Positions 1 to 64,000 of a DNA stretch of 64,000 nucleotides are shown here, piece after piece. Numbering within the stretch: position 1 is the first letter of the stretch; every line of letters starts with the position of its first letter. The stretch spans positions 868,001-932,000 of the forward strand of contig CAJFCJ010000008.1 of NCBI GenBank assembly GCA_904063045.1, in the 5' to 3' direction. The stretch comes from Dimorphilus gyrociliatus. Its lineage: Eukaryota > Animalia > Annelida. A model generated the notes under the pieces. The model did no database searches. It worked only from the letters and a program-made list of their open reading frames with translations, and had not been told where the DNA came from. Made by a program: the position numbers and the translations under genes.

Positions 1-119
1 TCTTTAAATATTTTAAATAATGTTCTTATTTATTAAAGAAAACTGCGTCAAAAGTCCGTTGTTGTGTTCACCAGTTGCTATTTAGCAATACTCTTAGTCT
101 TCTCACTTATTTTTAAATC

Positions 120-1075
120 ATGGATTCGCGCAAGAAACACACAATTTCAAAGTATGATCAAACTCAAATGAATTTAATAAGTCAAGATTCGTCAAATAAA
201 GAAGAGTATAAAGGCGAAGAGCCCTTAAATGTATATTATTGTTTGTGCGGGAAAATGTCTCTAATTTTAGGTGAGTCTTTAATTTCGAGCAACGTTCAAA
301 AGACGTTTGATTATTTAATAGTCTATTCTATGTCCCATTTATCCATTTAATTATTTGAATCTATTTATTTTATTAGATTGTATAATAGAAAAATTGCCGA
401 TGAGGAAGAGAGATAACGCCAGAGTGATTTCTTCAAATAAACATGCTCATAAGATATTTAGTGATGCAGATGAAACGGCTTACATCAGGAGAGGAGAAGA
501 AGGTTTTACTTTTTATCAGAAAGCTTTCAAAGATAGCAAATATCTCTTTTCCAGGTGTTGAAAGGCAATATAGAAGAAAATGTACTTCCTGTGGTTTGCT
601 CTTATATTATAGACATCAAGATAATGATCAAGTGACATTTATCGTTGATGGTGCATTGAAAAGTGAAGGCCCTGGAAATTTTAAAAGTGCTAAATTTGCT
701 GAACCTAAAAAAGTCATGGTTACGAGGCATACTAAAAATATGGGAAAATTCAGCTCTGTTACAGTATCTACTATTGATGAAGAAGAGGAAGAATTGGAGG
801 CTGTGAGTGAAGAGTTTTCATCGAAGCATTTTAAATGATATATTAATATTTCCATTATCCACTTGCAGAAAGAAGTTGCTGATTCCTATATGATGAATGC
901 AAAGGTTATTGAAAAACAGCTAAAGAGGAAAGGCTTATCAAAAATGATGCAGCAAGAGGTATTAATATCTATCTATAATAAGACAATATCACATTATATT
1001 TAAACTATAAATTATCTACAGGGCGAAAGTGATTCTAAAAAATTGAAACCTAGAGGAACATTGATTGATAAATGA
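120..1075 (+). CDS. STEEP1: STING ER exit protein / UPF0428 CXorf56 homolog, 5 exons (120-270, 377-500, 555-802, 869-958, 1022-1075)
   Basis: Spliced translation gives [31 protein letters not shown]...ERQYRRKC...TFIVDGAL...[52 protein letters not shown]...GTLIDK*, closely matching the CXorf56 family; all introns GT-AG and frame-consistent. Confidence 0.93.
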
Positions 1076-1791
1076 AACTATAAAATCCAAAAAGTTTTGT
1101 AAATATACCTCAAACATCCTTTTTTCCTTTTATCTCAAAATACGTTTTTGTTGAACTAATGAGACATTTAGAAATCAGGTTACCAAACTTGTTTTTACTT
1201 AAAAAGGACTGGCCGTTGTCATCAGTAGGCCGTTATTCTCTGACAATCTACAGACACTTGTACAGTATATATAGTTTATAGATATATATATGTTCTGTTC
1301 ATATTAGAATTAATAAAAATGAAACAAACTTCTAAAAGTCATATGAAATGAGTTAAATTTTTCATATCAAAATTGAGCGTGATTGATTCTATGAATTTTA
1401 ATTAGACTATTGACATTAAATTGCATATTTGACAATTTTAGCTTTCGTCGGCCTAACTTTCTTCTTTCTGAACAAGTTTATTCTCAAATAGTTGTTACAT
1501 TTACGTAGTATAGTATTTCGGTGTTTATTTTGTTTTATATCATTCTAAAATTGTCATTTGGTTATATAGCCAAACGATGAGTGCAATTCTGTTCAGAACT
1601 TATATCACTGTATTTAGTCCAATGTATTGCACGAACATAATTGGACTTAGAATAAAGAATGGCAACATAAAATATTGAAACAGCGGAATGTGATTTAATT
1701 TATGCAGTTATCACATAATAGAAACGGCGCCGACTAGATACTTATGAAAATAACAGGATTTTTCGAAAAGAAATTATAATCAGCAAAAATT

Positions 1792-4038
1792 TTAAGCACC
1801 GACTTGCCAATCTTCACTGGCTAGATCCTGCAATTTTTCAGCTTTCCTATAAAACAGTTTTAGCCATACGCAACCCAAAAGTATTCCCATAATAACCTCA
1901 ATATAAAATCCATCAATTAGAGTTCGACATTCGCCTCCTCTTTCAACACATTTCTATATGAAAACAAAAAAAAATAAGCGAAAGTTGATTACTTTGCCCA
2001 CTTGTCTAAATTTTGTTAGAGTTATGGACTATTCTTTTACTAGCCTGTATTTGTTGTTGATTATAACAATAACCTCCTTCAGTATTTTTACATTGCTTAT
2101 CAGACAATAAGTCAACTATATAGATTCCCAAAGTTGATGGCCAAATAAAACCTACGACGGTAAAAGAAAATCTTAATATTTTTACAATTATTTTGCAGAA
2201 GGGCTTTATGAGTGAAGTATTTATTAAGTGTTAGGTTAGTGTTTTCTTACCTAAGTTAGTTGCAGTATTAAGTAATGTCATATAAGTTCCACCTATACCG
2301 GGATCTGCAACCTTACAATGAAAGCCAATGGTGCCAACTGTGCACGCATATGCTGTAGTCTGATATAGAGCTTGTACGATAAAGAGAGCAAAGTAAAACT
2401 TTGAAGGAAACACCCCGTCCGTTACGTTCAATACTTTTGCCCAATAAACGACTCCTGCAAGTCCTAGACACATCAATAACCTGTTTAACAAAAGAATTGT
2501 ATTGATTGAAAATGTCAATGTATAGCAATAACCTGGGTGGTAGACTCTTTAAGAAAACTGTAAATGGTCTTGGACCAGCTACTAATTTACTTAAGGCCAA
2601 TGGTAGAATAATATTTATTGGAACCATTGGCATACTCATCAATGCCAAATTGTGCCTGGGCACACCAGCGTCTATGAGTCTTAAATTGGTTAAGATTTCT
2701 GTTGCGGCATAACCAACTTTTGACGTTAAATGAAGGAAGACAATTTGCTTTACAGGAGGATGAGTTAGAATTTTACACAATTGTGAATAGGACTTGTTGA
2801 CACTAGAAACAGCAACTTGCGGCTTCTTCTCTCGCTTTAGAATGAGAACCAGAATCGTAACGATTACGTAGATAATTGCCCATGTTTGTAAAAAACCTAT
2901 AGAAAAAAGACTATAGTTTCAATTCATAAATCAATAAAATACATTTACGAAATACTAAAGAAATCTATGTGCTTTTCAACCTTTTAAATTCCAAATGCCA
3001 TTTGAGTTTGGAACACTCCTCAAGTGAGCGTTACAAAATGAAGAGGATTCTAAAGCTAAAAATAAAGCATTGGATATAAAATATCCAGTTGATTGACCAA
3101 CAGTATTGCATGTTGAAGCCCAACCGACATTACGCCTAAAATATAAAAAAGAAAGAAGGTGTTATAGGTATATAATTTATAATTCTAACATTACGGCGGT
3201 TTACCAGAAATGAGTATTACGACTGACATATGTCTTAAATATGTTTAAAATTCTTAGCTATCCCTTGCGAAATGTGGTAAAATTTCTTAGCACGTACTAT
3301 TCGACCACCTTTTCTAACCTTTTTTTTTTAAATAAAGCTGAGTGGCAGTACGCTTTTGTTTCTTTAACAAACTGGCGATCATTTTAGTGATATTGGTAGA
3401 GAATTATATATATGACAGCTTTATTTATTGATTAATTTGGTATAGTGAAATTCTTCGTAGGAAAGTAATTTGTATAATAATATTAAGTTAAATGGCAAAT
3501 AACTTAATTATAAGTGATATACACAAAAGAGAAAAAAATATTAAACATACTTTGAGAGCATGTTCAAGGCCCATCCATCTACAACGATATCCTGAGTGGC
3601 AGCAAGAAAAGTCAATGTGAAGAATATAAGTGCGAGAAGAATCACATTTATTTCTTTATCACCATTTTCTGGACCCAAAAGATCCCCAACTTCTAACGAT
3701 AATAACCAAAGAGCAATAGCTATTAAAACCTGAACTGGACCTAACCACGACTTTCGGCGACCAATTCTTTTAAAAAATACAGAATCCACAAAAGGAGCCC
3801 AAAATAGTTTTAAACTATATGGCCAATCTGATAAACTAAATATGGCTTGCTGTTTATAACCAATATGTCTGGTTCTTAGCATATATTGAACAGAAGATGC
3901 TACTCCTAATGGTATCCCTTGTAGAAGATAAAGCAACATCAATAATAATATTGCTCTGAGATCATCTCTAATAGGACTATGGGTGATTTTTACGCTCTCC
4001 TTGTTAGGAGATGAATTCTTGGGATTTTCAGAAGGCAT
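1792..4038 (-). CDS. SLC33A1: Acetyl-CoA transporter 1 (AT-1, MFS), multi-exon
   Basis: Motifs LLYLLQGIPLG, WPYSLKLFWAPFVDS, GRRKSW, LAATQDIVVDGWAL, GWASTCNTVGQSTG, ADPGIGGTYMTLLNTATNLG and C-terminal IDGFYIEV; last exon ends DWQVGA* at 1792. Confidence 0.93.
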
Positions 4039-4426
4039 AATTGATCCTCAATAAGACATCATTGGGATTGTAAATAAGTTTTCCTTCCTGCTATGGAATT
4101 CTGAAATATATAAGAAATGCAACAATTTTATATTTAAATAAACAAAATAATTAAAAAACAAAATGACATTCACATATAAAGTATAATTACATTTTTTTTG
4201 ACCTTACCCATGAAATGTAGGTCGCCGGTTTTAAACAGCATGATTTCTTTTTAAAATTATCATGGTTTCGATGCAAAGTTCGATTGCTTCAGCGACAGCG
4301 TCAGCAGTAAAACATACTTTACCAGTTTACTATTTCTAATAAACTAAAATATTTCGTACTAACAGTCTACTAGCATAGTCCATAATAGACCGGTTTATAA
4401 GAATATTATTTTGAAAATTATCTAAA
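4039..4426. promoter_or_regulatory. Short bidirectional promoter between SLC33A1 (-) and UBE3D (+)
   Basis: Two head-to-head ATGs (4038 and 4427) under 400 bp apart. Inferred from geometry only. Confidence 0.5.
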
Positions 4427-5968
4427 ATGGCAAAATTAAGCGTGTATGGAGATCTTAATCCAAATTTAAAAGTGGCTTATATATATGTCACTTTTTCTAA
4501 TTATAGGTTGGTCTAGCTTTTTAACTTTACTTCAAATATTTAGATTATAAGAATATAATATCGCTCTTTACAGAATTGTCGAATCCCTCTTTATTCATAA
4601 AGACCGATTTCTTATAGAATATTACGACAAAGATGATAATTCTAAGAGACAAGAAATAGTTTTCAATAATTTGAATTTTCAACTAAAGAAAAAAGTGCAA
4701 ATATCTAAAACAGGAAGCAATCCTCTACTACTTGAAATAACCTGTTCATTCGAGTTTACTATTGATCTAAAAGTAATAAAAAGCAGAAAACAATCAACTC
4801 TATTGTGGCTAAATGACTATTTCGAGACTATTTGTGCTAATTGTAGAAATATTATTATACCTCTTACTCGGTAAGCATAGTTGATCCTATTTCCCATACA
4901 AAATAAAGATATTTTATTCTTCTGTACATATTTTATTTATAGTTTTCGAAACGTTTTCCCCTTACCTGAAAATAATTGGGGAGAAAGTACTGATATGTGG
5001 TTTTGCCACGACGAAGGCGATGATTTCAAGGTAACATCAAAGTTAAATAATAACTGTCTGATATTGCCAGAAACTCTACTAATTCAAAGGCTATTTTTAT
5101 TAGAACACTCAATTAACCCCTGGAGATAATGTGTTGATATCTCAATTCTACTTTTGTGTTTCTAAACAAGTTTATTCTTATAATGAGACGTTAGAAGAAG
5201 GAAAAACAAATGAAAATGACGTATCTTGTTGCCGATGCAGATCAACCATAGGTTGCAAAAATAATGGTACTGCTTCTCGTTTCTCCTAAGCCTGGTTTTA
5301 ACGTTTCAATTATCATTAATATTCTTGACCTAAATTCCAGTTGATAGTATTATCAAAGAAGCCGTAAAATTCTACAGAAGTGCCGTTGTGGTAAATGATA
5401 CCCAAAATTCAAGGTTAGTTTTTCTCAAAGACAATCTCTTTTAAATACCAATTGACGGATTAATTTTTCCCCCAGACAACGACGATTTGATGCGTATACA
5501 ATAGCCGATATTATTTGTCGTTTAGTTGAAGAGTCTGAATCACATAGGATTGTGATAGAATGTCCCCTTCCAAATGGAAAAATTCAGGCCAAGCTATTGG
5601 TAAGTTTTGTTTTTCAATTCCAAGAGAAATGTTGTTTTTGAATTAAAAAGTCTTTTAGCTCTGGATTTTAAACGAAGATTGTCCATTTTATGATGGAAAA
5701 GTAGAAACGGAGAGCACACGTTTACCCCTTCACCGATGCGTGAAAGTATTGTATTTAGATACTTTTCGGGATAAAGGGCGCTTGTGAGTACCTATTTCTT
5801 TGAAAGTCTAATATCGAAAGAGTGCACAATAAGCAAAAAAAATTAGGGTACATTTTTGCTAGGTCGCGAGAAGGCTCGGGTTCCAGGCCAGTGGCGTCAC
5901 TGGTTGTTGACAAACAATTTTTACAACCAGCTAAACACACTGCCATGGCAGCTGGCCAGCGCTCCTGA
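4427..5968 (+). CDS. UBE3D: E3 ubiquitin ligase E3D-like (HECT_2 family); 3' end uncertain
   Basis: ICANCRNIII, NVFPLPENNWGESTDMWFCH, CCRCRSTIG, VKFYR, LLLWILNED and VKVLY match UBE3D/HECT_2 motifs in order. Stop is either 5968 (via acceptor at 5862) or about 5789 if unspliced. Confidence 0.75.
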
Positions 5969-7149
5969 CTAAGTTGCATACCAGAAAATGCATTTAACTA
6001 GATGCTCCTGTTCGATGCATCGTCTAGTACGGTCTTAGTGAAGCAGTTTAGCGAATCTCGTGCGTAAAAGTTATGATGCAATTTAATGTTGAGAGGGAGA
6101 AAATGAGAAAGAGATACCACCAGCTGTGTTCACTGTCTAAATTTTTGAGTGACCACTGCTGAGCATCCCGTTCTCAAATCCTCAATAAAGAGGGAAATAG
6201 GCAACAGAATTGAAGCATGTGCTGGGAATTCTTTTACCTCTAAGAAATTCATAGCAGCCTAGTTTTTTCATTTCCTCATTCGTCTGTAAGGAGAGAAGGA
6301 AAAACAAGCATAATTTTAGTCTGATTGCGTAAAGTTTTTATATACCTCGTGCTGGTGCACAAGGTTTGTCGTAATTAGCCCCGCGAAATATAAACACACC
6401 TATTTGTTCAGGCATGCAGCAACGTAGAAATTGTTGGCGTATCTGAGATAAGGATAAGATTATATAGGCGTTGTAAAACTGCGATTTGTCGCTACATGTA
6501 GGCGGTGGAGACTGCTATATGTTTTTGTTCAGTCTTGTTACATAAGATTATTGAAGCAAAGCATATTTTCTCTTTATTTATTCTTTTTATAGAGTAGTAT
6601 ATTGAATAAATTCTTAGTTTACTAGTACAGCTCTGTACGCCCTATCAACTGTGATACATATATATATATTATGTACAGTGAATACTATACCTGAATACTT
6701 TACCTGTAAAAATTCATTGAACTTGTTTATTGCTACATAACAATTATAGCCAAAACATATCTATAGTCGTAGACATTATCTATCTATATATATATATTAA
6801 TATATTCATATATAGTGAATATATATTTTATATATATATATATATATCCTTTTTATGCCAAGTGAGACAATGATAGTTTACATAGCAAAGAATTTAACTT
6901 AAAAAAACAAAATATATCTATAAATGCACATATATACATATATATCTAAATTACATATTTCAGTTAGTTACTTAGCAACAGAAAACTCGTATTGAATTAT
7001 CGGTCGCCGTCCTTTTATACTTATTCAGAATTCTAAATAATTCAAGCTTGTTTGAAAAAAGGGAAGGGTTGTAACTAACCTTGTTCGTCTTCGGCTCCTC
7101 GACGACGAGTGAAACATAGCGACCGTTCGATTCATGTTGTGTCCGCCAT
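5900..7149 (-). other. Putative spliced minus-strand transcript with only short ORFs (lncRNA or small-protein gene)
   Basis: Canonical donors at 7079 (GTTAGT) and 6345 (GTATAT), acceptors at 6515 and 6284; GC-richer exon blocks 7149-7080, 6514-6346 and from 6283; no long ORF. 3' end not determinable. Confidence 0.3.
6781..6847. repeat. Degenerate (TA)n microsatellite
   Basis: Directly visible TA run. Confidence 0.8.
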
Positions 7150-7990
7150 AACGTGCGCTAGCAAAACTCAAACTTGCCTTTGCTTGTTATAAAAGGCGGC
7201 CACGTGCGCGTTGCCAATGACGATTTCTTTAATCAGAGCAACGCCGCCAGTCGTTGCCGCGCTTATCGGTCTTGATCCTGATTCAACTTGTTCATTTTTT
7301 ATTTGCTATAGTTTTGTTTTAACTCATCGCTATGCTATGCAAGTACAGGCCAGACTAATCGGCCTCTTCTCTTATAGCTCTCCCCTCTGCTTTCTATTGT
7401 CTTTTGGCCGACAGCTGTTTGCGCCTGTCTGTATATAGGCTAAAATTTTTGCATACATTTTTTACCTATGAACTTTAAACGAAATGTTTAGACAGACAGA
7501 CGTTAGACCTTTTCCCCAAGCCGAAATATTCGTCTAGTTTGCCCTTCTCGATATTAATTTCATAGGCAGATTGTAGTTTACGAGTGACTGCGTCGTAAAA
7601 CGTTTCTGAAAAATACATGTTTTTTGAAAAGAACAATATATCTTACGTGTATAAGCAGAATACATATCAATCTAATAGTGTAGAGCGCATATCGTTCGAA
7701 AGATAATTATAAAATGTCTTTAAATACCTATAAAGCGTGATTAAGGTATAATAGCCCCAAACTGTGGCGAAGTTGTGAACAATATATATATATACACTAT
7801 ATATAGATATAGAATATCACATATTGTACTTGATATGCATCTTTTATTTTTGTTTAAGTTATTCACAGGAGCTTTTTGATTTATCTTAATATTATTGCAC
7901 TTCATCAGACTACGTAATTTACCTTGGGTAATTAGACAAGAAATGTATATGTTTATACATATCTACACTTACCTATTTACGTATATATTT

Positions 7991-8023
7991 AGAGAGAGAG
8001 AGAGAGAGAGAGAGAGATAAGGA

Positions 8024-8058
<35 letters not shown>
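7991..8058. repeat. Compound (AG)n-(AT)n microsatellite
   Basis: (AG) run at about 7991-8017 followed by (AT) run at about 8026-8058. Confidence 0.95.
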
Positions 8059-8059
<1 letters not shown>

Positions 8060-8805
8060 TCACCATTCGAACACGCGGTACGTTTTCCGCAGATGTTTGC
8101 AGCGCCGACCTGCAAACGGCGAATGCACGTGTTGTTCTATCGCTTTCAACTATGTGTTTGCAGTAGACTGTGTATTCTAGTCTGGTATTGTGGTATGAGC
8201 AGGATTTTCTTTTTATATCCACAATGTTCAACGCCCTTTTGCTATAGCTTGTTTTTTCTTCTTTGGGCAGATTGAGTAAGCTGTGGAGTCGAGATCTTCA
8301 TGTTCAAAATCTCAATATACCTTTTGCAACTTTTCTGCTGTTGTTTGAGTTATTGAACGAAAATTGTAGGCGTTTACCGGCCTACTCGAGAACTGCGAAC
8401 GGCTTTCTAGTAAGTGATACGACCTGAATTCATATGGATTTGTCTACAAAACCTTGAGTCTAATTTTATTCTCTTGTAGATGTCGTTCTTAACGAAAGAA
8501 GATGGCGACACTGTTAAGGAAAGACCCATCCCCTCATTGCCTCCTTAACGCTTTTTTGCCATCGAGCTGTCAAGTTTATTGAAAAACTGACGTAGGGACA
8601 CATTAGTTGCCAATTGGCTATCAATAATTAGTTATTACCAAAGAGAAATCGGTGAATTATGGAAACGCCGGTTCTTTTACTAACTTGGCCTGCGTTCGAT
8701 ACAGCTCATTGTTTGCGATTTTCTTGCAGTCTTTTATAAGCTACATTACAATCAATTAGTACAACGCCACGTGCCTCCGTCTATCGAGTTTCTTCTTACC
8801 AACAA

Positions 8806-9348
8806 ATGTTCAACAATCGTAACGTTCCTAGTTGGTTTTATAATCTAGAGTCTACGAGCCGTCGATCTGATACTCGTGGTAGTCATTATGACGAAGATGA
8901 CTTACAAACTCTAGTCGAATTAGGTGAGGACTGCGAGGGCATCGACAGGTCACCGTCTGTTTACTCGTTCAAGTCCAAAATGGCAGTTTCTCGAAAGTCA
9001 TCGTCAAGTATTTTGCCTGAGATACGATCGAATAAATTAAAAACAAATGATAGAGCTTCACATGCCCTACGTTCGTTGCCTCTCGAATCAGAGTTGGAAC
9101 AGTATCTAAAGTTCCTATCGTCTTCAAAATCAAAGCAACAAAAATTCACAAACAACTTACATAGAAGAGCTGTTTCTCGCGGACCCCTCGACCGCCCTTT
9201 ATTACCTCGACCATCTGTCTTCCAACAGCAAAAGAAAAGATTTGGTGACGAATTGTTGAAAGAAAAGACCACAAACGAAACCTTAACTAATCAACAGCGC
9301 CGAACTTATACAATGAAAGACAGTTTGAAGCGAATGCTTAATTCTTAG
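8806..9348 (+). CDS. Intronless 180-aa Ser/Arg/Lys-rich protein of unknown function
   Basis: 180-codon ATG-to-stop ORF in an AT-rich background (context CAAATG); upstream spliced leader (donor 8410, acceptor 8479). No family recognised. Confidence 0.55.
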   Translation: MFNNRNVPSWFYNLESTSRRSDTRGSHYDEDDLQTLVELGEDCEGIDRSPSVYSFKSKMAVSRKSSSSILPEIRSNKLKTNDRASHALRSLPLESELEQYLKFLSSSKSKQQKFTNNLHRRAVSRGPLDRPLLPRPSVFQQQKKRFGDELLKEKTTNETLTNQQRRTYTMKDSLKRMLNS

Positions 9349-10332
9349 TTTGGATATGGACAAGCTTATTTTTTGTGTAAATAATCAATTTGCCTGAGTG
9401 TTGAGATAACGAGCACTTTATCTGCATTTATTTACTAAGAATTATTTAAATTTTTAATAACGTACGCCATCTGCAGGTATAAAATTTTTGCAACTTTGAC
9501 GCCACCTAGTCACTTTTTATTAAATAAATATAATATAAACTCATACAATAAACATATCGTACAGTATAATTAAATTGTTATTTGATCTTTCGATTGAAAA
9601 ACATTTTAGTGAATGGAACTCATCACAATAGTTAATTAAAATAAATTTAATGCAAATATCTAGTCAATGCATCGATAAATTCTGCAAAAATTAAGACCAC
9701 CCAAATATCTCAAATTCCACTTGAGCCAGACGAACAGGCTAGTTAGGACTAAGATTTGATTATAGGCGACAAAGGTCAAATTCTCATTATTGAATAGACT
9801 AAAAATATGTGAATGAATTGCTATAGATCAAACTCTATTAAAACATTTCAAAGGAAGAAAATAGACAGATAGCATGTAGGCCCATGAAACAGAAAATAGA
9901 ACCATAAATAGTCTCTCGGGGGCGTAAACCTCTTAAAAAGGGTGTTTGTAGAATACTTCTTTTTACATGAATTGGAATGGATTCTTGCCTTTTATTGATA
10001 TGCTATAGTTCCACACATAGACATTTTCCTATTCTTAGGCTCAATATAATAGCATTATAATACAGATTGTATACTCTAGGTCCTTTGAATAGCTACCCCT
10101 GTTTAAGCCCTATTCGGTTATTGAAATTAAACGGGAGCCGGGATCTCTCCCTCCCGAGATATCTAGGTGTATCCTCTGATCGATATGGTCAAATCAACGG
10201 TGTGGAACCGCATTCTGGGCTGAACACTAACTATCTCTCGTTAGTTCAGTAGAAGACGATTTGCGTTTTTAATAGCCTGGGATTGGCAGAACTTACGAGG
10301 GTTCTCCAGTAGCAAAGGCTAGTAGAGACGTA

Positions 10333-13300
10333 ATGGTAAGTTCATTTTCCAAAAGTTTTAAATGCTAATTTTGCAGTTTTTGTCTATAAAAAGTGAATTC
10401 TTTGAATATTTGAAAAGTAATAAATTCTCTAATCATATTAATTTTTACAGGAGTGTGCACCAGTTTGGTTTATAGTTACTATTTCTATGATATGTGGAGG
10501 TATGTTTTCTTTAATCTACTTGCTTTATTCTTTATTCTTCTAACAAAATATTTTTTCAAAATAGCTTATGGACAGTCTGCAGGAAGGGGTTATGATTTGA
10601 TATATTCGACCTGTTACAAGGATGGTGCTATTTGCTATAGTACACCAGGTAAGATGATCAATACTTTTGCTATTACAAGTTCAACCTCTTTTTAGCGATA
10701 TGAATATTAGGGATTAAATTAGCCAATGTTTATTTGCTATGTAGGTCCACCAGGAAGCCCTCCAGCTGCCGGTCCACCAGGACCTACAGGGTCACTAGGA
10801 GGAAGAGGTCCTCAGGGACCACTCGGGGATACTGGACCAGTTGGTAGGCCTGGAGATCCAGGACCTCAAGGACCTACTGGAGATATTGGAGATAAGGGTC
10901 CTGCGGGATATGCTGGGCCTCAAGGTCAACGAGGTCCTCCAGGACCTAATGGTCCAGAAGGTTCCACAGGCTCCCAAGGACCAAGAGGTATATGTTGTTA
11001 TGTTTTGTAAATTAAAGTTTTAATTTAAAAATATCAATTTTCAGGTTTATCTGGCCCTGATGGACCTGCTGGCCCTCAAGGACCTGCCGGTCAGACTGGT
11101 CCTCCTGGAATTGACGGACCTGATGGTTTACCTGGACCGCCAGGCCAACGTGGCCCTCTTGGTGATCAAGGAGAAAAAGGAGAAAAAGGATTTAGAGGGC
11201 AAATTGGGCCAGATGGAGGAATTGGTCAAAGAGGAGATCAAGGAAATAAAGGTTCTAAGGGTTCTTCTGGTCGACAGGGCCCTCCAGGACGTCAAGGTCC
11301 TGAAGGCTCAAGGGGAGATGCCGGACCAATTGGTGACCAAGGTCCTCCTGGCTCACAAGGACTATCAGGAGATAGAGGAGATACTGGTTTTACAGGTCAA
11401 AAAGGAATTAAGGGTGATGCCGGAATATTAGGTCCCAAGGGAGAAATTGGTAATATTGGCTCAAAAGGAGATGTTGGTGCGAAAGGAAAAATTGGAAATG
11501 AAGGTCCAAAAGGTGAAAAAGGACTTAGAGGAGGAAAGGGAGATGCAGGCCCCAAAGGCGACCAAGGCACACCTGGTCTCCAAGGTAGTCGTGGAAATGC
11601 AGGGCCTCAAGGTCCAATTGGTGATCAGGGAGCGACTGGCCCTGAAGGCCAAGCAGGCCTTGGCGGTTCTCCAGGTTTGGCCGGAGCAAAAGGTATTATT
11701 GGAAACACGGGACCAGGAGGGCCACCAGGAAATGATGGTGCGCAAGGGAGGCCTGGATCTAAAGGAGAGGATGGACCTAAAGGCTTACAAGGAGCTGCTG
11801 GTCTTCAAGGAGAACAGGGAAAGAAAGGAACTCAAGGTGTTCAAGGAGTTAAAGGAGATGCAGGTCCTCCAGGAGCCCAAGGTTCACCTGGTGTTAAAGG
11901 AGAAAAAGGTGATATTGGATCCACTGGTCCTAATGGCCTATCAGGCCCAGGTGGACCACAGGGGCTTTCTGGACAAGTAGGGCCACAAGGAGATAAAGGA
12001 CAACCTGGAGCTCGTGGTTCACCTGGACGAGATGGTCGTTCTGGAAGTGCTGGTGATGTTGGACCAGCTGGACCAAAAGGCAAGCATAATTATATATTTA
12101 TACTCTAACAATACTGACAAACAAAATTCTTCTTAGGTGACAAAGGAGCACCAGGAGATCAGGGAACAAAGGGTGCAGATGGAAATAGAGGCCCACAAGG
12201 AGATAAAGGTGATAATGGTCCCATTGGTGACCAAGGAGATATGGGTGATGTAGGTGCACAAGGCCTCGATGGAGATCAAGGAGCTGCAGGAGGTCAAGGG
12301 GTAAAGGGTGAAAAGGGTGACCTTGGACCTGCAGGTGAAAGAGGAAACACTGGAGGTCCTGGAATTCAAGGATTAGCTGGAGATAAAGGTGTAAAAGGCT
12401 TAGTAGGCAAGCCCGGTCCTCTTGGTCCTCCAGGTCCTCTTGGACCTGTAGGAGACAAAGGACTAGCCGGTGCTAAAGGCGGAATTGGACCTCAGGGTGG
12501 TCGTGGAAACCCTGGAGCTGTCGGTGATCCTGGAGCAGCCGGTGATGCCGGAGATGCTGGTCCTATCGGCGCTCAAGGTACCAATATTTTAAAAATATCG
12601 ATCCCGTAACTTTTACATATAAAATTCATAGGTGTCGCTGGTGACGCTGGCTCTGTTGGAAATAAGGGTTCTAAAGGGGATGCTGGTGCTGTTGGTCCTC
12701 CTGGTTCGCCTGGAGCCCCAGGAGATGCTGGACCTGCAGGAGATAAGGGAACGAAAGGAATAAAGGGATCCCTGGGATCACCAGGTGGTCCTGGACAGGC
12801 TGGAAAACCAGGCCCTAAAGGATTAAAGGGTGACATTGGTCCTCAAGGCCTGCAAGGGGCACAAGGGCCGAAAGGACCTGGTGGCCCAGCAGGTAAAGAA
12901 GGTCTTCCAGGAATTGCTGGTAGTGATGGTCCTCCGGGAGAAAAGGGAAGTAAAGGTTCAATTGGTGCCGCTGGACCCGTTGGTCCTCAGGGTTCAAAAG
13001 GAGATGTCGGTGCAACTGGAAACAAAGGACCTCCGGGAGCTGCAGGAAACGATGGTGCTGCGGGAGCTGATGGAATAAAAGGTATTTATCTGAGGTATGA
13101 TAAGATGACATACTAATAATTTATTCTAGGTTCTAAGGGTAATGCTGGTCCTCCTGGAGTTGCGGGTCCTGAAGGAGAAGCTGGACCTAATGGTCCTCCA
13201 GGAAACCAGGGCGTTGTAGGACCACCTGGTCTTCAAGGACTTTCGGGAAATATTGGACCACCAGGAGGTATTGGTAATCCTGGCGTTCCAGGTTAGTAGT

Positions 13301-16300
13301 TACTGGTTGTTTTTAAGGCAAATGTTAATAGTTTAACATTCCTATATAGGCAGTCCAGGTGCTGTTGGTGCTGCTGGAGTTCAAGGTCCAAGAGGACCAC
13401 AAGGGCCTCCCGGTTCAATTGGGCAACCTGGCGATATTGGACCAGTAGGTCCAAATGGAAATAAAGGCCCAAAAGGTTCTCAGGGCCCTAGAGGAGATAA
13501 TGGGGTACAGGGACCAAATGGAATTAAGGGTATTGCTGGACCAAATGGTGATATAGGAGCACAAGGTGCTAGAGGAGGAATTGGTCCTATTGGCCCATTG
13601 GGAGACAAGGGAGTAGCAGGACCTCCAGGACAAGAAGGACCTAAAGGAGATGTTGGAAATGCTGGTCCAATGGGACCAGATGGACAAGTCGGTCCGAAAG
13701 GTGCCAAAGGTGGTGTTGGAGATCAAGGCCCTAAGGGAAAACAAGGTACTCAAGGCGGTGTTGGTCAACAAGGAAAGAAGGGAGAACTTGGAGCTGCTGG
13801 GCCTTTGGGACCTCAAGGAGACAAGGGGGTCGTTGGAATAAAGGGAATTGTGGGACAGAAAGGTTTAGTTGGTGATCAGGGTATTAGAGGAGTGCCAGGA
13901 GTCCTTGGTCCGAAAGGTTCCAAGGGTGCCAAAGGTGGTCAAGGTGCCCAGGGTCAACCTGGTAATCAAGGTGCTCAAGGAGCTCAAGGTGTTATTGGAA
14001 ACACAGGAGCATCTGGACCAGAAGGGTTAACTGGTTTAGATGGGCCGCCTGGCCCCCCTGGTGCTCAAGGTTTACCAGGACCACAAGGGTCAGTAGGACC
14101 AAGGGGTGATACTGGACCTGATGGTATCATTGGTAGACTTGGCCCACAGGGAAGTATCGGTGCCCCAGGTCTAAAAGGACCTAAAGGTGATCAAGGAAAC
14201 CCCGGACAGGCAGGTGTCCAAGGAGATTCAGGACCACAGGGTCTTAAAGGAGATGTGGGAGATCAAGGAATAGCTGGACCAGCTGGCGAAAAAGGAGCCA
14301 AAGGTTAGTCAGCTTAAATCCTACAAAATCAATAATCTGTTATTTTTTACAAGGCGTCAAGGGTGAAGTTGGAAGTCAAGGTGCTACTGGTATGCAGGGA
14401 CAAATTGGTATAGATGGACAGCAGGGTGCTCAAGGCGCTAAAGGATTAGCTGGAGGCGAGGGTCCCAAAGGTTATGTCGGTAGATCAGGACCAACAGGTC
14501 CTCAAGGAAATAAGGTAACATTGTAGATTCTTAAACAACGAAAAGATTATAATTTTCGGGTTTCAATATATAAATAGCTTCAATTATATAAATAGACTAC
14601 CATAGTATTTATAATTTCAATTTCATGCAGGGTACCAAAGGGCAGCCAGGATCTAATGGTATTTCTGGAGATGTAGGACCTCAGGGTCCACAAGGACCTA
14701 AAGGAGCAAAGGGTGTGGCTGGACCTGCTGGAGCCACTGGAGATCCAGGCTTGCCAGGCAATTCTGGTCCTCAGGGAGGTGTTGGCAACAAAGGTAATAT
14801 TGGAATCAAAGGAATCAAAGGTCAAAGGGGACGAGCAGGAGAGCGCGGTGATTCAGGTAAGTTGCGCTATAGACGATAGACTTTGACTGTAACCGACATC
14901 CCACATCATAGGCGACCAGGGAGCTACAGGTGATCAAGGTTTGTCTGGATTAGCTGGTGCACAAGGTCCAGTTGGACCAGCTGGGCCAGATGGTGATACT
15001 GGAGACGCTGGAGAGATCGGTAACAAAGGTAGCAGAGGATTACCTGGTCCAGAAGGTGTTGTCGGCCCTAAAGGCATTGCAGGTGACAATGGAGGTGCAG
15101 GACCGCAAGGACCACAAGGGGCAAGAGGAGATCCTGGAGAAGCGGGTCCGATTGGATCAACTGGAGCGCCTGGTGAACCAGGCGTACAAGGAAGAATTGG
15201 ACCAGTTGGACTACGGGGTGATTCCGGTAAATCTGGACAACCTGGACCGGCAGGATCTGCTGGTCCCAGAGGTATTATATAAATTTTTACTGAGAAAACA
15301 CTAATTTACACACCGATCATTTATAGGATTACCTGGAGTACAAGGACCTCAAGGAGGAAAAGGAATCAAGGGTATTAGAGGGCCGAAAGGACGCCAAGGA
15401 GAAGAAGGACCACGCGGAAACGATGGTCCGGAAGGTTCACGAGGTGCCCAAGGAGAAAGTGGGCCTCCAGGAGCCCGAGGTGGTCAAGGTCCTAGAGGTG
15501 ATACTGGTGATATTGGTCCTGCAGGAGAAAAAGGTGATGATGGCTTAGTGGGATTGGATGGCCCAATAGGTAGAGTTGGTGATCGTGGTCCTAGAGGTCC
15601 AGATGGACCTAGAGGCCCAGACGGTAGGCCCGGTAGTATCGGCTTACGAGGACAGATTGGAAATCCTGGTAAAAAAGGAGCAAAAGGACCCCAAGGCGAT
15701 CCTGGAGATCCAGGTCAGCCAGGCCCAGATGGACAGCAGGGTGGAACTGGATACACAGGCCGTTCTGGTGTTGGTGGATCTGTTGGTCAACAGGGAGTTA
15801 TTGGTGGAACTGGAAACGAAGGTCCCGTAGGCCCCCGAGGTTTACAGGGAGCTCCAGGACCCCAAGGTCCGCCTGGTGCAACCGGTCCTAGAGGTGATGC
15901 AGGTGTTGCTGGTTTACAAGGTTGGTTGAGAAATTATATCTCTCTGTATTATAAACGAAATTCAAAATTCTAGGTTCTCCTGGAAACCAAGGACCTCCAG
16001 GTCCCACGGGTCCTGTAGGCGAAATTGGAGACTTAGGTCTTCCTGGACCAAAAGGAGCCAGGGGAGATGCAGGTTTTCCAGGTTTACCTGGAGAACAGGG
16101 TCCAGCTGCATCTGGAGCTGGAAGACCAGGTCCCGTCGGCTCTCCTGGTCTACCAGGTCCTCTGGGAGTTGATGAGTGTTTGGTAAACAATGGAGGTTGT
16201 CAACACGTTTGTGTCAATACATATGATGGATACTGCTGTATGTGTAACGAAGGATTCCAACTTGTGCCGGTTGCCCAAGAAGTGACGAACTGTGTTATTC

Positions 16301-17065
16301 AAGATGTTACTTGCAGAGAAACCCAAACGGCAGCGAGACAATGTTTCTGTCAGCTAAGAGACGCAAACGGAAATCCAACGAGACAACTTCCAATTAATGG
16401 AACAACATGCACTGATATTGATGAATGTTCAAATTCAAATGGTCTATGCGAACACAATTGCCAAAATACAAGAGGATCATACCAGTGCACTTGCAATCAA
16501 GGTTTTGCGTTGCATCCAAACAAAAAAGACTGTCAAGGTAAGGAGTGTTTGATAATTAAAATATTTTCTAAATTGACAAACGCGTGTCTTGAAAACTTCA
16601 GATGTTGATGAATGTGCTACGCCAAATATTTGTGGATCAAACAAAGTCTGCTCAAACACATTAGGAGGCTACCTCTGTGGCGATAGCAGTTTGTACCAAA
16701 GTAAATTGAACAACAATTTTTCATGACTATGTTTTTCTTTCTGCACAGATATTCTAATCCGAAGAGTCGCTGCTGCTGCTGCTGCAGCAAGAGAAGATGA
16801 TCAAGAAGATGAAGATGCCAGCTCAACAGTTTCATCTACCTCTTCAACGACAACTGTCCTAGCAGCTGTTCTAAGCGGCTTGTTGGCAGTCATTTTCACT
16901 GTAATAATTGTCATAGCCTATGGAACTTGGAAGAAACGTAAGAGCCGTGGCACAGGTGATGTAGAGACTTCATCCAGTCATAGTGCTAAAACGCTCGCTT
17001 CGAGTCGCCTAAATCTGGGAATATTCGGAGGTGATTCAACCGAACGACCTGCTCATTTCGTATAA
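10333..17065 (+). CDS. Collagen A: type I transmembrane EGF-collagen, about 1913 aa
   Basis: ATG at 10333 followed directly by an intron; signal peptide [21 protein letters not shown]; CYKDGAIC cap; Gly-X-Y exons 10745-16164; EGF units 16165-16700; [25 protein letters not shown] then KKRK; stop 17065. All introns frame-consistent. Confidence 0.9.
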
Positions 17066-17762
17066 TAATAAATAGATGAAAAGAAATCAGAGGAAAAAGA
17101 AACAACCTTTTTTTCCTCCTTTATAAAGCAAGAATATCAATAAATCTACATTTTATCTAGAGGAAAAAAGCCTTTTCGGTTTTTTTTTAACTTCCGGATT
17201 TTAGGTTCCTTTTTATGTGCAATCGAACTTAGTTAATTAAAAAAAATGAAGCCTAAGAATTTGTGTTGCTTTCATGTTTTTTTTCCAGCCTGAAGAATGT
17301 GCTTATTTTTTTCTTTGAATGAAAGAGTTTCGTAATAAAATGTAAACAATAGTGTGTAAAACTACCTTGTTTATGTCTGGCGTTTATGTATAAGTGTATT
17401 AGCATAAATGATATACAACGTTTACTTAGTTGGAAAAATAAAATAGAACAAAAGTAATAAAAATTTTGATGATTCCATTTAAAAGAGAATTTATTACTTT
17501 TAATATAAACTGAATAATCTTATCTTTTCTTTATGTATATGAAAAAAAACATTAATTACCAGTTAATTAGCTAAAGTCGGGAAAGAGATATTTTGTCTAA
17601 GTTCCACTCAAATATGATAAAAAAGATGGAGGAGGATAAGATAAACGAAAAAAACATTGCACATTCTTTCTTTTTTAAAAACAAAAATGTCTCTTTATTT
17701 AAATGTTTATGTATGCGAATTAACCCGTCTTCTCGGGTTTTCCAACCTCCTAAGCTTTATTT

Positions 17763-20700
17763 CTATGTAAAAGTTGGCGGCCGTACTGTCGTATGACGTT
17801 TTGAGAAAGTTCCATCAGAACCCACTGATGAGATAACAGATTCTGCATCGCTTGATTCTGTTGAAGTTTTCTGCCATCTCTTTCGGACAAGAACCACAGC
17901 TAAAGTTAAAAGGGCACAGCCAGCAGCTGAGAGCAATGAAGCTAAGATAACTGTATTGGTAGACGACGATGATGAGGCAATTACTTGACCAGGATTACCT
18001 CCCTGTGCAGCAGCCCTTGCCTGATTAGATGATCTAAACTCAAGGTCACCTAAAAAATTAAATTTTATTAGTAAAAGTTAGTTTGAGTAGATAAGACATA
18101 CCTTCGCTATGACAGAAATATGCTCCATATGTATTGACACAAGTTGAGAATCCTTGTCTCAGACATATTTGAGTGTCTTCGCATTCATTCACATCCACAC
18201 AAGATCTACCATTCGCGCTCAATCTAAATCCTCTTCTAGTATCACAAGAGCACGTGAAACTACCAACAGTGTTGGTGCATTGGTCCTCACAAGGTTTTCC
18301 TTCATCGCATTCATTTATATCTAAAAATAAATAGTTATTCTATAAGAATAAGTCTTTTTGGAAACAATTTGAATTGATTACCTTCGCATTTATATCCAGT
18401 TACTTGGAGAATATTTGAGGTTCCTTCTTGAGTACATTGACAAGATCTTTGATTATTAATATAACTGCATCGAACTGTTCCAGCTTTACAAGAGGCAGCG
18501 CCTTGAGGAGTGGGGATAAGGCGATAACCAGGTCTACAAAGACAGCAGTATCCGTCGTAAGTATCATAACAGATATGTTCACATCCATGATTGTCGTTCA
18601 AGCATTCGTTAACTCCTGTTAATTTTAAATGTTCTATACATGAACCTATTATTGAGAAATATATAATTACCGAAGTATCCAGGTGATCCTCTTGGTCCCA
18701 TTGGACCTGGTGGTCCAATTTCTGAGCCTGGCGGACCTCGGGGGCCCTGTTGACCATTTGGCCCTCTTCTTCCTTTGTTCCCAGCCGGACCTTGAGGGCC
18801 TTGTGGGCCTTTTTGTCCAGGATCTCCTGGTGGACCTGGAGGTCCATCTATGCCTTTCTCGCCATTAAGTCCAGCTGGACCTGAGGGGCCAACTGGACCA
18901 GCATCTCCGGCTTCTCCTGGTGGACCGTCTGGTCCATCTTCTCCTCTTGATCCTGCTTGTCCTGTATAACCTTGCATTCCTGTAGCTCCTTGTTGTCCAA
19001 CGAGACCGCCAGTACCGTCTTGACCCTGAGAACCTCGTGGTCCAGTTGCTCCTTGCATGCCAAATGGCCCATTTGGACCTTTGTCTCCGACACCCCCAGA
19101 CAAACCATCAGGACCTGGAGCACCTTTACTTCCTTGTTGTCCTATATCTCCAGCCTGCCCAATCCTTCCAGGTAAGCCTTGTGAACCCATGGGACCAGTG
19201 GAACCTTGAGGACCTTGTAATCCCGTTCGGCCGCGGCGACCTTGTGGTCCTTTAGGACCTTGTAGGCCAGTTGCACCCTTGGCTCCCTTTGAACCAACTG
19301 GACCGGGTGATCCAGCAGGACCTGTCGCACCCGGAGAACCAGCTCCTCCTGGTAAGCCGTCAGGTCCAGCATCTCCAGGATCACCAAGTTCTCCTTGATC
19401 ACCTGCAATTCCTTGAGGTCCTTGTAAACCAACAGGACCTTGTGGTCCTCTGACACCTTGTGGCCCTTCATCACCCTGAGGTCCTGGGGGACCATCGGGT
19501 CCTTCTGCTCCTTTTTCGCCCACTGGACCAGTTGGTCCTATAAGAACATTTTTTGATATTTTATTGCTTGAGAAAACTAAAACTACAAGTGACTTTACCT
19601 TGCAGACCAGGCAATCCCTTGTCACCATCTAAACCAGGTAAACCTGTCGCTCCCTGTTCACCTTGAGGTCCTTGAGGACCAGGATTACCAGCTTGTCCAA
19701 CCAAACCTTTAGCGCCTTGAATACCAGTGGCACCTTGTGACCCTCTAGAACCAGTATTACCAGGGGGTCCTTTCATTCCCGGATAACCTTTCGGGCCTTT
19801 ATCTCCAACGGCCCCGATTGGCCCAACAACTCCGGGCTGACCAACAGAACCATCTGGTCCCTTTTCTCCAACGACTCCTTTTGCGCCCTTTATTCCCCTA
19901 GCACCATCTTGGCCTCTTGCTCCTTGAGCTCCTTGTGGGCCTTGAGCTCCTATTTGTCCTTCACCACCGAGAGGCCCTTTGTCACCAGCAGGGCCCTTAA
20001 GACCGGGATCTCCTTGAGGACCATCTTGTCCGACTTGACCTTCTGGTCCAGCCGTTCCGATCGGACCTGGAATAACGTAAAAATAAAGTAAGTTTATATG
20101 TTCAGAAACAACGCTTTTTAGTTTACCTTTCGGTCCGGTTGCTCCAAGTAAACCTGTTTGGCCAGCAGGACCAGGATCACCGATTGGCCCAATACCACCT
20201 ACAGCACCACGATTACCAACAGGTCCGGTTATACCAGTGTCACCAACAGGTCCCAAAACTCCTTGTTCACCAGTGTTACCTACGGGTCCTGGATCTCCAG
20301 TTGCTCCAATACCTCCTTGTATTCCTATATTTTCAATGTTCCATATAAATTTCTTAGTATCTTAATAAGACAAAACTCACCAATGTCGCCTGTATCTCCA
20401 GGTAAACCTACAGCTCCCTGGACTCCTTTAACTCCAGGTTGTCCTGCATCACCGATTGGGCCTTTAGGACCTCTCGGCCCATCTACTCCTTTCTGTCCTT
20501 TATCTCCCTGAGGTCCAGCATCTCCTGTATTTCCTTCTAATCCTGGAGGTCCTCTCTGGCCAACTTGGCCAGGAGCACCTTTTCCGCCAGTTGTACCAAC
20601 AGCTCCCACAGGTCCATCACCGCCAGCAACACCTGGTGCTCCTTTTGATCCTCTAGGACCAGGTGCTCCTTCTGCTCCATCTAAACCAGTCGATCCAGTC

Positions 20701-23700
20701 GCACCAGGATCACCAATTGCTCCGGCTGGACCTTTTTCTCCTTGTATTCCAACTTGACCAGGTTGTCCTCTTGGTCCAGTTGCTCCTTGTCCTCCTTGAT
20801 CGCCTTGGGGCCCCTAAAAAACTTAAATATGAAAGTGATGCTTTATGAATCAGATATCTTAAATACCTGATTTCCTGGTTCTCCTTGAGGACCTTGATCG
20901 CCAGTGTTACCTTGAGGTCCCTTCGGTCCCGTTCCACCCTGAAGTCCTGCCTGACCTTGCGGACCATCGGGTCCTTGAGCTCCAACAACTCCGTCGTCTC
21001 CTACAGCACCTGCTGGACCTTGGGCACCTTGAGGGCCTTGACTACCGGTATTACCAGCCGGTCCAGGAGGACCATCAGGGCCTTTATCTCCTGCATCTCC
21101 AATGGGTCCTTCAGATCCTTGTTGACCTTGTGGACCTTTAGAACCCGGTGGTCCCTGATCGCCTGGAGTACCTGGATCGCCTATTGCGCCTTTTGGTCCA
21201 GTAGCTCCCTGGAGTCCTTGTGCACCGGGATCACCTGTTATAGAGTTTAACACATGGAATCAGCTTCTAGAATTTATTCTGACATATAATTAATTTTATA
21301 TTTTCCTTAAACGATCTATATTAAATTCAAACTCATTTGTTAAATACTCCTAAGTATGTAAATTACAATAATTATAACAATAAAAAACTTTACCAATAGG
21401 TCCTTGAGCTCCAGGGTTACCAGGTATGCCAATATCTCCCTGTGGGCCAGCGCCACCTTGCTGCCCTTTCTGACCAGCTGGTCCAGAGTTTCCAGGAGGT
21501 CCAACGTCTCCAGGTATTCCTGGTGGTCCTGGATTTCCATTGCTGCCAGCCTCTCCCGGATTACCTAATACAAATAATTAAAATAATTTTCTCTATTCTT
21601 ATTATTACTTTACCTTTTGGTCCTGCTTGTCCTATGTTACCCTGTGGGCCTCTTGGCCCTGTTGCACCTTGTACTCCATCTGGTCCTTTAGGTCCAGGAT
21701 CGCCAGTTGCTCCTTGAGCTCCTGGAGGCCCAGCCGCTCCAGCTGGACCTTGACTTCCCTGTGAACCCTGATTTCCAACCGCTCCGTCGTTACCAGGCGA
21801 GCCTATTTTGTAGGTTAGAATAGAAATTTTATAATTTTTGAAGAATAACGTTGTTCACTTTCAAATCTTACCAGCTGGTCCTATATTTCCTGTTGCACCA
21901 GGATTACCAGCATCTCCAACTGGCCCTATGGGTCCAGGAGGACCTTGACTTCCTGGGGAACCTTTGTTGCCTGCAGGGCCTACAGGACCTTGATCGCCGA
22001 TGGCTCCATCTTGACCGGCTGCTCCTACGTCGCCTGGAGGTCCTACTGGTCCTTGAGGACCTGGTAAACCCTGAGGTCCTTTCACACCATCAGGTCCTGT
22101 AAAACCTGTTGCGCCTATTTTTCCAGATACTCCTGGCTGACCTTGAGGACCATCTTGTCCATTGGCTCCCTTTGCACCAGCCTCGCCTATTTGATAAAAT
22201 AACGATAATTTAAAGTAAAATTTTATTTTGTTAGGCAACCTTTTGCCCCATCTGGTCCAGCAGGTCCCAAGTCTCCCTGAGGTCCTTTGGGTCCAGCATT
22301 TCCTTGAGGTCCAACAGGTCCTTTGTCTCCTGGATCACCTACTTTTCCAGGTGGCCCTTTCGGTCCTTTCGGTCCTGCTGCGCCTTTATCACCATCAGGT
22401 CCAGCATCTCCAACTGGTCCTGGTCCTCCGGGCGGTCCCACAGGGCCAGGTTGACCTTTTGGTCCTGCATCTCCATCAGGTCCGTTTGCTCCAATAGCGC
22501 CTCTGGCACCCTGTGCCCCTTGAGGGCCTTTTTGACCCTGAGGACCAACACCTCCAGTATTTCCAATAGGGCCGACTGATCCAGGATTGCCTTTTAAGCC
22601 TTGATCTCCATTGGGCCCTACAGCCCCTGGAGGACCTTTGTCTCCTTGTGGGCCAACAACTCCCTTTTGTCCTTTGGCACCTTTGTCTCCATTAGCACCT
22701 TTATTACCCTTGTCTCCATCAGGTCCTTGGTCTCCCTGCAGTCCATCAGGACCCTTTCCTCCAACATCGCCTAAGTTAACATTTTTAACTTATAGCTTAA
22801 AATAGAGTTATAAGTATTTATCATACCTTGTGCTCCAGGTACTCCAGTTGCTCCTTTGGCTCCATCATTTCCATCAGGACCCTGTTTTCCTGGTTGACCG
22901 ACTTTGCCTTGAGGGCCTTTATCACCTGTATCGCCTTGTGGTCCGACCGGACCTACGGGTCCTGGAATACCTGGCTTACCAGCTGGTCCTTGGGGTCCTT
23001 TATTTCCGGCATCCCCTTGACTTCCAGCAGGTCCTTGAGAGCCAGGATCTCCAGTTGCACCAGTAGCACCAATTTCTCCATCAGATCCTGTACTTCCAAC
23101 GTCACCATTTGGTCCAGGGTTTCCTTGAGGTCCAGTGTTTCCTTGCGGACCTATAGCTCCAGGGTCCCCTGCAGGTCCTTGCAGTCCAGCGCTACCATCA
23201 TTTCCTTGGTTTCCAATTGGACCTGAAGCACCAGTATCTCCAGGTGGTCCTTGAGGACCTTGACTGCCACCATTTCCTTCAGGGCCTTTATCTCCAGGAT
23301 TACCATCCGGACCAGTTGCACCTCGGGGACCTTGAGGTCCTTGTAGCCCTTTTAAAGGTAGACTAAACTGGTTTTTAATGCGAATATAGTAATTTTAATT
23401 ACATTACCCTTTGGTCCAGCAACGCCTTTATCGCCAGGAGAACCTTGATCTCCCTGGAGACCGTTGTCACCTTGCACACCATCATTTCCAGGCATTCCCT
23501 TTTCACCAACAATTCCTTTTTCTCCTTTTACACCTTGATCACCAGGCTCACCTCCTAAGCCTTGCGGACCTTGAGCACCTATGTTGCCTTTTGTTCCTTT
23601 ATTACCTTGAAGGCCTATATTTCCTCGGGCCCCCTGTGGACCGGGCGGACCCTTATCTCCTTGAGGGCCAGGCGGTCCAGCATCTCCAGGATTACCTGGG

Positions 23701-24754
23701 GCACCAGGGGGTCCGTCTTGGCCTTTTCCACCTAATAATTTGAGCATAGTCAAAAACCTATCTTATAATGAAAAAATTTCGCATTTACCAGGTGGGCCAT
23801 CTGCTCCCGCATTGCCACTTAATCCTGGTCTTCCTCTGTTTCCTTGGCGACCAGGTGGACCTGCTTGACCGTCTGGACCTTTGGCACCTTGTTCCCCTGC
23901 TGGTCCTTGTTGACCAGGTGCTCCAGGTTGGCCTATTATGCGTATAATAATTCGATTATCATTGAAGGATAAAAATAATAGACTTAATTTCTACCTGGGT
24001 TACCAAGAGGTCCTTCATTTCCCGCTATTCCTTGAGGGCCTCTATCTCCAGGAGGCCCGTTTAATCCTTTAGGACCTACAGGACCTTCAGGTCCTGATGT
24101 GCCTATCGGTCCGTCTCTACCTCTAGGACCGCCTGGTCCCTTAGGGCCTTTTGCTCCATTAGGTCCTGGGTCTCCAACTGGCCCCCTTCCTCCAGGTGGA
24201 CCCTGGATTCCAGGAGGCCCATCAGGTCCCCCTGTTCCTGGTGGACCAGGAGGTCCAGGGGGTCCTGGACGAGTATTTACTCCTATGAAAAGAAATTTGC
24301 GTAAGATAAAATAGTTTTAGGAAAAACGAAAGTTACCAGATCCTTCAAAGCAAACACCTCCTTCGTTATTACATCTGACATTAACGCCATTAGATTCTTG
24401 TCCGCTTCCTATAATTCAAATGAATTAATGTAATCAAAAAGTGTTTGTAAAATTAGCATATTCATAAAGGAAAACTAGCAAACCTGTTTGTAAAATATAT
24501 ATCACAACTATCCAGGACGCTGCGACTCTACCAAAACGGCGCGCCTAAAAAAGGAATAACAAAGGTTTATTTAATAAAAAGTTCGATGTAGTTAAGCCAG
24601 ACATATTATATATCTATTGCTATGTTTAACTACAAATACCAGGCATTAACCTTTGAATTAATCAAATATCATTGGTTTAAATAAACAAATTAATTGAACA
24701 ATTTGTTTTTGTCATATAACATTAACTATACAAGATAATAGCACTTACCATCAT
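17763..24754 (-). CDS. Collagen B: type I transmembrane EGF-collagen
   Basis: ATGATG at 24754-24749 then intron; signal peptide [26 protein letters not shown]; CNNEGGVC cap; Gly-X-Y 24282-18672; EGF units; [24 protein letters not shown] then RKR; ends PPTFT* at 17763. Confidence 0.9.
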
Positions 24755-25416
24755 TATTATGACGCCGAAATTTGGAGCTTGCAGGAACTGGCTCACGCAG
24801 ACTAGAAGTTGTGGGGCTAATGTTATGTTAGGGTGGATCAAGGCCCACCTTGTAATGATCGCAACCGGTTTTACGAATTGGGCAACTCCTAATATCAAAA
24901 ATTAACTATCGGTCGGGATATGATCCCTACTCCCTGCAACACTTTCGCGGCCGCGTTCAACTCGCCCCTCGTTATAGAAAATAAGGCCTAAAAACGATAG
25001 GGTGGGTGTAAGAAGGGTAAAAAGAAGAAGTAAGATTTAATGTAAACGATACGCCCGAATTGATTTATTGAGTTTAGCCAGCCTATTATGAACTTTTATA
25101 ATATTTCAACTTTGCTAATATAGAACTTGAATACATAGTAATATGTTATTAATTCTGAACTGAATTATTATTAGAAAACGCAAACATTAACGAGACGATT
25201 AAATATTTCGTCGTACTCGTAAAATTCTGATTATTGTATTAAAATTCTAAAACCAAACATCATAGGCCTACGTTTCCAGATGAGCATAAACTCAGGTGTA
25301 TACATTTTACATGTATATATATTATATATAAATGTATATAGTTTTACACCGAAAAAAAGCGTCCATTATTGCACCAAAAAAAAAAATTATATGGAAAAAA
25401 TATGGTATTCTTATAT

Positions 25417-28400
25417 TTAAATTTTTCTATCGAAAAGTCGCTCGTCGATGACACTTGAGTTCATTGTGCGATTATCGTAAGCATCGCTTTCTTCATCTCT
25501 GGATTTTCTTCTCTTCTTTATAATATGCCTTACTGCTACAACTAATATTGCGGCGGAAAGGATTCCCGATATTACAGCCAATATTGTAATGGTAACTGTT
25601 GATCCGTTGCTTTGGCTAATTGCTGTTTCAACTTGGTTGTTGTCAGCCTTTTGAGCAGCAGCTGATTGTCCCGTTGCTACCAAGGCAACTGAAAGAATTA
25701 TGAATTTTAGTACTAATTATAATAATTCGTTTGTCTTTTGTCTTACAGAGGCACATAAAAGATCCATAGGTGTTTACGCAAAATTGATCTCCTTGACAGG
25801 GGTTAGTACCAGAACATTCGTTATTATCTAAACAAGTTCTACCATCTGTAGACAGGGTAAAACCATCTCTGCAAGCACAAGTGTAACTTCCTCCAGTATT
25901 AACACAACGATCGTCACAGTTATGAGTTCCAGCATTACATTCATCAATATCTGCAAAAAGGAGCAAGTATATCGTATTAAAAGTTTAGCGAACTTCTCTA
26001 AGTGTCTTTAAATGCAAACCTCTACATCTGGTGCCACTGATAGGTACAACTCTATTATTCGAGTCAGTGCATGTACAAAGTCTTTGATTGTTGATATATT
26101 CACAAACAACGCTGTCAACTGTAAAATATTTATATATGAAAAGAAAGAACCAAGAATTAGCATCTTTAATCTTACTTGTACACGTCGTATCTTCAATTGG
26201 TATTGGTACTAAATTGAATCCTGGTCGACACAGGCAGCAAAAACCTTGGGCAGTATCGAAACAAACTTGATCACAACCACCATTATTTACAAGACACTCA
26301 TTCACTCCAAAAAATCCTGGTAAGCCTGTTTTACCAGTTGGACCGGGAGGACCACCAGGACTTCCAGCAATTCCACGAGGACCAGCAGGTCCTTCAGGAC
26401 CAATATCACCCTCTTCTCCCTGAGGTCCTATGGGTCCTATTTCTCCTTGTACTCCTCCATTTCCAGGTTGACCTGAAAGTTTACTAAATCGTTAAGACTT
26501 TCTCTCTCTATATATATTAATTTCTTACCCATCGGGCCCTCAGCTCCAGGACTACCATCCGCTCCTGGTGAACCTAAAGGTCCTCTTACTCCCATAACTC
26601 CAGGATTTCCAGGCGCCCCAATAGGCCCTCTTGGACCTTTTCTTCCTGTTCCTCCTGTTGCGCCAACTGGTCCAGGTGATCCAGTGCCACCTGAATTTAA
26701 ATAAAAGGGTGTATTTGATATAGAGATAAACTCTTATGTACTTACCTCTTTCGCCCTGTGGTCCATCAATACCCAATTCTCCAATACCTCCGGTTCTACC
26801 AACTGGTCCAGCTGGTCCAGTTGGTCCACGATCTCCCACATCCCCCTGTTGTCCTCTAGGGCCCCTAGCTCCTACAGGACCGGTTCCTCCCCTGGTTCCT
26901 TGAGATCCTTGCGGCCCTTGCCGACCTGGAGGTCCTAATTGACCTTGAGGACCATCAGCCCCTTGTTTACCAGGTTGGCCTGTATTTCCTCGGGGACCAT
27001 CTGGCCCATCCGGTCCTCTATATCCATCTGGTCCTTCGAAACCCATTATACCTCTTGGACCTGATGCTCCTCTGAAACCAGTTGCTCCTAAGCGACCTTG
27101 TTTTCCAGCCTGCCCTGGTGGACCCTTTTCACCTTTAAGACCTTGATCTCCAGCTTCTCCCCTTAAGCCGATAATACCCTGCCTACCCTCTCTACCAGTA
27201 TCACCTTTAGTTTATAAACATATTTATTTTATATTAAGAGAATTATAGTTTAACTAACCTATTGAACCCTGATTTCCAATGGGACCTTCAGGACCTGCTG
27301 GTCCTTCTGGTCCAGCAGGGCCTTGAGGACCAATTTCTCCTGTCGCGCCAATTCGACCTCTTCTGCCTTGTAGACCTCTTAATCCAGGCAGTCCTACCTC
27401 GCCAGTTGCGCCTAAAGGCCCTGGCGGACCGGCTTGTCCTCTATCGCCAGCTTCTCCTGCCACTCCTTGAACTCCCTCCTCTCCTGCGTCTCCATCGAGA
27501 CCTTTTGCCCCAACAGGTCCTGACTGGCCTCTGGGCCCTATGCCTCCTTTCGCACCAGGTTCTCCAGTACTTCCTCTGTCACCTGGCAATCCTCTTTCAC
27601 CTTGTGGCCCTGGGAGTCCTATTTCACCATTTGCTCCGATATCTCCAGTGTCACCCTGAATAGTTACACTTGAATAATATCTAATTTAGGGTAAGAAGCA
27701 GCTTACCATGGCTCCAGCATCTCCAGCCGGTCCTCTATCACCTGGACTTCCAGAAGCTCCAACTGGACCTATGGGACCCTTCGATCCTCTAGCACCAGGG
27801 TCTCCAGCATCTCCAATCATTCCCGTATCTCCTTGCGGACCTTGTCGACCATCTGGACCTGGAAGACCATCTGCTCCAATATCTCCTTGATCACCTATCG
27901 GCCCGTTGGGTCCTTTGGGACCAATATCACCGACTGGACCATCATTTCCTTTTGGACCTGTTAGTCCCATTATACCTTTTGGCCCAGTGCTGCCAGTATC
28001 TCCAAGTATACCTTGTGCTCCGTTTGGCCCCTTATTTCCCTCTAGACCTTGTTCACCTCTTGGGCCCTTTAGGCCTGGCCCACCAATAGGTCCTGGAGAA
28101 CCAGTATCTCCTTGGGAACCGGGTGAGCCCTTTTGGCCAGCACTTCCTTCTGCTCCTTCTGGTCCTTGATCGCCAACTAATCCTGGTAATCCTGTAGCAC
28201 CTTGGCCGCCTTGAGGGCCTTGCGGTCCAGTATTCCCGGGAGATCCAGCCTCACCCTTTCAGTAATTTTAAGTACAAATTATAACTCTTTCTAGTTAAAA
28301 CTTACTTGTGCACCAGGAGGCCCTTGTAAACCTTGTTGACCAATGGATCCCACTGGACCTGTTGCACCAACTGGTCCTGCTGGACCCTTTTGTCCAGTAT

Positions 28401-31400
28401 AGCCTGGTTGACCAGTTGCTCCTTGACCACCAACTGGACCACGAGAGCCGGCAGGTCCAGGGTCTCCTTGAACGCCAGCATCACCAACAACACCACGATC
28501 TCCATTAACGCCTTCGGGACCTACTTGACCTTTATCACCTTCAGCACCCTTATCTCCTATAGGTCCCTGATCTCCTGCTATACCAGGAACTCCTATGTAC
28601 AATAAAAGTTAAACTTAAAGATTTTCAAAAATGTTGTATTTCAAAATATCCTACCAATTGCTCCAGCAGGTCCTTGTTCACCAGTGAAACCATTACTTCC
28701 TGGTAGACCTTGAGGTCCAGGATTTCCTTGAAGGCCTTTAGGACCAACTTCTCCTGTATCTCCAGCCCCACCATTAGCACCAACGGGACCTTGAGATCCA
28801 GCTGTTCCCATTTCTCCTGATAAGCCTTTAACACCTTTTGGACCTTTGTCACCAGCCTCTCCTATATTGATAAAAATTGAAGATTTTTTTTATACACTAT
28901 ATATGAAGAATTATAATAAAGTCGAACACTTATCTCAAAATAGCATATTCAACTAAATAATGAAAGCAAATGAAATGAGCTTACCTTGTTTTCCTCTGTC
29001 ACCAGCAGGCCCTATTTGGCCTTTTGAACCTTTACCGCCTTGCGCGCCAGGATCTCCAGGAGCTCCAATTTGACCCTGAAGTCCTTGAGCACCCTTTGCA
29101 CCGATATCACCATCTACTCCTTTTTCTCCAGCAGGTCCTTTGGGTCCAGGGTTACCGACTGGACCATCTGGTCCAGGAAGTCCGTCTGCACCTTGAATTC
29201 CGTTTATTCCCTTTTCTCCAGGATTACCAACTTTTCCAGGTTCTCCAGCAGATCCTTGTGGACCCTATTAGAATATTTCTTTATCCTTGTATATCATTTT
29301 AAAGCATAAAATACTTACAGGAGATCCTTGACTGCCTGGATTGCCCTGAATTCCAGGTGGTCCTGCATTACCAGGCAGGCCAACTGCACCAGCTGGACCT
29401 ATCTTTCCTTTATTTCCATCTGGACCGATAGGACCTTGAATACCTTGGTCACCTGGCGGACCAGGGTTTCCGTTAGCTCCAGGACTACCAGGAGCACCTT
29501 GATCTCCAGGTATACCAGCCTCACCACCCGCACCGCCTGGTCCTATGGGTCCTTTCGGACCTGCAGGACCTGGGTCACCAACAGCTCCACCAGCTCCAGG
29601 TGTGCCTGCTCTTCCTGCAGGTCCAACTTTTCCCTTATCACCATTTCGACCATTATCTCCAGGTGGGCCTTTCGCTCCTTGGCTTCCAATCGTTCCTGGA
29701 TCTCCAACATCTCCACTCTGTCCTGGCAATCCTTGTAAGCCAGTTGCACCTTGTAATCCAAATCTACCTGGCGATCCGGCATCCCCAGTGAAACCAGGGT
29801 TACCTGGTGCTCCGGGCAGGCCTTGTGGTCCTGGACTACCTGCTCCACCTTGCGCTCCTTTATCACCTGGTGATCCAGCTACCCCATTTGGGCCAGTAGC
29901 TAAAAACAGGCGCTATGACTCACTTATATTTGTTATCCTTTGTAAACTCACCTCCTTGAGGACCCTTAGCACCTCCGGTTCCTTCAGGGCCTACATTTCC
30001 AATTGGCCCCTGAACACCTGGTTCTCCTTTTATACCTGGTGCACCTTTTTCTCCTGCGGGACCTGCATCTCCCTGGGGTCCGTCAAGTCCTTGAGGACCA
30101 GCGGGACCCTTAGAACCAGCTGGTCCAGGGTCTCCTATATCTCCAGCGGGACCAACACTTCCTGTATCGCCTTCTGAACCGGGCAGTCCGTCTGGGCCAG
30201 GAGAGCCTTGATCCCCCGCATCCCCAGTGTCTCCCTGTAGACCTTTGGGACCAGCAAGTCCTTGGCCTCCCTGAGGTCCTTGATTTCCAGTGTCTCCCAT
30301 TGGTCCAGGATCCCCAACAGCACCTTTCTGGCCATCTATTCCCTTTGGCCCTTTAGCTCCAGGAGCACCTTTAGAGCCAGCATCCCCTAGATCTCCTGGC
30401 TCACCTATTTAACAAATAATGTAAATGAAGCAAACTTTTTTATGAGAATTTTCATCATAAAAAGTAATAAAAAGTTTTTATTACCAATTGGACCATTTGG
30501 TCCAGGAGCACCACCTGCTCCATCACTTCCTGGGGGTCCATCTATTCCTATATCACCTGTATCCCCTTCTGAACCCTTCGGTCCCTTTTCTCCTGGTAGA
30601 CCTGGGTCGCCTTGAGGACCAGTAGCTCCCTAGATATAAATATAATTACAAAGTCTTAAAATAAGAACTTTAGATTTTTTTACCTGTTGACCTTGTTGAC
30701 CTGGGTCACCATTAGGGCCAGGTAAACCTTTTGACCCAGCTGGTCCTGGATCGCCATTAGACCCAATTGGACCAAACTCTCCTGGATCTCCATTCTTTCC
30801 AGGTGCACCGCTTGCTCCTTGTGTACCAATCGGTCCTATATCTCCATTTGGCCCAATAGGACCGGTGTTTCCCATATTTCCTTTTGGCCCATCTGGGCCG
30901 GTAAATCCAGGATCCCCTACATAAATTATATTTATTTAGGCTTATTTCTAATATTAATCTCTTCTAACCTGGTTGTCCTGGTGGACCATCACTTCCAACG
31001 TTGCCTTTTGGACCAGGAGGTCCAGACATACCAGTAAATCCTTGATCACCTCTGTTGCCATTGATTCCTGGTGAACCTCTACTTCCTTCAGAACCAACGT
31101 CACCAGGCGCACCTTAAAACAAGAAGAGTTGTAGGACTATATTCAATCGAAATATTCACATACCTGGTGGGCCACGGAAACCAATTTCTCCTTTATCACC
31201 TACTGTTCCTTTTGGTCCCACAGATCCTTTTGGACCATCTTCTCCTTTGGGTCCCTGTGGTCCTTGATCTCCTGTATTTCCAGCTGGGCCTGGTGGTCCT
31301 TTGTCTCCACTCTGTCCGGGCTGCCCCTGTGCACCATTAATTCCACTTTCTCCTTGAAGCCCTCTATTTCCTTGTGGCCCTTGATCCCCTTGAGGTCCTC

Positions 31401-32274
31401 GAATACCATTAGGACCTTTTATTCCAGTTGGTCCTTTCGGTCCTATACTTCCAATGTCCCCAGGTTGACCAGCTGAGCCTGGTGGACCTACAAAAAATAT
31501 CAATTAAGAAAATTAATAAATTGTCATATTGCATATAATCATGAAATTCTGGTTCAAGTAGATTACCTTGCTGACCGTCAGCACCAGCTGGCCCTTTATC
31601 ACCAGGATCGCCAACCATTCCTTGTGGACCTCTTGGTCCTTGTAAACCAGGGGAACCATTTTGACCTACACCTCCTTTATTTCCAGTAGCTCCCTGAGAT
31701 CCACGAGGACCAGGATTTCCTTGTCGCCCAATATTTCCTACTGGACCTTGAGGTCCAACTGGGCCTTTGGGACCAGGTTTTCCAAAGTTACCAGAACGAC
31801 CAGGAGGTCCTGTTCCACCTGGATTCCCTTGGTCACCTGGGGGACCTTCTCGTCCCTCCGGACCTGCAGGTCCGGGTGGGCCCTGATTGCCTTTGGGGCC
31901 GATAACACCTCTTGGACCGATTCGGCCAGGAGATCCGGAAGAGCCGGTCGCACCTGGAAGACCTGCTGGCCCCGGTGGCCCAGGAACTCCTCTCAGACCT
32001 TGAAATAGAAATCAGTACTTATTGAAAATAATTTATTTTATTTAGGTGATTACCCGTTCCTTCCATACACAGACCGCCTTCCTTACATTCTGTATTTTGA
32101 TCACCTCCAACACCTCTGGCGGAATTCTGACAAAATGCTACAATAATAATAAAAGAAGAAAATTAAACGAGAGGTAACACAAAAGAAAGATTTGTTTGTA
32201 GAAGAAATTAGCATACCTTTGCTAACGAACAGCAAAAAAATAACAATCGGTAAAACGCTGAGCCTTTTTTCCAT
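25417..32274 (-). CDS. Collagen C: type I transmembrane EGF-collagen
   Basis: Signal peptide [23 protein letters not shown]; CKEGGLC cap; Gly-X-Y 31998-26309; EGF units; [22 protein letters not shown] then RHIIKKRRK; stop 25417. Confidence 0.9.
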
Positions 32275-33247
32275 CTGATATCAATAGAAATTATGAAATA
32301 ACACTGCAGTCGAATATGAAAAGTATTAGTTGTAAAATGAAATCGAAGTTATATTCTATAACATGTCTTCTCTTTAATACTTGGTTTTTTTTTAACATAC
32401 CAATATAACTTATAATAAATTGAATGAAAATAAAGGCTTTTCTATATTTTAATTGATAATTTTTGTTCTAATGCTTACCTTTAGTTTATTATAAGGCTAT
32501 GCAGCGTTAAAATTTCCTTCAATCCTGCCCTGGGAACGTTACTGCCCAGCTGCAGAGATGGAAAATTTTTTATAATTGTCCGCCTTAAAGCATATACAGC
32601 ACAAGCACAGTCCTTAGAGCGGCGCTGTCCTCCACAGTTGACTGCACTTTGAATCCTTATGATTAAAAAATGATCCGAAAGAGCTGTCTGATCTTTCATA
32701 CCGTCTCCAACGCTAACACTTTTACCGCCACGCGTTTTTAGAGCGGTTTATTTTGAAATACTTTTATTAAACTTTTTATGCTAACTCCCTGCACTTGCTT
32801 TCCCAATAAGAAATTACCATAGAAACATATGCAAATTAATTAATAAAAATTAATTCAATAGCTAAAATCTCGCTTAAAGATTTTAAAACTAAATAATATC
32901 TGTATTTATAAAGCATTTATTTTCAACTACTCCCCCTAGTGCGAAAATCAAATTCAACCAAGCTGAACACTCAAAGTGGATGTGGTAAAATCAACGTCCT
33001 ATATGCTTTTCTGTGACACCGAATAGTTTTCTCCAGAGATAGTGTGAGTGAGAGGGTTAGTAAAGTTTTCGTATGATCATTTCAACTTACTATCTTCAAT
33101 TACAAATTAAAGATAGTTTAAAGAAAATAATGCAGTGTTATAGCAATATTGCACAGTTGTAACAAAACAATTTGCAAAGTTACTCTAATGGCATTTTATT
33201 TATTTATTTAAAAACGATTATTTAATCATTACTATTCAAACAGGGCA
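32275..33247. promoter_or_regulatory. Bidirectional promoter / 5' leader region shared by collagens C and D
   Basis: Head-to-head ATGs 973 bp apart. Each start codon lies just downstream of an acceptor (C: TCAG/ATG; D: ACAG/GGCAATG) with upstream donors near 32478 (-) and 33045 (+), implying 5' UTR exons and a core of a few hundred bp. Confidence 0.6.
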
Positions 33248-36200
33248 ATGCTGAAGGTCCTTGCACTATTTTACATTTTCTCTGGAGTAAACTGGAGTAA
33301 GTATCTTATTTTTCCTTTAACGTTTTATCAATTCTTGTAGTAACGCATTTATATGCAAATATCTGCATATATGCTTTATCATCTTTTAAATATATTGATA
33401 ATTTTAAACCATCTTATTTATCGAATATCGTATTTATTGACCAAAATAAAAGAAATTTTGACAACTTTATTGATGTTCTCATAGTTTTACAAAAAAGAAC
33501 TTTTTCTTCTTTAGGTCTGGCTTTTTTTCTTGTGAAATTTTTTTTACAGCCTTTTTTTATATACAATTTTTAATATTCTTTTTTTAAACCAATAGTTTAC
33601 GCTCAGCAAAATGTTGGGGAAGGGCGAGGCGGTGACCAGACTGTAAAATGCAAAAAAGGAGGATTTTGTTATGATGGCACAGGTAGTCTATCAGACATTT
33701 ACCCTTTTAAACTCTTTCATCTATATTTTTCTTCACGATAATTTTCAGGCCAAAGAGGAGCTCCAGGTTTACCAGGGCCTGTGGGACCCCCAGGGGAGAC
33801 TGGTCCTGTAGGGGATAGAGGTATCGTAGGGCAAAAGGGTGTTCTTGGACCTAAAGGAGACAATGGCCCTCCAGGTAATTAATTACTCAAAAACAAACCC
33901 AATACACTGAAACATACGATTTTATTCTGTAGGTCCAGACGGAAACTATGGACCACAAGGTCCAGTAGGAGATACTGGTCCTCCTGGTTTTACGGGATCT
34001 GCAGGTCCACCAGGCCAGAGAGGTCCAATTGGATCTAAAGGCCCCCGTGGTATTCAAGGAGATAGGGGAAGAATAGGTCTAGCAGGTTTGGCTGGACCTG
34101 GTGGTCCCCAGGGGCCAGCTGGTAAAAAAGGTACCAAAGGAGTTGCTGGAGGACCTGGAGATTTCGGTCCACCAGGCTTACCTGGGGAAGACGGAGACAG
34201 GGGTGATAGAGGCCCTGTAGGAAATACAGGATTAGAAGGTATACATTTATTTTTCAGATATTAGATTTACGCTTTCTTAAAATTATGAAAAGGTCCAAGA
34301 GGGTTACCAGGCGATCGTGGGAGTAATGGTGATAAAGGTCCCCAAGGAGCTGAAGGCATTAAAGGAGCTCCTGGATCTCAAGGAGTGGCAGGAGAGTCTG
34401 GTCCTGTTGGGGAAAAGGGGACTAACGGTACAGATGGTCTACCAGGTGCAATTGGAAGAGATGGACCAGTAGGAGATAAAGGAGATCGCGGCCCACAGGT
34501 AAAAATACTTTGTTCATTTTTATAGTCAATAAAAAAAGGTATTTTAGGGGAAAATAGGAGAAAAAGGCCTCAAAGGATTACTGGGCTCTACAGGACCAAA
34601 GGGAGATAATGGCCCAAAAGGAATTATTGGTATGAAAGGAGAAAAGGGTTTCCGTGGTCCTTTAGGCGAACCAGGATCAGTCGGTAATCCAGGAATTGAT
34701 GGTCAACAAGGATTTAATGGGGGTCAGGGGTTACAAGGTTCAACAGGAGATACTGGGGGTATAGGACCCAAAGGAAACCCTGGTCCTGTTGGTAGTCAAG
34801 GATTACAAGGTGATTCTGGACCCGTTGGTCCAGCCGGGCCAAAGGGTTTACCTGGGAGCACAGGTGTACAAGGACCAGGAGGCAGTCCAGGACCACAAGG
34901 GGATAAAGGAGAAAAAGGTTTTCCTTAATCTGGCAAAGTTTCTGTTACTAATTGATTTTTGAACTCTAGGTTCTGTTGGTCTTCGTGGCATACCAGGAAA
35001 TATAGGAGTAATCGGTCTTAAAGGAAGTAATGGAAACCCTGGTATAAATGGACTGTCCGGCCCTGGAGGTGATCCAGGTGAAATAGGACCTCAGGGCAGT
35101 ACAGGACCTGAAGGAGATCCGGGAGTACCTGGTGTTAAAGGTTCAGCCGGAGGGCTTGGCGATACAGGTGATATTGGTCTAGATGGACCAATGGGAAAAA
35201 ATGGAACGATTGGTCCTGACGGAGATACTGGACCAAGAGGTACATTTTTGTCAACTATGATTCTTAATTTAACTATTTATATTAAATTCAGGTCCTGTCG
35301 GCGATGTTGGGGATCGAGGAAGTAAAGGGCCCGTAGGTAGTAAAGGACCACAGGGATTTGATGGATTAAAAGGAGATGCAGGAGAAAGGGGGTTTACAGG
35401 GCCGGACGGTCCTAAAGGACCAGTAGGCAAAGCTGGCGCTCAAGGTCTTCAAGGTAATAGAGGGAATGCTGGTGATGTTGGTGACACAGGCCCGCCAGGA
35501 GAAATCGGTTTAGTTGGAGGGCTAGGAGCAACTGGAGAAAAAGGACCTATTGGAGATCCCGGGGAGGCAGGAGTACCTGGTGGAAAGGGAATGAATGGAG
35601 AACCTGGACCAGACGGGCCGCAAGGCGATGCAGGTCAACTTGGTGAAAAGGGTGTTATAGGTCCAAAAGGAGATCAAGGATCCACAGGTCCTGCTGGAGC
35701 CATTGGAGTAGAAGGTGCTAAAGGCAACAAAGGGCCTCTTGGTCAGCAAGGAGTCATGGGAGATTTTGGACAACCTGGAGATAAAGGTGATATCGGTAGT
35801 AATGGTCTGCCTGGCAATAAGGGACAAGTTGGCGCCGCCGGACCAGCCGGGCCTATAGGAGATATTGGATCTCCTGGCGATGCAGGACCCGATGGATCAA
35901 TAGGATTAGATGGACGACAGGGTTCACCTGGAGACGCAGGAGGACCAGGTCCCCCCGGAATTCAAGGAGTTAAAGGCGTGAGAGGAGACTTTGGTTCTCG
36001 AGGAAATCCCGGTCCTGCAGGACCAAATGGTAATATAGGCCAAAATGGTCGTGTTGGCGATGTTGGTGATGTTGGAGTTGCTGGAGCTAAGGGAGCTCTA
36101 GGATCTGCTGGAGAAAAGGGAGCTGATGGGCCCATTGGTAACCCTGGAATCAATGGTGTTCAAGGACCTCGCGGTAAGCCAGGTCCAATTGGAGATCAAG

Positions 36201-39200
36201 GTGATACTGGGTTAGCAGGTGTAGATGGTGTAGTGGGGCCTTTGGGACCTCAAGGGCCTCAGGGAATTCCAGGGCTTGTAGGAGGTGTTGGTTTGGCAGG
36301 TCTACCAGGACTGCAAGGGCCAAGAGTAAGATCTGATAGTCCGTTTTAAGGAATCTTACTAATATTCCTCTTTTCAGGGTGATACTGGTGCTTCCGGAGC
36401 TCCTGGTCAATCAGGAGGCCAAGGCATACAAGGTGCCCAAGGTCAACCTGGGAGCGATGGACCCATGGGATCAACGGGTGTAAGAGGTCCTGTAGGGCCT
36501 GTTGGGTCTCAAGGTAGTAAAGGCTCAAATGGTGATTCTGGACCAAGAGGTATAAAAGGTATTCAAGGAAATGTTGGTTCTCCTGGAGATTCAGGTCCAA
36601 AAGGGCCGGCTGGTAATAAAGGGTTAAAGGGTCAACCAGGACAACAAGGATCTAGTGGAAGAAAAGGAGATATCGGAAATCCTGTATGATTCTTAATTTT
36701 TCTTGTCTTTTGTATTCATGTTTAACTGAGAAATTTTTTATTAGGGACCAAAAGGGCTTCAAGGTGAAAAGGGAGTTGGCAATCTAGTAGGAAAAACAGG
36801 TCCCCAGGGAAATCCGGGCGATATTGGAACTAAAGGACAGAAAGGTCAGAGAGGAGATAAAGGCTTACCAGGTAATGTGGGATCGAGAGGCGACACTGGT
36901 GGCCAAGGACCTGATGGACCTCTTGGCATTAAGGGTTTACGGGGTGATGAAGGTGGTGTTGGCGACAAGGGCCCTGTTGGAGAAAAAGGATCTCTTGGCC
37001 CATTAGGGCTTCCTGGAAAAAGGTAAAAAACTTTTTTTTGCATCAAAGTTTAATGTGTATTTATGTTTTTCAGAGGTCAACAAGGAGATGTAGGAGATCA
37101 AGGGGTTCTAGGGCCTGCAGGTAACAAAGGCAGCCCGGGGATTTCTGGAATCCCAGGAGTAAGAGGTTATACCGGACAACACGGGCCAGCTGGACCTAAT
37201 GGAAGAGCTGGACCTGCCGGTCCTGTTGGTTCTCAAGGTAATACTGGCGCACCAGGTAATGTGGGAGATAAAGGGCCACCAGGAAATACTGGAGCACCTG
37301 GACCACAAGGTCCTAAAGGCATTTCAGGTCCTATAGGCCCTTTAGGTGACCAAGGAGCTGTTGGGTCGAAGGGAAGTATAGGAAGTAAAGGTCAATCAGG
37401 TATACAAGGAGTAAATGGTGAAGCTGGGTATACTGGTTCTACTGGTCAAAAAGGTTCACGAGGTAATAAAATTCTGTTGGCATTAGCGAAAATATTTATA
37501 AATTTTTCTTATTTAGGTGATCAAGGGCCTGTTGGGGAAAGGGGTCCTAATGGCAATATTGGTCCACAAGGTTTTACTGGTAATACTGGGTCAAAAGGTA
37601 TTCAAGGATTAGTTGGTCAAAAAGGAAGCCAAGGACTTGTTGGAGAACCTGGCTCAAAAGGTCCTCAAGGTCCTCAGGGTAATCAAGGAGATGTCGGACC
37701 AATTGGAAATCCTGGGCAACAGGGCCGACCAGGAGGACCTGGTTTGCGAGGAAATACTGGTGATAGAGGAGATATTGGAATAACTGGAGCGAAAGGACCA
37801 ATTGGTAACAGAGGTCTGCCAGGCAGTCAAGTAAGCTTTATAGTCAAGAGATCATTTTCTTTCATTTTAATTATTTTGTATTTCTTTTAATCGACTTTAG
37901 GGAGATCCAGGAGAACAAGGAGACTCTGGTGGAATTGGAGATCCTGGTGACCCTGGTCCTAATGGAGAGGCAGGAAAACAGGGTCCTCAGGGCAGCCAAG
38001 GAGCAACAGGAAATACTGGTGTTCAGGGCAGAACAGGATTCACTGGTGCACAAGGATCCAGAGGCTCTCCTGGTGCTACGGGGGGAAGAGGTCCTGACGG
38101 AGATATTGGAGAAGACGGCATTGTTGGACCTCAAGGACCAGCTGGTGATAGAGGCAGAGACGGCTCAAAAGGCTCTGTTGGTCTTAAAGGAGAAATTGGT
38201 GTCATTGGTGGCCGAGGCCCTGCTGGTTCTAGAGGTCCACTGGGGAACACAGGAAATCCAGGCCCTGTTGGGCTCAAAGGAGATCAAGGACCTATCGGAC
38301 CGGAGGGTCCCCCTGGTGATACAGGGCCTATTGGAAGAGAGGGGTTAGTAGGAAGATCAGGAGTACCTGGTGTTCAAGGTGACATCGGGGGTACAGGTTT
38401 TCAAGGAGAAAAAGGAAGAGTGGGACCTCGAGGTTTTATAGGCCCACTTGGTGCTACAGGAGAAAGAGGCATCAAAGGAATAATTGGTTTACAAGGATTA
38501 AAGGGTCAAATTGGTGCTCGAGGTCAAAGAGGACCTGCTGGAATAAAGGGCAATGATGGTCAAAACGGTGGGTTAGGAAATCCTGGCCGAGAGGGGCAGG
38601 TTGGTCCGCCTGGTTTAATAGGACCACAAGGTAAAAAATGATAAATAAATATTATCTTAAATATTCTTACGAATATTTTGAAGGCTTTACTGGACCGAAA
38701 GGACGCGCTGGTCCGAGAGGTGTGAGAGGAAATAGAGGTTCTGTCGGCGACAAAGGAGATGCTGGAAATCCAGGGCAAGCAGGGCCGATAGGAAATCCGG
38801 GAAGTCCTGGAGTTCTAGGAGTTCGCGGGCCACCTGGACCACAAGGATTTACAGGTTCTAATGGTCCTGTTGGGGCGACTGGTGGAACAGGTGGAACAGG
38901 GAACACAGGTCTTACTGGCCTTCCTGGATTACATGGTCCCAGAGGATCTATTGGACCAAAAGGCGATGCTGGTCGCCCTGGAGATACTGGCTCCGTTGGG
39001 CCTCTTGGTAATAATCTTTATCTTATTGATATCACTCCAGTCGATAGAATTTAATTTAGATATTTCATCACTCAGGTTCTAGAGGGTCACCGGGTTCTAA
39101 CGGAGCTCGAGGACCAACAGGACAGAGGGGAGAACCTGGAGACGATGGAGAAGAGGGTCCAATGGGTAAGCAAGGTCCAGCTGGAGACCCAGGAGGTCAG

Positions 39201-40177
39201 CCGGGTCCTGTCGGCCCTCCGGGTCCACCTGGATTTTTTGGGGCAAATGAGTGCCTAGTTAACAACGGCGGTTGCGATCATGTATGTATGGATACTTCAG
39301 ATGGATACTGCTGTCTTTGTCGTCCGGGTTATAACTTAATCCCAGTTCCTATTACGGATACAACTTGTTCGAGTTCGTACAAACAAATAAGTAAATAACT
39401 ATTTTATCAATAAAAATAATACTTAACAACAGTTGATTCTGTATCCTGCTCCTACATCGGATCGCAAAGAGTATGTACATGTACAGATACATCAAATCAA
39501 ATAGTTGTCATTAGTGGGACGCGTTGTAGAGGTAATATATTTTTTGTAAAATATTTCTATGTTAAAGTTAATCTTTAATATCATCAGACGTGGACGAATG
39601 TCGCCTCGGAAGCCATAACTGTGATCAATACTGCTTTAATACTGTTGGGTCTTTTACTTGTGGTTGTAGGCAAGGTTTCGAATTGAGCACTGATCTAAGA
39701 ACTTGTGACGGTAAAGAGATAAACCTTTGCTTCTTATATATAGAGACATGCAATTAAATCTCTCAATCTCCGTTTACAGATGTAAATGAATGCGAAAAAT
39801 CGGCCTCAGCCTGTGATCAAGGGAGAACTTGCGTTAATACTTATGGTTCTTATTTCTGTTTTGGTTTGTATTCTGTCTTGGCCATTTTTATTAGTATTAA
39901 GTATTTTATTCACTAATTTTTACTTATATCATAATCGTATTTAGGTGGTGGGATTGCTCAAGGACCACCAGTTGCTGCAAGTCAGAAAGGAAAAAATCCG
40001 AATCAAAATGGAATGCCTGTTGAGAATGGAAGTGGAAACACAATTACAATTGTCTGTCTTTCTGTCGTAACTGCGTTACTTCTATGTGGGGTGATTGCGA
40101 TTGGAGTTCGAAAATTCATCCTAAGACGTCGTAATTTGGGAGATGTCGAAACGGATAGCAGCTCGTCTGCTTTTTAA
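33248..40177 (+). CDS. Collagen D: type I transmembrane EGF-collagen
   Basis: Signal peptide [20 protein letters not shown]; CKKGGFC cap; Gly-X-Y 33749-39239; EGF units 39240-39864; [24 protein letters not shown] then RKFILRRR; ends [11 protein letters not shown] at 40177. Confidence 0.9.
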
Positions 40178-40681
40178 GATAAATAGGATTTTTTTTGTTT
40201 TCTCTTTCACCTCTTTATCAGTGCAATATTATTTGGATTCATAAACGATCATTTGTAAATAGCCCGTGCACACATATCGCAGTTTAATCACTAGGGCTGA
40301 TGGACTGCAATGCTAAAAGAGTGCATGAGAATGGAAATATATGACGATAGTTTTAAAAAAAATTTACAAATAATTAATAGTCGGTAATAGAGAACCCTCA
40401 TTGCATTCGTATGTAGCCTATGAATGGTGTGTTGAGAAAGATGAAATTTGGTTTTTTAAAATAAATATTATATTCATTTACGATCATAACAAAATCTTAC
40501 TGGCGTAGTTATTTCTTTATATATTGTAATATAGTTATTGCCTATTTCTATTGAACCTTCAGTAGTTTAAACTTTTCTAAATGAATACTTCATACAGAAC
40601 TATTGAATAGGTTTCTTTTAAATGATTTAATGATCGGTTGTTAACCGGTTAGTATTCTTTGAACGTCAAACCGACAATGCC

Positions 40682-42177
40682 ATGAATGAATCTAAAGAAC
40701 ATCGCGTAAAGAAACCAAGAAAACCGAACGTTTTAGGGTAAATAATTTCATAGAAATATTTAAAGTAATATTCTTATGGTGGTAAAACTTCAGAAGTAGA
40801 GGATGTCAAATATATGGACTAAGGCGCCGATTTTCGTTCAGAACCTATGAAATCCTCACTATAATCTTAAGAAAGCAGACTGACTATGCCATTAATTTAG
40901 GCGTAGATGTTTCAGTTCGAGATGTTGTTTTAAATTTGTGGACACGTTTACTTTCTCTCAGCGGAATTGCCTTTACTGAAGATATCAGACTAGCGTTCAG
41001 ATTACAAGACCGCTACGGCATTCCATATCAGTGGGGTACGGAAGCAGGAAAGAAATTAACTCGCGTTGTGAGCGAGACAAAAGGTCAAAGAAGAACGCGA
41101 GCCAAAATAAATGATACTTTCCTCAATTTATCTACAATATCTGGTATAATAGCTGTAGCCTGTTGCAAAGTTCATCCCATTCTAAATTTTGGAACAATTC
41201 ATTACTGGTTTCAGAATGATCTCATTCCATATTCGAAACCATTCCTTTATTTTCCTAAAGACTTCCTTTTGCATTGGAATGATTTTGCAATTTTTGTGGA
41301 AAGGAAGACATTACCTTTGAGAGAATTTAGCGATAGAGTCTTATTCGTTCGAAAATATCTTCTAGAGGAAACTATAATAATAAGTTACGATCCTGATCTG
41401 GTACAGCAAAAAGTATCTTACTATATTCTATTGTTAAAACTTCCTCGTGACTTTTTCGGTATTGTTCACTATTTTCAGAAGAATATCAATCAGAATCTAT
41501 TATGTGAAGGAGGAGATTGTGCTGCCATGAGTCTTATAATATTTTCTCTTTTTATATTATTCAATTCAGACTTTAAGACTAGAAAAAAATTGAAATGTTT
41601 TGAAACAGACATGCAAGATTTAGAAAATGAAGAAATCGAATTATTCGACTATGAAAAATGGAAAGTGTGGTTGGAAGTGTCGAATAATAAAAATCAGTTA
41701 CAGAAAACTAATTTGCATGACCTTATTGAGTTTAAGAACGAAAAATCTACTGAAAAACGCTATAGAAACACTAAATGTGCTAAAAATAGAAAGTATCGCC
41801 TTGGCATACTAAAGAATCTTCGTTTATTAGCAGTCAAAAATAGGAATCGTCAACTCAAAAGGTCATATACTGCCTGGCCGGATTTCGAAAATCAAAGCGT
41901 AAGGCCTTTCTTGAAAGAACAACTTCTACCTAAAAGCAAAGGATATGATGATAATGAAATGAACTTTGATACTTGGGAACGTATTTCATGTCAAAGAATT
42001 GCTATAAATGAAAATTCTTTAGATATATGCAGGCTTATTGAATCTGTTTGCATCTTTACTCGTAATAGTCATTTAAAAAAGTTTGTTTTTGAAAATGTAT
42101 GCAAAATTAGCGCTAAGTATTCAACCAAAAATTTTTCCTACCCTAAAAAACAAGGTAGACCGATGCAGTTCAAATAA
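40682..42177 (+). CDS. TAF1B: RNA polymerase I TBP-associated factor B (Rrn7/TAF1B)-like
   Basis: Frame open from 40786: TYEILTIILRKQTDYAINLGVDVSVRDVVLNLWTRLL resembles the TAF1B block EGFQYILYQQAEALKNLG...VLHNFWKRYL; also LIPYSKPFLYFP, AAMSLIIFSLFILF and FDYEKW. Start 40682 with intron to 40793 is inferred. Confidence 0.7.
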
Positions 42178-42229
42178 ATTTAAAAACACTAGATGTCGTT
42201 TGAGTTGGGTCACGTGATTGTCAAAGAAA

Positions 42230-43466
<1,237 letters not shown>

Positions 43467-44456
43467 CGTAAAAAGCGGCTGAGGGAATATTGTGTGTTCT
43501 GCGCGTTTCTTGTCTGTTGTGTGTTTGTGTTTTTGAGGTTTGGTGACTATGTTGCTTTGTTCGTTTCGTAATTACGCCTTGCTCTTTCCCTACTTTTCAG
43601 AAAACAGCTACGTTAAGACCATCAAATTAGGTATTGCTGTAGGGACCAATGACATTTAAAAAAAAAGAAAAAAACACAACCTTCTTTGCATATTAAAACT
43701 ACTTTTGTCTTCTATACCAATCGTGTTTCAAGTTTTATATAGCTGAAATGTGTTTATGTATTTACTATGCAAAACGAACAAAAATATGTGACAGTTGTGT
43801 GTATTTGACATCAGGTTGACAGTACTGAAACTGTGCCTTCTAAGCCTAGTTTTTGATAGGACTGGTAATTTAAAAAAATTCTTTCCCCTCAGCCGCAAAA
43901 CATTACAATGTCAAATTAAGTAAAACAAGGAGAAATTGAATTCTTTGATCTCGCTCCCTGCTATTTTTTGTTCTGAATAGCTTAAACTAACAGCGGTCAA
44001 TTATGGAACGAACTCTTTTCTATGGCTAAAACTGTGTATATCGTTTGAAATTCTATAACGTCACTGTTGTGCTTTAATGCATACAAATTTTATCACTCAG
44101 AGAAAATTTTTAAATGTTATAGAAATTCATAAAAAAATCTAGTTGCAAGATTTATATTATTTATATATACATATATGTATAGATATATAGATTTACATCT
44201 CTAATAGTATATTAAGTTTTGATGTGTGTTCAATTTTGTCCAATAAACGTGCAGTATGTTATTGTACAAATTGCTTTCTCTTTGCCATTTTCAGTTTCTC
44301 CCTAGGCCTACGGTTAAGGTTTACTTCAATTCATTTTTTCGTATTTAGTAAACATGAAAAGAATTTATGAGAAAAGGATAATAAAATTCATAACAAAATT
44401 AGGCATCAAGAGATTAACACGATGTTTTGTACGAAAACAACTAGCTTAAATAAAAG

Positions 44457-47400
44457 ATGGCGGCCCTTACTTGGAGAAACACCGTTTATCTGAAATTGCA
44501 AGAAAGAAACAACAGCGAGAGGGAGCAATATAGGACTGTCATCGAATCACGTAAATATAATTAATTTATTTGTGAATTTTTACTTAAACTTCCAAAATAA
44601 ATATGAGTATTAGATTCTGACAATTTGAATATTAGATTGCAAGTTATATGATATAACTGAAAACCTGAAAAAGAAAACAGCAACATTGACTGATGACATA
44701 AACAGATTACGACAGGAAAATCTAGAACTCCAACGAAATGTCATTGAAGGGTACAAATTATTTTAGTAATTAAGTACCAATGAAATATGTTCATATTTTT
44801 AATTTAATTATCAGTGGAGGAAGAAGTGACAAACAGTTAGAACAAAAGCTGCTGAAAGCCCATGAAGAACTTAAAGATTTATATAAAAAAAGAGGAGAAG
44901 TAAGTTACACTGCTGTTATATATTAAAAAAGTAAAATTTATTTATTTCAAAGAATGCCCAAGCCTTAATTGATTTGAAAGAAGAATTACAGATTAAAGAA
45001 AAGGATATATTGTCCAAGGATCTTAGGTCTATATGCTTTTAATTATGTTGTTGTTAGGAAAAATTAATGATTATCCTTATAGAATAAGTGAATTGGAATC
45101 ACGATTAAACGCAGTAAAATTAGCAAACGAACATTTAGAAAGTGATATTGCTGAAAAAGAAACTACCAACACTGTAAGTAAAAATTATTTATAAAGTTTT
45201 TATATGACTCTAATAAAAATTTTGTAGATACTTAAAGATGAGCTGATGGGACTTCAAATGGCATATACTAAGGCCGAAGAGAAGATTATGAAATTGGATA
45301 AAGAGAATAAAACTTTAATTGATAGGTGGATGAATCTTAAAGTAAATTTAGATTTTTTTTTTAATTAATTAATGGGCAATTAATAAATAAGATTATTTAA
45401 TTTTAGAAAGAGGCTGCTGAGGATCTCAACAAGGAGAATGAAATGTTTAGGAAAAGAAAACAAGAGAAATTAAAAAAAGATATACAAGATGCTATTAGTA
45501 ATCCTGTAGAAATAAAAGAGGGATCTATTCATGCGTAAGTATAAACGTTATACTTGAGTACTAAAGAAGAAAGTGTCCTTTTCAATCTTTTTCATTTTTA
45601 TCCTCGTCATTCTATCAACTTTCGTAGATTTAGTATTTTTTTTTCTAGTTCTACAGCTACTGAGCACGATTGTTTGCCCTTTTCGATCGAGCGACGGGTA
45701 GATACATCTATTCCAAAAGAATGCAGAGATATTAGAAAAGATTCTAATTGTCTTTTATCTTGAAAAGAAAAATACTACTACTAAATAATAAAATTCTTAA
45801 GCTAAAATAATATTTGTTCTACCGCTTATATAGTTTTTCTTTTTATGTTTCCTTTAATATTATTCCTGAATGTTCTATTTATCTATTTAATATTTGTTGG
45901 TAAAGGATACGTTTTAAATTTTTATTACAAAGTGGTGTTTGAATGTTTCTTTTATTTTTTTTTATTTTTTTTGATAACAGCCCATCAGGACTATTTGCAG
46001 GTGCTCTTTCCAGAATACCGTCGAGGGCAATAGCAAAATTTGTAAGAATGATTTATCTTTTAACTGCTAATGTATTTTATTCATTTCTTTTTCATTTTAT
46101 TTTATATAGGATGCACACGACTCTGAAGTATTTGGGCTTAAATGGGCGCCCAGTGGAAAGTATTTTGCCACTGTAGGAGGTGACAAACAAGTGAAAACTT
46201 GGGAAAAAATTGGAAGTATGATAAAATCATTATAGAATCTTTTTTGACATTCAATTAAATATATATAAATCAATAGGTTCAATTGAGAAAAAAGCACTTT
46301 TTACTCCTTGTTTCAATAGATCTGTAACAAGCGTTGATTTTGACGAAGACGTATGTTGAAATATTAGTTTTAACTAATTAAAATTAAATAAGTATATTGC
46401 TAATGCAGGAGAAATGTTTAATTGCATCATCAAATGATTGCTCAACTCAAATATGGGATCTAAGTACTCGGCAATTACGGGTGAATAATAAATTTTTTTT
46501 ACCTAATGTTCTTAAAGTTTTAATCATAACCCAACTGGATTTCTTCAATTTTAAATAGGTTAGATTAACAGGGCACGAAAATAAAGTGCACTCTTCAAAA
46601 TTTGTTTCTGGTCATGGTATAAATAAAGTAGTTTCTGGTAGTCAGGATAAAACTATTAGATTATGGGATGTTGCTAATAAATTATGTAATTATTTATTGA
46701 GTATCTCCTATATAACGCTGTTTAACATAAAAAACTAATATTAATATAGGTTCAAGAACTTTTTGTCCGGGTTCAACTTGCTTTGATTTAGTTGCATACG
46801 GTGAGAATATAATTAGTGGTCATTTCGATGGAAAAATTAGAATTTGGGATAGCCAAGCTCAAGATTCCATGACTAATATTCCCCTTGAAAGTAGGATTAC
46901 GTCATTAGACTTATCTAGCGGTAATGAGCGACTCTTTAAAATATGATAAGTAAAAAATATGTTATTAATTTATTTTTGGATAATTACAGATAAGACTAAG
47001 CTTCTGACTTGCTCTAGAGATCATTGTCTAAAAATTACTGATTTTAGACAGAATCGTGTTATAATCACTCTTCAGTAAGTCTTTGCCTATATTATTTGTT
47101 TTTTCTCTCTCTTTATGATTGTTCTGCTACATTTCATTTTCTTTTTTAACAGTGATGATAATTTTCGAATTTCAAATGATTGCTCTCGAGCAGTTTTTAG
47201 TCCTGACGAAAAGTATGTTTTGGCTGGCTCAAACAATGGTCAAATTATCATATGGAATATTGCAAAGCAGAGCGTTGAATACCGATCAGAAAAGGAGCAT
47301 AAGTAATTATCTTTTAATGAATTTTTATTTTCTAACTTATTAGCATACACTATATTATATACTTACACAACTATTTTATGTAACTAGGGGAGCTATACAA

Positions 47401-47481
47401 GCGTGTTCGTGGAATCCAAACGGTGATGGAATAATAAGTTGTGATTTGAAGAGAGGTTGCATTCTCTGGGGCGATTTTTAA
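44457..47481 (+). CDS. ATG16L1: Autophagy-related protein 16-like (N-terminal helix, coiled coil, WD40 propeller)
   Basis: MAALTWRNTVYLKLQERN, coiled coil with LKDELMGLQM...LIDRWM, then WD40 repeats (DAHDSEV, GHENKV, SGSQDKTIRLWD, SGHFDGKIRIWD, CSRDHCLKI, FSPDEKYVLAGS); stop 47481. Confidence 0.92.
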
Positions 47482-47807
47482 AGAAATATATTTACACGAA
47501 TGAAAAAAGAACATTACAAAGACTTTAATATCGATAAAATCATGACTTTAAACCAAGAATATTAAAAAAAAAAGGAAATCAAATAAAAATGACTAAAATA
47601 TCTCAAAATGTTTTATATGTTCTAAAATGACAAACTGTACAATCTTTTTTATTTGCCAAACCTAAATTATCCAATAAAGAAAGATAATTGTTTGTTTTTA
47701 TTATGATTTTAAGAGATAAAGAGAAAACTATTCAAAATGAGTTATAAGGGAATACAATACAATAATAATATAAATCTTATAATAGTTTTCCCATTTTATT
47801 ATCGTCA

Positions 47808-50800
47808 TTAAACATCCGATGTTCCTTTTTCTGACCGACTCGACGAAGTTATAGATGATTGTTTATTTCTGCTATAGAGTTCTTGCCATTTTATTATTCG
47901 TAATCTTTTATCATGCCTTCGCTCTTTCATTTCTTGTTGAATTTGATCATTTCGAATATCAGTTATTGCTTTAATTACATTATCAAGTTTGGATTCTTTA
48001 CTATCTTCATCTAAATTTGCTAGGCAAAGAGCTCTATCTGTTGGGAAAAATTCCAGATTTTCCGATTCCAACTGCAAAAAAATTATTTATGCCGTAAAAT
48101 GACGAAATAACTTTTGTGCATATTTTAATATTAACCATTCTAACAACGTATAAATCAATTGCCGAGTAATCATTTTCCGCAGTTTCATCAAGATATATAA
48201 AGTAGTTAACGTAGGACCACATGTTGTGCTCAAAATGAACATGATGGTAAAAACCCTGTACCAATTTAATTTACATAACAGTATATTCTATTATTTAATA
48301 AACAAAGTAATTTTGTTCAAACCGTTTTAGTATGTTCAAAATCATAGCTTGGCCTACTGCAAATAAAACAGTTACTTTTCATATCTTTTTCGGCCGTCCA
48401 CTGTTCAATAGAAAATGAAATGAAAATGTATCAGTTAAAAATATTAACGTATCGATTACCTTTAGATCTCTCAATTCTGAGAATGTATCTACTATGATAC
48501 CAAAGATAACGTTTAGGAAGATTGTTGTTATCAGAATGAACAGCACTGCTTGTAGGATTGTTATGTATAAGAAATTTGAAAATGTCTTATGACTGTCTTT
48601 TGGGGCGAATTTCTAGATGAAGAAGATGATGAAGAAGAATACAAAAAGTTAGATATTATATTATAGATGATTATTTTTAATTTAATATTTAACCTCGTCG
48701 TAATTACCAATAAGACCATATCTTAATACAGTGTAAGAACATTTGGCTAATGTATCGCAATAGACCTCTTCTTCTATGTCAAAAGCCTCTCGGAAGAAGG
48801 CAAATACGGCGAGAGCGAATAAATACATGGTCACCAAACCTAGAATTGCAACCCACACGAGTGATTTTCCATTCATTGTTACTGCTCTTATAATTCCCAA
48901 AAGAAGTTGATTTCCTTGAACAATCAATAGAAGATGGACAGCAAAAAAGTAACCATAATAATAAGTCCCCAGAGCTGAACAAGCTGCAAATATTATATAT
49001 AAAAGAGTCTGACCGCTTATCATCTTAACAATTATTCTTGATCCTTTTGACGTATCTTCCTTCTTTTGATTCTCGTTTTCGCTAAAATAATTTATTAAAT
49101 ACATTAATTTGCATGAATTTGCCCTTTTTCCTTATCAAAACTAAACATACCTATACTTAACGGAGAGAAATGAAATTTTTGGCCAAGACGGATGTTTAAG
49201 GATAAAATAGGTCAAAAACCAACACAACGTAAGGAAATTATGCATAATTGCCAATGTATAGAAGATAATGTCGTACATATTCTTATCGATAATCTTTATT
49301 CTCGGTTTTGGACTTGAAAACATAAGTAATACAAAGAAGGAAATAGTTAAACATTATAAAAATGAGAAATTATGACATACTCACTTTGCAAAGGTATAAG
49401 TAATTGGTGGAGTAGCATTTGTTGCAGTTGTATACGATTCCGTGGTGAAATAGTCAATAGTTGAAGAAAATGTACCGTTAGAGTTGTTGAAAATATTATT
49501 AACCTCCTTTGCTATTAGAATATCTTCGGTTGTTGGGATAGTGGTTCCGCCTCTTGTTGTTATTACCGGATTGGTATTCGTTGAGACGCTATACGAAACC
49601 GAACTTTGAAATTCGGTTGTTGGTATTGTTGTTAGGTTTGGAACAACAGGTATTGATTCTGTACTCCGTTCTGGAGCTTCCCATGATATTAACATTATAA
49701 TATTCAATGTTAAACTAACAAGTATGATCAAATATTGCCAAAAGGGTCTATTAAAAGATTATCAATTAGGATAGAAAAGAAAGGACCTAATAATTAAGAT
49801 TATATAGGAAATACATACGATATTTTGGCAACAAATTTCAGGAATTTATTATTCAGTAGTTTCTTTTGATAAGAAATATCAGCTAAGATATCCTTTGTCC
49901 AAGAGATTAAATCTCTTAATTTGCCGCTTGGACTTGATCTATCAATATTCCATTTAATATCTTCTTTCAAATCTTCTCTAAGTAGACCCATGTTTTTTAC
50001 TCTAAAATGTACTTTTTGTATATGATCGTCTTTAATAATTTCAACACTTTGACAACTTCCTTTATACACTTCGAGAATGGCTTTCTCCTGTTCATCAATG
50101 TTTAATCGACTTTCGGATGATGTATCGATATCAAAAAATCTCGCTAATACTAAAGTGAATAAGAATGAACATTCCTTTAAACTGTCATCTATTTCAGGAT
50201 CTCTCTTTAGATTCTTTACGGGTGTAATATTATCACCAACAAGTTCAAGGTAATTGGGTTTCTCTTGGACCCTAAGCATATGACTTTGACAGATTACCCT
50301 TTTGATAGCATGGAGATCTATTCTATCAGAGATATCCTAAAAAGATGGAATAAAATGGGATTACTTTAACAAAAGAATCCTAAAAAATATTTACCATTGA
50401 TAAAACGAACGCCTCTGGTGAACTTTCTTCAGTTAATGCTGTAATTAAACTCGCTATTTCCTGTCTTAGTCGTATAACATCCAATGGATTGCAATTTTTA
50501 AATACAGACATTCTTAATATATAATTGGTAAAGTCTATAACTTTGTTATTTAGAATAACGGCTCTGTTTGGCTGATATCCTTGGCACATTTCCCTTAAAC
50601 AGGTTATTAATTGAGTTACCAATTTTATTGTTTGATCGTTAATTCGACTATAAACAATTCCAAGGAATTGGGCTACTTCGGCTACAATATTAATCGAAGT
50701 TATATTGTCTGGTTGTTCGCATAAGTATGACTAAAATTGAATGATAATGGAATTATTCAATCTCTAAGATAAAAGAAAATTTAAAGTGTCTCTTTACTTG

Positions 50801-53438
50801 TAAAGGTATATACTGTCCATCACACATTCCAGCTAGAACTCTTAGGACTAATGCAATCGTGCCATCTTCTTTAAATTTGCTTAAATTATTAGGAGTTTGA
50901 TTTAGGCTTGCAGCAGGTACATAAAATCCGCCTTCTTCAGTATCGATCTAAGGTTATTGAGATGGAGGAATGAACGGTAGAACTAAATAAAGAAAGATTA
51001 TTTACCTCCTTTATCTCTTTTTTGTAGCCTTTTAGAACATGATCAGCTAGTACTGATCTTGTAAAGCTAATTAAAGGCAGAGAATTTTTACGAAGAGCCA
51101 TTTTAACAAGATGCTTCTCAATTGTTTTTCTTTCTTCCTATTTATTCACAATTTGTCTCTAATAATATATTTTAAATCTCATTTAAAGAAATTATTTTAC
51201 CATTTCTTCTTCCTTTGTTAAAACTTTCTTCCTTTCAACAGTTTTCAATTTCTTTTCCCTTTCGGCAAGTTGCTTTTCCATTGCTCGTCTAAAATTGGTT
51301 TAAATGAGGACAATTCTAGAATACGTAGATGATATTTAATAATTTTTTTACCTTTCCTTAATAACTGTACTTCCAAATGATAGATAATTCCTTAGAACAA
51401 AGAAAATTGGTTCTTCCTTTGTGCTCTCAAAATACTTTAATATTTCGTCCTATGAAAAAATATAATTGAGAAAATTTTATCTCTATCTCTAAAGATAAAA
51501 GAGAACAGGATTACTTGAACTTCTTTCGGTGCATTAAAAAGAAGGACATCTATCAAAGCTAAAACTTCTTTACGAATTTGATCACTTTGTCTGCTAAGTA
51601 GACAAATTAGGCAGGGAACAATTCCAAATTGGCAAAAAACCAATTGAATACTGCGAATCTTATCTAAATTTCTTAAAATAGTAACGAATATATAAATAAG
51701 TAAATTTATAGATGATTAGAAATTTTAATAGTTTTTTTTACTCTCTAAACTCTTCTTTTCTTTCTCCCCAATTTCCTGTCAATAAAAGTATTTCATTATA
51801 AACTATTGCCCTCAGAATTTGAAGGCATCTTTTATCTAAAACTTCTATTTCTTTTGGAGCGATAGTAATGTATTTCTTTCCAGTAATTCTAATGGTAATT
51901 TTAAGGTAAACTTGAAAGAAATTAACTTAATAAACAATCATCTAACTTTAGATATTCTATTAATTTCTGAGCTTGAGCATATTGGACAAATGCTCCTTTT
52001 TTCGAGCCATGTTTTCGAAATAGCATAACATGTTCTTGAAATTCCGAGCCTAACGGTAAATACATTACCAAATCGGGATGATTGTAAGCTAAAAGAATAA
52101 TAATTATTACTTTATAACGAATAAGATTAATGTTAACCTTCCACTCTATTTAATCCCAATTGATCTTGTACAGTATTCCTTCCCTCTTAATATTTTCAAT
52201 GAATAAAAAAACATAACAATCAATTAAGAACAATCGAAAAAAAAACTATAAATCAATGCTTTTCTTACCAACGAAAACCATTAAATTATTAGTAAACTTT
52301 AATAGCATCTCATTAAATTTCTCTTCGTCAGAATTACAATTAGAAAGAACCTTTTAAAAGTAGAAGTATAAATAACACCAATTAAACATTTGTTTTTTTG
52401 TATATCTTACGTAATTTTTAGCTTGGTATTGAAGAAATTTCATTTTCAAGATAAAATCTTCTCTTTTAAAAAACTTTTCACCATACTTTAGTTAAAAATA
52501 AATGTAGATATTTACAGTATGTAATTAAATTGATAATCTATAAGAGTTTTACCGTTGGATCATGCCCAGTTTTAACTAGAAGGATTTGTAAGAATGTACA
52601 ATAATCCAACAGATGGGATACTTTCTTTGCTTCGTTCATAATAACACCATATAGAGTTTGAAAACTTTCTGTCAGTTTTCTTATTACTCTTTGTTCAATT
52701 GGTAATGCTGTCTTTGCTTTATAAAATTTGGATATAAAGGATTGTAACAGTTCAAAGCCACCATTAAATAAATAGTTAAAAACATCGCTAGGGCCTTGTT
52801 CTGAATTATATATCTCACTGACGGCTTCTGAATTTGGAGGCGATAAATGTCTTTTAATAGGAGTTGAACTATACAATTATAAGGATATAAATGATTAATA
52901 AATATGATATTTCTTAATAATTAAAACACAGTTACCTAGAAAACTCTGATTCTGTAAAAATAGATAGGTCTAAATTATCAATTAACCTATTGATAATAGT
53001 TAAAATAGCCATAATATGCTTCCAAAACTTTTCATTATGCGTCAATTCGTCAGCTCCACTTTCGACGGCAGAACTAAATATTACATACATATTCCGTTAT
53101 AGTTTATATTAAAAAGAAAGCTAATTTCATTACCGTGCCGTTTTAATATAGGTATATGTTAAATATCTAGCAAATGGTCCTTTTTTGCAGAGGTGAATAT
53201 ATCGATGATTTAAGATGTCTATAAGTTCTGATAGAGGTAAAAGTGTCTGGCAAAGCGATTCAATATATCGGTTCTCGCCCTTTTGAATAGATTAATGAAG
53301 GCAAAAAGATCGTATTAACAAATTAATATATATATAATCATATACCTCAGCACACTCGGAAAGTAATTGAATCAAATTGAGAAAGTAAACTTGATGATCG
53401 TTGTAATTCTTATCAAGTAGACATTGTAATCTATTATA

Positions 53439-53475
<37 letters not shown>

Positions 53476-56400
53476 CATAAATTATTCTAATAGGAGAAAT
53501 AATGTAATAGATATTAAATATTTACCTCTTCTTTGCTTTCCATTCCATTGTATAAGCGACTTTTTGGTAATTCTCCATTAAAACTTGCGCTACAATTAAT
53601 TTATTTCTCGATACAACTATTCCACTCATCTCATCTTTCACTAGATTAGATAATAATAAGAGAAATTCTGGTGCCCTTTCTTGATTATTGGCAGTCATCT
53701 TTATAATCTTTGAAATTTGATTTGGAGTTATTCTTAAACAGTGGAGCAAATTGTTCTTAAAAACTTCGCTTATCAATAGAGCAAGTTCGGAACCGTTGTA
53801 TGAACACTTTAGAATATCTTCTAACTTAGCAAATACATAACTCTGAACGTATTCATTACGATTCGTCATATATCTTAAACATGTCAATGCAGCTCGAATA
53901 GTCATAGTAGCAAGATTATGTTGAATCTAAATTAAAAAGTGTTCAAAACTTTATATCTTATAATCAAAACTTTTCTAATTACTTCAAAGCTTTTGTCAAC
54001 TTCTTGAGTAATGATATTCTTAACATCAGTTAGAACTCCGTTATTTACAAGAATATTTTGTCCAATTTTAAAAGGTACGTGTTCGTTATCAACTTCATGG
54101 CATATTCTTTGTAAAGAAAATAGAAATGAAAAAGCAGAGGAGAAGTTTAGATATCATTGCTTACTCTTTGTATCTAAGTAATATTTTAACTATTTCTTTG
54201 GAATTTTCTTCATTCAATTGAGATTGGAAGAGATGCTTAAGCCTTAGAACGCTTACTAAAACTTCTCTATGAAGAGTAGTAGAATGTACTGAACAGAGAA
54301 CAAGTGACCTTGATGTTGTATCGAATAGATTAAATTTGGATGAATAAAATCTATTCAATACTGAAAGTGATTTAATTAAAAGATCGTCTGCTTCGTATTT
54401 TGTTAAATCCTGTTTATAATTAAACAATGAATCAATTATCAATTCACTTTTTTAAGTTCTTACTAAAAGAATTTTTGGTAATTTTGACTCTAAGAAGTTA
54501 TTTTGTTTGTCAATTTTACGTATTACATCAGAAGCTGCTTTTCTCAAATAAGATTTCTCCCTGTTTTTAAATAATAAAAGTTATCTTTCTAAAATAGAAA
54601 GTTTCCCTGTCTTTTTTAAATACCAAAATTGATTAGCATCAAAACTATTTTCCAATAAAGGTTTTAGTTTGTGCCGATGAGCTCCATTTTTTATTTTATT
54701 CTCAGTATCTTTGAATAAAGCGATTAGGAACTGAAAAATGAATTGCTCGATAGTAATGTACAAAAAAGAAGAGGATTCTTTTCTATTTTTACCTTGACCT
54801 TTCCATTAAATTGGCTAGTTAGTAAAAGTTCCAATAATTCGAGGCCTCTATATGAAAGAAATTGTGATTGGAACTACTTTAAAGTTATATTAATCAACTT
54901 ACTGTATTTTTGCAGAAACAATAGCGTCAGTCTCTTTACATTTTTCATATCTCTTGTATAATTGATATTCGTATACCACACCTCTTGTATATCTACTGTA
55001 ATCTGGAATTAAGGACATAAAAGTGATGTTATCTCTTTCAAAAATAAGTGTAAAGTTTATATTTACAATTTCTATTATCCGGCGCAAAAGGTTTGTCACA
55101 GAAGCCTGAGACAATACTTAAAACTGGTTCCATAAGCTCATTAATATCTTCATTCGAACCCATAAAACCGTACATTATTAGGTAAGTTACCAGCCTTAAA
55201 ACTTTTTCTATAAGTAGACTTCGTCCACATTGATTTGCAGTGAGATAATAATAATGCTTAAAAAATTGTCTTATCCAAACATGTAATGAGGGAAAATCAC
55301 TATCCATATCTTTTGCTACCTTCGATGAATCGATATAAGCGGAATCCATATGAACTTCATCATACACAAAATTATTCGATTCTAAAAGAATCATATTATC
55401 ATTCCCTCCTAAATCCACAAATAGATCTGTAAGTGATTTTCTTGTATAAAATCATTAAATTACGTTAAAATTTTAATTATGATAACCTATTAATAAATCG
55501 CAAATAATTGCCCTTAGTGCATCCGGTATTATCTCTGATTTTAAACCAACAAATGCAGTTTCCCACGTAAACAGCCCTTTAGTCTTTGTAACTATATTTA
55601 TAGTATAGGAATTTATTCCCTGAAAGTAAAGTAATTAGAGATTTTCTGATAAGAAATAAGAAGGGCATATTACGTAGCAAAGCTCTTTGTAAAGCTTTAA
55701 TTGCTGTTGTAGAAACGAGTACTTTCTTTCGTCGTATTCATTGCTGCTCTTCTGTAATTTGGAGGAAAAATTACGCATTAAGAGCTATTACAGCGTTAGT
55801 TATATAATTACAAAAAGAAATTTGTGAAGAGCTATCCAAGTTTTACTATCATCAACAGAAACGTATAAGAAATCTGTATATGGTTCATTAATATCTTGGG
55901 ATGTGGATAGGTGGAACATAGATGATTTATGAACAACAAACAATTGCTCAGCAATTAAATTTTGATTTTTTGTCATAGCAATTTCATTACAAACAGATAA
56001 AGTTCCTAATAACTCCAACATTCGATGATTCTGCAACAACATAAAAACAAGAGAATAAGCTTCCTATAATATATTTATCTTTGTACTCTATTTTATACCT
56101 TGTCTTTATGCAATAGGGCTATAAAATGGATTATTCTTTCTTTATCAATTCTATCAATGATTTTCCTATTGTCCCGAAACAAATTGATCAAAACAAGACA
56201 AGCCGTTTCACTTATTTCACCCTTTGTTTATAAAAGTTGAATAAACTCAAAAGTTAATAATATAACTATTAAATATATATAGTAGTATACCTCAAGTGAT
56301 AAATGTTCAGTGAAAATATCAATATATCTTGCGCAATATATTGAATTTTTCTTGCTTTTACCTTCCGTATAGACTCGAAGAACATTATAGATTTGAACAA

Positions 56401-58800
56401 AAATGGCCAAAAGGTGTTTAGCATCTTTCATACCCTCGTATGGAAATTTTAAAATCTTTACAAGTAAATCGAGCAATTTGGTGTTACGCAATAATTTTTG
56501 TCGATTTTTTGATGGTTGTCCATCAACGATTAAAAAATTTTCAAGTTCCGTTAAAGCTTCACATAAAAATTTTTGATCTTTCATTTTCCATACCGCATGT
56601 TTTCTTCTCTGTTCAGCAATATCTCGAAAGAAAGGTATTAAACCAGCCACGTAATTGAAATTTTGAATATCTTTATCCTGTATATCTTGAATAACAAAGG
56701 CATCTGGATATAAGGCTAAATCCGTTGCTGTTGCCTATATCATATAAATTTTAAGCATTTAAATTTGATGTGGAAAAGAAGATTAGAAATTAAGGATATA
56801 ATCACCCGAATTAAATCAGCATTATCCCAACTTAAAGATGCTAGACTAACGCCTTCAGTTTTAATTGTTTGCCTTTCATAAAAGTCACCTTAAAAAAAGT
56901 TTCGTTTGCCTTTAAAAAAACAACTTCAAAAAGAATAGAATTGCTTAACGACACCTGTTTGTCCGTGCAACCAAAAACCAGTAACAACATGCTCTATTCG
57001 TATAGTATCAGTTTTTTCAATCTCTTCAGTATAGCAAGTCTACTTTGACAAAGGAAAAATTGTACGATTTACATATTGACGATTACAATCTAGAATATAC
57101 CTCTCCTAAATTATGAAAGACAAAAATTGTACGCGAATCATTCGAGTTATCCGTCAACGATGCTTTTTTTTCTTCCGAAACCATCAGATATTTACGAGTA
57201 CTTGAATGTCTTAATCGAATTTGTTCTTCCCATTTAAGTCCTTCACCGCTTACTGTACAATTAACATTTTCAATTTGCCAATAAACTATTCCAGATATCG
57301 GTGGATAAAGTGTTCTATAATCCAATTGATCCATTGAACGAACTCTAAAATGAACTATCAAAAATAGCAATTAGCATTATTACAGCAATTTCTTAGACTA
57401 TATATTACCATCCTCCCCTTCAGATTCACCAAAGACTCCTTCAGCGCATAGATAAGCTTCCAAATCTTTATGATAGAATCTTACAATATCCCCACCCTTT
57501 ACAATAGCAAATAGTTATGAAAAATGTTAAATAAATGTAACTTTATTTTTTTACATACTCGAAGATATTTTTCATTTTTTTCGCTAGGCCTAAAATGAAG
57601 CTTTATGCTAAAATAAGTATAATCTACTCCCAAGTTTACTTCAGACCTATAAAAACGACGTAAATAGATAATATAAATTAATGATATAATAATGAAATAA
57701 GTACCCTCTTGTAAAATTATCGATGTTATGTAAATAGCTAACGTGTAAATAGGAACCATACATCTTAACACTTTCAAATAGTATTTCATCCTTAAATTCA
57801 ACCTTTTAATTAAAAGAAGAAATTAGATAGAAAAGCTAGAGTTAATTCTGTAGTATATTTCAACAATTCTTTTATTACTTTATCTCCTTCAGTCTTTACT
57901 TTACATCTAGGTAATATACGAAATTGAGCAGTTTTAGCATTATAATCTTCCAATGTGACAAGCATTCTATTCTTTTCAATAGTACTATTATCCGTTTTAC
58001 TAACATGAATAAATTTCGACGAGAAAGCATGGCGAAGCTATAAAAGAATATAATTATTAATTATTCTATCTAATAATCTTATTAAAAAACTTAATAAACC
58101 TGAACAATTTCACCATATTTAATCAATTTTCCTTTAACTCTTTGTTGATCAAGTAAATTATCTTTAGTTTCCGCATTTGCTCCGATCTGTTTATTTTTTA
58201 TTGTTTAAGAAAAAAACAATGTAAATGCATGTACAGTATATAAAGAAATGAAATAATAAGTACTCTTGCACTTGCCAATACTTTATCTGTCTCTCCTTCC
58301 GCTTTAAGCTTTCGATACTTTTTGTTAAATTTATATCGATTTGGAGTGAATAACTGAAAGGTGATGGCTATTTCGATTTTTGAAAAAAAAAAGATAACTA
58401 TTTGTATAGTGTTATTGTAAAAACAAGTAGGGCAATATAATTCACCTTGAATATTATCAAGTCCTTGAGGGCAATCCTTTTCTTGATTATGATAGGTGAA
58501 TAGGCCACTTCCATTTGTTCTGTAGATAGTTTATTTTCGTAATAGTCTAATTGAGTATTACAACTTAAAAAGCTACCTAGTTCTATCGCTATATACATAT
58601 CCATTTGTTTGGTCACAGTACAGGCATACGTAATCTCCAAAAGCCATGTAAATATCTGAAGATTTTGTCTGAAAATGGTTGTTTTAAATAGCCACAAAAA
58701 CAAACAAACAAACAAACGATTTAATAAATTAGATTATAAGAGTGAAATATTAAGAAACCTCTTCCTCCTCAAATCCATATAAATTAAACACTTCGGTCAT
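47808..58800 (-). CDS. Divergent inositol 1,4,5-trisphosphate receptor / ryanodine receptor superfamily Ca2+ channel, many exons
   Basis: N-terminal suppressor domain (AFGDYVCLY, TPNRYKF, KYGEIVQ), MIR (WEEQIRLRHSSTRKYL), RIH (NRQKLLRN; LLGTLSVCNEIAMTKNQNLI), RIH-associated (LREMCQGYQPNR), channel domain (NVIFGIIVDTFSELRD) and C2H2 finger (CFIC...HVHFEHNMWSY). Start 58800 inferred. Confidence 0.88.
53440..53472. repeat. (TA)n microsatellite in an intron of the ITPR-like gene
   Basis: Directly visible. Confidence 0.9.
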
Positions 58801-59588
58801 GTTGTTTAGCTAAATCAATAAAATTGTTTCTTGATATAAATAAGAAGTCTAGTTTTCTTGAATTTTCTGACTGGATTCAACAAAATTCTTGTCTAAAAAC
58901 TTTCAATAAGGAATATATAGGGGGGAGGGGGGAATGCCTTTAAATTCCAACAATTGTAGAAAGGAGAATGGAATAGTATAAAATTGAAATTGATAGAAAA
59001 AGCCAGCTTTCATAAACAAGTCTGTATATTGTAAAATATTTCTTTCTCCCCACTTCCCTCCCCCTCGTTCCTTTCTTTTACCTCAAAAACAAATTTAGGC
59101 CACCGTTTTTACAAAGATAATAATGTATGTTTTTAACAGATCTATACGTATTACGATAGCTTTACACATATACAATAATATCTTTAACAAAGAGTACAAT
59201 ATTAGTACTATATTGACATATTGCTTACATCCTCCCGTTGCAGAATTAATCAAAAATATTCTTATCAATTTATGCGATTCCAAAAATAAGTAGCTGTAAT
59301 AGGTTTTTAATCATTTTAACTTATGGATATTATTCTAGTGTGACTACATATATCAATTTATCTTTTCTTCTTTTCTGTCTTCTCTTCAATTCAATAAAAT
59401 AAAGAATATTGGATACGTAGATCCTACGCTAAAGTAAAGACATCAACTCTATCTATATATGGAAAAAATGTTTAAATATATGTATTCTATATATAATTTA
59501 TGAAAAAAAAATTGTATATTTTTGTTAAAGATTTTATTAACTAATTATATTTATAGGGGGATATTTTTTTTTTGAAACTATATGTCTG

Positions 59589-61916
59589 TTATTCGGCTGT
59601 CGTTTCTTCTTCTGCTTCTTTTTCTCCCTCTGGTTCGGCCTCTCCTGTAGTAGCCGCTGCTCCAGCTTCTTCTTCGACTTCGGCTGAAGGTTGACCTTCG
59701 CCTTCTGCGGTCGGTTGTTCTCCGTTTTCACCATCAACAGGAGGTGCCGCTGTTTAATATAAAATACAATTAAACTAGAGTAATTTGTTTGAATTATCAG
59801 ATAAAATAATTATTCCATAGCCATTTTAATTATTGAAAGCCTATTGTTCCTAGCTTATTTTACTTTGATAACTTTCCTCTAAACCTCTCTTTTATTATTT
59901 TTATTATTACCAAACTTACATTCAAGTTTCAGAGAAAGAAATCCAGTTGATTGGCTGCGTGTTGCGTGAAAATATGGAATGAAATTGTAATAATGATAAT
60001 AATTCAATCATCTCGTTAGTATCATTTTCTACTGCAAAGCAGCCTTAGCTTTTTTTTCTTTTTTTTTTGCAGTGCATACTATGAAGGATACAGTGACTGA
60101 CTGATAAAATAGTAGCAGACGGGACAATATGGGCATGCTATTACAAAATGGATCATATTTAAATCAGCCATATTATAGGACTATATTGTAACTTTTACCT
60201 AATTTATAACTTAATAAAAAAAACAATTAAGTAAAAGTTAAAATATAAGAAGAATAAATGTAGGTGTAGAAGCAAAAATAGATAGCTTTTTTTTTGTTTT
60301 TTTAAAAAAAAAACTTAATCCCTTAAATTGTTCGCAAAATGAAAAGTCTCAGCAGGAAAACGAATCTTTTTTTTTTTTTTGCTTAAAGCAAACAACAACA
60401 ATATCACTCACCACAATTATAACAGACACATGCTTCACAATTTTATTTTTTACATGTTATCTGTTCAACATCAAATATAATAGTTTTTTAATATATGTAT
60501 ACTGTATATACTTGTATATACATATATAGAATATTCTATAAAGGATGAGGGAGAAGATAGAACATTTTTCTTTTGTTTATTTATATATATATATATACTT
60601 ATATATATATATATATATATAGGTTTAATTAAACTTTTGAACTATACATCAATTACTATTGCAATATTCAACATCTCTTTTGAGAAGTTTTATATAGATT
60701 TGTCTTTTTATATTTTGTCTTAATTAAAAGATATAAAAGATATATAGTCATTAATTGATTGGTCTTTTTTTATATATAGATTAAAATTTTATAATTACTA
60801 ACCTCCCTCCTCTGTTTCTCCTTCGACTGGAGCTTCTGCTAAGGGAGAGCCTGCATCATCTTTCTTTTCTTCCAATTGCTGAATTTCATCTTCTAGATCA
60901 TCGTCATCGGCTGTAAGAACTTGAGTTATACCAACAGCTTTCCATATCGATTTTGTTGCTGCTCCTTCCTCCTCTTCTACTCCTCCTTGTCCTTGTTCTG
61001 GAGCCTATTTTTTTAACATAAACTTTTTAGCATCATTCTAGTAGAACATGAGAACAAAATTACGTTAATTTACCTCTACAACAATGTATTCACCGTGCTG
61101 TTGGCAACCTAAATCAAAGACATATTTTCCTTTTCCTTTGGGCTTTTGAGATGCAAAGAAATGATACTTAGACAGAGCGAAAACAATCATTTGCTCTCTT
61201 ACCTTATCTTCGACGTATGGTCCAACGTATTTATGATTTAAGTGAATAAGTTCACCTTGGCCTTCGCGTTTTCCCTCTTTCCAGGTACCGACATATTTGG
61301 AACCGGTTTTTGCGAAAACATAACAACCTTGACCATGTCTAAGATGATTTTGCCATTCTCCGTCAAAGGTGTCCCCATTAACATAAAAATATTTTCCGAA
61401 ACCGCATCTTTGATCATCTGCCCAGCTACCTTCATACTTAGAACCATCCGGATAAATGAACATTCCTTGACCATGTTTCTTCCCCTTATTCCATTCTCCT
61501 ATATATCGTGCTCCATTTTTGAATCTAAAAGAATGATAATTTTATTAACTGTACTGTTAAATTTCTGTTATCACTTTAAATCTCTAAAGATTCACATGGT
61601 AACTAAAGACTCTCGAGGTTAAAATGTTTAGTTTTTTCAGCCTACAAACAAAAATGATATTTGATTCAAAAGATTAACCTGTATGTTCCTTGACCATGCC
61701 TTTTATTATTTTCATACATTCCCTCGTATGTATCACCATTCGAGAGGGTTGCTTTACCTCGGCCGTGCCTCTCTTCTTTATCATTTCTCTCGCCCTCGTA
61801 TGTCTAAATTTCGAATTTTACCTCTTTAGAAAAATATTTACAATGGTTTATTTGCGAAAATTTACCCCCAAGTTAGCTCCTTGTTCATCTTCATATTCTG
61901 ATCCGTCTTCAGACAT
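59589..61916 (-). CDS. RSPH1: Radial spoke head 1 homolog (MORN repeats, acidic C-terminal tail)
   Basis: [17 protein letters not shown] start; MORN repeats [13 protein letters not shown]...TGSKYVGTW...[10 protein letters not shown]...[15 protein letters not shown] match RSPH1; last exon (59751-59589) encodes a Glu/Ala-rich tail after a 1-kb intron. Confidence 0.92.
60582..60621. repeat. (TA)n microsatellite in RSPH1 last intron
   Basis: Directly visible. Confidence 0.85.
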
Positions 61917-62976
61917 TTTCAATTATTTTAAATCAACGAATTAATAAATATAATATTTTAAACCTGTCTATGCTATGTCGTTGCTAAGCGACTTAGAGAA
62001 ATTTACCAGTTGTCAGTTGCCAACGGTATATTTTACATTTTGAAAATTCGCGCCACAAATACAAAAAGATTCTTTTGAATAAAGTTTTCCTATTAATCAA
62101 TATTAAACATGTTTAGAGTCGTACTTGATCTTCCTGAAAAAGAGAGAATAACACGATAAATATATTTATATTGATATGAGTTATTTAATTATTGAGAGCT
62201 GCAATGCTTTTATACCTTTCGCGGAGCAATTCAGGCAAAAAATAATAATTACCATAGTTGCTTTCCAGTGGATTCTTTGATGATAGCAGATTATAGTATG
62301 AATTAACTGAATGGAAAATATTGAAGTGTTATGGAATATGGAATATGAAATATTGATCAAATAGAGAGATACAATAGTCAAAATAATATCTTTTAGACAC
62401 TTAATATCTTAAATTCTTGTTTAAATTAGTTTTAAGACTCCTGAATGGCTGATTAAAGCTAATCCAGTATTATTTACAGTCTTGCAGTTACAGTATGAAA
62501 TATCTACTTAAAAAACTGTTATTCATTCAAATAGTAGACTATAAACACAACAATTTTAGTATTTACTAACGTGTCTTACTCAAAATCCAAAAGATTTTCA
62601 TAATTTGCCTTTCTATTTTCATCCAAATTTTCGACAGCTTAGCACAAACGTTTAAGTAAACTTTAAGCCGATAAGAGCTAGATTAAAGAACGTATACGTA
62701 GCCGTCTAAACTTGCCCAAGTTCACACTGAGTTTTCTTCCTCTATTTTTTTTTTTAAAAAAAAAAGTATAAAATTTTTATTTGAGTGCAAAATTTCTTTT
62801 ATTGTTTTATAGTAAAAAGATAAATATATATATATATAAGTTTCTATAGCAAATAAATTCTACTTTGGCCGACAGCACAAAAAAGGTGTAAAAAAAAACA
62901 AAACAAAGGTAAAAAGGATAAACTCTTGATTATCAACACGCCAAAAAATTGATTTTCATTGAGCAGTCAGCTTTTT

Positions 62977-64000
62977 TCAACATTCTTTATATATCTTCAC
63001 TTCAGAATCCGATGGCATGCAGAGATAAGACTTTGGCTTTAAATTGTTTATAATTAATTAATTAATTAATCAATCTAATTAATTTAATTAAAAAACTTTT
63101 CCTACTTTATTAAAAGAATATTTATCGCCTTTTAAACTTGATAGTTCATTTTTCAATGAATAAATCTGATCTTGTAATCTTTGCTTATCATTTTGCCAAT
63201 GTGAGGATTCTTGTAAAATTTGCTTTTCCATGTTCGAACGAAAATCATCGTGAAATTTTTGAGCTACAATCTCATTTTGATGTTGATTTATCATTGGAGG
63301 CTGATAGGGTAATTGAGACTTTTCCAGTTGCCTAGGTGATTTTGATAATGTCTGTTGTAATTTATTTATTTGATCAACGTGTTCGGCAATTAATCTTTCT
63401 TTTAAAGCATCGAGAGCAATCATCTGTAAAAAGTGAAGTTTTATAAAAACTGCAAAGAATGTTCAACTCTAACCTTATCCTTATGGAATGATTCTCTTAT
63501 CTTGTCGATTTCACCGCCTCTCTTCCTTTCGTATTGTATAACTAATTGTTTTACATTCTTTAAATCGGATTTAATTGCATTATAAGAACGTTTTAATTCC
63601 ACCATTATACTACGTAAATAGCTGAGAGATGATCCAAAGCTGTTCTTTCTATTTTGTGATCCATTTTCATTAACAGGGATTTGAATAGCAAAGTTTTCAA
63701 TAATTTTTCTGCATTCATCATGCATTTGAGACGTGATATGCTTTTCGAATCTATCGTATTTTCCTATAGCTTCCCTCTCCCTTAAGAGAGCGTCATTTCT
63801 CTCCCGTCTGAGATTGGATAGCTGAATTTCGACATTTTGTAGGAGACGCTGCTGCTTATCGCAGTCCAGTAAAGTCTGATTTTCAGCGCAATTTTTTATT
63901 TGATTAACTTCTTTATGCTTTTTAACTGTTAATTCGTGACGAAGTTCGGCTAAAGCGGACTGTTTTGAGTAGATAGTGTCGTCTAATAGGCTTTGTAGCT
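62977..64000 (-). CDS. 3' part of an uncharacterised coiled-coil protein (5' end outside window)
   Basis: Open frame from the window edge through 63441, exon to about 63100, and terminal exon PKSYLCMPSDSEVKIYKEC*; heptad-like L/E/K/Q-rich sequence. Confidence 0.65.

What the first reader, a model, noticed from the sequence alone, without database searches (positions are those of the whole stretch)
10333..40177. Cluster of four type I transmembrane EGF-collagens: a collagen class I do not recognise
Seen: four paralogs with an N-terminal signal peptide, CX5-6C cap, about 535 Gly-X-Y triplets, three EGF-like units, a Ser/Thr linker, one TM helix followed by a basic stop-transfer cluster, and a short cytoplasmic tail (roughly 25-45 aa). 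Established: vertebrate transmembrane collagens (XIII, XVII, XXIII, XXV, gliomedin, EDA, scavenger receptor A) are type II with an N-terminal TM. Fibrillar and type IV collagens end in COLFI or C4 domains, and CCBE1 is secreted with EGF N-terminal to short collagen segments. None fits. Inference: a C-terminally anchored procollagen that trimerises at the membrane, zips C-to-N and projects or sheds a rod of about 460 nm (1606 residues x about 0.286 nm, vs 1014 residues/300 nm for type I). It could be the building block of an epidermal cuticle or other cell-surface fibre.
Basis: partly seen in the sequence, partly recalled or inferred. Interest (0 to 1): 0.95.

Follow-up and report, generated by a model that had tools for sequence, protein, structure and literature searches.

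The report
Membrane-anchored EGF-collagen gene cluster, annelid
Four neighbouring genes of the tiny marine worm Dimorphilus gyrociliatus encode very long collagens (about 460 nm) that end in EGF modules and a membrane anchor, an arrangement opposite to all well-known membrane collagens and related to the little-studied "EGF-collagens" reported from the brachiopod Lingula.

Summary
The window is Dimorphilus gyrociliatus (Annelida), GCA_904063045.1. I built four complete gene models (1904, 1898, 1888 and 1874 aa; 16-20 exons). Each has:
- a signal peptide and a C-x5/6-C cap;
- 529-536 Gly-X-Y triplets;
- EGF-like modules, one C-terminal TM helix with a basic cluster, and a 22-44 aa tail.

RNA contigs from two runs carry my predicted splice joints for gene 1, including those joining collagen exons to EGF exons. 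A related species keeps the gene under purifying selection. Four marine metatranscriptome contig families show the same C-terminal layout; two of them carry paired furin-type sites.

The claim of a wholly unrecognised class is only partly right. Luo et al. 2015 (PMC4595640) described a "new group" of Lingula shell and mantle collagens that lack COLFI and combine with the same Pfam families (EGF_CA, FXa_inhibition, cEGF). About 20 such genes occur in Lingula and 6-7 in pearl oyster. That paper never mentions a membrane anchor, and I found no paper describing type I topology.

Function (cuticle, other matrix, or retained surface rod) remains inferred.

The scan flagged other type I membrane collagens (MAM-headed, mini) elsewhere in this genome, but not this cluster.

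The parts
10333..17065 (+). g1: 16 exons, 1904 aa. Exons: 10333-10335, 10451-10499, 10565-10648, 10745-10987, 11045-12052, 12137-12577, 12632-13081, 13130-13291, 13350-14303, 14354-14514, 14631-14856, 14912-15271, 15327-15920, 15974-16537, 16602-16700, 16749-17065
   Evidence: Model. Ten splice joints from 12577/12632 onward are seen in RNA contigs. The ortholog in a relative has identity by codon position of 83/90/48%.
17763..24754 (-). g2: 19 exons, 1898 aa
   Evidence: Three 30-nt loose ends of RNA contigs match g2 exactly.
25417..32274 (-). g3: 20 exons, 1888 aa
   Evidence: No direct transcript evidence was obtained here.
33248..40177 (+). g4: 19 exons, 1874 aa. The first exon (33248-33296) and the donor at 39372 are the least certain points.
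   Evidence: One RNA loose end matches g4 exactly.
10771..16173 (+). g1 triple-helix coding span, introns included: 529 Gly-X-Y triplets with one 4-aa break (ASGA) 6 triplets before the end
18608..24265 (-). g2 triple-helix coding span: 534 triplets, 1-aa break 6 triplets before the end
26300..32054 (-). g3 triple-helix coding span: 536 triplets, 1-aa break 5 triplets before the end
33682..39248 (+). g4 triple-helix coding span: 535 triplets, one internal NLV break plus the conserved C-terminal 1-aa break
16168..16855 (+). g1 non-collagenous ectodomain: EGF-A (FXa_inhibition type, with an extra Cys in a CC doublet), a 4-Cys module, EGF_CA, a truncated EGF_CA, then an Ala/acidic/Ser-Thr linker
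   Evidence: Pfam. PDB sequence matches to LDL-receptor EGF-A/B and thrombomodulin EGFs.
17952..18613 (-). g2 non-collagenous ectodomain (same module order)
25591..26305 (-). g3 non-collagenous ectodomain (same module order)
39243..40042 (+). g4 non-collagenous ectodomain (same module order)
16856..16930 (+). g1 predicted TM helix, followed by KKRKSR and a 44-aa tail
17886..17951 (-). g2 predicted TM helix, followed by RKRWQK and a 40-aa tail
25531..25590 (-). g3 predicted TM helix, followed by [11 protein letters not shown] and a 37-aa tail
40043..40108 (+). g4 predicted TM helix, followed by RKFILRRR and a 22-aa tail
32275..33247 (.). 973-bp divergent intergenic region between g3 and g4, the most similar pair (52% identity). 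It is a candidate shared promoter. A 20-nt element (TGCAGTGTTAT...) lies upstream of both starts in matching orientation.
   Evidence: That it acts as a promoter is inference.

Best explanation
The cluster encodes four alpha-chain paralogs of a lophotrochozoan 'EGF-collagen' made as a type I membrane protein. The module order is: cleavable signal peptide; short two-Cys cap; a rod of about 1600 residues (about 460 nm) that is almost unbroken; a conserved small kink 5-6 triplets from its end; four EGF-type modules; a linker; one TM helix; and a short Ser-rich tail.

Proposed mechanism, all inferred. The EGF/TM end holds three chains together in the ER membrane and takes the place of the missing COLFI propeptide. 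The Pro-rich last triplets nucleate the helix, which zips C to N. The N-terminal Cys pair locks the far end.

The equal helix lengths, the conserved position of the break and the head-to-head g3/g4 pair suggest that the paralogs co-assemble, as heterotrimers or in one polymer.

The product is an abundant structural matrix collagen, delivered while still anchored. Most likely it is then clipped from its anchor to join an extracellular network. I put cuticle/apical matrix and sub-epidermal matrix at roughly equal odds.

Shown: gene structure, domain content, splicing, transcription, conservation, and relatives with the same layout.

Inferred: topology, trimerisation, folding direction, shedding, location.
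For: Genes and transcripts:
- All four ORFs are complete and share one architecture.
- Pfam finds Collagen plus FXa_inhibition/EGF_CA/cEGF, and no COLFI, C4, C1q or VWA in the C-terminal exons.
- RNA contigs carry the predicted joints at high depth. They also hold exact g2 and g4 sequence.

Conservation:
- The ortholog in a related species shows 83/90/48% identity at codon positions 1/2/3. Its introns cannot be aligned.
- The paralogs are old: 43-52% identity overall and 15-27% at non-Gly helix positions. Yet helix length (529-536 triplets) and break position are kept.

Relatives:
- Stop-free transcripts L002, L003-L006 and L007 show the same order: helix, small break, 6-7 triplets, VNEC-EGF, 4-Cys module, two EGF_CA, linker, TM, basic cluster, Ser-rich tail.
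- L003 and P0201 carry RKKR plus RSKR/RVKR between EGF-A and the 4-Cys module. This fits convertase release of the rod.

Literature:
- Lingula EGF-collagens occur in the shell matrix proteome and mantle. They lack COLFI and are tandemly duplicated (PMC4595640).
- Precedent for membrane-anchored precursors of apical-matrix collagens: about two thirds of C. elegans cuticle collagens are predicted type II TM proteins with furin sites (PMC11304992).
- Pro is commoner at X (23-32%) than at Y (14-18%). The same bias is seen in the giant alvinellid and earthworm collagens (PMC12403961).
Against: - No localisation, protein or topology data exist.
- The four Dimorphilus proteins have no R-x-K/R-R site. 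Shedding here would need another protease, or does not happen.
- No obvious trimerisation module such as a coiled coil is present, and EGF modules are not known to trimerise collagens.
- The metatranscriptome relatives have Pro Y >= X. The X bias is therefore not a family trait and is weak as a cuticle signature.
- Annelid cuticle collagens measured in larger worms are 0.9-2.5 um long, several times longer than 460 nm. From memory, dinophilid cuticles are described as lacking the orthogonal fibre layers.
- Another first-stage note flags a Gly-X-Thr collagen in this genome as a cuticle candidate (s1-082306, untested).
- Homology to the Lingula group rests on shared Pfam content and gene organisation only. 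I could not align the sequences.
Confidence: 0.55

Rival explanations
1. The proteins stay anchored. They would be cell-surface collagen rods used for adhesion, spacing or matrix capture. This is like collagens XIII and XVII or thrombomodulin/CD93-type stalks with a collagen head, rather than precursors of a secreted fibre.
For: - There is no furin-type site in any of the four Dimorphilus proteins.
- The cytoplasmic tails keep short shared motifs, such as GDVET-SSS in g1 and g4 and FNSL-SKF in L002 and L007. This suggests the tail matters after synthesis.
- The EGF / Ser-Thr linker / TM / short tail half resembles thrombomodulin and CD93 in sequence searches.
- First-stage notes report several other type I membrane collagens in this genome (s1-080684, s1-081566, s1-082091; untested).
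Against: - A nearly unbroken 460-nm helix, kept equal in length across four old paralogs, is typical of polymer-forming structural collagens. Known membrane collagens have short, interrupted helices.
- RNA depth is very high.
- Two relatives have paired convertase sites that would release the rod.
- Lingula EGF-collagens are found in an extracellular shell matrix (PMC4595640).
Confidence: 0.25
2. They are the worm's main internal (sub-epidermal or interstitial) fibril or network collagen. They would replace or supplement COLFI-type fibrillar collagens, and the EGF/TM end would serve only as a removable C-propeptide.
For: - The helix is long, almost uninterrupted and Cys-free, with many K, R, D and E residues and RGD motifs (11 in g1, 8 in g4).
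- There is no COLFI domain.
- Lingula authors classed their EGF-collagens with fibrillar collagens.
- Expression is high.
Against: - The helix is about 1600 residues, not the roughly 1014 of fibrillar collagens.
- Exons are multiples of 9 bp with phase-1 introns that split the Gly codon, not the 54-bp phase-0 pattern.
- There are no telopeptides or N-propeptide.
- I could not test whether this genome also holds COLFI collagens.
Confidence: 0.3
3. It is an artefact. On this reading the collagen exons and the EGF/TM exons belong to different genes, or the array is a misassembled low-complexity repeat.
For: - The public gene table, as indexed by the tool, shows no gene over g1 or g2.
- Collagen DNA is prone to misassembly.
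Against: - RNA contigs from independent runs bridge collagen and EGF exons with exact GT..AG joints.
- Four divergent copies keep the same full layout with open frames.
- An orthologous contig from another species shows the same exon order under purifying selection.
- There are no tandem arrays.
- Unrelated metatranscriptome contigs read straight through from helix to TM without stops.
Confidence: 0.01

Closest known systems
Lingula anatina 'EGF domain-containing fibrillar collagens' (Luo et al. 2015, Nat Commun 6:8301; PMC4595640)
   Same: Both are long collagens without COLFI that combine with EGF, EGF_CA, FXa_inhibition and cEGF Pfam modules. Both are tandemly duplicated genes of a lophotrochozoan and are highly expressed in a matrix-secreting tissue. 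The same combination was counted in pearl oyster (6-7 genes).
   Different: The paper does not mention a transmembrane segment or topology (0 occurrences in the main text). It treats the combination as a Lingula-lineage domain shuffle tied to shell formation. Here the host is a shell-less annelid. I could not align sequences, so orthology is untested.
Giant annelid cuticle-type collagens (7,700-8,900 aa predictions in alvinellids and Eisenia; PMC12403961)
   Same: Both are annelid proteins with very long, near-continuous Gly-X-Y runs in which Pro is commoner at X than at Y.
   Different: They are about five times longer. Their terminal domains are not described in the paper, so an EGF/TM end is unknown. 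Location of the Dimorphilus proteins in the cuticle is not shown.
MACIT and other vertebrate membrane collagens (XIII, XVII, XXIII, XXV, colmedins, class A scavenger receptors); C. elegans col-99
   Same: Both are collagens tethered by one TM helix. Ectodomain shedding by convertases is known for that group and is suggested here by furin sites in two relatives.
   Different: Those are type II proteins with an N-terminal signal anchor, interrupted and much shorter helices, coiled-coil nucleation and N-to-C folding. Here there is a cleavable signal peptide, a C-terminal anchor and a nearly unbroken 1600-residue helix.
C. elegans cuticle collagens (about two thirds predicted type II TM with RxxR sites; PMC11304992)
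   Same: The concept is the same: an apical-matrix collagen made as a membrane-anchored precursor and released by a furin-type protease.
   Different: Topology is opposite. Those proteins are tiny (<350 aa), with interrupted helices and Cys clusters flanking the helices, and they have no EGF modules.
CCBE1 (collagen and calcium-binding EGF domains 1)
   Same: It has Collagen plus EGF_CA/cEGF Pfam content. It is the nearest Atlas cluster by language-model features (0.91 for the 187-aa exon, 0.79 for the 555-aa relative).
   Different: It is secreted, has no TM, places the EGF modules N-terminal to two short collagen segments, and is 300-430 aa long.
Thrombomodulin / CD93 family stalk and LDL-receptor EGF-A/B pair
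   Same: The membrane-proximal half has the order EGF modules, Ser/Thr-rich linker, TM, short tail. EGF-A reads like LDLR EGF-A (NECLDNNGGCSHVC...).
   Different: Those proteins carry C-type lectin or LDL-A heads, not a collagen helix.

Membership tests
Lophotrochozoan EGF-collagens (Lingula group, Luo et al. 2015) | Collagen triple-helix repeats combined with EGF / EGF_CA / FXa_inhibition / cEGF modules | tested here: met
   Pfam finds Collagen, FXa_inhibition, EGF_CA and cEGF above or near the cut-offs in the C-terminal exons of g1-g4 and in L003.
Lophotrochozoan EGF-collagens (Lingula group, Luo et al. 2015) | No COLFI C-propeptide | tested here: met
   No COLFI hit in any C-terminal exon. 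The ORFs run from the helix through the EGF modules and TM to the stop.
Lophotrochozoan EGF-collagens (Lingula group, Luo et al. 2015) | Sequence homology of the non-collagenous region to the Lingula proteins, with the same domain order | not testable with these tools
Lingula sequences were never retrieved.
Type II membrane collagens (MACITs, XVII, colmedins, SR-A) | N-terminal cytosolic domain and signal-anchor TM, with the collagen C-terminal to the anchor | tested here: not met
   The N-terminus is a short hydrophobic leader followed by Q and the cap. The only strong hydrophobic 19-mer lies at residues ~1832-1860, followed by a K/R cluster.
Type II membrane collagens (MACITs, XVII, colmedins, SR-A) | Multiple interruptions of the helix | tested here: not met
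   There are one or two short breaks in ~1600 residues.
Fibrillar collagens (clades A/B/C) | COLFI C-propeptide | tested here: not met
Fibrillar collagens (clades A/B/C) | Major helix of about 338 uninterrupted triplets, with exons based on 54 bp that start with a whole Gly codon | tested here: not met
   There are 529-536 triplets. Exons are multiples of 9 bp, up to 1034 bp long. Nearly all introns are phase 1 and split the Gly codon.
Collagen IV | C4 (NC1) domains and a 7S region, with many interruptions | tested here: not met
   No C4 hit, and the helix is nearly continuous.
CCBE1 | Secreted protein with EGF modules N-terminal to two short collagen segments and no TM | tested here: not met
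   The order is reversed, a TM is present and the helix is ~1600 residues. The Atlas similarity is compositional only.
Annelid cuticle collagen | Extracted from the cuticle; very long molecule (0.9-2.5 um) | not testable with these tools
   No localisation data. The predicted rod is about 460 nm (1591-1609 residues x 0.286 nm), shorter than published cuticle collagens.
Annelid cuticle collagen | Imino acid bias toward the X position (earthworm and alvinellid giant collagens) | tested here: met
   Pro at X is 23-32% against 14-18% at Y in g1-g4. Compare G-P-Y 33-40% against G-X-P 21-33% in PMC12403961 Table 1. The metatranscriptome relatives do not share the bias.
Nematode cuticle collagens | Small proteins (<350 aa) with interrupted helices flanked by conserved Cys clusters and an RxxR site near the N-terminus | tested here: not met
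   The proteins are 1874-1904 aa and have no R-x-K/R-R site.

The most novel reading that the evidence does not exclude
C-terminally anchored EGF-collagens form a lophotrochozoan-wide collagen class. On this reading the Lingula shell collagens, pearl-oyster EGF-collagens and annelid cuticle collagens are all members. An EGF/TM module replaces the COLFI propeptide as the chain-registration device. Anchoring in the epidermal (microvillar) membrane positions the rods before release, and so templates the ordered apical fibre layers of annelid cuticle and brachiopod shell matrix.
Probability: 0.2. Interest if true: 0.8.

Novelty: new variant of a known kind. Interest (0 to 1): 0.6.

Why it matters
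Textbook collagen biology holds two rules. Membrane collagens are type II and fold N to C. Long fibre-forming collagens use a soluble C-propeptide to select and register chains.

A family of 460-nm, nearly unbroken collagens tethered by a C-terminal anchor would be a third solution. It would make the folding-direction and chain-selection questions testable in a new system.

It also extends the Lingula EGF-collagens beyond brachiopod biomineralisation to a shell-less annelid. That argues against a Lingula-specific domain shuffle.

It offers candidate genes for the poorly known molecular basis of spiralian apical matrices.

Practically, the genes seem to be missing from the public gene table of this genome as the tool indexes it. 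Proteome-based surveys would therefore overlook them.

Tried and rejected
1. Whole-library HMMER search with the 123-aa EGF region. It was swamped by multi-EGF proteins such as fibrillin, and yielded only one true relative fragment (P0096).
2. Word-indexed protein searches. The 0.55-1.75x length filter keeps full-length ~1900-aa proteins out of reach, because no stop-free reference longer than 359 aa exists in the window. These searches did recover P0154, P0169 and P0201, which led to the spliced metatranscriptome contigs. Everything else was generic (SCUBE, MEGF6, fibulin, CD93).
3. ESM Atlas searches. Only CCBE1-type clusters came up, at scores of 0.91 (187-aa exon) and 0.79 (555-aa relative). 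I rejected these as compositional look-alikes.
4. Rfam on the window: nothing.
5. Literature searches for type I or C-terminal TM collagens, and for rotifer, annelid-cuticle and Brachionus collagens: no description of this topology. The Lingula paper surfaced only in the last search.
6. I first guessed a rotifer or placozoan from base composition and the coral metatranscriptome hit. I dropped this once an exact look-up placed the window in GCA_904063045.1, Dimorphilus gyrociliatus.
8. Repeat search in the upstream regions gave only one weak shared 20-nt element between g3 and g4.
Full report
WHAT IS THERE

The window is AT-rich animal DNA (about 30% GC). Four islands of about 6 kb stand out at 45-50% GC, with strong strand-specific GC skew. 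Six-frame translation shows dense Gly-X-Y reading frames in these islands on the strands + - - +.

A splice-aware dynamic programme rewards Gly at every third codon and allows GT..AG introns. It gave 12-15 helix exons per gene with 48-160 bp introns. I joined the N- and C-terminal exons by hand from three-frame displays. I then checked that each complete model is one open frame:

- g1: 10333-17065 (+), 16 exons, 1904 aa
- g2: 17763-24754 (-), 19 exons, 1898 aa
- g3: 25417-32274 (-), 20 exons, 1888 aa
- g4: 33248-40177 (+), 19 exons, 1874 aa

ANATOMY

All four genes share one plan.

- N-terminus. A hydrophobic leader has small residues at -3/-1 and a Gln at the predicted mature N-terminus. About 15 residues follow, holding two Cys spaced by 5 or 6 residues.
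- Helix. There are 529, 534, 536 and 535 Gly-X-Y triplets without Cys. A break of 1-4 residues sits exactly 5-6 triplets before the end of the helix in every copy. The final triplets are Pro-rich, and three copies end in an F-F-G or Y-F-G junction.
- Non-collagenous ectodomain. First comes an EGF module of the FXa_inhibition/LDL-receptor EGF-A type. A 4-Cys module follows that no Pfam model recognises. Then come a calcium-binding EGF and a truncated calcium-binding EGF (Pfam; PDB sequence matches).
- Anchor. A linker is followed by one strongly hydrophobic segment (Kyte-Doolittle 2.3-3.0 over 19 residues), then a Lys/Arg cluster and a Ser-rich tail of 22-44 residues.

At 0.286 nm per residue the helix would be about 455-460 nm long.

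The paralogs are old: 43-52% identical overall and only 15-27% at non-Gly helix positions. Helix length and break position are nevertheless conserved. g3 and g4 are the closest pair and lie head to head, 973 bp apart. Nearly all introns are phase 1 and split the Gly codon, and helix exons are multiples of 9 bp. The coding DNA contains no long tandem arrays. It is therefore neither a recent internal amplification nor a collapsed repeat.

IS IT TRANSCRIBED AND SPLICED AS MODELLED?

Public runs hold the sequence. Laying contigs of four runs on 11101-17100 showed the following.

- Run X5 has no recorded library type but behaves as a transcriptome. Its word depth is about 1000-1600.
- X5 and X6 (a coral metatranscriptome) both carry spliced contigs whose joints coincide with my g1 introns.
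- These include 15918>15972 and 16535>16600, which join collagen exons to the EGF exons. A third run also shows 16535>16600.
- The final joint into the TM exon was not among the joints printed. It is implied by the lengths of the contigs (1987 and 2158 nt) and the even depth up to 17100.
- Loose ends of these contigs match g2 exactly at three places and g4 at one. At least three of the four genes are therefore expressed.
- Other loose ends match nothing in the window. They point to further collagen paralogs elsewhere.

WHOSE GENOME, AND IS THE GENE CONSERVED?

An exact look-up of a neighbouring 180-aa single-exon gene placed the window in GCA_904063045.1, contig CAJFCJ010000008.1 (window position = record position minus 866000). 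A paper identifies this assembly as Dimorphilus gyrociliatus, a miniature dinophilid annelid. The genome paper reports a median intron size of 66 bp and no trans-splicing. It does not mention collagen or cuticle.

In the tool's copy of that record's gene table, the 10 kb following the 180-aa gene carries no gene, although it holds all of g1 and part of g2. The tool warns that absence from its index is not proof. It does suggest that these collagens are missing from the public proteome.

A genomic contig from another sample (L001) is the ortholog of g1. It has the same exon order. Identity at codon positions 1/2/3 is 83/90/48%, and the introns cannot be aligned. This indicates clear purifying selection.

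RELATIVES

The protein searches were badly hampered. The exhaustive search was swamped by multi-EGF proteins. The indexed search only considers proteins of 0.55-1.75 times the query length, which excludes full-length collagens.

They did yield three short ORFs (P0154, P0169, P0201) whose contigs are stop-free transcripts from marine metatranscriptomes (L002, L003-L006, L007). These read straight through in this order: helix; a two-residue break; 6-7 triplets; G-VNEC EGF; 4-Cys module ending in a conserved (I/V)NGT-C; two calcium-binding EGFs; linker; TM; basic cluster; Ser-rich tail. The layout is therefore a family trait, not a peculiarity of one genome.

In a tree of the non-collagenous region, the four Dimorphilus genes fall on one side and the three metatranscriptome sequences on the other. 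The tree is unrooted and its branches are long.

Two of the relatives carry an insert between EGF-A and the 4-Cys module, bounded by RKKR and RSKR/RVKR. Paired proprotein-convertase sites at that position would free the rod plus EGF-A from the anchored stub. The Dimorphilus proteins and L002 lack the insert, and they have no R-x-K/R-R motif anywhere.

One Dimorphilus-specific detail is an extra Cys (a CC doublet) in EGF-A. It gives the ectodomain an odd number of Cys and could form an inter-chain or inter-molecule bond (inference).

WHAT IS KNOWN

None of the vertebrate classes fits, as the membership table sets out.

The closest published match is in the Lingula genome paper (PMC4595640). [quoted passage not shown] The figure legend lists EGF, EGF_CA and FXa_inhibition, and some of the genes are tandem duplicates. 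The domain co-occurrence table counts EGF_CA 22, FXa_inhibition 20 and cEGF 19 with Collagen in Lingula, and 7, 6 and 6 in pearl oyster. MAM also combines with Collagen in oysters.

That paper attributes the combination to domain shuffling in the Lingula lineage. It never mentions a transmembrane segment. The Pfam content and tandem organisation match what I see here. I could not retrieve Lingula sequences to test homology or domain order.

The Alvinella genome paper (PMC12403961) reports 7,700-8,900-aa collagens in alvinellids and an earthworm, with Pro more frequent at X than at Y. The Dimorphilus genes share that bias (23-32% against 14-18%), but the metatranscriptome relatives do not. That paper does not describe the terminal domains.

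A mechanistic precedent comes from C. elegans (PMC11304992). About two thirds of its cuticle collagens are predicted type II membrane proteins with furin sites. That review also restates that fibrillar collagens fold C to N and membrane collagens N to C.

HOW IT MOST LIKELY WORKS

Established by the data: gene structure, domain content, splicing, transcription, selection, and family-wide layout. Everything below is inference.

- Topology. A cleavable leader, plus a single C-terminal hydrophobic segment followed by a positive cluster, predicts type I topology with the whole collagen outside the cell.
- Registration. With no COLFI, C4, C1q or coiled coil, the only candidates for bringing three chains into register are the EGF array and the TM segment, helped by confinement to the ER membrane.
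- Folding direction. The helix is most Pro-rich next to that end. This is where fibrillar collagens nucleate, so C-to-N zipping is the natural reading. The N-terminal Cys pair would act as a terminal lock.
- Co-assembly. Conserved equal helix lengths in four old paralogs and the head-to-head g3/g4 pair recall collagen IV gene pairs and suggest co-assembly.
- The break. The conserved small break about 5 nm from the helix end could be a hinge or a protease entry point.
- Release. Whether the rod is released is open. Furin sites in two relatives and the presence of Lingula EGF-collagens in an extracellular shell matrix argue for release. The absence of such sites in Dimorphilus and the conserved tail motifs argue for at least a long anchored phase.
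- Location. This is unknown. I rate apical/cuticular and sub-epidermal matrix as about equally likely. An annelid's epidermis secretes a collagenous cuticle. But published cuticle collagens are far longer, and dinophilid cuticles are, from memory, poor in fibres. Another first-stage note proposes a different cuticle candidate in this genome.

VERDICT

It is not a collagen class that nobody has seen, because EGF-collagens were reported from Lingula in 2015. The C-terminal membrane anchor, the predicted reversed topology, the conserved near-terminal break, the furin-site variants and the presence in annelids are, as far as I could find, undescribed.

I class it as a new variant of a known kind, with interest 0.6.

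Noticed in passing
window 10544-21348 (L010 10544-20543): The gene table of GCA_904063045.1, as indexed by the look-up tool, lists the neighbours (GDPD, STEEP1, Acatn, HECT_2 and the 180-aa gene). It lists no gene over g1 or the 3' half of g2. The collagens may be unannotated in the public record.
   Followed up: partly
L003 about 1000-1060; P0201 residues 43-70: Two metatranscriptome relatives carry an insert bounded by RKKR and RSKR/RVKR between EGF-A and the 4-Cys module. The Dimorphilus genes and L002 lack it. This is a likely convertase-release cassette that is present or absent among family members.
   Followed up: partly
window 16233-16238 (g1) and the matching positions in g2-g4: All four Dimorphilus paralogs have a CC doublet in EGF-A (GYCCMC / GYCCLC / GFCCLC), where the relatives have Y-C. 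This gives 21 Cys in the ectodomain, an odd number.
   Followed up: no
loose ends at window 14066, 15364, 15587 and others: Several RNA-contig loose ends encode Gly-X-Y sequence that matches nothing in this window. This implies further expressed collagen paralogs elsewhere in the genome.
   Followed up: no
window 10333-10341: In g1 the start codon is the last three bases of exon 1 (ATG|GTAAGT). g2 similarly has ATGATG|GTAAGT. The first intron therefore interrupts the signal peptide right at its start.
   Followed up: no
window 39372-39432: g4 has two in-frame donors for the intron after EGF-A: GTTCGT at 39373 (62-nt intron, matches g3) or GTAAAT about 21 nt downstream (about 41-nt intron, adds SSYKQI-type residues). 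No transcript data were obtained to decide between them.
   Followed up: no
window 48000-58750 (-), 61068-61541 (-), 40936-42174 (+), 2234-4047 (-): Flanking genes: a large multi-exon gene that I read, without a test, as an IP3/ryanodine-receptor type channel; an ORF that looks MORN-repeat-like (not tested); a 413-aa ORF with a weak Rrn7/TAF1B cyclin-domain hit; and an acetyl-CoA transporter (Acatn).
   Followed up: partly
window 7990-8090: A (GA)n/(TA)n microsatellite tract lies in the intergenic region upstream of the 180-aa gene.
   Followed up: no

Follow-up and report, generated by a model that had tools for sequence, protein, structure and literature searches.

Four clustered genes, here called A to D, in the analysed stretch of 64,000 nucleotides of Dimorphilus gyrociliatus (the window) very probably specify the chains of a single type I membrane-anchored collagen, which according to its sequence would assemble as an obligate ABC-type heterotrimer with C or D as the leading, B as the middle and A as the trailing chain. 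The preliminary description of this DNA had proposed that the equal length of the collagenous domains reflects a residue-by-residue register and defined heterotrimers. The directional pairing of charges between the chains supports both proposals and narrows the composition to A plus B plus either C or D.

All four genes contain introns. Gene A lies on the forward strand (10492 to 17065; ATG at 10492, stop at 17063-17065), and its model comprises a signal-peptide-like start, the collagenous part and the C-terminal exons. Gene B (reverse strand, 17763 to 24379) was modelled from the Cys-pair exon to the stop codon at 17763-17765, the first exon and the ATG lying outside the model. Genes C (reverse strand, 25417 to 32274; ATG at 32274, stop at 25417-25419) and D (forward strand, 33248 to 40177; ATG at about 33248, stop at 40175-40177) each have a spliced 5' end with a signal peptide, followed further on by the C-terminal blocks; the spliced 5' end of D includes an upstream exon that ends at 33055 on the forward strand.

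Four collagenous domains of equal length

The collagenous domain was counted from the intron-split first Gly that follows the Cys pair up to the triplet immediately preceding G-x-[ND]-E-C, and introns were placed by one fixed rule: at each break of the Gly-X-Y periodicity, the shortest GT/GC-AG intron that restored the phase was chosen. This confirmed the earlier count of 4818 nt (1606 codons) in A, B, C and D, and the outer limits proposed for the set were exact, intron 1 of A ending immediately before 10745 and GAN-EC of D following immediately upon 39239. When the final triplet is included, each gene has 1609 codons, and the domains occupy positions 10648 to 16173 in A (forward strand; final triplet GVD, the 1606 residues ending at 16164), 18608 to 24337 in B (reverse strand; the last intron splits the Gly of the final GVN), 26300 to 32054 in C (reverse strand) and 33682 to 39248 in D (forward strand; one non-Gly triplet, NLV, at residues 886-888). 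The intron sets differ, as had been noted, with 11 introns in A, 14 in B, 15 in C and 13 in D. The chains are typical of collagen in their long, nearly uninterrupted Gly-X-Y repeats (each has about 533 Gly-led triplets, interrupted locally one to three times) and in being rich in imino acids, Pro making up 23-32% of the X and 14-18% of the Y residues. One break of the Gly-X-Y phase is conserved: in A it reads ASGA (16108 to 16119, forward strand), 18 residues short of the helix end, and its equivalents, with one extra residue each, are found at 18717-18719 in B, at about 26345-26347 in C and at about 39201-39203 in D.

Equal lengths could also arise as an artefact of the gene models, if the real transcripts differed by multiples of 9 nt. 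Several combinations of donor and acceptor are compatible with the phase at each intron, longer phase-keeping introns exist at most junctions and would alter the count by multiples of 9 nt, and some of the chosen donors are weak (GCAAGC, GTACCA, GTTGGT, GTTGCC and GTTTTC). However, spliced contigs from two sequencing runs, X1 (an RNA metatranscriptome) and X5 (library type not on record, spliced contigs present), matched 12 out of 12 tested introns within positions 30001-36000. Six of these belong to C (30405 to 32053), where the contigs of both runs confirmed the predicted bases, and six to D (33683 to 35291), including the one with the weak GTTTTC donor at 34918. In gene B, 0.61 (X1) and 0.77 (X5) of the genomic 31-mers were found, whereas complete splicing to 4818 nt of exon would, by calculation, give 0.767. 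The donor of A at 12080 is GC, and its intron stands at nucleotide offset 1279, which is common to all four genes. The direct checks against transcripts and another species covered six introns each of C and D and five of the 11 introns of A. Since the same total was obtained four times from one fixed rule, and the cross-chain register described below has no local offset wherever there is signal, we regard an artefact as highly improbable.

Comparison of the intron positions, a point absent from the preliminary description, revealed eight ancestral positions that are retained at identical or almost identical offsets. Counted in nucleotides from the first Gly, these are 1 and 1279 in all four genes, 433 in B, C and D, 757 in B and C, 2313/2314 in C and D (with that of B slid by 1 nt), 3286 in A, B and D, 4033 in A and C, and 4654 in C and D. 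Most of the introns are in phase 1 and split the Gly codon. The presence of eight common offsets in divergent chains implies that the register has been kept along the whole domain and that the agreement goes beyond the mere total.

The X and Y residues had been described as very divergent between the paralogues. This holds for all pairs but one, with identities at the background level of 12-14%, whereas C and D align without gaps at 26% X/Y identity at offset 0. All four chains agree in 14 columns, where 8.3 would be expected (a difference of about 2 SD), which is at most a weak excess. The clustering of the genes and the gapless alignment of C with D would fit an explanation by inheritance only, in which a recent duplication or gene conversion left little time for insertions and deletions. 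On the other hand, A and B are no more similar to any other chain than shifted controls are, and this, together with the differing intron sets, indicates that the divergence is old and bears no sign of conversion. In addition, a 3.2-kb contig of a related species (L001) encodes 670 residues of an A orthologue without a single indel at 35% X/Y divergence, which points to selection against indels and not to a short time. This orthologue carries five introns at offsets identical to those of the last five introns of A and has ASGP where A has the ASGA phase break; the expected conservation of length in orthologues was thus borne out for A over these 670 residues, to which the comparison is confined. 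The equality of the four lengths is neither chance nor a consequence of recent duplication, and the explanation by inheritance only is extremely improbable.

Directional charge pairing between the chains

The axial Lys-Asp/Glu analysis that had been proposed for predicting the register uncovered a strong excess of interchain pairs in one cyclic pattern only: from C or D to B at i+2, from B to A at i+2, and from A to C or D at i+5. Pairs of a basic Y with an acidic X residue numbered 56 from B to A (16.6 expected), 44 from C to B (13.6 expected), 49 from D to B (18 expected), 63 from A to C (23.6 expected) and 69 from A to D (22.9 expected). When only Lys and Asp were counted, the excess was about 4.5- to 6-fold, with 53 pairs against 9.4 expected from B to A (hypergeometric P = 4e-42), 41 against 6.6 from C to B (P = 5e-33), 38 against 8.4 from D to B (P = 3e-22), and 51 against 11.3 both from A to C and from A to D at i+5 (P = 3e-32). 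The reverse directions and the other offsets tested for axial pairs were at expectation. The same cycle was followed by pairs of an Arg in Y with an aromatic residue in X, which from B to A cover five of the six aromatic X residues of A (P = 5e-7), from A to D six of 13 and from A to C four of nine. Among the charge pairs employed in designed heterotrimers, the axial Lys-Asp pair has been described as the strongest. The observed offsets are those of the salt-bridge rule given in section 7 of PMC11923368 (leading to middle i+2, middle to trailing i+2, trailing to leading i+5), and the division of Y(n)-Gly-X(n+2) contacts into two axial pairs and one lateral pair (PMC12086834) matches our data.

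The pairs are spread across all ten tenths of the helix. Shifting any one chain by one triplet reduced the number of basic-Y/acidic-X pairs from 174 to 102-107 in D-B-A and from 163 to 92-104 in C-B-A and abolished the excess at the interfaces of the shifted chain, and thus the i+2, i+2 and i+5 pairs are lost upon misalignment, as is expected of an ABC heterotrimer. Locally, zero shift was the best in 13 to 18 out of 20 segments, which argues against intron errors of 9 nt wherever a segment has enough pairs, as such an error should displace the stretches flanking the intron relative to each other; pairs are scarce over the last 400 residues of the interface between the leading C or D and the middle B, and the local register is uninformative there.

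To rank the possible compositions, attractive and repulsive axial pairs of either polarity were counted in all 64 ordered trimers. D-B-A (182 attractive/6 repulsive) and C-B-A (176/13) scored best, followed by D-A-A (125/15) and B-A-C (118/15). The latter scores leave some room for another stoichiometry, either an A2 type (D-A-A or B-A-A) or the joint incorporation of C and D into one trimer. However, such trimers fall short of D-B-A and C-B-A by about 55-65 attractive pairs. Moreover, C and D largely use the same positions for pairing, 50 being common towards A (of 63 in C and 69 in D) and 34 towards B (of 44 in C and 49 in D), which implies that the two chains compete for one slot and are not complementary. 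We therefore consider another stoichiometry very improbable.

It could also be argued that each paralogue forms a homotrimer of its own, the lengths being kept equal by selection on rods that jointly serve as spacers of one fixed length or pack sideways in register. A and D do retain many motifs with a basic Y and an acidic X residue at i+2 within the same chain, and their homotrimers reach 100/27 (AAA) and 70/30 (DDD). In addition, runs X1 and X5, which are bulk samples, one of them a metatranscriptome, each contain all four genes. In contrast, B and C have fewer self pairs than expected, and neither contains a single KGD (8.4 expected in B and 7.3 in C); CCC scores 41/28, and BBB is more repulsive than attractive (15/30). 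Homotrimers also cannot account for the directional, cyclic excess between chains at i+2, i+2 and i+5, with P values down to 4e-42. The staggered lateral packing that this explanation includes would call for a long-range periodicity, and neither charges nor hydrophobic residues displayed a convincing one, so that the laterally registered fibrils that had been offered as an alternative to heterotrimers found no support, though lateral register may exist as an additional property. Homotrimers as the general explanation are thus very improbable. As the A homotrimer scores moderately, other assemblies may coexist with the predicted A plus B plus (C or D) trimer. The numerous RGD and KGD strings of A and D are side effects of this charge code, and no integrin-type G-x-P-G-E-R motif was found in the chains.

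The A orthologue provided a further view of the predicted pairs. In its 670-residue fragment, 47 of the 49 charged residues of A that are predicted to be paired have been kept, compared to 26 of 36 unpaired charged residues (Fisher P = 0.003) and 187 of 321 other X/Y residues (Fisher P = 2e-8). In this fragment, no other X/Y positions are as well conserved between the two species as those of the paired residues.

Predicted architecture and assembly

Each of the four chains has a signal peptide, an N-terminal Cys pair, the collagenous helix, three EGF-like modules, one C-terminal transmembrane helix and a short tail, about 1900 residues in all. The signal peptide, which looks cleavable, and the topology were read by eye, and on this reading all four belong to the type I membrane proteins, which had not been recognised earlier. 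The Cys pair lies directly before the helix, at 10612 to 10647 in A (forward strand) and 24338-24373 in B (reverse strand), with the pattern C-x6-C-x4-Gly in A, and at 32055-32087 in C (reverse strand) and 33649-33681 in D (forward strand), where the pattern is C-x5-C-x4-Gly. The C-terminal non-collagenous region of A (16174 to 17065, forward strand) matched the Pfam families FXa_inhibition, EGF_CA and cEGF and ends with a transmembrane segment followed by WKKRKSR; the architecture is the same in B (17763 to 18607, reverse strand), C (25417 to 26299, reverse strand) and D (39249 to 40177, forward strand). One EGF-like module comes right after the helix and is followed by a Cys-containing linker, two calcium-binding EGF modules (the last one partial), an acidic and Ser/Thr-containing stalk, the single transmembrane helix and a basic cytoplasmic tail. 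EGF_CA was scored at 34-57 bits in all four genes (curated cut-off 27), and FXa_inhibition, on the first module, at 34-58 bits in A, B and D and at 29.4 bits, under the cut-off of 33.4, in C. Inspection of the stalks by eye revealed no furin-like R-x-x-R site.

The chains of the predicted trimer would be staggered by the usual one residue over a helix of about 460 nm (calculated as 1606 x 0.286 nm). Its register and composition would be encoded by about 140-150 directional Lys(Y)-Asp/Glu(X) axial salt bridges (163-174 with Arg), to which the Arg-to-aromatic pairs would add, while homotrimers of B and C would be disfavoured by the lack of their own KGD and by like charges facing each other. At its C-terminal boundary the helix would directly adjoin the membrane-tethered EGF-like module, and at the N-terminal boundary the conserved Cys pair could form interchain disulfides. 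We infer that the three gene products co-assemble physically, fold from the C- to the N-terminus and are knotted by disulfides. The gain or loss of a triplet in one chain would misalign all pairs on one side of it and leave one end out of step; such indels would be removed by selection, and the length of 1606 residues would therefore be kept in every chain despite the saturated divergence of the X/Y residues. As for the role in the animal, a cell-surface spacer or an anchoring rod is our guess.

Relation to known collagens

Fibrillar collagens form heterotrimers from paralogues, and those of the COL1A1/COL1A2 type (major helix of 1014 residues) resemble the chains described here in having a long, near-uninterrupted helix that is invariant among co-assembling paralogues. 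Another likeness is the probable folding from the C-terminal non-collagenous end towards the N-terminus (PMC11923368). However, the helix has 1606 and not 1014 residues, the introns mostly split the Gly codon in phase 1, there is no convincing long-range periodicity, and EGF-like modules with a transmembrane helix stand at the C-terminus, with no N-propeptide. A COLFI domain (fibrillar C-propeptide) was not detected, the C-terminal region being fully explained by EGF-like modules, stalk and transmembrane helix, and the genes are not members of the fibrillar group. Annelid cuticle collagens, with about 8000 residues, were likewise rejected as an identity.

The MACIT collagens (XIII, XVII, XXIII, XXV) and MARCO share the tethering of a triple helix by a single transmembrane helix. 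These are type II proteins with an N-terminal anchor and interrupted or short helices, described as homotrimers, whereas here the N-terminus is signal-peptide-like, the near-perfect helix of 1606 residues is followed by EGF modules, a C-terminal anchor and a basic tail, and an ABC trimer is predicted; membership in the MACIT group was therefore rejected. By language-model features the nearest cluster was CCBE1 (score 0.90, 115 shared features, a weak match), which likewise combines collagen repeats with calcium-binding EGF modules. CCBE1 is a small secreted protein with the EGF modules N-terminal to two short collagen repeats, and its clusters contain proteins of 300-430 residues, in contrast to about 1900 residues, collagen preceding EGF and a transmembrane helix here. 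We treated this likeness as a resemblance of parts and not as membership. Collagen types IV, VI and IX and C1q are similar in combining three different chains in a fixed composition, and the head-to-head arrangement of C and D (ATGs at 32274 and about 33248) recalls the paired genes of collagen IV. In those types, the selection of chains is ascribed to globular non-collagenous domains, the helices are interrupted and the chain lengths unequal.

The closest correspondence is with designed ABC heterotrimers and the natural salt-bridge code, in which the same Lys(Y)-Asp/Glu(X) rules (i+2, i+2, i+5), Arg-aromatic axial pairs and, in the designs, negative design against homotrimers are found. The differences are that the present system is natural, that its Lys-based pairs (about 140-150, or 163-174 with Arg) extend over 529 triplets, and that almost all of them join different gene products. 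According to PMC11923368, human collagen types average about 50 salt bridges each, and the alignments of human collagens are termed "proposed", direct verification lacking.

An exhaustive HMMER search with the EGF exon of A was dominated by multi-EGF proteins, a fragment, P0095, being the sole related match. Word-indexed searches retrieved P0095 only and no full-length orthologue with the EGF exon. When a collagen exon of 344 residues served as the query, they gave only generic collagens, for example MARCO and collagen-like proteins of bacteria. In the literature searched we could not find a description of a type I EGF-collagen or of an architecture of signal peptide, Cys pair, 1606-residue helix, EGF modules and C-terminal membrane anchor. 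We lean towards regarding the cluster as an undescribed class, a type I membrane-anchored collagen of about 460 nm in which about 170 directional axial charge pairs, distributed over the entire helix, would determine chain choice and one-residue register, homotrimers would be designed out, and two interchangeable leading chains would give two isoforms.

The choice of chains and their one-residue register in collagen heterotrimers are still argued, even for type I. If our reading is correct, this cluster is the clearest natural counterpart of the designed ABC collagen heterotrimers and its register can be read directly from the genome, with 44-69 pairs against 14-24 expected at each of three interfaces. 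It would be a natural, testable model for the salt-bridge code, for a helix length frozen to the residue amid sequence drift and, possibly, for the transition from a homotrimer to an obligate heterotrimer through complementary loss of the halves of Lys-Gly-Asp motifs.

That the animal is a spiralian is also evident from a flanking exon of the cluster, which encodes a STING-ER-exit-protein-like sequence, the best named matches of which are from annelids and molluscs (62-65% identity).

Length and divergence of the four helices

The 10.3-40.2 kb part of the window is distinct in G+C content and strand skew and carries four long Gly-X-Y coding regions interrupted by introns of 48-159 nt. These are the collagen genes A (10492..17065, + strand), B (17763..24379, - strand), C (25417..32274, - strand) and D (33248..40177, + strand). 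The pair A and B is arranged tail to tail, the pair C and D head to head. The divergently transcribed C and D have their ATGs about 970 bp apart (32274-33248), an arrangement that recalls the collagen IV gene pairs, which are likewise head to head.

For each break in the Gly-X-Y periodicity, every GT/GC...AG pair that restored the phase was enumerated and the shortest intron was chosen. The count began at the Gly codon that is interrupted by the intron following the Cys pair and ran up to the final triplet preceding G-x-[ND]-E-C; on this definition the helices of A, B, C and D each comprised 1606 codons (4818 nt), or 1609 with the final triplet. The recount thus reproduced the preliminary description, according to which the collagenous domain is exactly 1606 residues long in all four genes, and its coordinates were exact: base 10745 directly follows intron 1 of A, and base 39239 directly precedes GAN-EC of D. 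Each helix is nearly perfect. All four chains break phase at a common place, 18 residues from the helix end, where B, C and D carry one additional residue and A reads ASGA; A and B each contain one non-Gly triplet inside the first nine residues. D alone has a mid-helix non-Gly triplet, NLV, at residues 886-888 (36781-36789), which in a D-containing trimer would be a single-chain substitution at the Gly position with the length unchanged.

The X/Y residues (the non-Gly positions of the triplets) had been described as very divergent. In ungapped alignments this was true of A-B, A-C, A-D, B-C and B-D, whose X/Y identity was at background at every offset, but C and D retain 26% identity at offset 0 versus 9-12% at other offsets. 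The equal lengths do not stem from a recent duplication. The intron sets are also unlike, as previously claimed, with 11 introns in A, 14 in B, 15 in C and 13 in D. Measured in nucleotides from the first Gly, eight intron positions nevertheless coincide, or nearly so, in more than one gene: 1 and 1279 in all four genes, 433 in B, C and D, 757 in B and C, 2313/2314 in C and D and, slid by 1 nt, in B, 3286 in A, B and D, 4033 in A and C, and 4654 in C and D. These shared introns are ancestral and serve as fixed marks. No net indel separates them in any lineage, and therefore the register has been held along the domain and not merely in total, in agreement with the residue-by-residue register proposed earlier.

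Directional charge pairs and predicted trimer composition

Interchain Lys-Asp/Glu axial pairs were analysed by counting the basic Y residues of one chain that face acidic X residues of another at offsets from -4 to +8, with all other triplet shifts providing the expectation. Only five ordered chain pairs stood out. At i+2 these were B to A (56 observed, 16.6 expected, z 9.8), C to B (44, 13.6, z 8.3) and D to B (49, 18.0, z 7.4), and at i+5 A to C (63, 23.6, z 8.3) and A to D (69, 22.9, z 9.9). The reverse directions of these five showed no excess, with counts at expectation. Self pairs at i+2 were depleted in B (3 versus 14.1 expected) and C (7 versus 17.4), and KGD was found in neither B nor C (0 versus 8.4 and 7.3 expected, respectively). 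Nearly all of the cross-chain pairs were Lys-Asp, for which alone the hypergeometric P values were 4e-42 (B to A), 5e-33 (C to B), 3e-22 (D to B), 3e-32 (A to C) and 3e-32 (A to D). Pairs occurred in every tenth of the helix, being sparser in the last 400 residues at the leading-to-middle interface. Shared ancestry was ruled out as the source of the pairing signal, because the signal is directional, joins chains without residual identity and includes an i+5 class that is not derivable from a Lys-Gly-Asp motif.

A weaker excess was seen at lateral offsets, namely i+2 for A to C and A to D and i-1 for B to A. This fits a published description in which a Y(n)-Gly-X(n+2) motif of a homotrimer contributes one lateral pair in addition to two axial ones (PMC12086834). 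Contacts of Arg(Y) with aromatic(X), a second axial type employed in designed heterotrimers, followed the same cycle, involving 5/6 of A's aromatic X residues for B to A (P 5e-7), 6/13 for A to D and 4/9 for A to C.

Section 7 of PMC11923368 gives a sequence rule for salt bridges of i+2 from the leading to the middle chain, i+2 from the middle to the trailing and i+5 from the trailing to the leading. Since the observed pattern matches this rule, C or D would be leading, B middle and A trailing. When attractive and repulsive pairs of either polarity were scored for all 64 ordered trimers, D-B-A (182/6) and C-B-A (176/13) were the best and the next best reached 125/15; the homotrimers scored 100/27 (AAA), 70/30 (DDD), 41/28 (CCC) and 15/30 (BBB). 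With any one chain displaced by a triplet, the number of basic-Y to acidic-X pairs fell from 174 to 102-107 in D-B-A and from 163 to 92-104 in C-B-A. We read C and D as alternative occupants of one slot because they use largely the same pairing positions, sharing 50 towards A (of 63 and 69) and 34 towards B (of 44 and 49). Thus, the defined heterotrimers suggested in the preliminary description are strongly supported by the directional charge pairs and can be sharpened to a predicted (C or D)·B·A in defined register. Two bulk samples, one of which was a coral-associated metatranscriptome, each contained all four genes.

Transcript and orthologue support for the gene models

Spliced contigs from two sequencing runs, X1 (an RNA metatranscriptome) and X5 (library type not on record), placed all 12 introns of C and D within 30001-36000 (6/6 in each gene) at the predicted bases. 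They also showed the 5' introns whose removal reveals the signal peptides; in D the 5' exon ends at 33055 and the two 5' introns are 33056-33243 and 33297-33595. For B, 0.77 of the 31-mers sampled from the genomic region were present in X5; by our own arithmetic, the value would be 0.767 if all 15 exon segments (4818 nt in total) were fully spliced. In most windows, and on both sides of most introns, no shift gave a better local charge-pair register than zero; where a window holds enough pairs, this speaks against undetected 9-nt errors.

A 3.2-kb contig of a related organism (72% nucleotide identity) covers the C-terminal 670 residues of the A helix with zero gaps, so that the length is conserved over this part of the orthologue, and its five introns have offsets identical to those of A. 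In this fragment 47/49 of the A residues predicted to be paired were conserved, in comparison to 26/36 unpaired charged residues and 187/321 other X/Y residues (Fisher P 0.003 and 2e-8 versus paired).

The A intron at 12080-12136, at the offset of 1279 nt common to the four genes, has a GC donor (GCAAGC...AG); its support comes from position and cross-chain register, not from RNA. X5 contigs diverge from D at the exon positions 33748, 34900, 35142 and 35212 into other collagen-like sequence, and these branches could be paralogue assembly joins or alternative exons.

Protein architecture and the fixed helix length

Each protein begins with a signal-peptide-like segment, where splicing is RNA-supported in C and D, followed by a short two-Cys segment (C-x6-C-x4-Gly in A and B, C-x5-C-x4-Gly in C and D). 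An EGF-like module (E-C-L-x-N-N-G-G-C...) abuts the helix end, and a Cys-containing linker separates it from two calcium-binding EGF modules (Pfam). The remainder of each chain consists of a stalk that is acidic or rich in Ser/Thr, a single hydrophobic helix and a short tail beginning with a basic run. The predicted topology is that of a type I membrane protein with the collagen rod, calculated at about 460 nm (1606 x 0.286 nm), directed away from the cell. A fibrillar C-propeptide was not found in the four proteins, and a literature search found no published description of this EGF-collagen architecture; the nearest match by protein-language features, weakly so, was CCBE1.

The frozen length could be explained if the helix were pinned at both ends. 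Nucleation would be likely at the C-terminal end because the EGF module directly adjoins the helix and is membrane-tethered; other collagens nucleate at the C-terminus (PMC11923368). At the N-terminal end, the Cys pairs could knot three chains only if these arrive in step, and the roughly 170 directional pairs along the helix would require the chains to be in precise register. Gain or loss of a single triplet by one chain would throw every pair to one side of that point out of alignment, so indel alleles should be purged, while individual X/Y residues outside the pairs would be free to drift. The cluster would represent a heterotrimeric collagen with an unusually legible natural charge-pair code.

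Outside the cluster, 443-838 (+) is an exon of a STING-ER-exit-protein (UPF0428/CXorf56) homologue, whose best named matches are annelid and mollusc proteins with 62-65% identity and which one further fragment matches at 89%. On the basis of this flanking gene the animal was judged to be a spiralian. Immediately 3' of D, 40936-42177 (+) is an open frame of 413 residues without obvious identity. ORF fragments at 48600-57000 (-) and 61065-61463 (-) bear a by-eye likeness to a large intracellular calcium-release channel gene and a MORN-repeat protein.

What the first reader, a model, noticed from the sequence alone, without database searches (positions are those of the whole stretch)
16165..39535. 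Unusual 11-cysteine EGF module directly after the helix: candidate trimerisation domain
All four begin EC-L-x-NxGC-x3-C-x-[DN]T-x2-G[YF]-CC-x-C-x2-G[FY]-x-L. They then insert about 35-45 aa with four Cys (e.g. D: [41 protein letters not shown]) before the canonical G-x-x-C-x-D[IV][DN]EC ending. That makes 11 Cys: six EGF, four in the insert, and one extra in the CC doublet. An odd conserved Cys next to a collagen C-terminus is what an interchain-disulfide, chain-selection domain would look like, replacing COLFI/NC1 (inference). Locations: A 16165-16416, B about 18617-18380, C about 26308-26010, D about 39240-39535.
Basis: partly seen in the sequence, partly recalled or inferred. Interest (0 to 1): 0.8.

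Follow-up and report, generated by a model that had tools for sequence, protein, structure and literature searches.

The report
Odd-cysteine EGF stalk of membrane collagens
Four neighbouring, expressed collagen genes of a small marine animal each end in a membrane anchor preceded by an LDL-receptor-like EGF pair. The pair is split by a small four-cysteine unit found in no other protein family, and it carries one unpaired cysteine that only this lineage has, so that cysteine is more likely an added cross-link than the device that assembles the three chains.

Summary
All four genes carry the 11-cysteine stretch three residues after the Gly-X-Y helix. The start of B is off by one base, and C and D each have an intron inside the stretch.

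**What it is.**
- The stretch is two modules, not one EGF with an insert: an EGF like LDL-receptor EGF-A (six cysteines plus one extra at the Glu316 position), then a 4-Cys unit with no Pfam or PDB sequence match.
- A calcium-binding EGF, a half EGF, a membrane helix and a short tail follow. These are C-terminally anchored (type I) collagens with about 1,600 helix residues.
- RNA contigs confirm the splicing of A and B.

**What the relatives show.**
- A profile of the 4-Cys unit found eight true relatives among 1.84 billion proteins, all with this architecture.
- Only the window's genes and their orthologues in a second species carry the CC doublet. Six distant relatives have Tyr there, so 10 cysteines.
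- In relatives the linker between the two modules runs from 6 to about 650 residues. It often starts with a furin-type GRKKR site.

**Verdict.** Each chain has 23 cysteines outside the membrane helix (2 N-terminal, 21 C-terminal), so one is unpaired. An intermolecular disulfide is likely. A trimerisation or chain-selection role is untested, and this cysteine cannot be what the wider family relies on.

The parts
16165..16293 (+). Gene A EGF1 (LDLR EGF-A-like, 7 Cys). The extra Cys codon is 16234-16236.
   Evidence: Pfam FXa_inhibition E 3.9e-16. Best PDB sequence match is the LDLR EGF-AB pair. The exon is confirmed by RNA contigs.
16294..16410 (+). Gene A 4-Cys unit (C-x9-C-x-C-x19-C, with an N-G-T sequon)
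   Evidence: No Pfam match and no PDB sequence match. AF2 predicts a three-stranded sheet. The A5 profile finds only this family.
16411..16537 (+). Gene A calcium-binding EGF2 (LDLR EGF-B-like)
   Evidence: EGF_CA and cEGF. Aligns with LDLR EGF-B.
16602..16688 (+). Gene A truncated EGF3 (4 Cys; C5 and C6 missing)
   Evidence: Sequence read. Flanking introns 16538-16601 and 16689-16748 are seen in RNA contigs.
16856..16930 (+). Gene A membrane helix, followed by a basic stop-transfer and a 44-residue tail (stop at 17063-17065)
   Evidence: Sequence read and coordinates
18386..18616 (-). Gene B EGF1 plus 4-Cys unit with no intron between them. The extra Cys codon is 18545-18547.
   Evidence: A phase-1 intron, 18615-18669 as laid (GT..AG cut one base further, 18617-18670), separates the module from the helix.
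18102..18320 (-). Gene B cbEGF2 plus truncated EGF3 exon
   Evidence: EGF_CA E 5.2e-12. Exon bounds come from RNA contigs.
17886..17951 (-). Gene B membrane helix
   Evidence: The same is seen in orthologue cDNA L014.
26176..26308 (-). Gene C EGF1. The extra Cys codon is 26237-26239.
26020..26118 (-). Gene C 4-Cys unit as a separate 99-base phase 1-1 exon
   Evidence: Splice sites read. No Pfam match.
25745..25950 (-). Gene C cbEGF2 plus truncated EGF3
   Evidence: EGF_CA E 1.7e-14. Coordinates.
25531..25596 (-). Gene C membrane helix
39240..39372 (+). Gene D EGF1. The extra Cys codon is 39309-39311.
39433..39531 (+). Gene D 4-Cys unit as a separate 99-base phase 1-1 exon
   Evidence: Splice sites read. 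No Pfam match.
39588..39864 (+). Gene D cbEGF2 exon, an intron, and the truncated EGF3 exon
40043..40108 (+). Gene D membrane helix
10606..10650 (+). Gene A N-terminal C-x6-C motif just before the helix. The signal peptide starts at 10492.
24335..24379 (-). Gene B N-terminal C-x6-C motif
   Evidence: The same motif follows a signal peptide in L014.
32052..32093 (-). Gene C N-terminal C-x6-C motif
33643..33684 (+). Gene D N-terminal C-x6-C motif

Best explanation
The 11-Cys stretch is the top of a membrane-proximal stalk in four paralogous type I (N-out, C-terminally anchored) collagens. After about 1,600 helix residues and a three-residue linker, each chain has five parts:

1. An EGF like LDL-receptor EGF-A, probably calcium-binding.
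2. A 4-Cys three-stranded unit specific to this family. It is most simply a degenerate EGF that lost its first two cysteines and pairs internally.
3. A calcium-binding EGF like LDL-receptor EGF-B.
4. A half EGF.
5. A membrane helix and a short tail.

**Shown:** the domain order, the expression of A and B, the selection on the module, and the fact that one cysteine per chain cannot be paired within the chain.

**Inferred:**
- The unpaired one is the extra Cys of the doublet. It sits at the variable position before C4 (Glu316 in the LDL receptor), in the second strand of the main hairpin, so its side chain should face away from the core.
- It forms a disulfide with another chain, either inside the trimer (one bond, one thiol left) or between trimers.
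- Chain association starts at this membrane-tethered C-terminal end, because three chains are held in two dimensions by their anchors and stalks.
- The extra Cys is a staple added in this lineage, not the selection device.
For: **Architecture:**

**Splicing and expression:**. Full-length orthologue cDNA L014 has a signal peptide, C-x6-C, a 1,584-residue uninterrupted Gly-X-Y run, 11+6+4 Cys and a membrane helix.

**LDL-receptor likeness:**
- By sequence, E 4.6e-15, with the extra Cys aligned to the Glu before C317.
- By structure, the AF2 model (pLDDT 82.5) matches 1hj7 at Z 6.9, rmsd 2.4 over all 80 target residues, 50% identity.

**The 4-Cys unit is a separate module:** it is its own exon in C and D, and the linker in relatives is variable or very large.

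**The unit is specific to this family:** the profile search found 9 hits in 1.84e9 proteins, 8 real, all with this architecture.

**The extra Cys is lineage-specific but conserved there:**
- Present in A to D, L002, L014, P0126 and the three orthologues on L018.
- Tyr in L001, L003, L008, L009, P0127 and L017.

**Purifying selection:**

**No Cys in the helices:**

**Known membrane collagens nucleate next to the membrane:** review PMC7848082.
Against: - The disulfide map was not determined. The structure tool returns no coordinates, so which Cys is unpaired is an inference.
- The AF2 model places EGF1 against cbEGF2 as in the LDL receptor, with the 4-Cys unit looping out. It may also reflect the model's memory of the LDL receptor.
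- The 4-Cys unit folded without EGF1 gave only pLDDT 68.8.
- No oligomer prediction or experiment was possible.
- EGF domains are not known trimerisation domains.
- The N-terminal C-x6-C motif is an alternative site for covalent chain linking.
- The taxonomic range of the relatives is unknown, because their sources carry no names.
Confidence: 0.5

Rival explanations
1. One reading: the 11-Cys module is itself the trimerisation and chain-selection domain, standing in for COLFI or NC1, and the odd Cys makes the interchain disulfide that fixes chain composition.
For: - Neither end of the protein has room for a coiled coil or any known collagen trimerisation domain.
- The module starts three residues after the helix.
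- The odd Cys is conserved in four old paralogues and in a second species.
- Four clustered paralogues would allow heterotrimers.
Against: - Six family members lack this Cys yet keep the same helix-to-EGF junction.
- One Cys per chain gives at most one bond per trimer.
- The doublet's second Cys is the ordinary C4 of the EGF, so this is not a collagen III-type CC knot.
- Nothing here tested oligomerisation.
Confidence: 0.2
2. The extra Cys links the collagen to a different partner, not to a sister chain, or it stays a free thiol. Possible partners are another matrix protein with an odd cysteine count, or a neighbouring trimer in a surface lattice.
For: - The position is predicted to be exposed, from the alignment to LDLR Glu316 and its place in the second strand of the hairpin.
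- Three thiols per trimer cannot all pair inside the trimer.
- An earlier, unchecked scan note describes secreted mini-collagens with three-Cys tails in this genome.
Against: No partner was identified or tested.
Confidence: 0.2
3. The extra Cys is paired inside its own chain through a rearranged topology, for example with the first Cys of the 4-Cys unit only six residues beyond EGF1. A different cysteine is then the unpaired one.
For: - In these genes the linker between EGF1 and the 4-Cys unit has shrunk to six residues. In relatives without the extra Cys it is 7 to several hundred residues.
- The AF2 model packs the parts closely.
Against: - The count stays odd, so some Cys is still unpaired.
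- In the 10-Cys relatives the 4-Cys unit must pair within itself.
- Side chains of adjacent Cys in a strand point to opposite faces.
Confidence: 0.1

Closest known systems
LDL receptor EGF-A / EGF-B pair (PDB 1hj7, 3bps, 3p5b); also LRP2 and ApoER2 EGF pairs
   Same: EGF1 and cbEGF2 are about 50% identical to the pair over aligned positions and share the G-x-N-E-C start, the N-N-G-G-C loop and the D-I-D-E-C junction. The AF2 model superposes on 1hj7 at Z 6.9, rmsd 2.4 over 80 residues.
   Different: Here the pair follows a collagen helix, not LDL-A repeats, and no YWTD propeller follows it. It is split by a roughly 40-residue 4-Cys unit. EGF1 has a Cys where the receptor has Glu316.
MACIT membrane collagens (XIII, XXIII, XXV; COL-99) and collagen XVII
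   Same: These are collagen helices tethered to the cell surface by a single membrane helix. Chain association occurs next to the membrane, and a furin-type site lies between anchor and helix. Relatives of the window genes have GRKKR right after EGF1.
   Different: MACITs are type II, with an N-terminal anchor, coiled-coil nucleation, N-to-C folding and interrupted helices. The window genes are type I, with a signal peptide, a C-terminal anchor, EGF domains where the coiled coil would be, and an almost uninterrupted helix of about 1,600 residues. The window genes themselves lack the furin site.
CCBE1 (collagen and calcium-binding EGF domains 1)
   Same: It combines FXa-type and calcium-binding EGF with collagen repeats. 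It is the nearest named cluster by language-model features, at a score of 0.80, which is a lead only.
   Different: From general knowledge: in CCBE1 the EGF domains lie N-terminal to two short collagen repeats and the protein is secreted. It has no 4-Cys unit and no long helix.
Collagen III C-terminal cystine knot (G-P-C-C-G)
   Same: A CC doublet lies near the C-terminal end of a triple helix.
   Different: From general knowledge: in collagen III both Cys lie at the helix end and make interchain bonds. Here the doublet is 20 residues into an EGF strand and its second Cys is the ordinary C4, so only one Cys per chain is spare.
C. elegans cuticle collagens processed by the convertase BLI-4
   Same: These collagens are first held at the membrane and released at a dibasic site (abstract of PMC10538796). 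This is a functional parallel for the GRKKR-bearing relatives.
   Different: Their anchor and cleavage site are N-terminal, their helices are short, and they have no EGF domains.

Membership tests
EGF / calcium-binding EGF (Pfam FXa_inhibition, EGF_CA, cEGF) | Six-Cys pattern with profile match above the curated cut-off | tested here: met
   EGF1 of A, B and D scores 59.3, 34.4 and 40.7 bits against a cut-off of 33.4. C scores 32.8, just under. cbEGF2 of A, B and C is above the EGF_CA cut-off; D's cbEGF2 was read but not scanned.
EGF / calcium-binding EGF | The 4-Cys unit matches an EGF profile | tested here: not met
   The C and D 4-Cys exons have no Pfam hit at E up to 1. The A unit has no PDB sequence hit at E up to 10. 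Only the Cys spacing and the C-x-D-x-D-E-C junction resemble the last two thirds of an EGF.
LDL receptor family | EGF-A/EGF-B-type pair | tested here: met
LDL receptor family | LDL-A repeats before the EGF pair and a YWTD propeller after it | tested here: not met
   Collagen precedes the pair. A half EGF and a membrane helix follow it.
MACIT / type II membrane collagens | N-terminal cytoplasmic tail and signal-anchor, with the ectodomain C-terminal | tested here: not met
   There is an N-terminal signal peptide and a C-terminal membrane helix followed by basic residues.
MACIT / type II membrane collagens | Juxtamembrane coiled coil for trimerisation | tested here: not met
   Between helix and membrane lie only Cys-rich EGF units and a short Ser/Thr/Ala stalk. 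The N-terminal non-collagenous part is about 22 residues. No coiled-coil predictor was run.
Fibrillar collagens | COLFI C-propeptide and a helix of about 1,014 residues | tested here: not met
   No COLFI hit in the C-terminal pieces scanned, from EGF1 to the half EGF; the membrane-helix and tail exons were read, not scanned. The helices have about 1,600 residues.
Collagen III-type cystine knot | Two spare adjacent Cys per chain at the helix end | tested here: not met
   Only one Cys of the doublet is spare. The other aligns with EGF C4.
The family defined here (helix, EGF1, 4-Cys unit, cbEGF, half EGF, membrane helix) | Same domain order in unrelated samples | tested here: met
   L001, L003, L007/L008, L009, L014, L017 and P0127
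Interchain-disulfide trimerisation domain | Forms trimers, with the extra Cys in an interchain bond | not testable with these tools
   Only monomer prediction is available, and it returns no coordinates. No multimer tool was on hand.

The most novel reading that the evidence does not exclude
The stalk (4-Cys unit, cbEGF, half EGF, membrane helix) may be a membrane-tethered equivalent of a procollagen C-propeptide. It would gather three chains in the plane of the membrane and nucleate a C-to-N triple helix.

In most family members it would then be cut off at the conserved GRKKR site just after EGF1, releasing a roughly 0.5-micrometre collagen capped by EGF1. The lineage in this window would have lost the cut, shortened the linker to six residues and gained a surface Cys on EGF1. 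That would turn a secreted collagen into a permanently anchored, disulfide-linked cell-surface collagen.

This would be a third, undescribed way of assembling collagen, beside C-propeptide or NC1 domains and juxtamembrane coiled coils.
Probability: 0.25. Interest if true: 0.8.

Novelty: new variant of a known kind. Interest (0 to 1): 0.52.

Why it matters
The review read here describes the MACIT membrane collagens as type II proteins that nucleate through coiled coils. From general knowledge, the other described membrane collagens are type II as well.

These genes show a long, almost uninterrupted helix anchored by its C-terminal end through EGF domains, with no known trimerisation domain anywhere in the protein. 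That makes two questions directly testable with a small recombinant stalk:
- How is such a collagen registered and nucleated?
- Does a single surface cysteine staple chains or trimers together?

The 4-Cys unit gives a specific marker (alignment A5) for finding the family in other animals. The GRKKR site in relatives suggests a release step that mirrors the one in MACITs and nematode cuticle collagens.

Tried and rejected
It gives stops; the frame is shifted by one base.
- **Word search with the L008 stalk.** The 580 hits were swamped by fibrillins, LTBPs and SCUBEs, and none listed carries a collagen domain. It is useless for finding the family.
- **Word search with the L009 4-Cys region.** No hit.
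- **First try of the search for related loci with partial rows.** Loci L010-L013 from that scan are ordinary multi-EGF proteins, not family members.
- **PDB 'Pizza' propeller hits for B's 4-Cys region.** These are sums of six-bit repeat matches that do not align the cysteines. Rejected as chance.
- **P0128 in the profile search.** A tandem-repeat artefact.
- **AF2 of the 4-Cys unit plus cbEGF2 without EGF1.** Too low in confidence to search with.
- **Cysteines that seemed to lie in the helices.** They are intron read-through just after GT donors.
- **Pairing of the odd Cys with the N-terminus.** Rejected: the N-terminal motif has two Cys of its own and lies about 460 nm away along the helix.
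- **Literature searches for a described collagen-EGF-membrane family or annelid cuticle collagen genes.** None found.
Full report
**1. The observation**

The correct span is window:18386-18616:-.

All four stretches carry 11 cysteines before the D-[IV]-[DN]-E-C of the next EGF, and all 11 columns align.

In C and D the stretch is interrupted by a short phase-1 intron: C 26175-26119 and D 39373-39432.

The window is AT-rich animal DNA with four collagen genes: A on the + strand, B and C on the - strand, D on the + strand.

Contigs of an RNA run and of a second run of unrecorded type skip exactly the predicted introns at the 3' ends of A and B. The genes and their splicing are therefore real.

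**2. What each gene encodes**

The N-terminus has a signal peptide and a non-collagenous stretch of about 22 residues with a conserved C-x6-C motif directly before the helix.

The helix has about 1,610-1,635 Gly-X-Y residues in 12-16 exons, separated by introns of about 40-150 bases. It contains no cysteine. The three apparent ones are intron read-through.

The C-terminal end is the same in all four genes:
- the helix stops three residues before the first EGF cysteine;
- EGF1 follows, with 7 Cys;
- then a 4-Cys unit;
- then a canonical calcium-binding EGF, with 6 Cys;
- then an EGF cut off after its fourth Cys;
- then a short Ser/Thr/Ala stalk;
- then a membrane helix followed by basic residues;
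- then a tail of 20-45 residues.

This is a type I, C-terminally anchored collagen. A 6.1-kb cDNA of the B orthologue from another sample (L014) shows the whole protein in one frame. It has a signal peptide, C-x6-C, an uninterrupted Gly-X-Y run of 1,584 residues, 11+6+4 cysteines and a membrane helix.

Each chain therefore has 2 + 21 = 23 cysteines outside the membrane helix. One cannot be paired within the chain.

**3. Two modules, not one EGF with an insert**

EGF1 matches Pfam FXa_inhibition. Its best sequence match among solved structures is the LDL-receptor EGF-A/EGF-B pair, at E 4.6e-15. EGF1 aligns to EGF-A and the following cbEGF aligns to EGF-B.

In that alignment the first Cys of the doublet lies on the Glu before C317 of the receptor, which is Glu316 by the numbering. 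It is the free 'x' of the C-x-[DN]-x4-[FY]-x-C-x-C motif.

Several results argue that the four-Cys stretch is a separate module:
- It has no Pfam match and no PDB sequence match.
- In C and D it is its own 99-base exon, phase 1 at both ends. That is the usual signature of a shuffled module.
- EGF1 keeps a sixth Cys at normal spacing (12-15 residues after C5) in every family member.
- The unit's last Cys stands in the usual C-x-D-x-D-E-C junction to the next cbEGF.

I read the unit as a degenerate EGF that lost C1 and C2. This is an inference.

The AF2 model of the A module has pLDDT 82.5 and pTM 0.60. It gives the unit three strands and puts the doublet in the second strand of the EGF1 hairpin. 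The model superposes on the LDL-receptor pair 1hj7 at Z 6.9, rmsd 2.4 over all 80 residues. In the model, then, the unit loops out between an A/B-like pair.

With 50% identity to a well-known structure and only 11 alignment rows, the model is not independent evidence. Folding the unit with cbEGF2 alone gave low confidence, pLDDT 68.8. The tool returns no coordinates, so disulfide pairs cannot be read.

**4. Relatives**

A word search with the A exon found three kinds of hit:
- a fragment 86% identical to A;
- two distant fragments from marine metatranscriptomes;
- an ordinary multi-EGF sponge protein that is not family.

The contigs of the two distant fragments (L001, L003) encode collagen, EGF1, the 4-Cys unit, cbEGF, a half EGF and a membrane helix.

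A pattern scan of metagenome contigs added three more loci:
- L007 and L008 have at least 1,000 helix residues.
- L009 has about 650 residues with VWA-like domains between EGF1 and the 4-Cys unit.

A profile of the 4-Cys unit alone (A5), run against 1.84 billion representative proteins, gave nine hits at E up to 0.001. Eight are real and all belong to this family. The unit is thus a marker of the family, within the reach of a 32-position profile.

None of the hits carries a taxon or gene name, so the taxonomic range is unknown.

L017 is a protein of more than 3,200 residues of the same kind. It has N-terminal VWA domains and a VWA domain inserted in the linker.

In L003, L009, P0127 and L017 the linker begins with a furin-type G-R-K-K-R a few residues after the sixth Cys of EGF1. 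The window genes have a six-residue linker and no such site.

**5. The extra cysteine**

The doublet is present in:
- A to D;
- the A orthologue L002;
- the B orthologues P0126, P0129 and L014;
- the C, B and A orthologues on L018, a genomic contig of a second species that keeps the gene order and orientation.

All six distant members have Tyr at that position and 10 cysteines, or another even count.

Between the two close species the synonymous sites are saturated, while the module is 88-90% identical, with dN/dS of 0.01-0.03. The Cys is therefore under selection where it exists. It is an addition of this lineage and not a requirement of the family.

**6. How it probably works**

The proteins have no coiled coil, COLFI, NC1 or C1q domain. 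Known membrane collagens associate next to the membrane and fold away from it.

By elimination, the most likely place for chain association is the C-terminal end, where anchors and stalks hold chains together in two dimensions. The helix would then fold from C to N. This is inference.

The calcium site of an EGF-A-type domain lies at its N-terminal end. Three such sites would therefore sit right at the helix terminus. This too is inference.

The spare Cys should be exposed. It most likely bonds to a sister chain, which leaves one thiol per trimer, or to a neighbouring trimer or another partner.

Relatives do without it, and one Cys per chain cannot close a three-chain knot.

**7. Limits**

- Organism names were coded. 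Earlier unchecked scan notes suggest the annelid Dimorphilus gyrociliatus, and the short introns fit, but I did not test this.
- No multimer prediction, disulfide map or experiment was possible.
- Seven literature searches found no description of this architecture. The library does not hold most subscription journals.

Noticed in passing
window 10606-10650 (+), 24335-24379 (-), 32052-32093 (-), 33643-33684 (+): All four genes have a conserved C-x6-C motif ending in G-[TS]-G (P-G in gene A) directly before the first Gly-X-Y triplet. Two Cys per chain at the N-terminal helix end is what an interchain knot would need.
   Followed up: partly
L014:3-5750: The full-length cDNA of the B orthologue has a single uninterrupted Gly-X-Y run of 1,584 residues (528 triplets). 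That is about half again as long as a fibrillar collagen helix. The only break is one extra residue near the C-terminal end.
   Followed up: partly
L003, L009, L017 and P0127, a few residues after the sixth Cys of EGF1: There is a conserved furin-type G-R-K-K-R site, and often a second R-x-K-R further on, at the start of the linker between EGF1 and the 4-Cys unit. It is absent from the window genes and from L001 and L008.
   Followed up: partly
L009:1-3669 and L017:1-9615: Some relatives carry VWA domains inserted between EGF1 and the 4-Cys unit. L017 also has several VWA domains before the helix.
   Followed up: partly
Cytoplasmic tails of L001, L008, L009, L017 and P0127: A conserved tail motif of the form G-[ST]-x-[RS]-S-F-[NH]-[ST]-[LV]-x-S-[KR]-[FY] is present in the distant relatives. 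It is missing from the four window genes.
   Followed up: no
window 16393-16401 (gene A) and the same column in the relatives: An N-G-T glycosylation sequon just before the last Cys of the 4-Cys unit is kept in A and in the seven distant relatives read. B (T-G-Y) and C and D (S-G-T) have lost it.
   Followed up: no
window 18687-18676, 26320-26309, 39228-39239: In B, C and D the helix ends with an aromatic pair (G-Y-F-G, G-F-F-G) right before the EGF. Gene A has G-P-L-G.
   Followed up: no
window about 48600-57000 (-): Exons of a ryanodine or IP3 receptor-like channel gene: RIH domain at E 1.3e-5, and an Ion_trans match below the Pfam cut-off.
   Followed up: partly
window 61065-61463 (-): An exon encoding MORN repeats (E 1.1e-18).
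   Followed up: partly
window 40936-42177 (+): A 413-residue open frame just after gene D has only a sub-threshold match to the Rrn7/TAF1B cyclin domain.
   Followed up: partly
L018:1-20738: A second species keeps the C, B and A orthologues in the same order and relative orientation as the window, so the cluster predates the split of the two species.
   Followed up: partly

What the first reader, a model, noticed from the sequence alone, without database searches (positions are those of the whole stretch)
16108..39194. A +1 register stutter exactly five triplets before the helix end in every chain
A: [22 protein letters not shown] (16108-16119). B: [19 protein letters not shown] (18717-18719). 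C: [19 protein letters not shown] (26354-26356). D: [19 protein letters not shown] (39192-39194). Each insertion equals 1 mod 3 and is followed by five mostly Pro-rich triplets and then G-x-[ND]-E-C. A positionally conserved imperfection suggests a hinge, a protease-accessible site for releasing the helix, or a nucleation segment that sets chain stagger (inference).
Basis: seen in the sequence. Interest (0 to 1): 0.7.

Follow-up and report, generated by a model that had tools for sequence, protein, structure and literature searches.

The report
One conserved break near helix end
Four neighbouring genes of a small marine worm (two shown expressed) encode very long membrane-anchored collagens whose near-perfect 1,600-residue triple helix has one register-shifting flaw, always five Gly-X-Y triplets before its end; the short proline-rich end piece after the flaw is the best-conserved helix stretch and probably starts folding, with the flaw as a joint (untested).

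Summary
The window holds four collagen genes: A (+), B (-), C (-) and D (+). Each encodes a signal peptide, a short C-x5-C N-peptide, about 530 Gly-X-Y triplets, three EGF-type modules, a transmembrane segment and a short tail.

In each chain the only register-shifting flaw lies at the stated coordinates. It is 4 residues in A and 1 residue in B, C and D. Five triplets follow, then G-x-[ND]-E-C, which is the first strand of an LDL-receptor EGF-A-like calcium-binding EGF domain.

Spliced RNA contigs carry the flaw in A and B. A related species keeps it in its A orthologue.

The paralogues' helices have diverged almost to randomness (X/Y identity 9-13%, C-D 26%). The five-triplet end piece keeps 45% identity, more than any of 522 other windows, and is proline-rich.

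Two closer relatives from metagenomes have a G-x-G break followed by five triplets. More distant relatives place breaks elsewhere or have none. So the position is conserved in this subfamily only, and the "+1" register class is not conserved.

Most likely reading: a folding nucleus plus a flexible joint. A protease site or a neutral relic is not excluded.

The scan noted this cluster and other C-terminally anchored collagens of this genome before, but not the break.

The parts
10492..17065 (+). Gene A, whole coding span: signal peptide, C-x5-C N-peptide, helix, EGF modules, TM segment, tail. 13 introns.
   Evidence: The 3' half is confirmed by spliced contigs (joints 15920/15974, 16535-37/16600, 16688/16749).
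10745..16107 (+). A main helix: 529 triplets including one in-register PAA at 10762-10770. Includes a GC-AG intron at 12080-12136.
16108..16119 (+). A break: four residues, A-S-G-A.
   Evidence: Present in RNA contigs of X1 and X2 and in a contig of X3.
16120..16164 (+). A terminal five-triplet module ([15 protein letters not shown]).
16165..16535 (+). A: last helix Gly, which is also the first residue of EGF1 (G-V-D-E-C), then EGF1, a 4-Cys middle module with an N-G-T sequon, and cbEGF2.
   Evidence: Pfam FXa_inhibition, EGF_CA and cEGF. LDLR EGF-A/B match, E = 5.9e-15. Family alignment A2.
16856..16930 (+). A transmembrane segment, followed by K-K-R-K and a 44-residue tail.
   Evidence: Reading of the ORF. 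Hydrophobic run plus positive-inside residues, by inspection only.
18720..24265 (-). B main helix, 528 triplets, no interruption.
18717..18719 (-). B break: one residue, I.
   Evidence: Covered by spliced contigs of X1 and X2.
18672..18716 (-). B terminal five-triplet module ([15 protein letters not shown]). The next Gly codon is split by intron 18615-18669.
   Evidence: Joint 18614/18670 seen in X1 and X2.
17763..18614 (-). B: EGF1, middle module, cbEGF2, cbEGF3, TM segment, tail and stop codon.
   Evidence: Joints 18320/18382 and 18047/18100.
26357..31999 (-). C main helix, 530 triplets.
26354..26356 (-). C break: one residue, G.
26309..26353 (-). C terminal five-triplet module ([15 protein letters not shown]), then G-V-N-E-C from 26308.
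33748..39191 (+). D main helix, 530 triplets, with one in-register non-Gly triplet NLV at 36781-36789.
39192..39194 (+). D break: one residue, G.
39195..39239 (+). D terminal five-triplet module ([15 protein letters not shown]), then G-A-N-E-C from 39240.

Best explanation
Shown:
- Each chain's collagenous domain is split by one inherited micro-interruption.
- On one side is a rod of about 530 triplets (about 455 nm).
- On the other is a 15-residue, proline-rich 'junction helix' with pattern G-x-P G-P-x G-x-x G-x-P G-x-x, capped by aromatic or hydrophobic residues.
- The junction helix runs without any linker into a calcium-binding EGF domain, followed by further EGF modules and a C-terminal membrane anchor.

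Inferred:
- The three chains are brought together at the membrane by their C-terminal parts.
- The junction helix next to EGF1 is the nucleus from which the triple helix zips towards the N-terminus, where the C-x5-C knot locks it.
- The aromatic cap plus the calcium site of EGF1 makes that junction stiff.
- The interruption five triplets up is then the one flexible joint. It lets the long rod swing away from the membrane-proximal stalk.

The selected unit is the module plus an imperfection at its N-terminal edge. A particular inserted residue or a particular register shift is not what is selected.
For: - The break is the only register-shifting flaw in about 530 triplets in all four chains.
- It is present in spliced RNA contigs for A and B.
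- It is kept in the A orthologue of a related species, whose helix X/Y identity to A is only 67%.
- The paralogue helices are near random identity: 9-13% X/Y, C-D 26%, against a random expectation of 9.9%.
- The five-triplet module has 45% identity, above all 522 main-helix windows, whose maximum is 37%.
- The module carries 4-6 Pro in 10 X/Y places, against a mean of 1.8-2.4 in main-helix windows.
- EGF1 begins at the last helix Gly and matches LDLR EGF-A at E = 5.9e-15.
- Two closer metagenome relatives (L010, L014) have G-A-G or G-V-G followed by exactly five triplets with the same G-x-P G-P-x start. The five triplets sit in their own mini-exon.
- The C-terminal anchor and N-terminal Cys pair are present in all four chains.
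- From established knowledge, recalled and not tested here: Pro-rich C-terminal triplets nucleate C-to-N folding of fibrillar collagens, and single G-x-G breaks give the bend in collectin and C1q stalks.
Against: - There is no structural, biochemical or genetic test.
- A break right beside the nucleus should slow propagation. This is recalled from osteogenesis imperfecta work.
- The inserted residues vary: ASGA, ASGP, I, G, G.
- The register class differs between this cluster (+1) and L010/L014 (-1).
- Wider family members put their last break 7-13 triplets from the end, or have none in the last 50 triplets. Hence the device is not universal for the family.
- Persistence could simply reflect the rarity of the exact deletion needed to heal the break.
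- The splice of the L010/L014 mini-exon is predicted only. An internal CCAG acceptor 15 nt downstream would give an unbroken helix.
Confidence: 0.4

Rival explanations
1. Tolerated relic. The break marks an old module or exon junction between a short EGF-linked collagen stalk and the long rod. It is harmless because it lies so near the end, and it persists only because healing it needs a precise indel.
For: - In L010 and L014 the break sits exactly at the 5' edge of a mini-exon that encodes the five triplets.
- The inserted residues are not conserved.
- Break length has changed between lineages (1, 4 and 2 residues) without an obvious rule.
- Distant relatives vary freely.
Against: - Every other position of four 1,600-residue helices is kept free of register-shifting breaks while X/Y residues are randomised. 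Selection on helix continuity is therefore intense.
- Despite several length changes at this spot, none of the sampled lineages has restored perfect register. The number of independent events is small, and chance alone gives roughly 0.3-0.45.
Confidence: 0.25
2. Protease-accessible site. The locally unwound helix is cut to release the rod from the membrane-bound EGF stalk.
For: - A membrane-anchored collagen that ends up in matrix must be shed.
- The ectodomains of A-D have no dibasic furin-type site outside folded EGF modules, by reading of the ORFs. Another cut site is therefore needed if they are shed.
- Helix breaks are generally protease-sensitive (recalled).
Against: - There is no conserved recognition sequence at the break.
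- Relatives that do have clear processing sites (R-K-K-R-S and S-K-R-Q in L002, R-K-K-R-S in the L006 protein) carry them after EGF1, so EGF1 stays with the helix there.
- The strong conservation of the five triplets is not explained by a mere cut site.
Confidence: 0.12
3. Register or chain-selection device. The extra residue or residues set the stagger of the three chains, or discriminate which of A-D can combine in a heterotrimer.
For: - In this cluster all break lengths are 1 mod 3, and A differs from B, C and D by exactly one triplet.
- There are four co-located chains. C and D lie head-to-head, as in collagen IV gene pairs.
- The distance from the last main-helix triplet to N-E-C is a multiple of three (18 or 21) in all seven sequences.
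Against: - An equal insertion in all three chains does not change their mutual stagger.
- The -1 class in L010 and L014 shows that the shift itself is not conserved.
- Nothing is known about chain composition.
- The multiple-of-three coincidence has a chance of about 1 in 9.
Confidence: 0.1
4. Artefact of assembly or of my gene models.
For: C and D were not checked against reads. The parsing in C and D is ambiguous by one triplet.
Against: - The breaks are whole-codon insertions inside long open exons, with the EGF domain in frame downstream.
- The A and B breaks are present in contigs of two or three separate runs without indels.
- A second species has the A break.
Confidence: 0.01

Closest known systems
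EGF-domain collagens of the brachiopod Lingula anatina (shell-matrix collagens; Luo et al. 2015, PMC4595640; also PMC13425148)
   Same: A collagen triple helix is combined with EGF, EGF_CA and FXa_inhibition domains instead of a fibrillar C-propeptide. The genes are tandemly duplicated. The animal is a lophotrochozoan.
   Different: In what I read, those papers report no membrane anchor, helix length or helix imperfections. I could not fetch the sequences, so orthology and the presence of the break are untested.
Kink in collectin and C1q collagen stalks (single G-x-G type interruption in MBL, SP-A, C1q; recalled, not tested)
   Same: A single conserved interruption in an otherwise regular helix, close to globular C-terminal domains. 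It gives a bend.
   Different: Those stalks are 20-30 triplets long and secreted, with the break mid-stalk. Trimerisation is by a coiled-coil neck or a gC1q head. Here the break is +1 type, lies 5 triplets from the end of a 535-triplet helix, and the protein is membrane-anchored.
C-terminal Pro-rich nucleation triplets of fibrillar procollagens (recalled)
   Same: A cluster of imino-acid-rich triplets at the C-terminal end next to the chain-association domain. Folding runs C to N.
   Different: Fibrillar chains have about 338 triplets, a COLFI propeptide, and no interruption between nucleus and rod.
Membrane collagens XIII/XXIII/XXV (MACITs, PMC4678570) and XVII
   Same: Collagens anchored in the plasma membrane. 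The helix nucleates next to the membrane. The ectodomain can be shed.
   Different: They have type II orientation (N-terminus inside), several long non-collagenous interruptions, furin site near the membrane, and no EGF modules.
CCBE1 (nearest clusters by language-model features, score 0.91)
   Same: It combines calcium-binding EGF and collagen repeats.
   Different: The EGF modules lie N-terminal to two short collagen repeats. It is secreted and has no anchor. The resemblance is compositional only.
LDL receptor EGF-A/EGF-B pair (PDB 3bps, 1hj7)
   Same: EGF1 and cbEGF2 match at E = 5.9e-15. EGF-A also starts with G-T-N-E-C-L-D-N-N-G-G-C.
   Different: In these collagens a 4-Cys module is inserted between the two EGFs. 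The first Gly is shared with a triple helix.

Membership tests
Collagen (triple-helix repeat proteins) | Long uninterrupted Gly-X-Y repeat rich in Pro. | tested here: met
   526-531 consecutive triplets per chain. Pro is 24-32% at X and 13-18% at Y.
Fibrillar collagens (clades A-C) | C-terminal COLFI propeptide and a major helix of about 338 triplets. | tested here: not met
   Downstream exons give only EGF-type Pfam hits, followed by a TM segment. The helix has about 535 triplets.
Calcium-binding EGF domain | Six-Cys EGF with an N-terminal x-[DN]-E-C start and an internal [DN] and aromatic residue. | tested here: met
   FXa_inhibition E = 4e-16 and EGF_CA E = 6e-11 for A. LDLR EGF-A match. 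The first acidic residue of the consensus is replaced by the helix Gly, as in LDLR EGF-A.
Type I (C-terminally anchored) membrane protein | N-terminal signal peptide, and a single hydrophobic segment near the C-terminus followed by basic residues. | tested here: inconclusive
   Seen by inspection in all four chains. No topology predictor or experiment was run.
MACIT / collagen XVII type membrane collagens | N-terminal cytosolic domain and signal-anchor (type II orientation). | tested here: not met
   The hydrophobic anchor is C-terminal. The N-terminus carries a cleavable-type signal.
Lingula-type EGF-domain collagens | A collagen helix joined to EGF, EGF_CA and FXa_inhibition domains in place of COLFI. 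| tested here: met
   The domain composition matches the description in PMC4595640. Common descent was not tested because no sequences could be fetched.
Collectin / C1q-type kink | A G-x-G interruption (one residue missing) in a short stalk. | tested here: not met
   B, C and D have one extra residue. A's four-residue insert can be read as A-S plus G-A-G, and its net shift is +1. L010 and L014 do have G-x-G. The analogy is functional, not membership.

The most novel reading that the evidence does not exclude
The break, the conserved (Gly-X-Y)5 module and the directly fused calcium-binding EGF together form a dedicated 'nucleate at the membrane, then bend' device of C-terminally anchored collagens. 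This class is scarcely described. The device would let 455-nm rods fold outward from the cell surface and then lie flat for assembly into the worm's matrix or cuticle.
Probability: 0.2. Interest if true: 0.65.

Novelty: new variant of a known kind. Interest (0 to 1): 0.48.

Why it matters
Helix interruptions are usually studied in collagens that have many of them (types IV, VII, FACITs), where the role of any single one is hard to isolate. Here the system has one interruption in 1,600 residues, at a fixed place, beside the most conserved stretch of the helix. There are four natural sequence variants and a relative of the opposite register class.

This makes the question of what one break does to folding, flexibility and cleavage directly testable with short constructs. 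It also bears on how a collagen anchored by its C-terminal end is folded and laid down. That orientation is the reverse of all well-studied membrane collagens.

Tried and rejected
- The exhaustive HMMER search with the A exon (break + EGF1 + EGF2) returned only multi-EGF proteins. None of the 150 listed has a collagen run.
- Word one search (150 aa) gave one true fragment (P0001) and one family fragment (P0019). The rest were SCUBE/fibulin-like.
- Word one search (L002, non-collagen part) gave EGF proteins and one family member with VWA inserts, P0187.
- Word search 3 (L006, junction region) was swamped by collagen VII and fibrillar collagens. No family member was found, and those hits were not used further.
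- Because of the length filter, and because a spliced model may not be sent to the tools, full-length annotated orthologues (Capitella, Owenia, Lingula and others) could not be retrieved.
- Of the 80 loci from the metagenome scan, most are unrelated EGF arrays.
- L085 looks frameshifted. L038 is uninterpretable. L013, L015, L017, L019, L022 and L025 lack enough upstream sequence.
- Literature searches for a C-terminally anchored EGF collagen found nothing beyond the Lingula and chiton 'EGF-domain collagens'.
- The Alvinella genome paper reports 8,000-residue annelid collagens but no domain detail.
- The idea that G-x-[ND]-E-C is a special helix terminator was rejected. It is the ordinary EGF-A start.
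- The idea of a universal family-wide break position was rejected.
Full report
WHAT IS IN THE WINDOW

Bases 10.4-40.2 kb hold four eukaryotic collagen genes: A (+), B (-), C (-) and D (+). A and B are tail-to-tail. C and D are head-to-head. They stand out as four GC-rich blocks in AT-rich DNA.

Introns are 48-159 nt. Most lie in phase 1 inside a Gly codon. All are GT-AG except one GC-AG in A.

All four chains share one architecture:
- a signal peptide;
- an N-peptide of about 20 residues with C-x5-C;
- about 530 Gly-X-Y triplets;
- the break;
- five more triplets;
- an EGF domain that starts at the last helix Gly;
- a 4-Cys module with an N-G-T sequon;
- two calcium-binding EGF domains;
- a Ser/Thr/Ala-rich linker;
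- one hydrophobic segment followed by basic residues;
- a tail of 30-45 residues.

That is a collagen anchored by its C-terminal end.

I joined exons only inside scripts, to count triplets. All searches were run exon by exon by reference, and the joined-model search step was left out.

THE OBSERVATION

- A-S-G-A at 16108-16119;
- I at 18717-18719 (-);
- G at 26354-26356 (-);
- G at 39192-39194 (+).

Each break is followed by 15 residues of Gly-X-Y and then G-x-[ND]-E-C. In C and D the letters also allow the reading GGP/GGQ + P + four triplets.

The unbroken runs before it are 526, 528, 530 and 530 triplets. The only other irregularities are in-register non-Gly triplets: NLV in D and PAA near the N-terminal end of A.

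The distance from the second N-terminal Cys to the break is 1591, 1594, 1597 and 1597 residues. Rod length (about 455 nm) is therefore tightly kept.

EXPRESSION AND REALITY

One run on record as RNA (X1, a coral metatranscriptome) and one run of unrecorded type (X2) hold contigs that skip the predicted introns with GT-AG ends. The contigs run through the A and B breaks. No insertions or deletions were listed and no supported splice joint lies at the breaks; one depth-2.8 contig with a 21-letter side and 14 extra letters joins 18718 to 18826 and was discounted. The intron in B between G-Y-F-G and V-N-E-C is confirmed. A third run (X3) covers the A break. X1 and X3 carry an Ala-to-Pro difference in the codon just before the A break (16105 G>C) but the same break length.

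CONSERVATION INSIDE THE CLUSTER

Ungapped X/Y identity between paralogue helices is 9-13%, and 26% for C-D. Random expectation from composition is 9.9%. The duplications are therefore old.

The five-triplet module has 45% mean pairwise X/Y identity. This exceeds every one of 522 main-helix windows, whose mean is 15% and maximum 37%.

The module has 4-6 Pro in its 10 X/Y places, against a window mean of 1.8-2.4. That puts it in the top 0-12% of windows in each chain. Its last triplet is F-F, Y-F or P-L.

WHAT FOLLOWS THE HELIX

Pfam gives FXa_inhibition, EGF_CA and cEGF. The best solved relatives are the LDL-receptor EGF-A/EGF-B pair (E = 5.9e-15). EGF-A begins G-T-N-E-C-L-D-N-N-G-G-C.

G-x-[ND]-E-C is therefore the ordinary N-terminal strand of this kind of calcium-binding EGF. 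Its first Gly doubles as the last helix Gly, and there is no linker. From general knowledge of calcium-binding EGF arrays (recalled), such a junction with a preceding aromatic residue tends to be stiff.

RELATIVES

Related species. A fragment hit (P0001) led to a genomic contig, L001, from a related species. It carries the A orthologue. Identity is 91% in the EGF part and 67% X/Y identity in the last 64 helix residues. The break is kept as A-S-G-P, followed by five triplets and G-V-D-E-C.

Distant family members. They share the EGF1, 4-Cys module, cbEGF, cbEGF, TM layout (alignment A2, 33 invariant columns). They came from marine metatranscriptome and metagenome contigs: L002, L006 (which has VWA inserts), L008, L018, L020 and L052. 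Their helices have many interruptions, about one per 20-40 triplets. The last interruption differs from one to the next:
- L008: G-V-G, 7 triplets from the end.
- L002: G-F-G, then five triplets, then G-A-G.
- L006: G-V-G, 13 triplets from the end.
- L020 and L052: +2 breaks, 10-12 triplets from the end.
- L018: none in the last 50 triplets.

Closest EGF1 relatives. Two contig groups have the highest EGF1 identity to chain C (67-68%): L009/L010 and L013-L015. Upstream of a long intron they have a mini-exon that reads G-A-G or G-V-G, followed by exactly five triplets with the same G-x-P G-P-x pattern. Four non-helical residues then precede N-E-C. This splice is predicted only. An internal acceptor 15 nt downstream would remove the break. 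The upstream acceptor has the proper pyrimidine tract, and the 15 nt keep a collagen-like frame in both contigs.

Conclusion from relatives. An imperfection at the N-terminal edge of a conserved five-triplet module characterises this subfamily. The +1 class does not. The wider family has no fixed position.

HOW IT MOST LIKELY WORKS (inference)

The membrane anchor and EGF stalk bring three chains together. The Pro-rich module beside EGF1 nucleates the helix, which then zips towards the N-terminal Cys knot. The stiff EGF1 junction leaves the break as the one flexible point, so the 455-nm rod can swing away from the stalk. I give this 0.4.

The rivals are:
- a tolerated relic of a module junction (0.25);
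- a protease-accessible release site (0.12), weakened because relatives carry dibasic sites after EGF1 rather than at the break;
- a register or chain-choice device (0.1);
- an artefact (0.01).

COMPARISON WITH WHAT IS KNOWN

The only published class with this domain mix that I found is the 'EGF-domain collagens' of Lingula shell matrix (PMC4595640; PMC13425148). In what I read, neither an anchor nor helix imperfections are described there.

Full-text searches for C-terminally anchored collagens found nothing. Language-model look-alikes are CCBE1 clusters, which have a different domain order. Described membrane collagens (MACITs, PMC4678570) have the opposite orientation.

LIMITS

- Other notes of this scan name the genome as the annelid Dimorphilus gyrociliatus. 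I did not test that. Short introns, AT-rich spacers and presence in an aquarium or coral metatranscriptome are merely compatible with it.
- Full-length annotated orthologues could not be retrieved.
- The taxa of the metagenome contigs are unknown.
- No function was tested.

Noticed in passing
window 10745-39191 (the four helices): Rod length is almost invariant: 1591, 1594, 1597 and 1597 residues from the second N-terminal Cys to the break. X/Y residues between A, B and C/D are at random-level identity. This suggests selection on length, like a molecular ruler.
   Followed up: partly
window 36781-36789 (+): Chain D has one in-register non-Gly triplet (N-L-V in place of G-x-y) in mid-helix. It is the only such triplet inside any of the four rods.
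   Followed up: no
window 10762-10770 (+); N-termini of B, C and D near 24265, 31999 and 33748: The N-terminal helix ends are also irregular. A has GPP GSP P-A-A and then the helix. C and D start C-x-[ED]-G-T-G. B has G-S-G-V-N-T-R-P before its first GPP. All four have a C-x5-C pair in a separate small exon just before the helix.
   Followed up: partly
window 12080-12136 (+): GC-AG intron in gene A. It is the only non-GT donor among 48 helix introns modelled.
   Followed up: no
window 31999-33748: C and D are transcribed divergently from a shared region of about 1.7 kb. This resembles collagen IV gene pairs. A and B are convergent, with 3' ends less than 100 nt apart by the RNA contigs (17654 versus 17671).
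   Followed up: no
window 16105: G>C difference in runs X1 and X3 changes Ala to Pro in the triplet just before the A break. Break length is unchanged.
   Followed up: no
L002:832-1248; L006:4216-6264: Distant family members carry furin-type sites (R-K-K-R-S, S-K-R-Q) between EGF1 and the 4-Cys module. One has VWA domains at the N-terminus and two more inserted after EGF1. The window's chains have neither.
   Followed up: partly
window A-D, L001, L010, L014 (helix end to N-E-C): The number of residues from the last main-helix triplet to N-E-C is 18 or 21 in all seven sequences. It is always a multiple of three, although break type and post-helix linker differ. This is unexplained and may be chance (about 1 in 9).
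   Followed up: no
window 3541-4035 (-); 40936-42174 (+): Neighbouring genes: an exon of an acetyl-CoA transporter (Acatn, E = 8e-43) and a long ORF with a weak Rrn7/TAF1B cyclin-domain hit below the Pfam cut-off.
   Followed up: no
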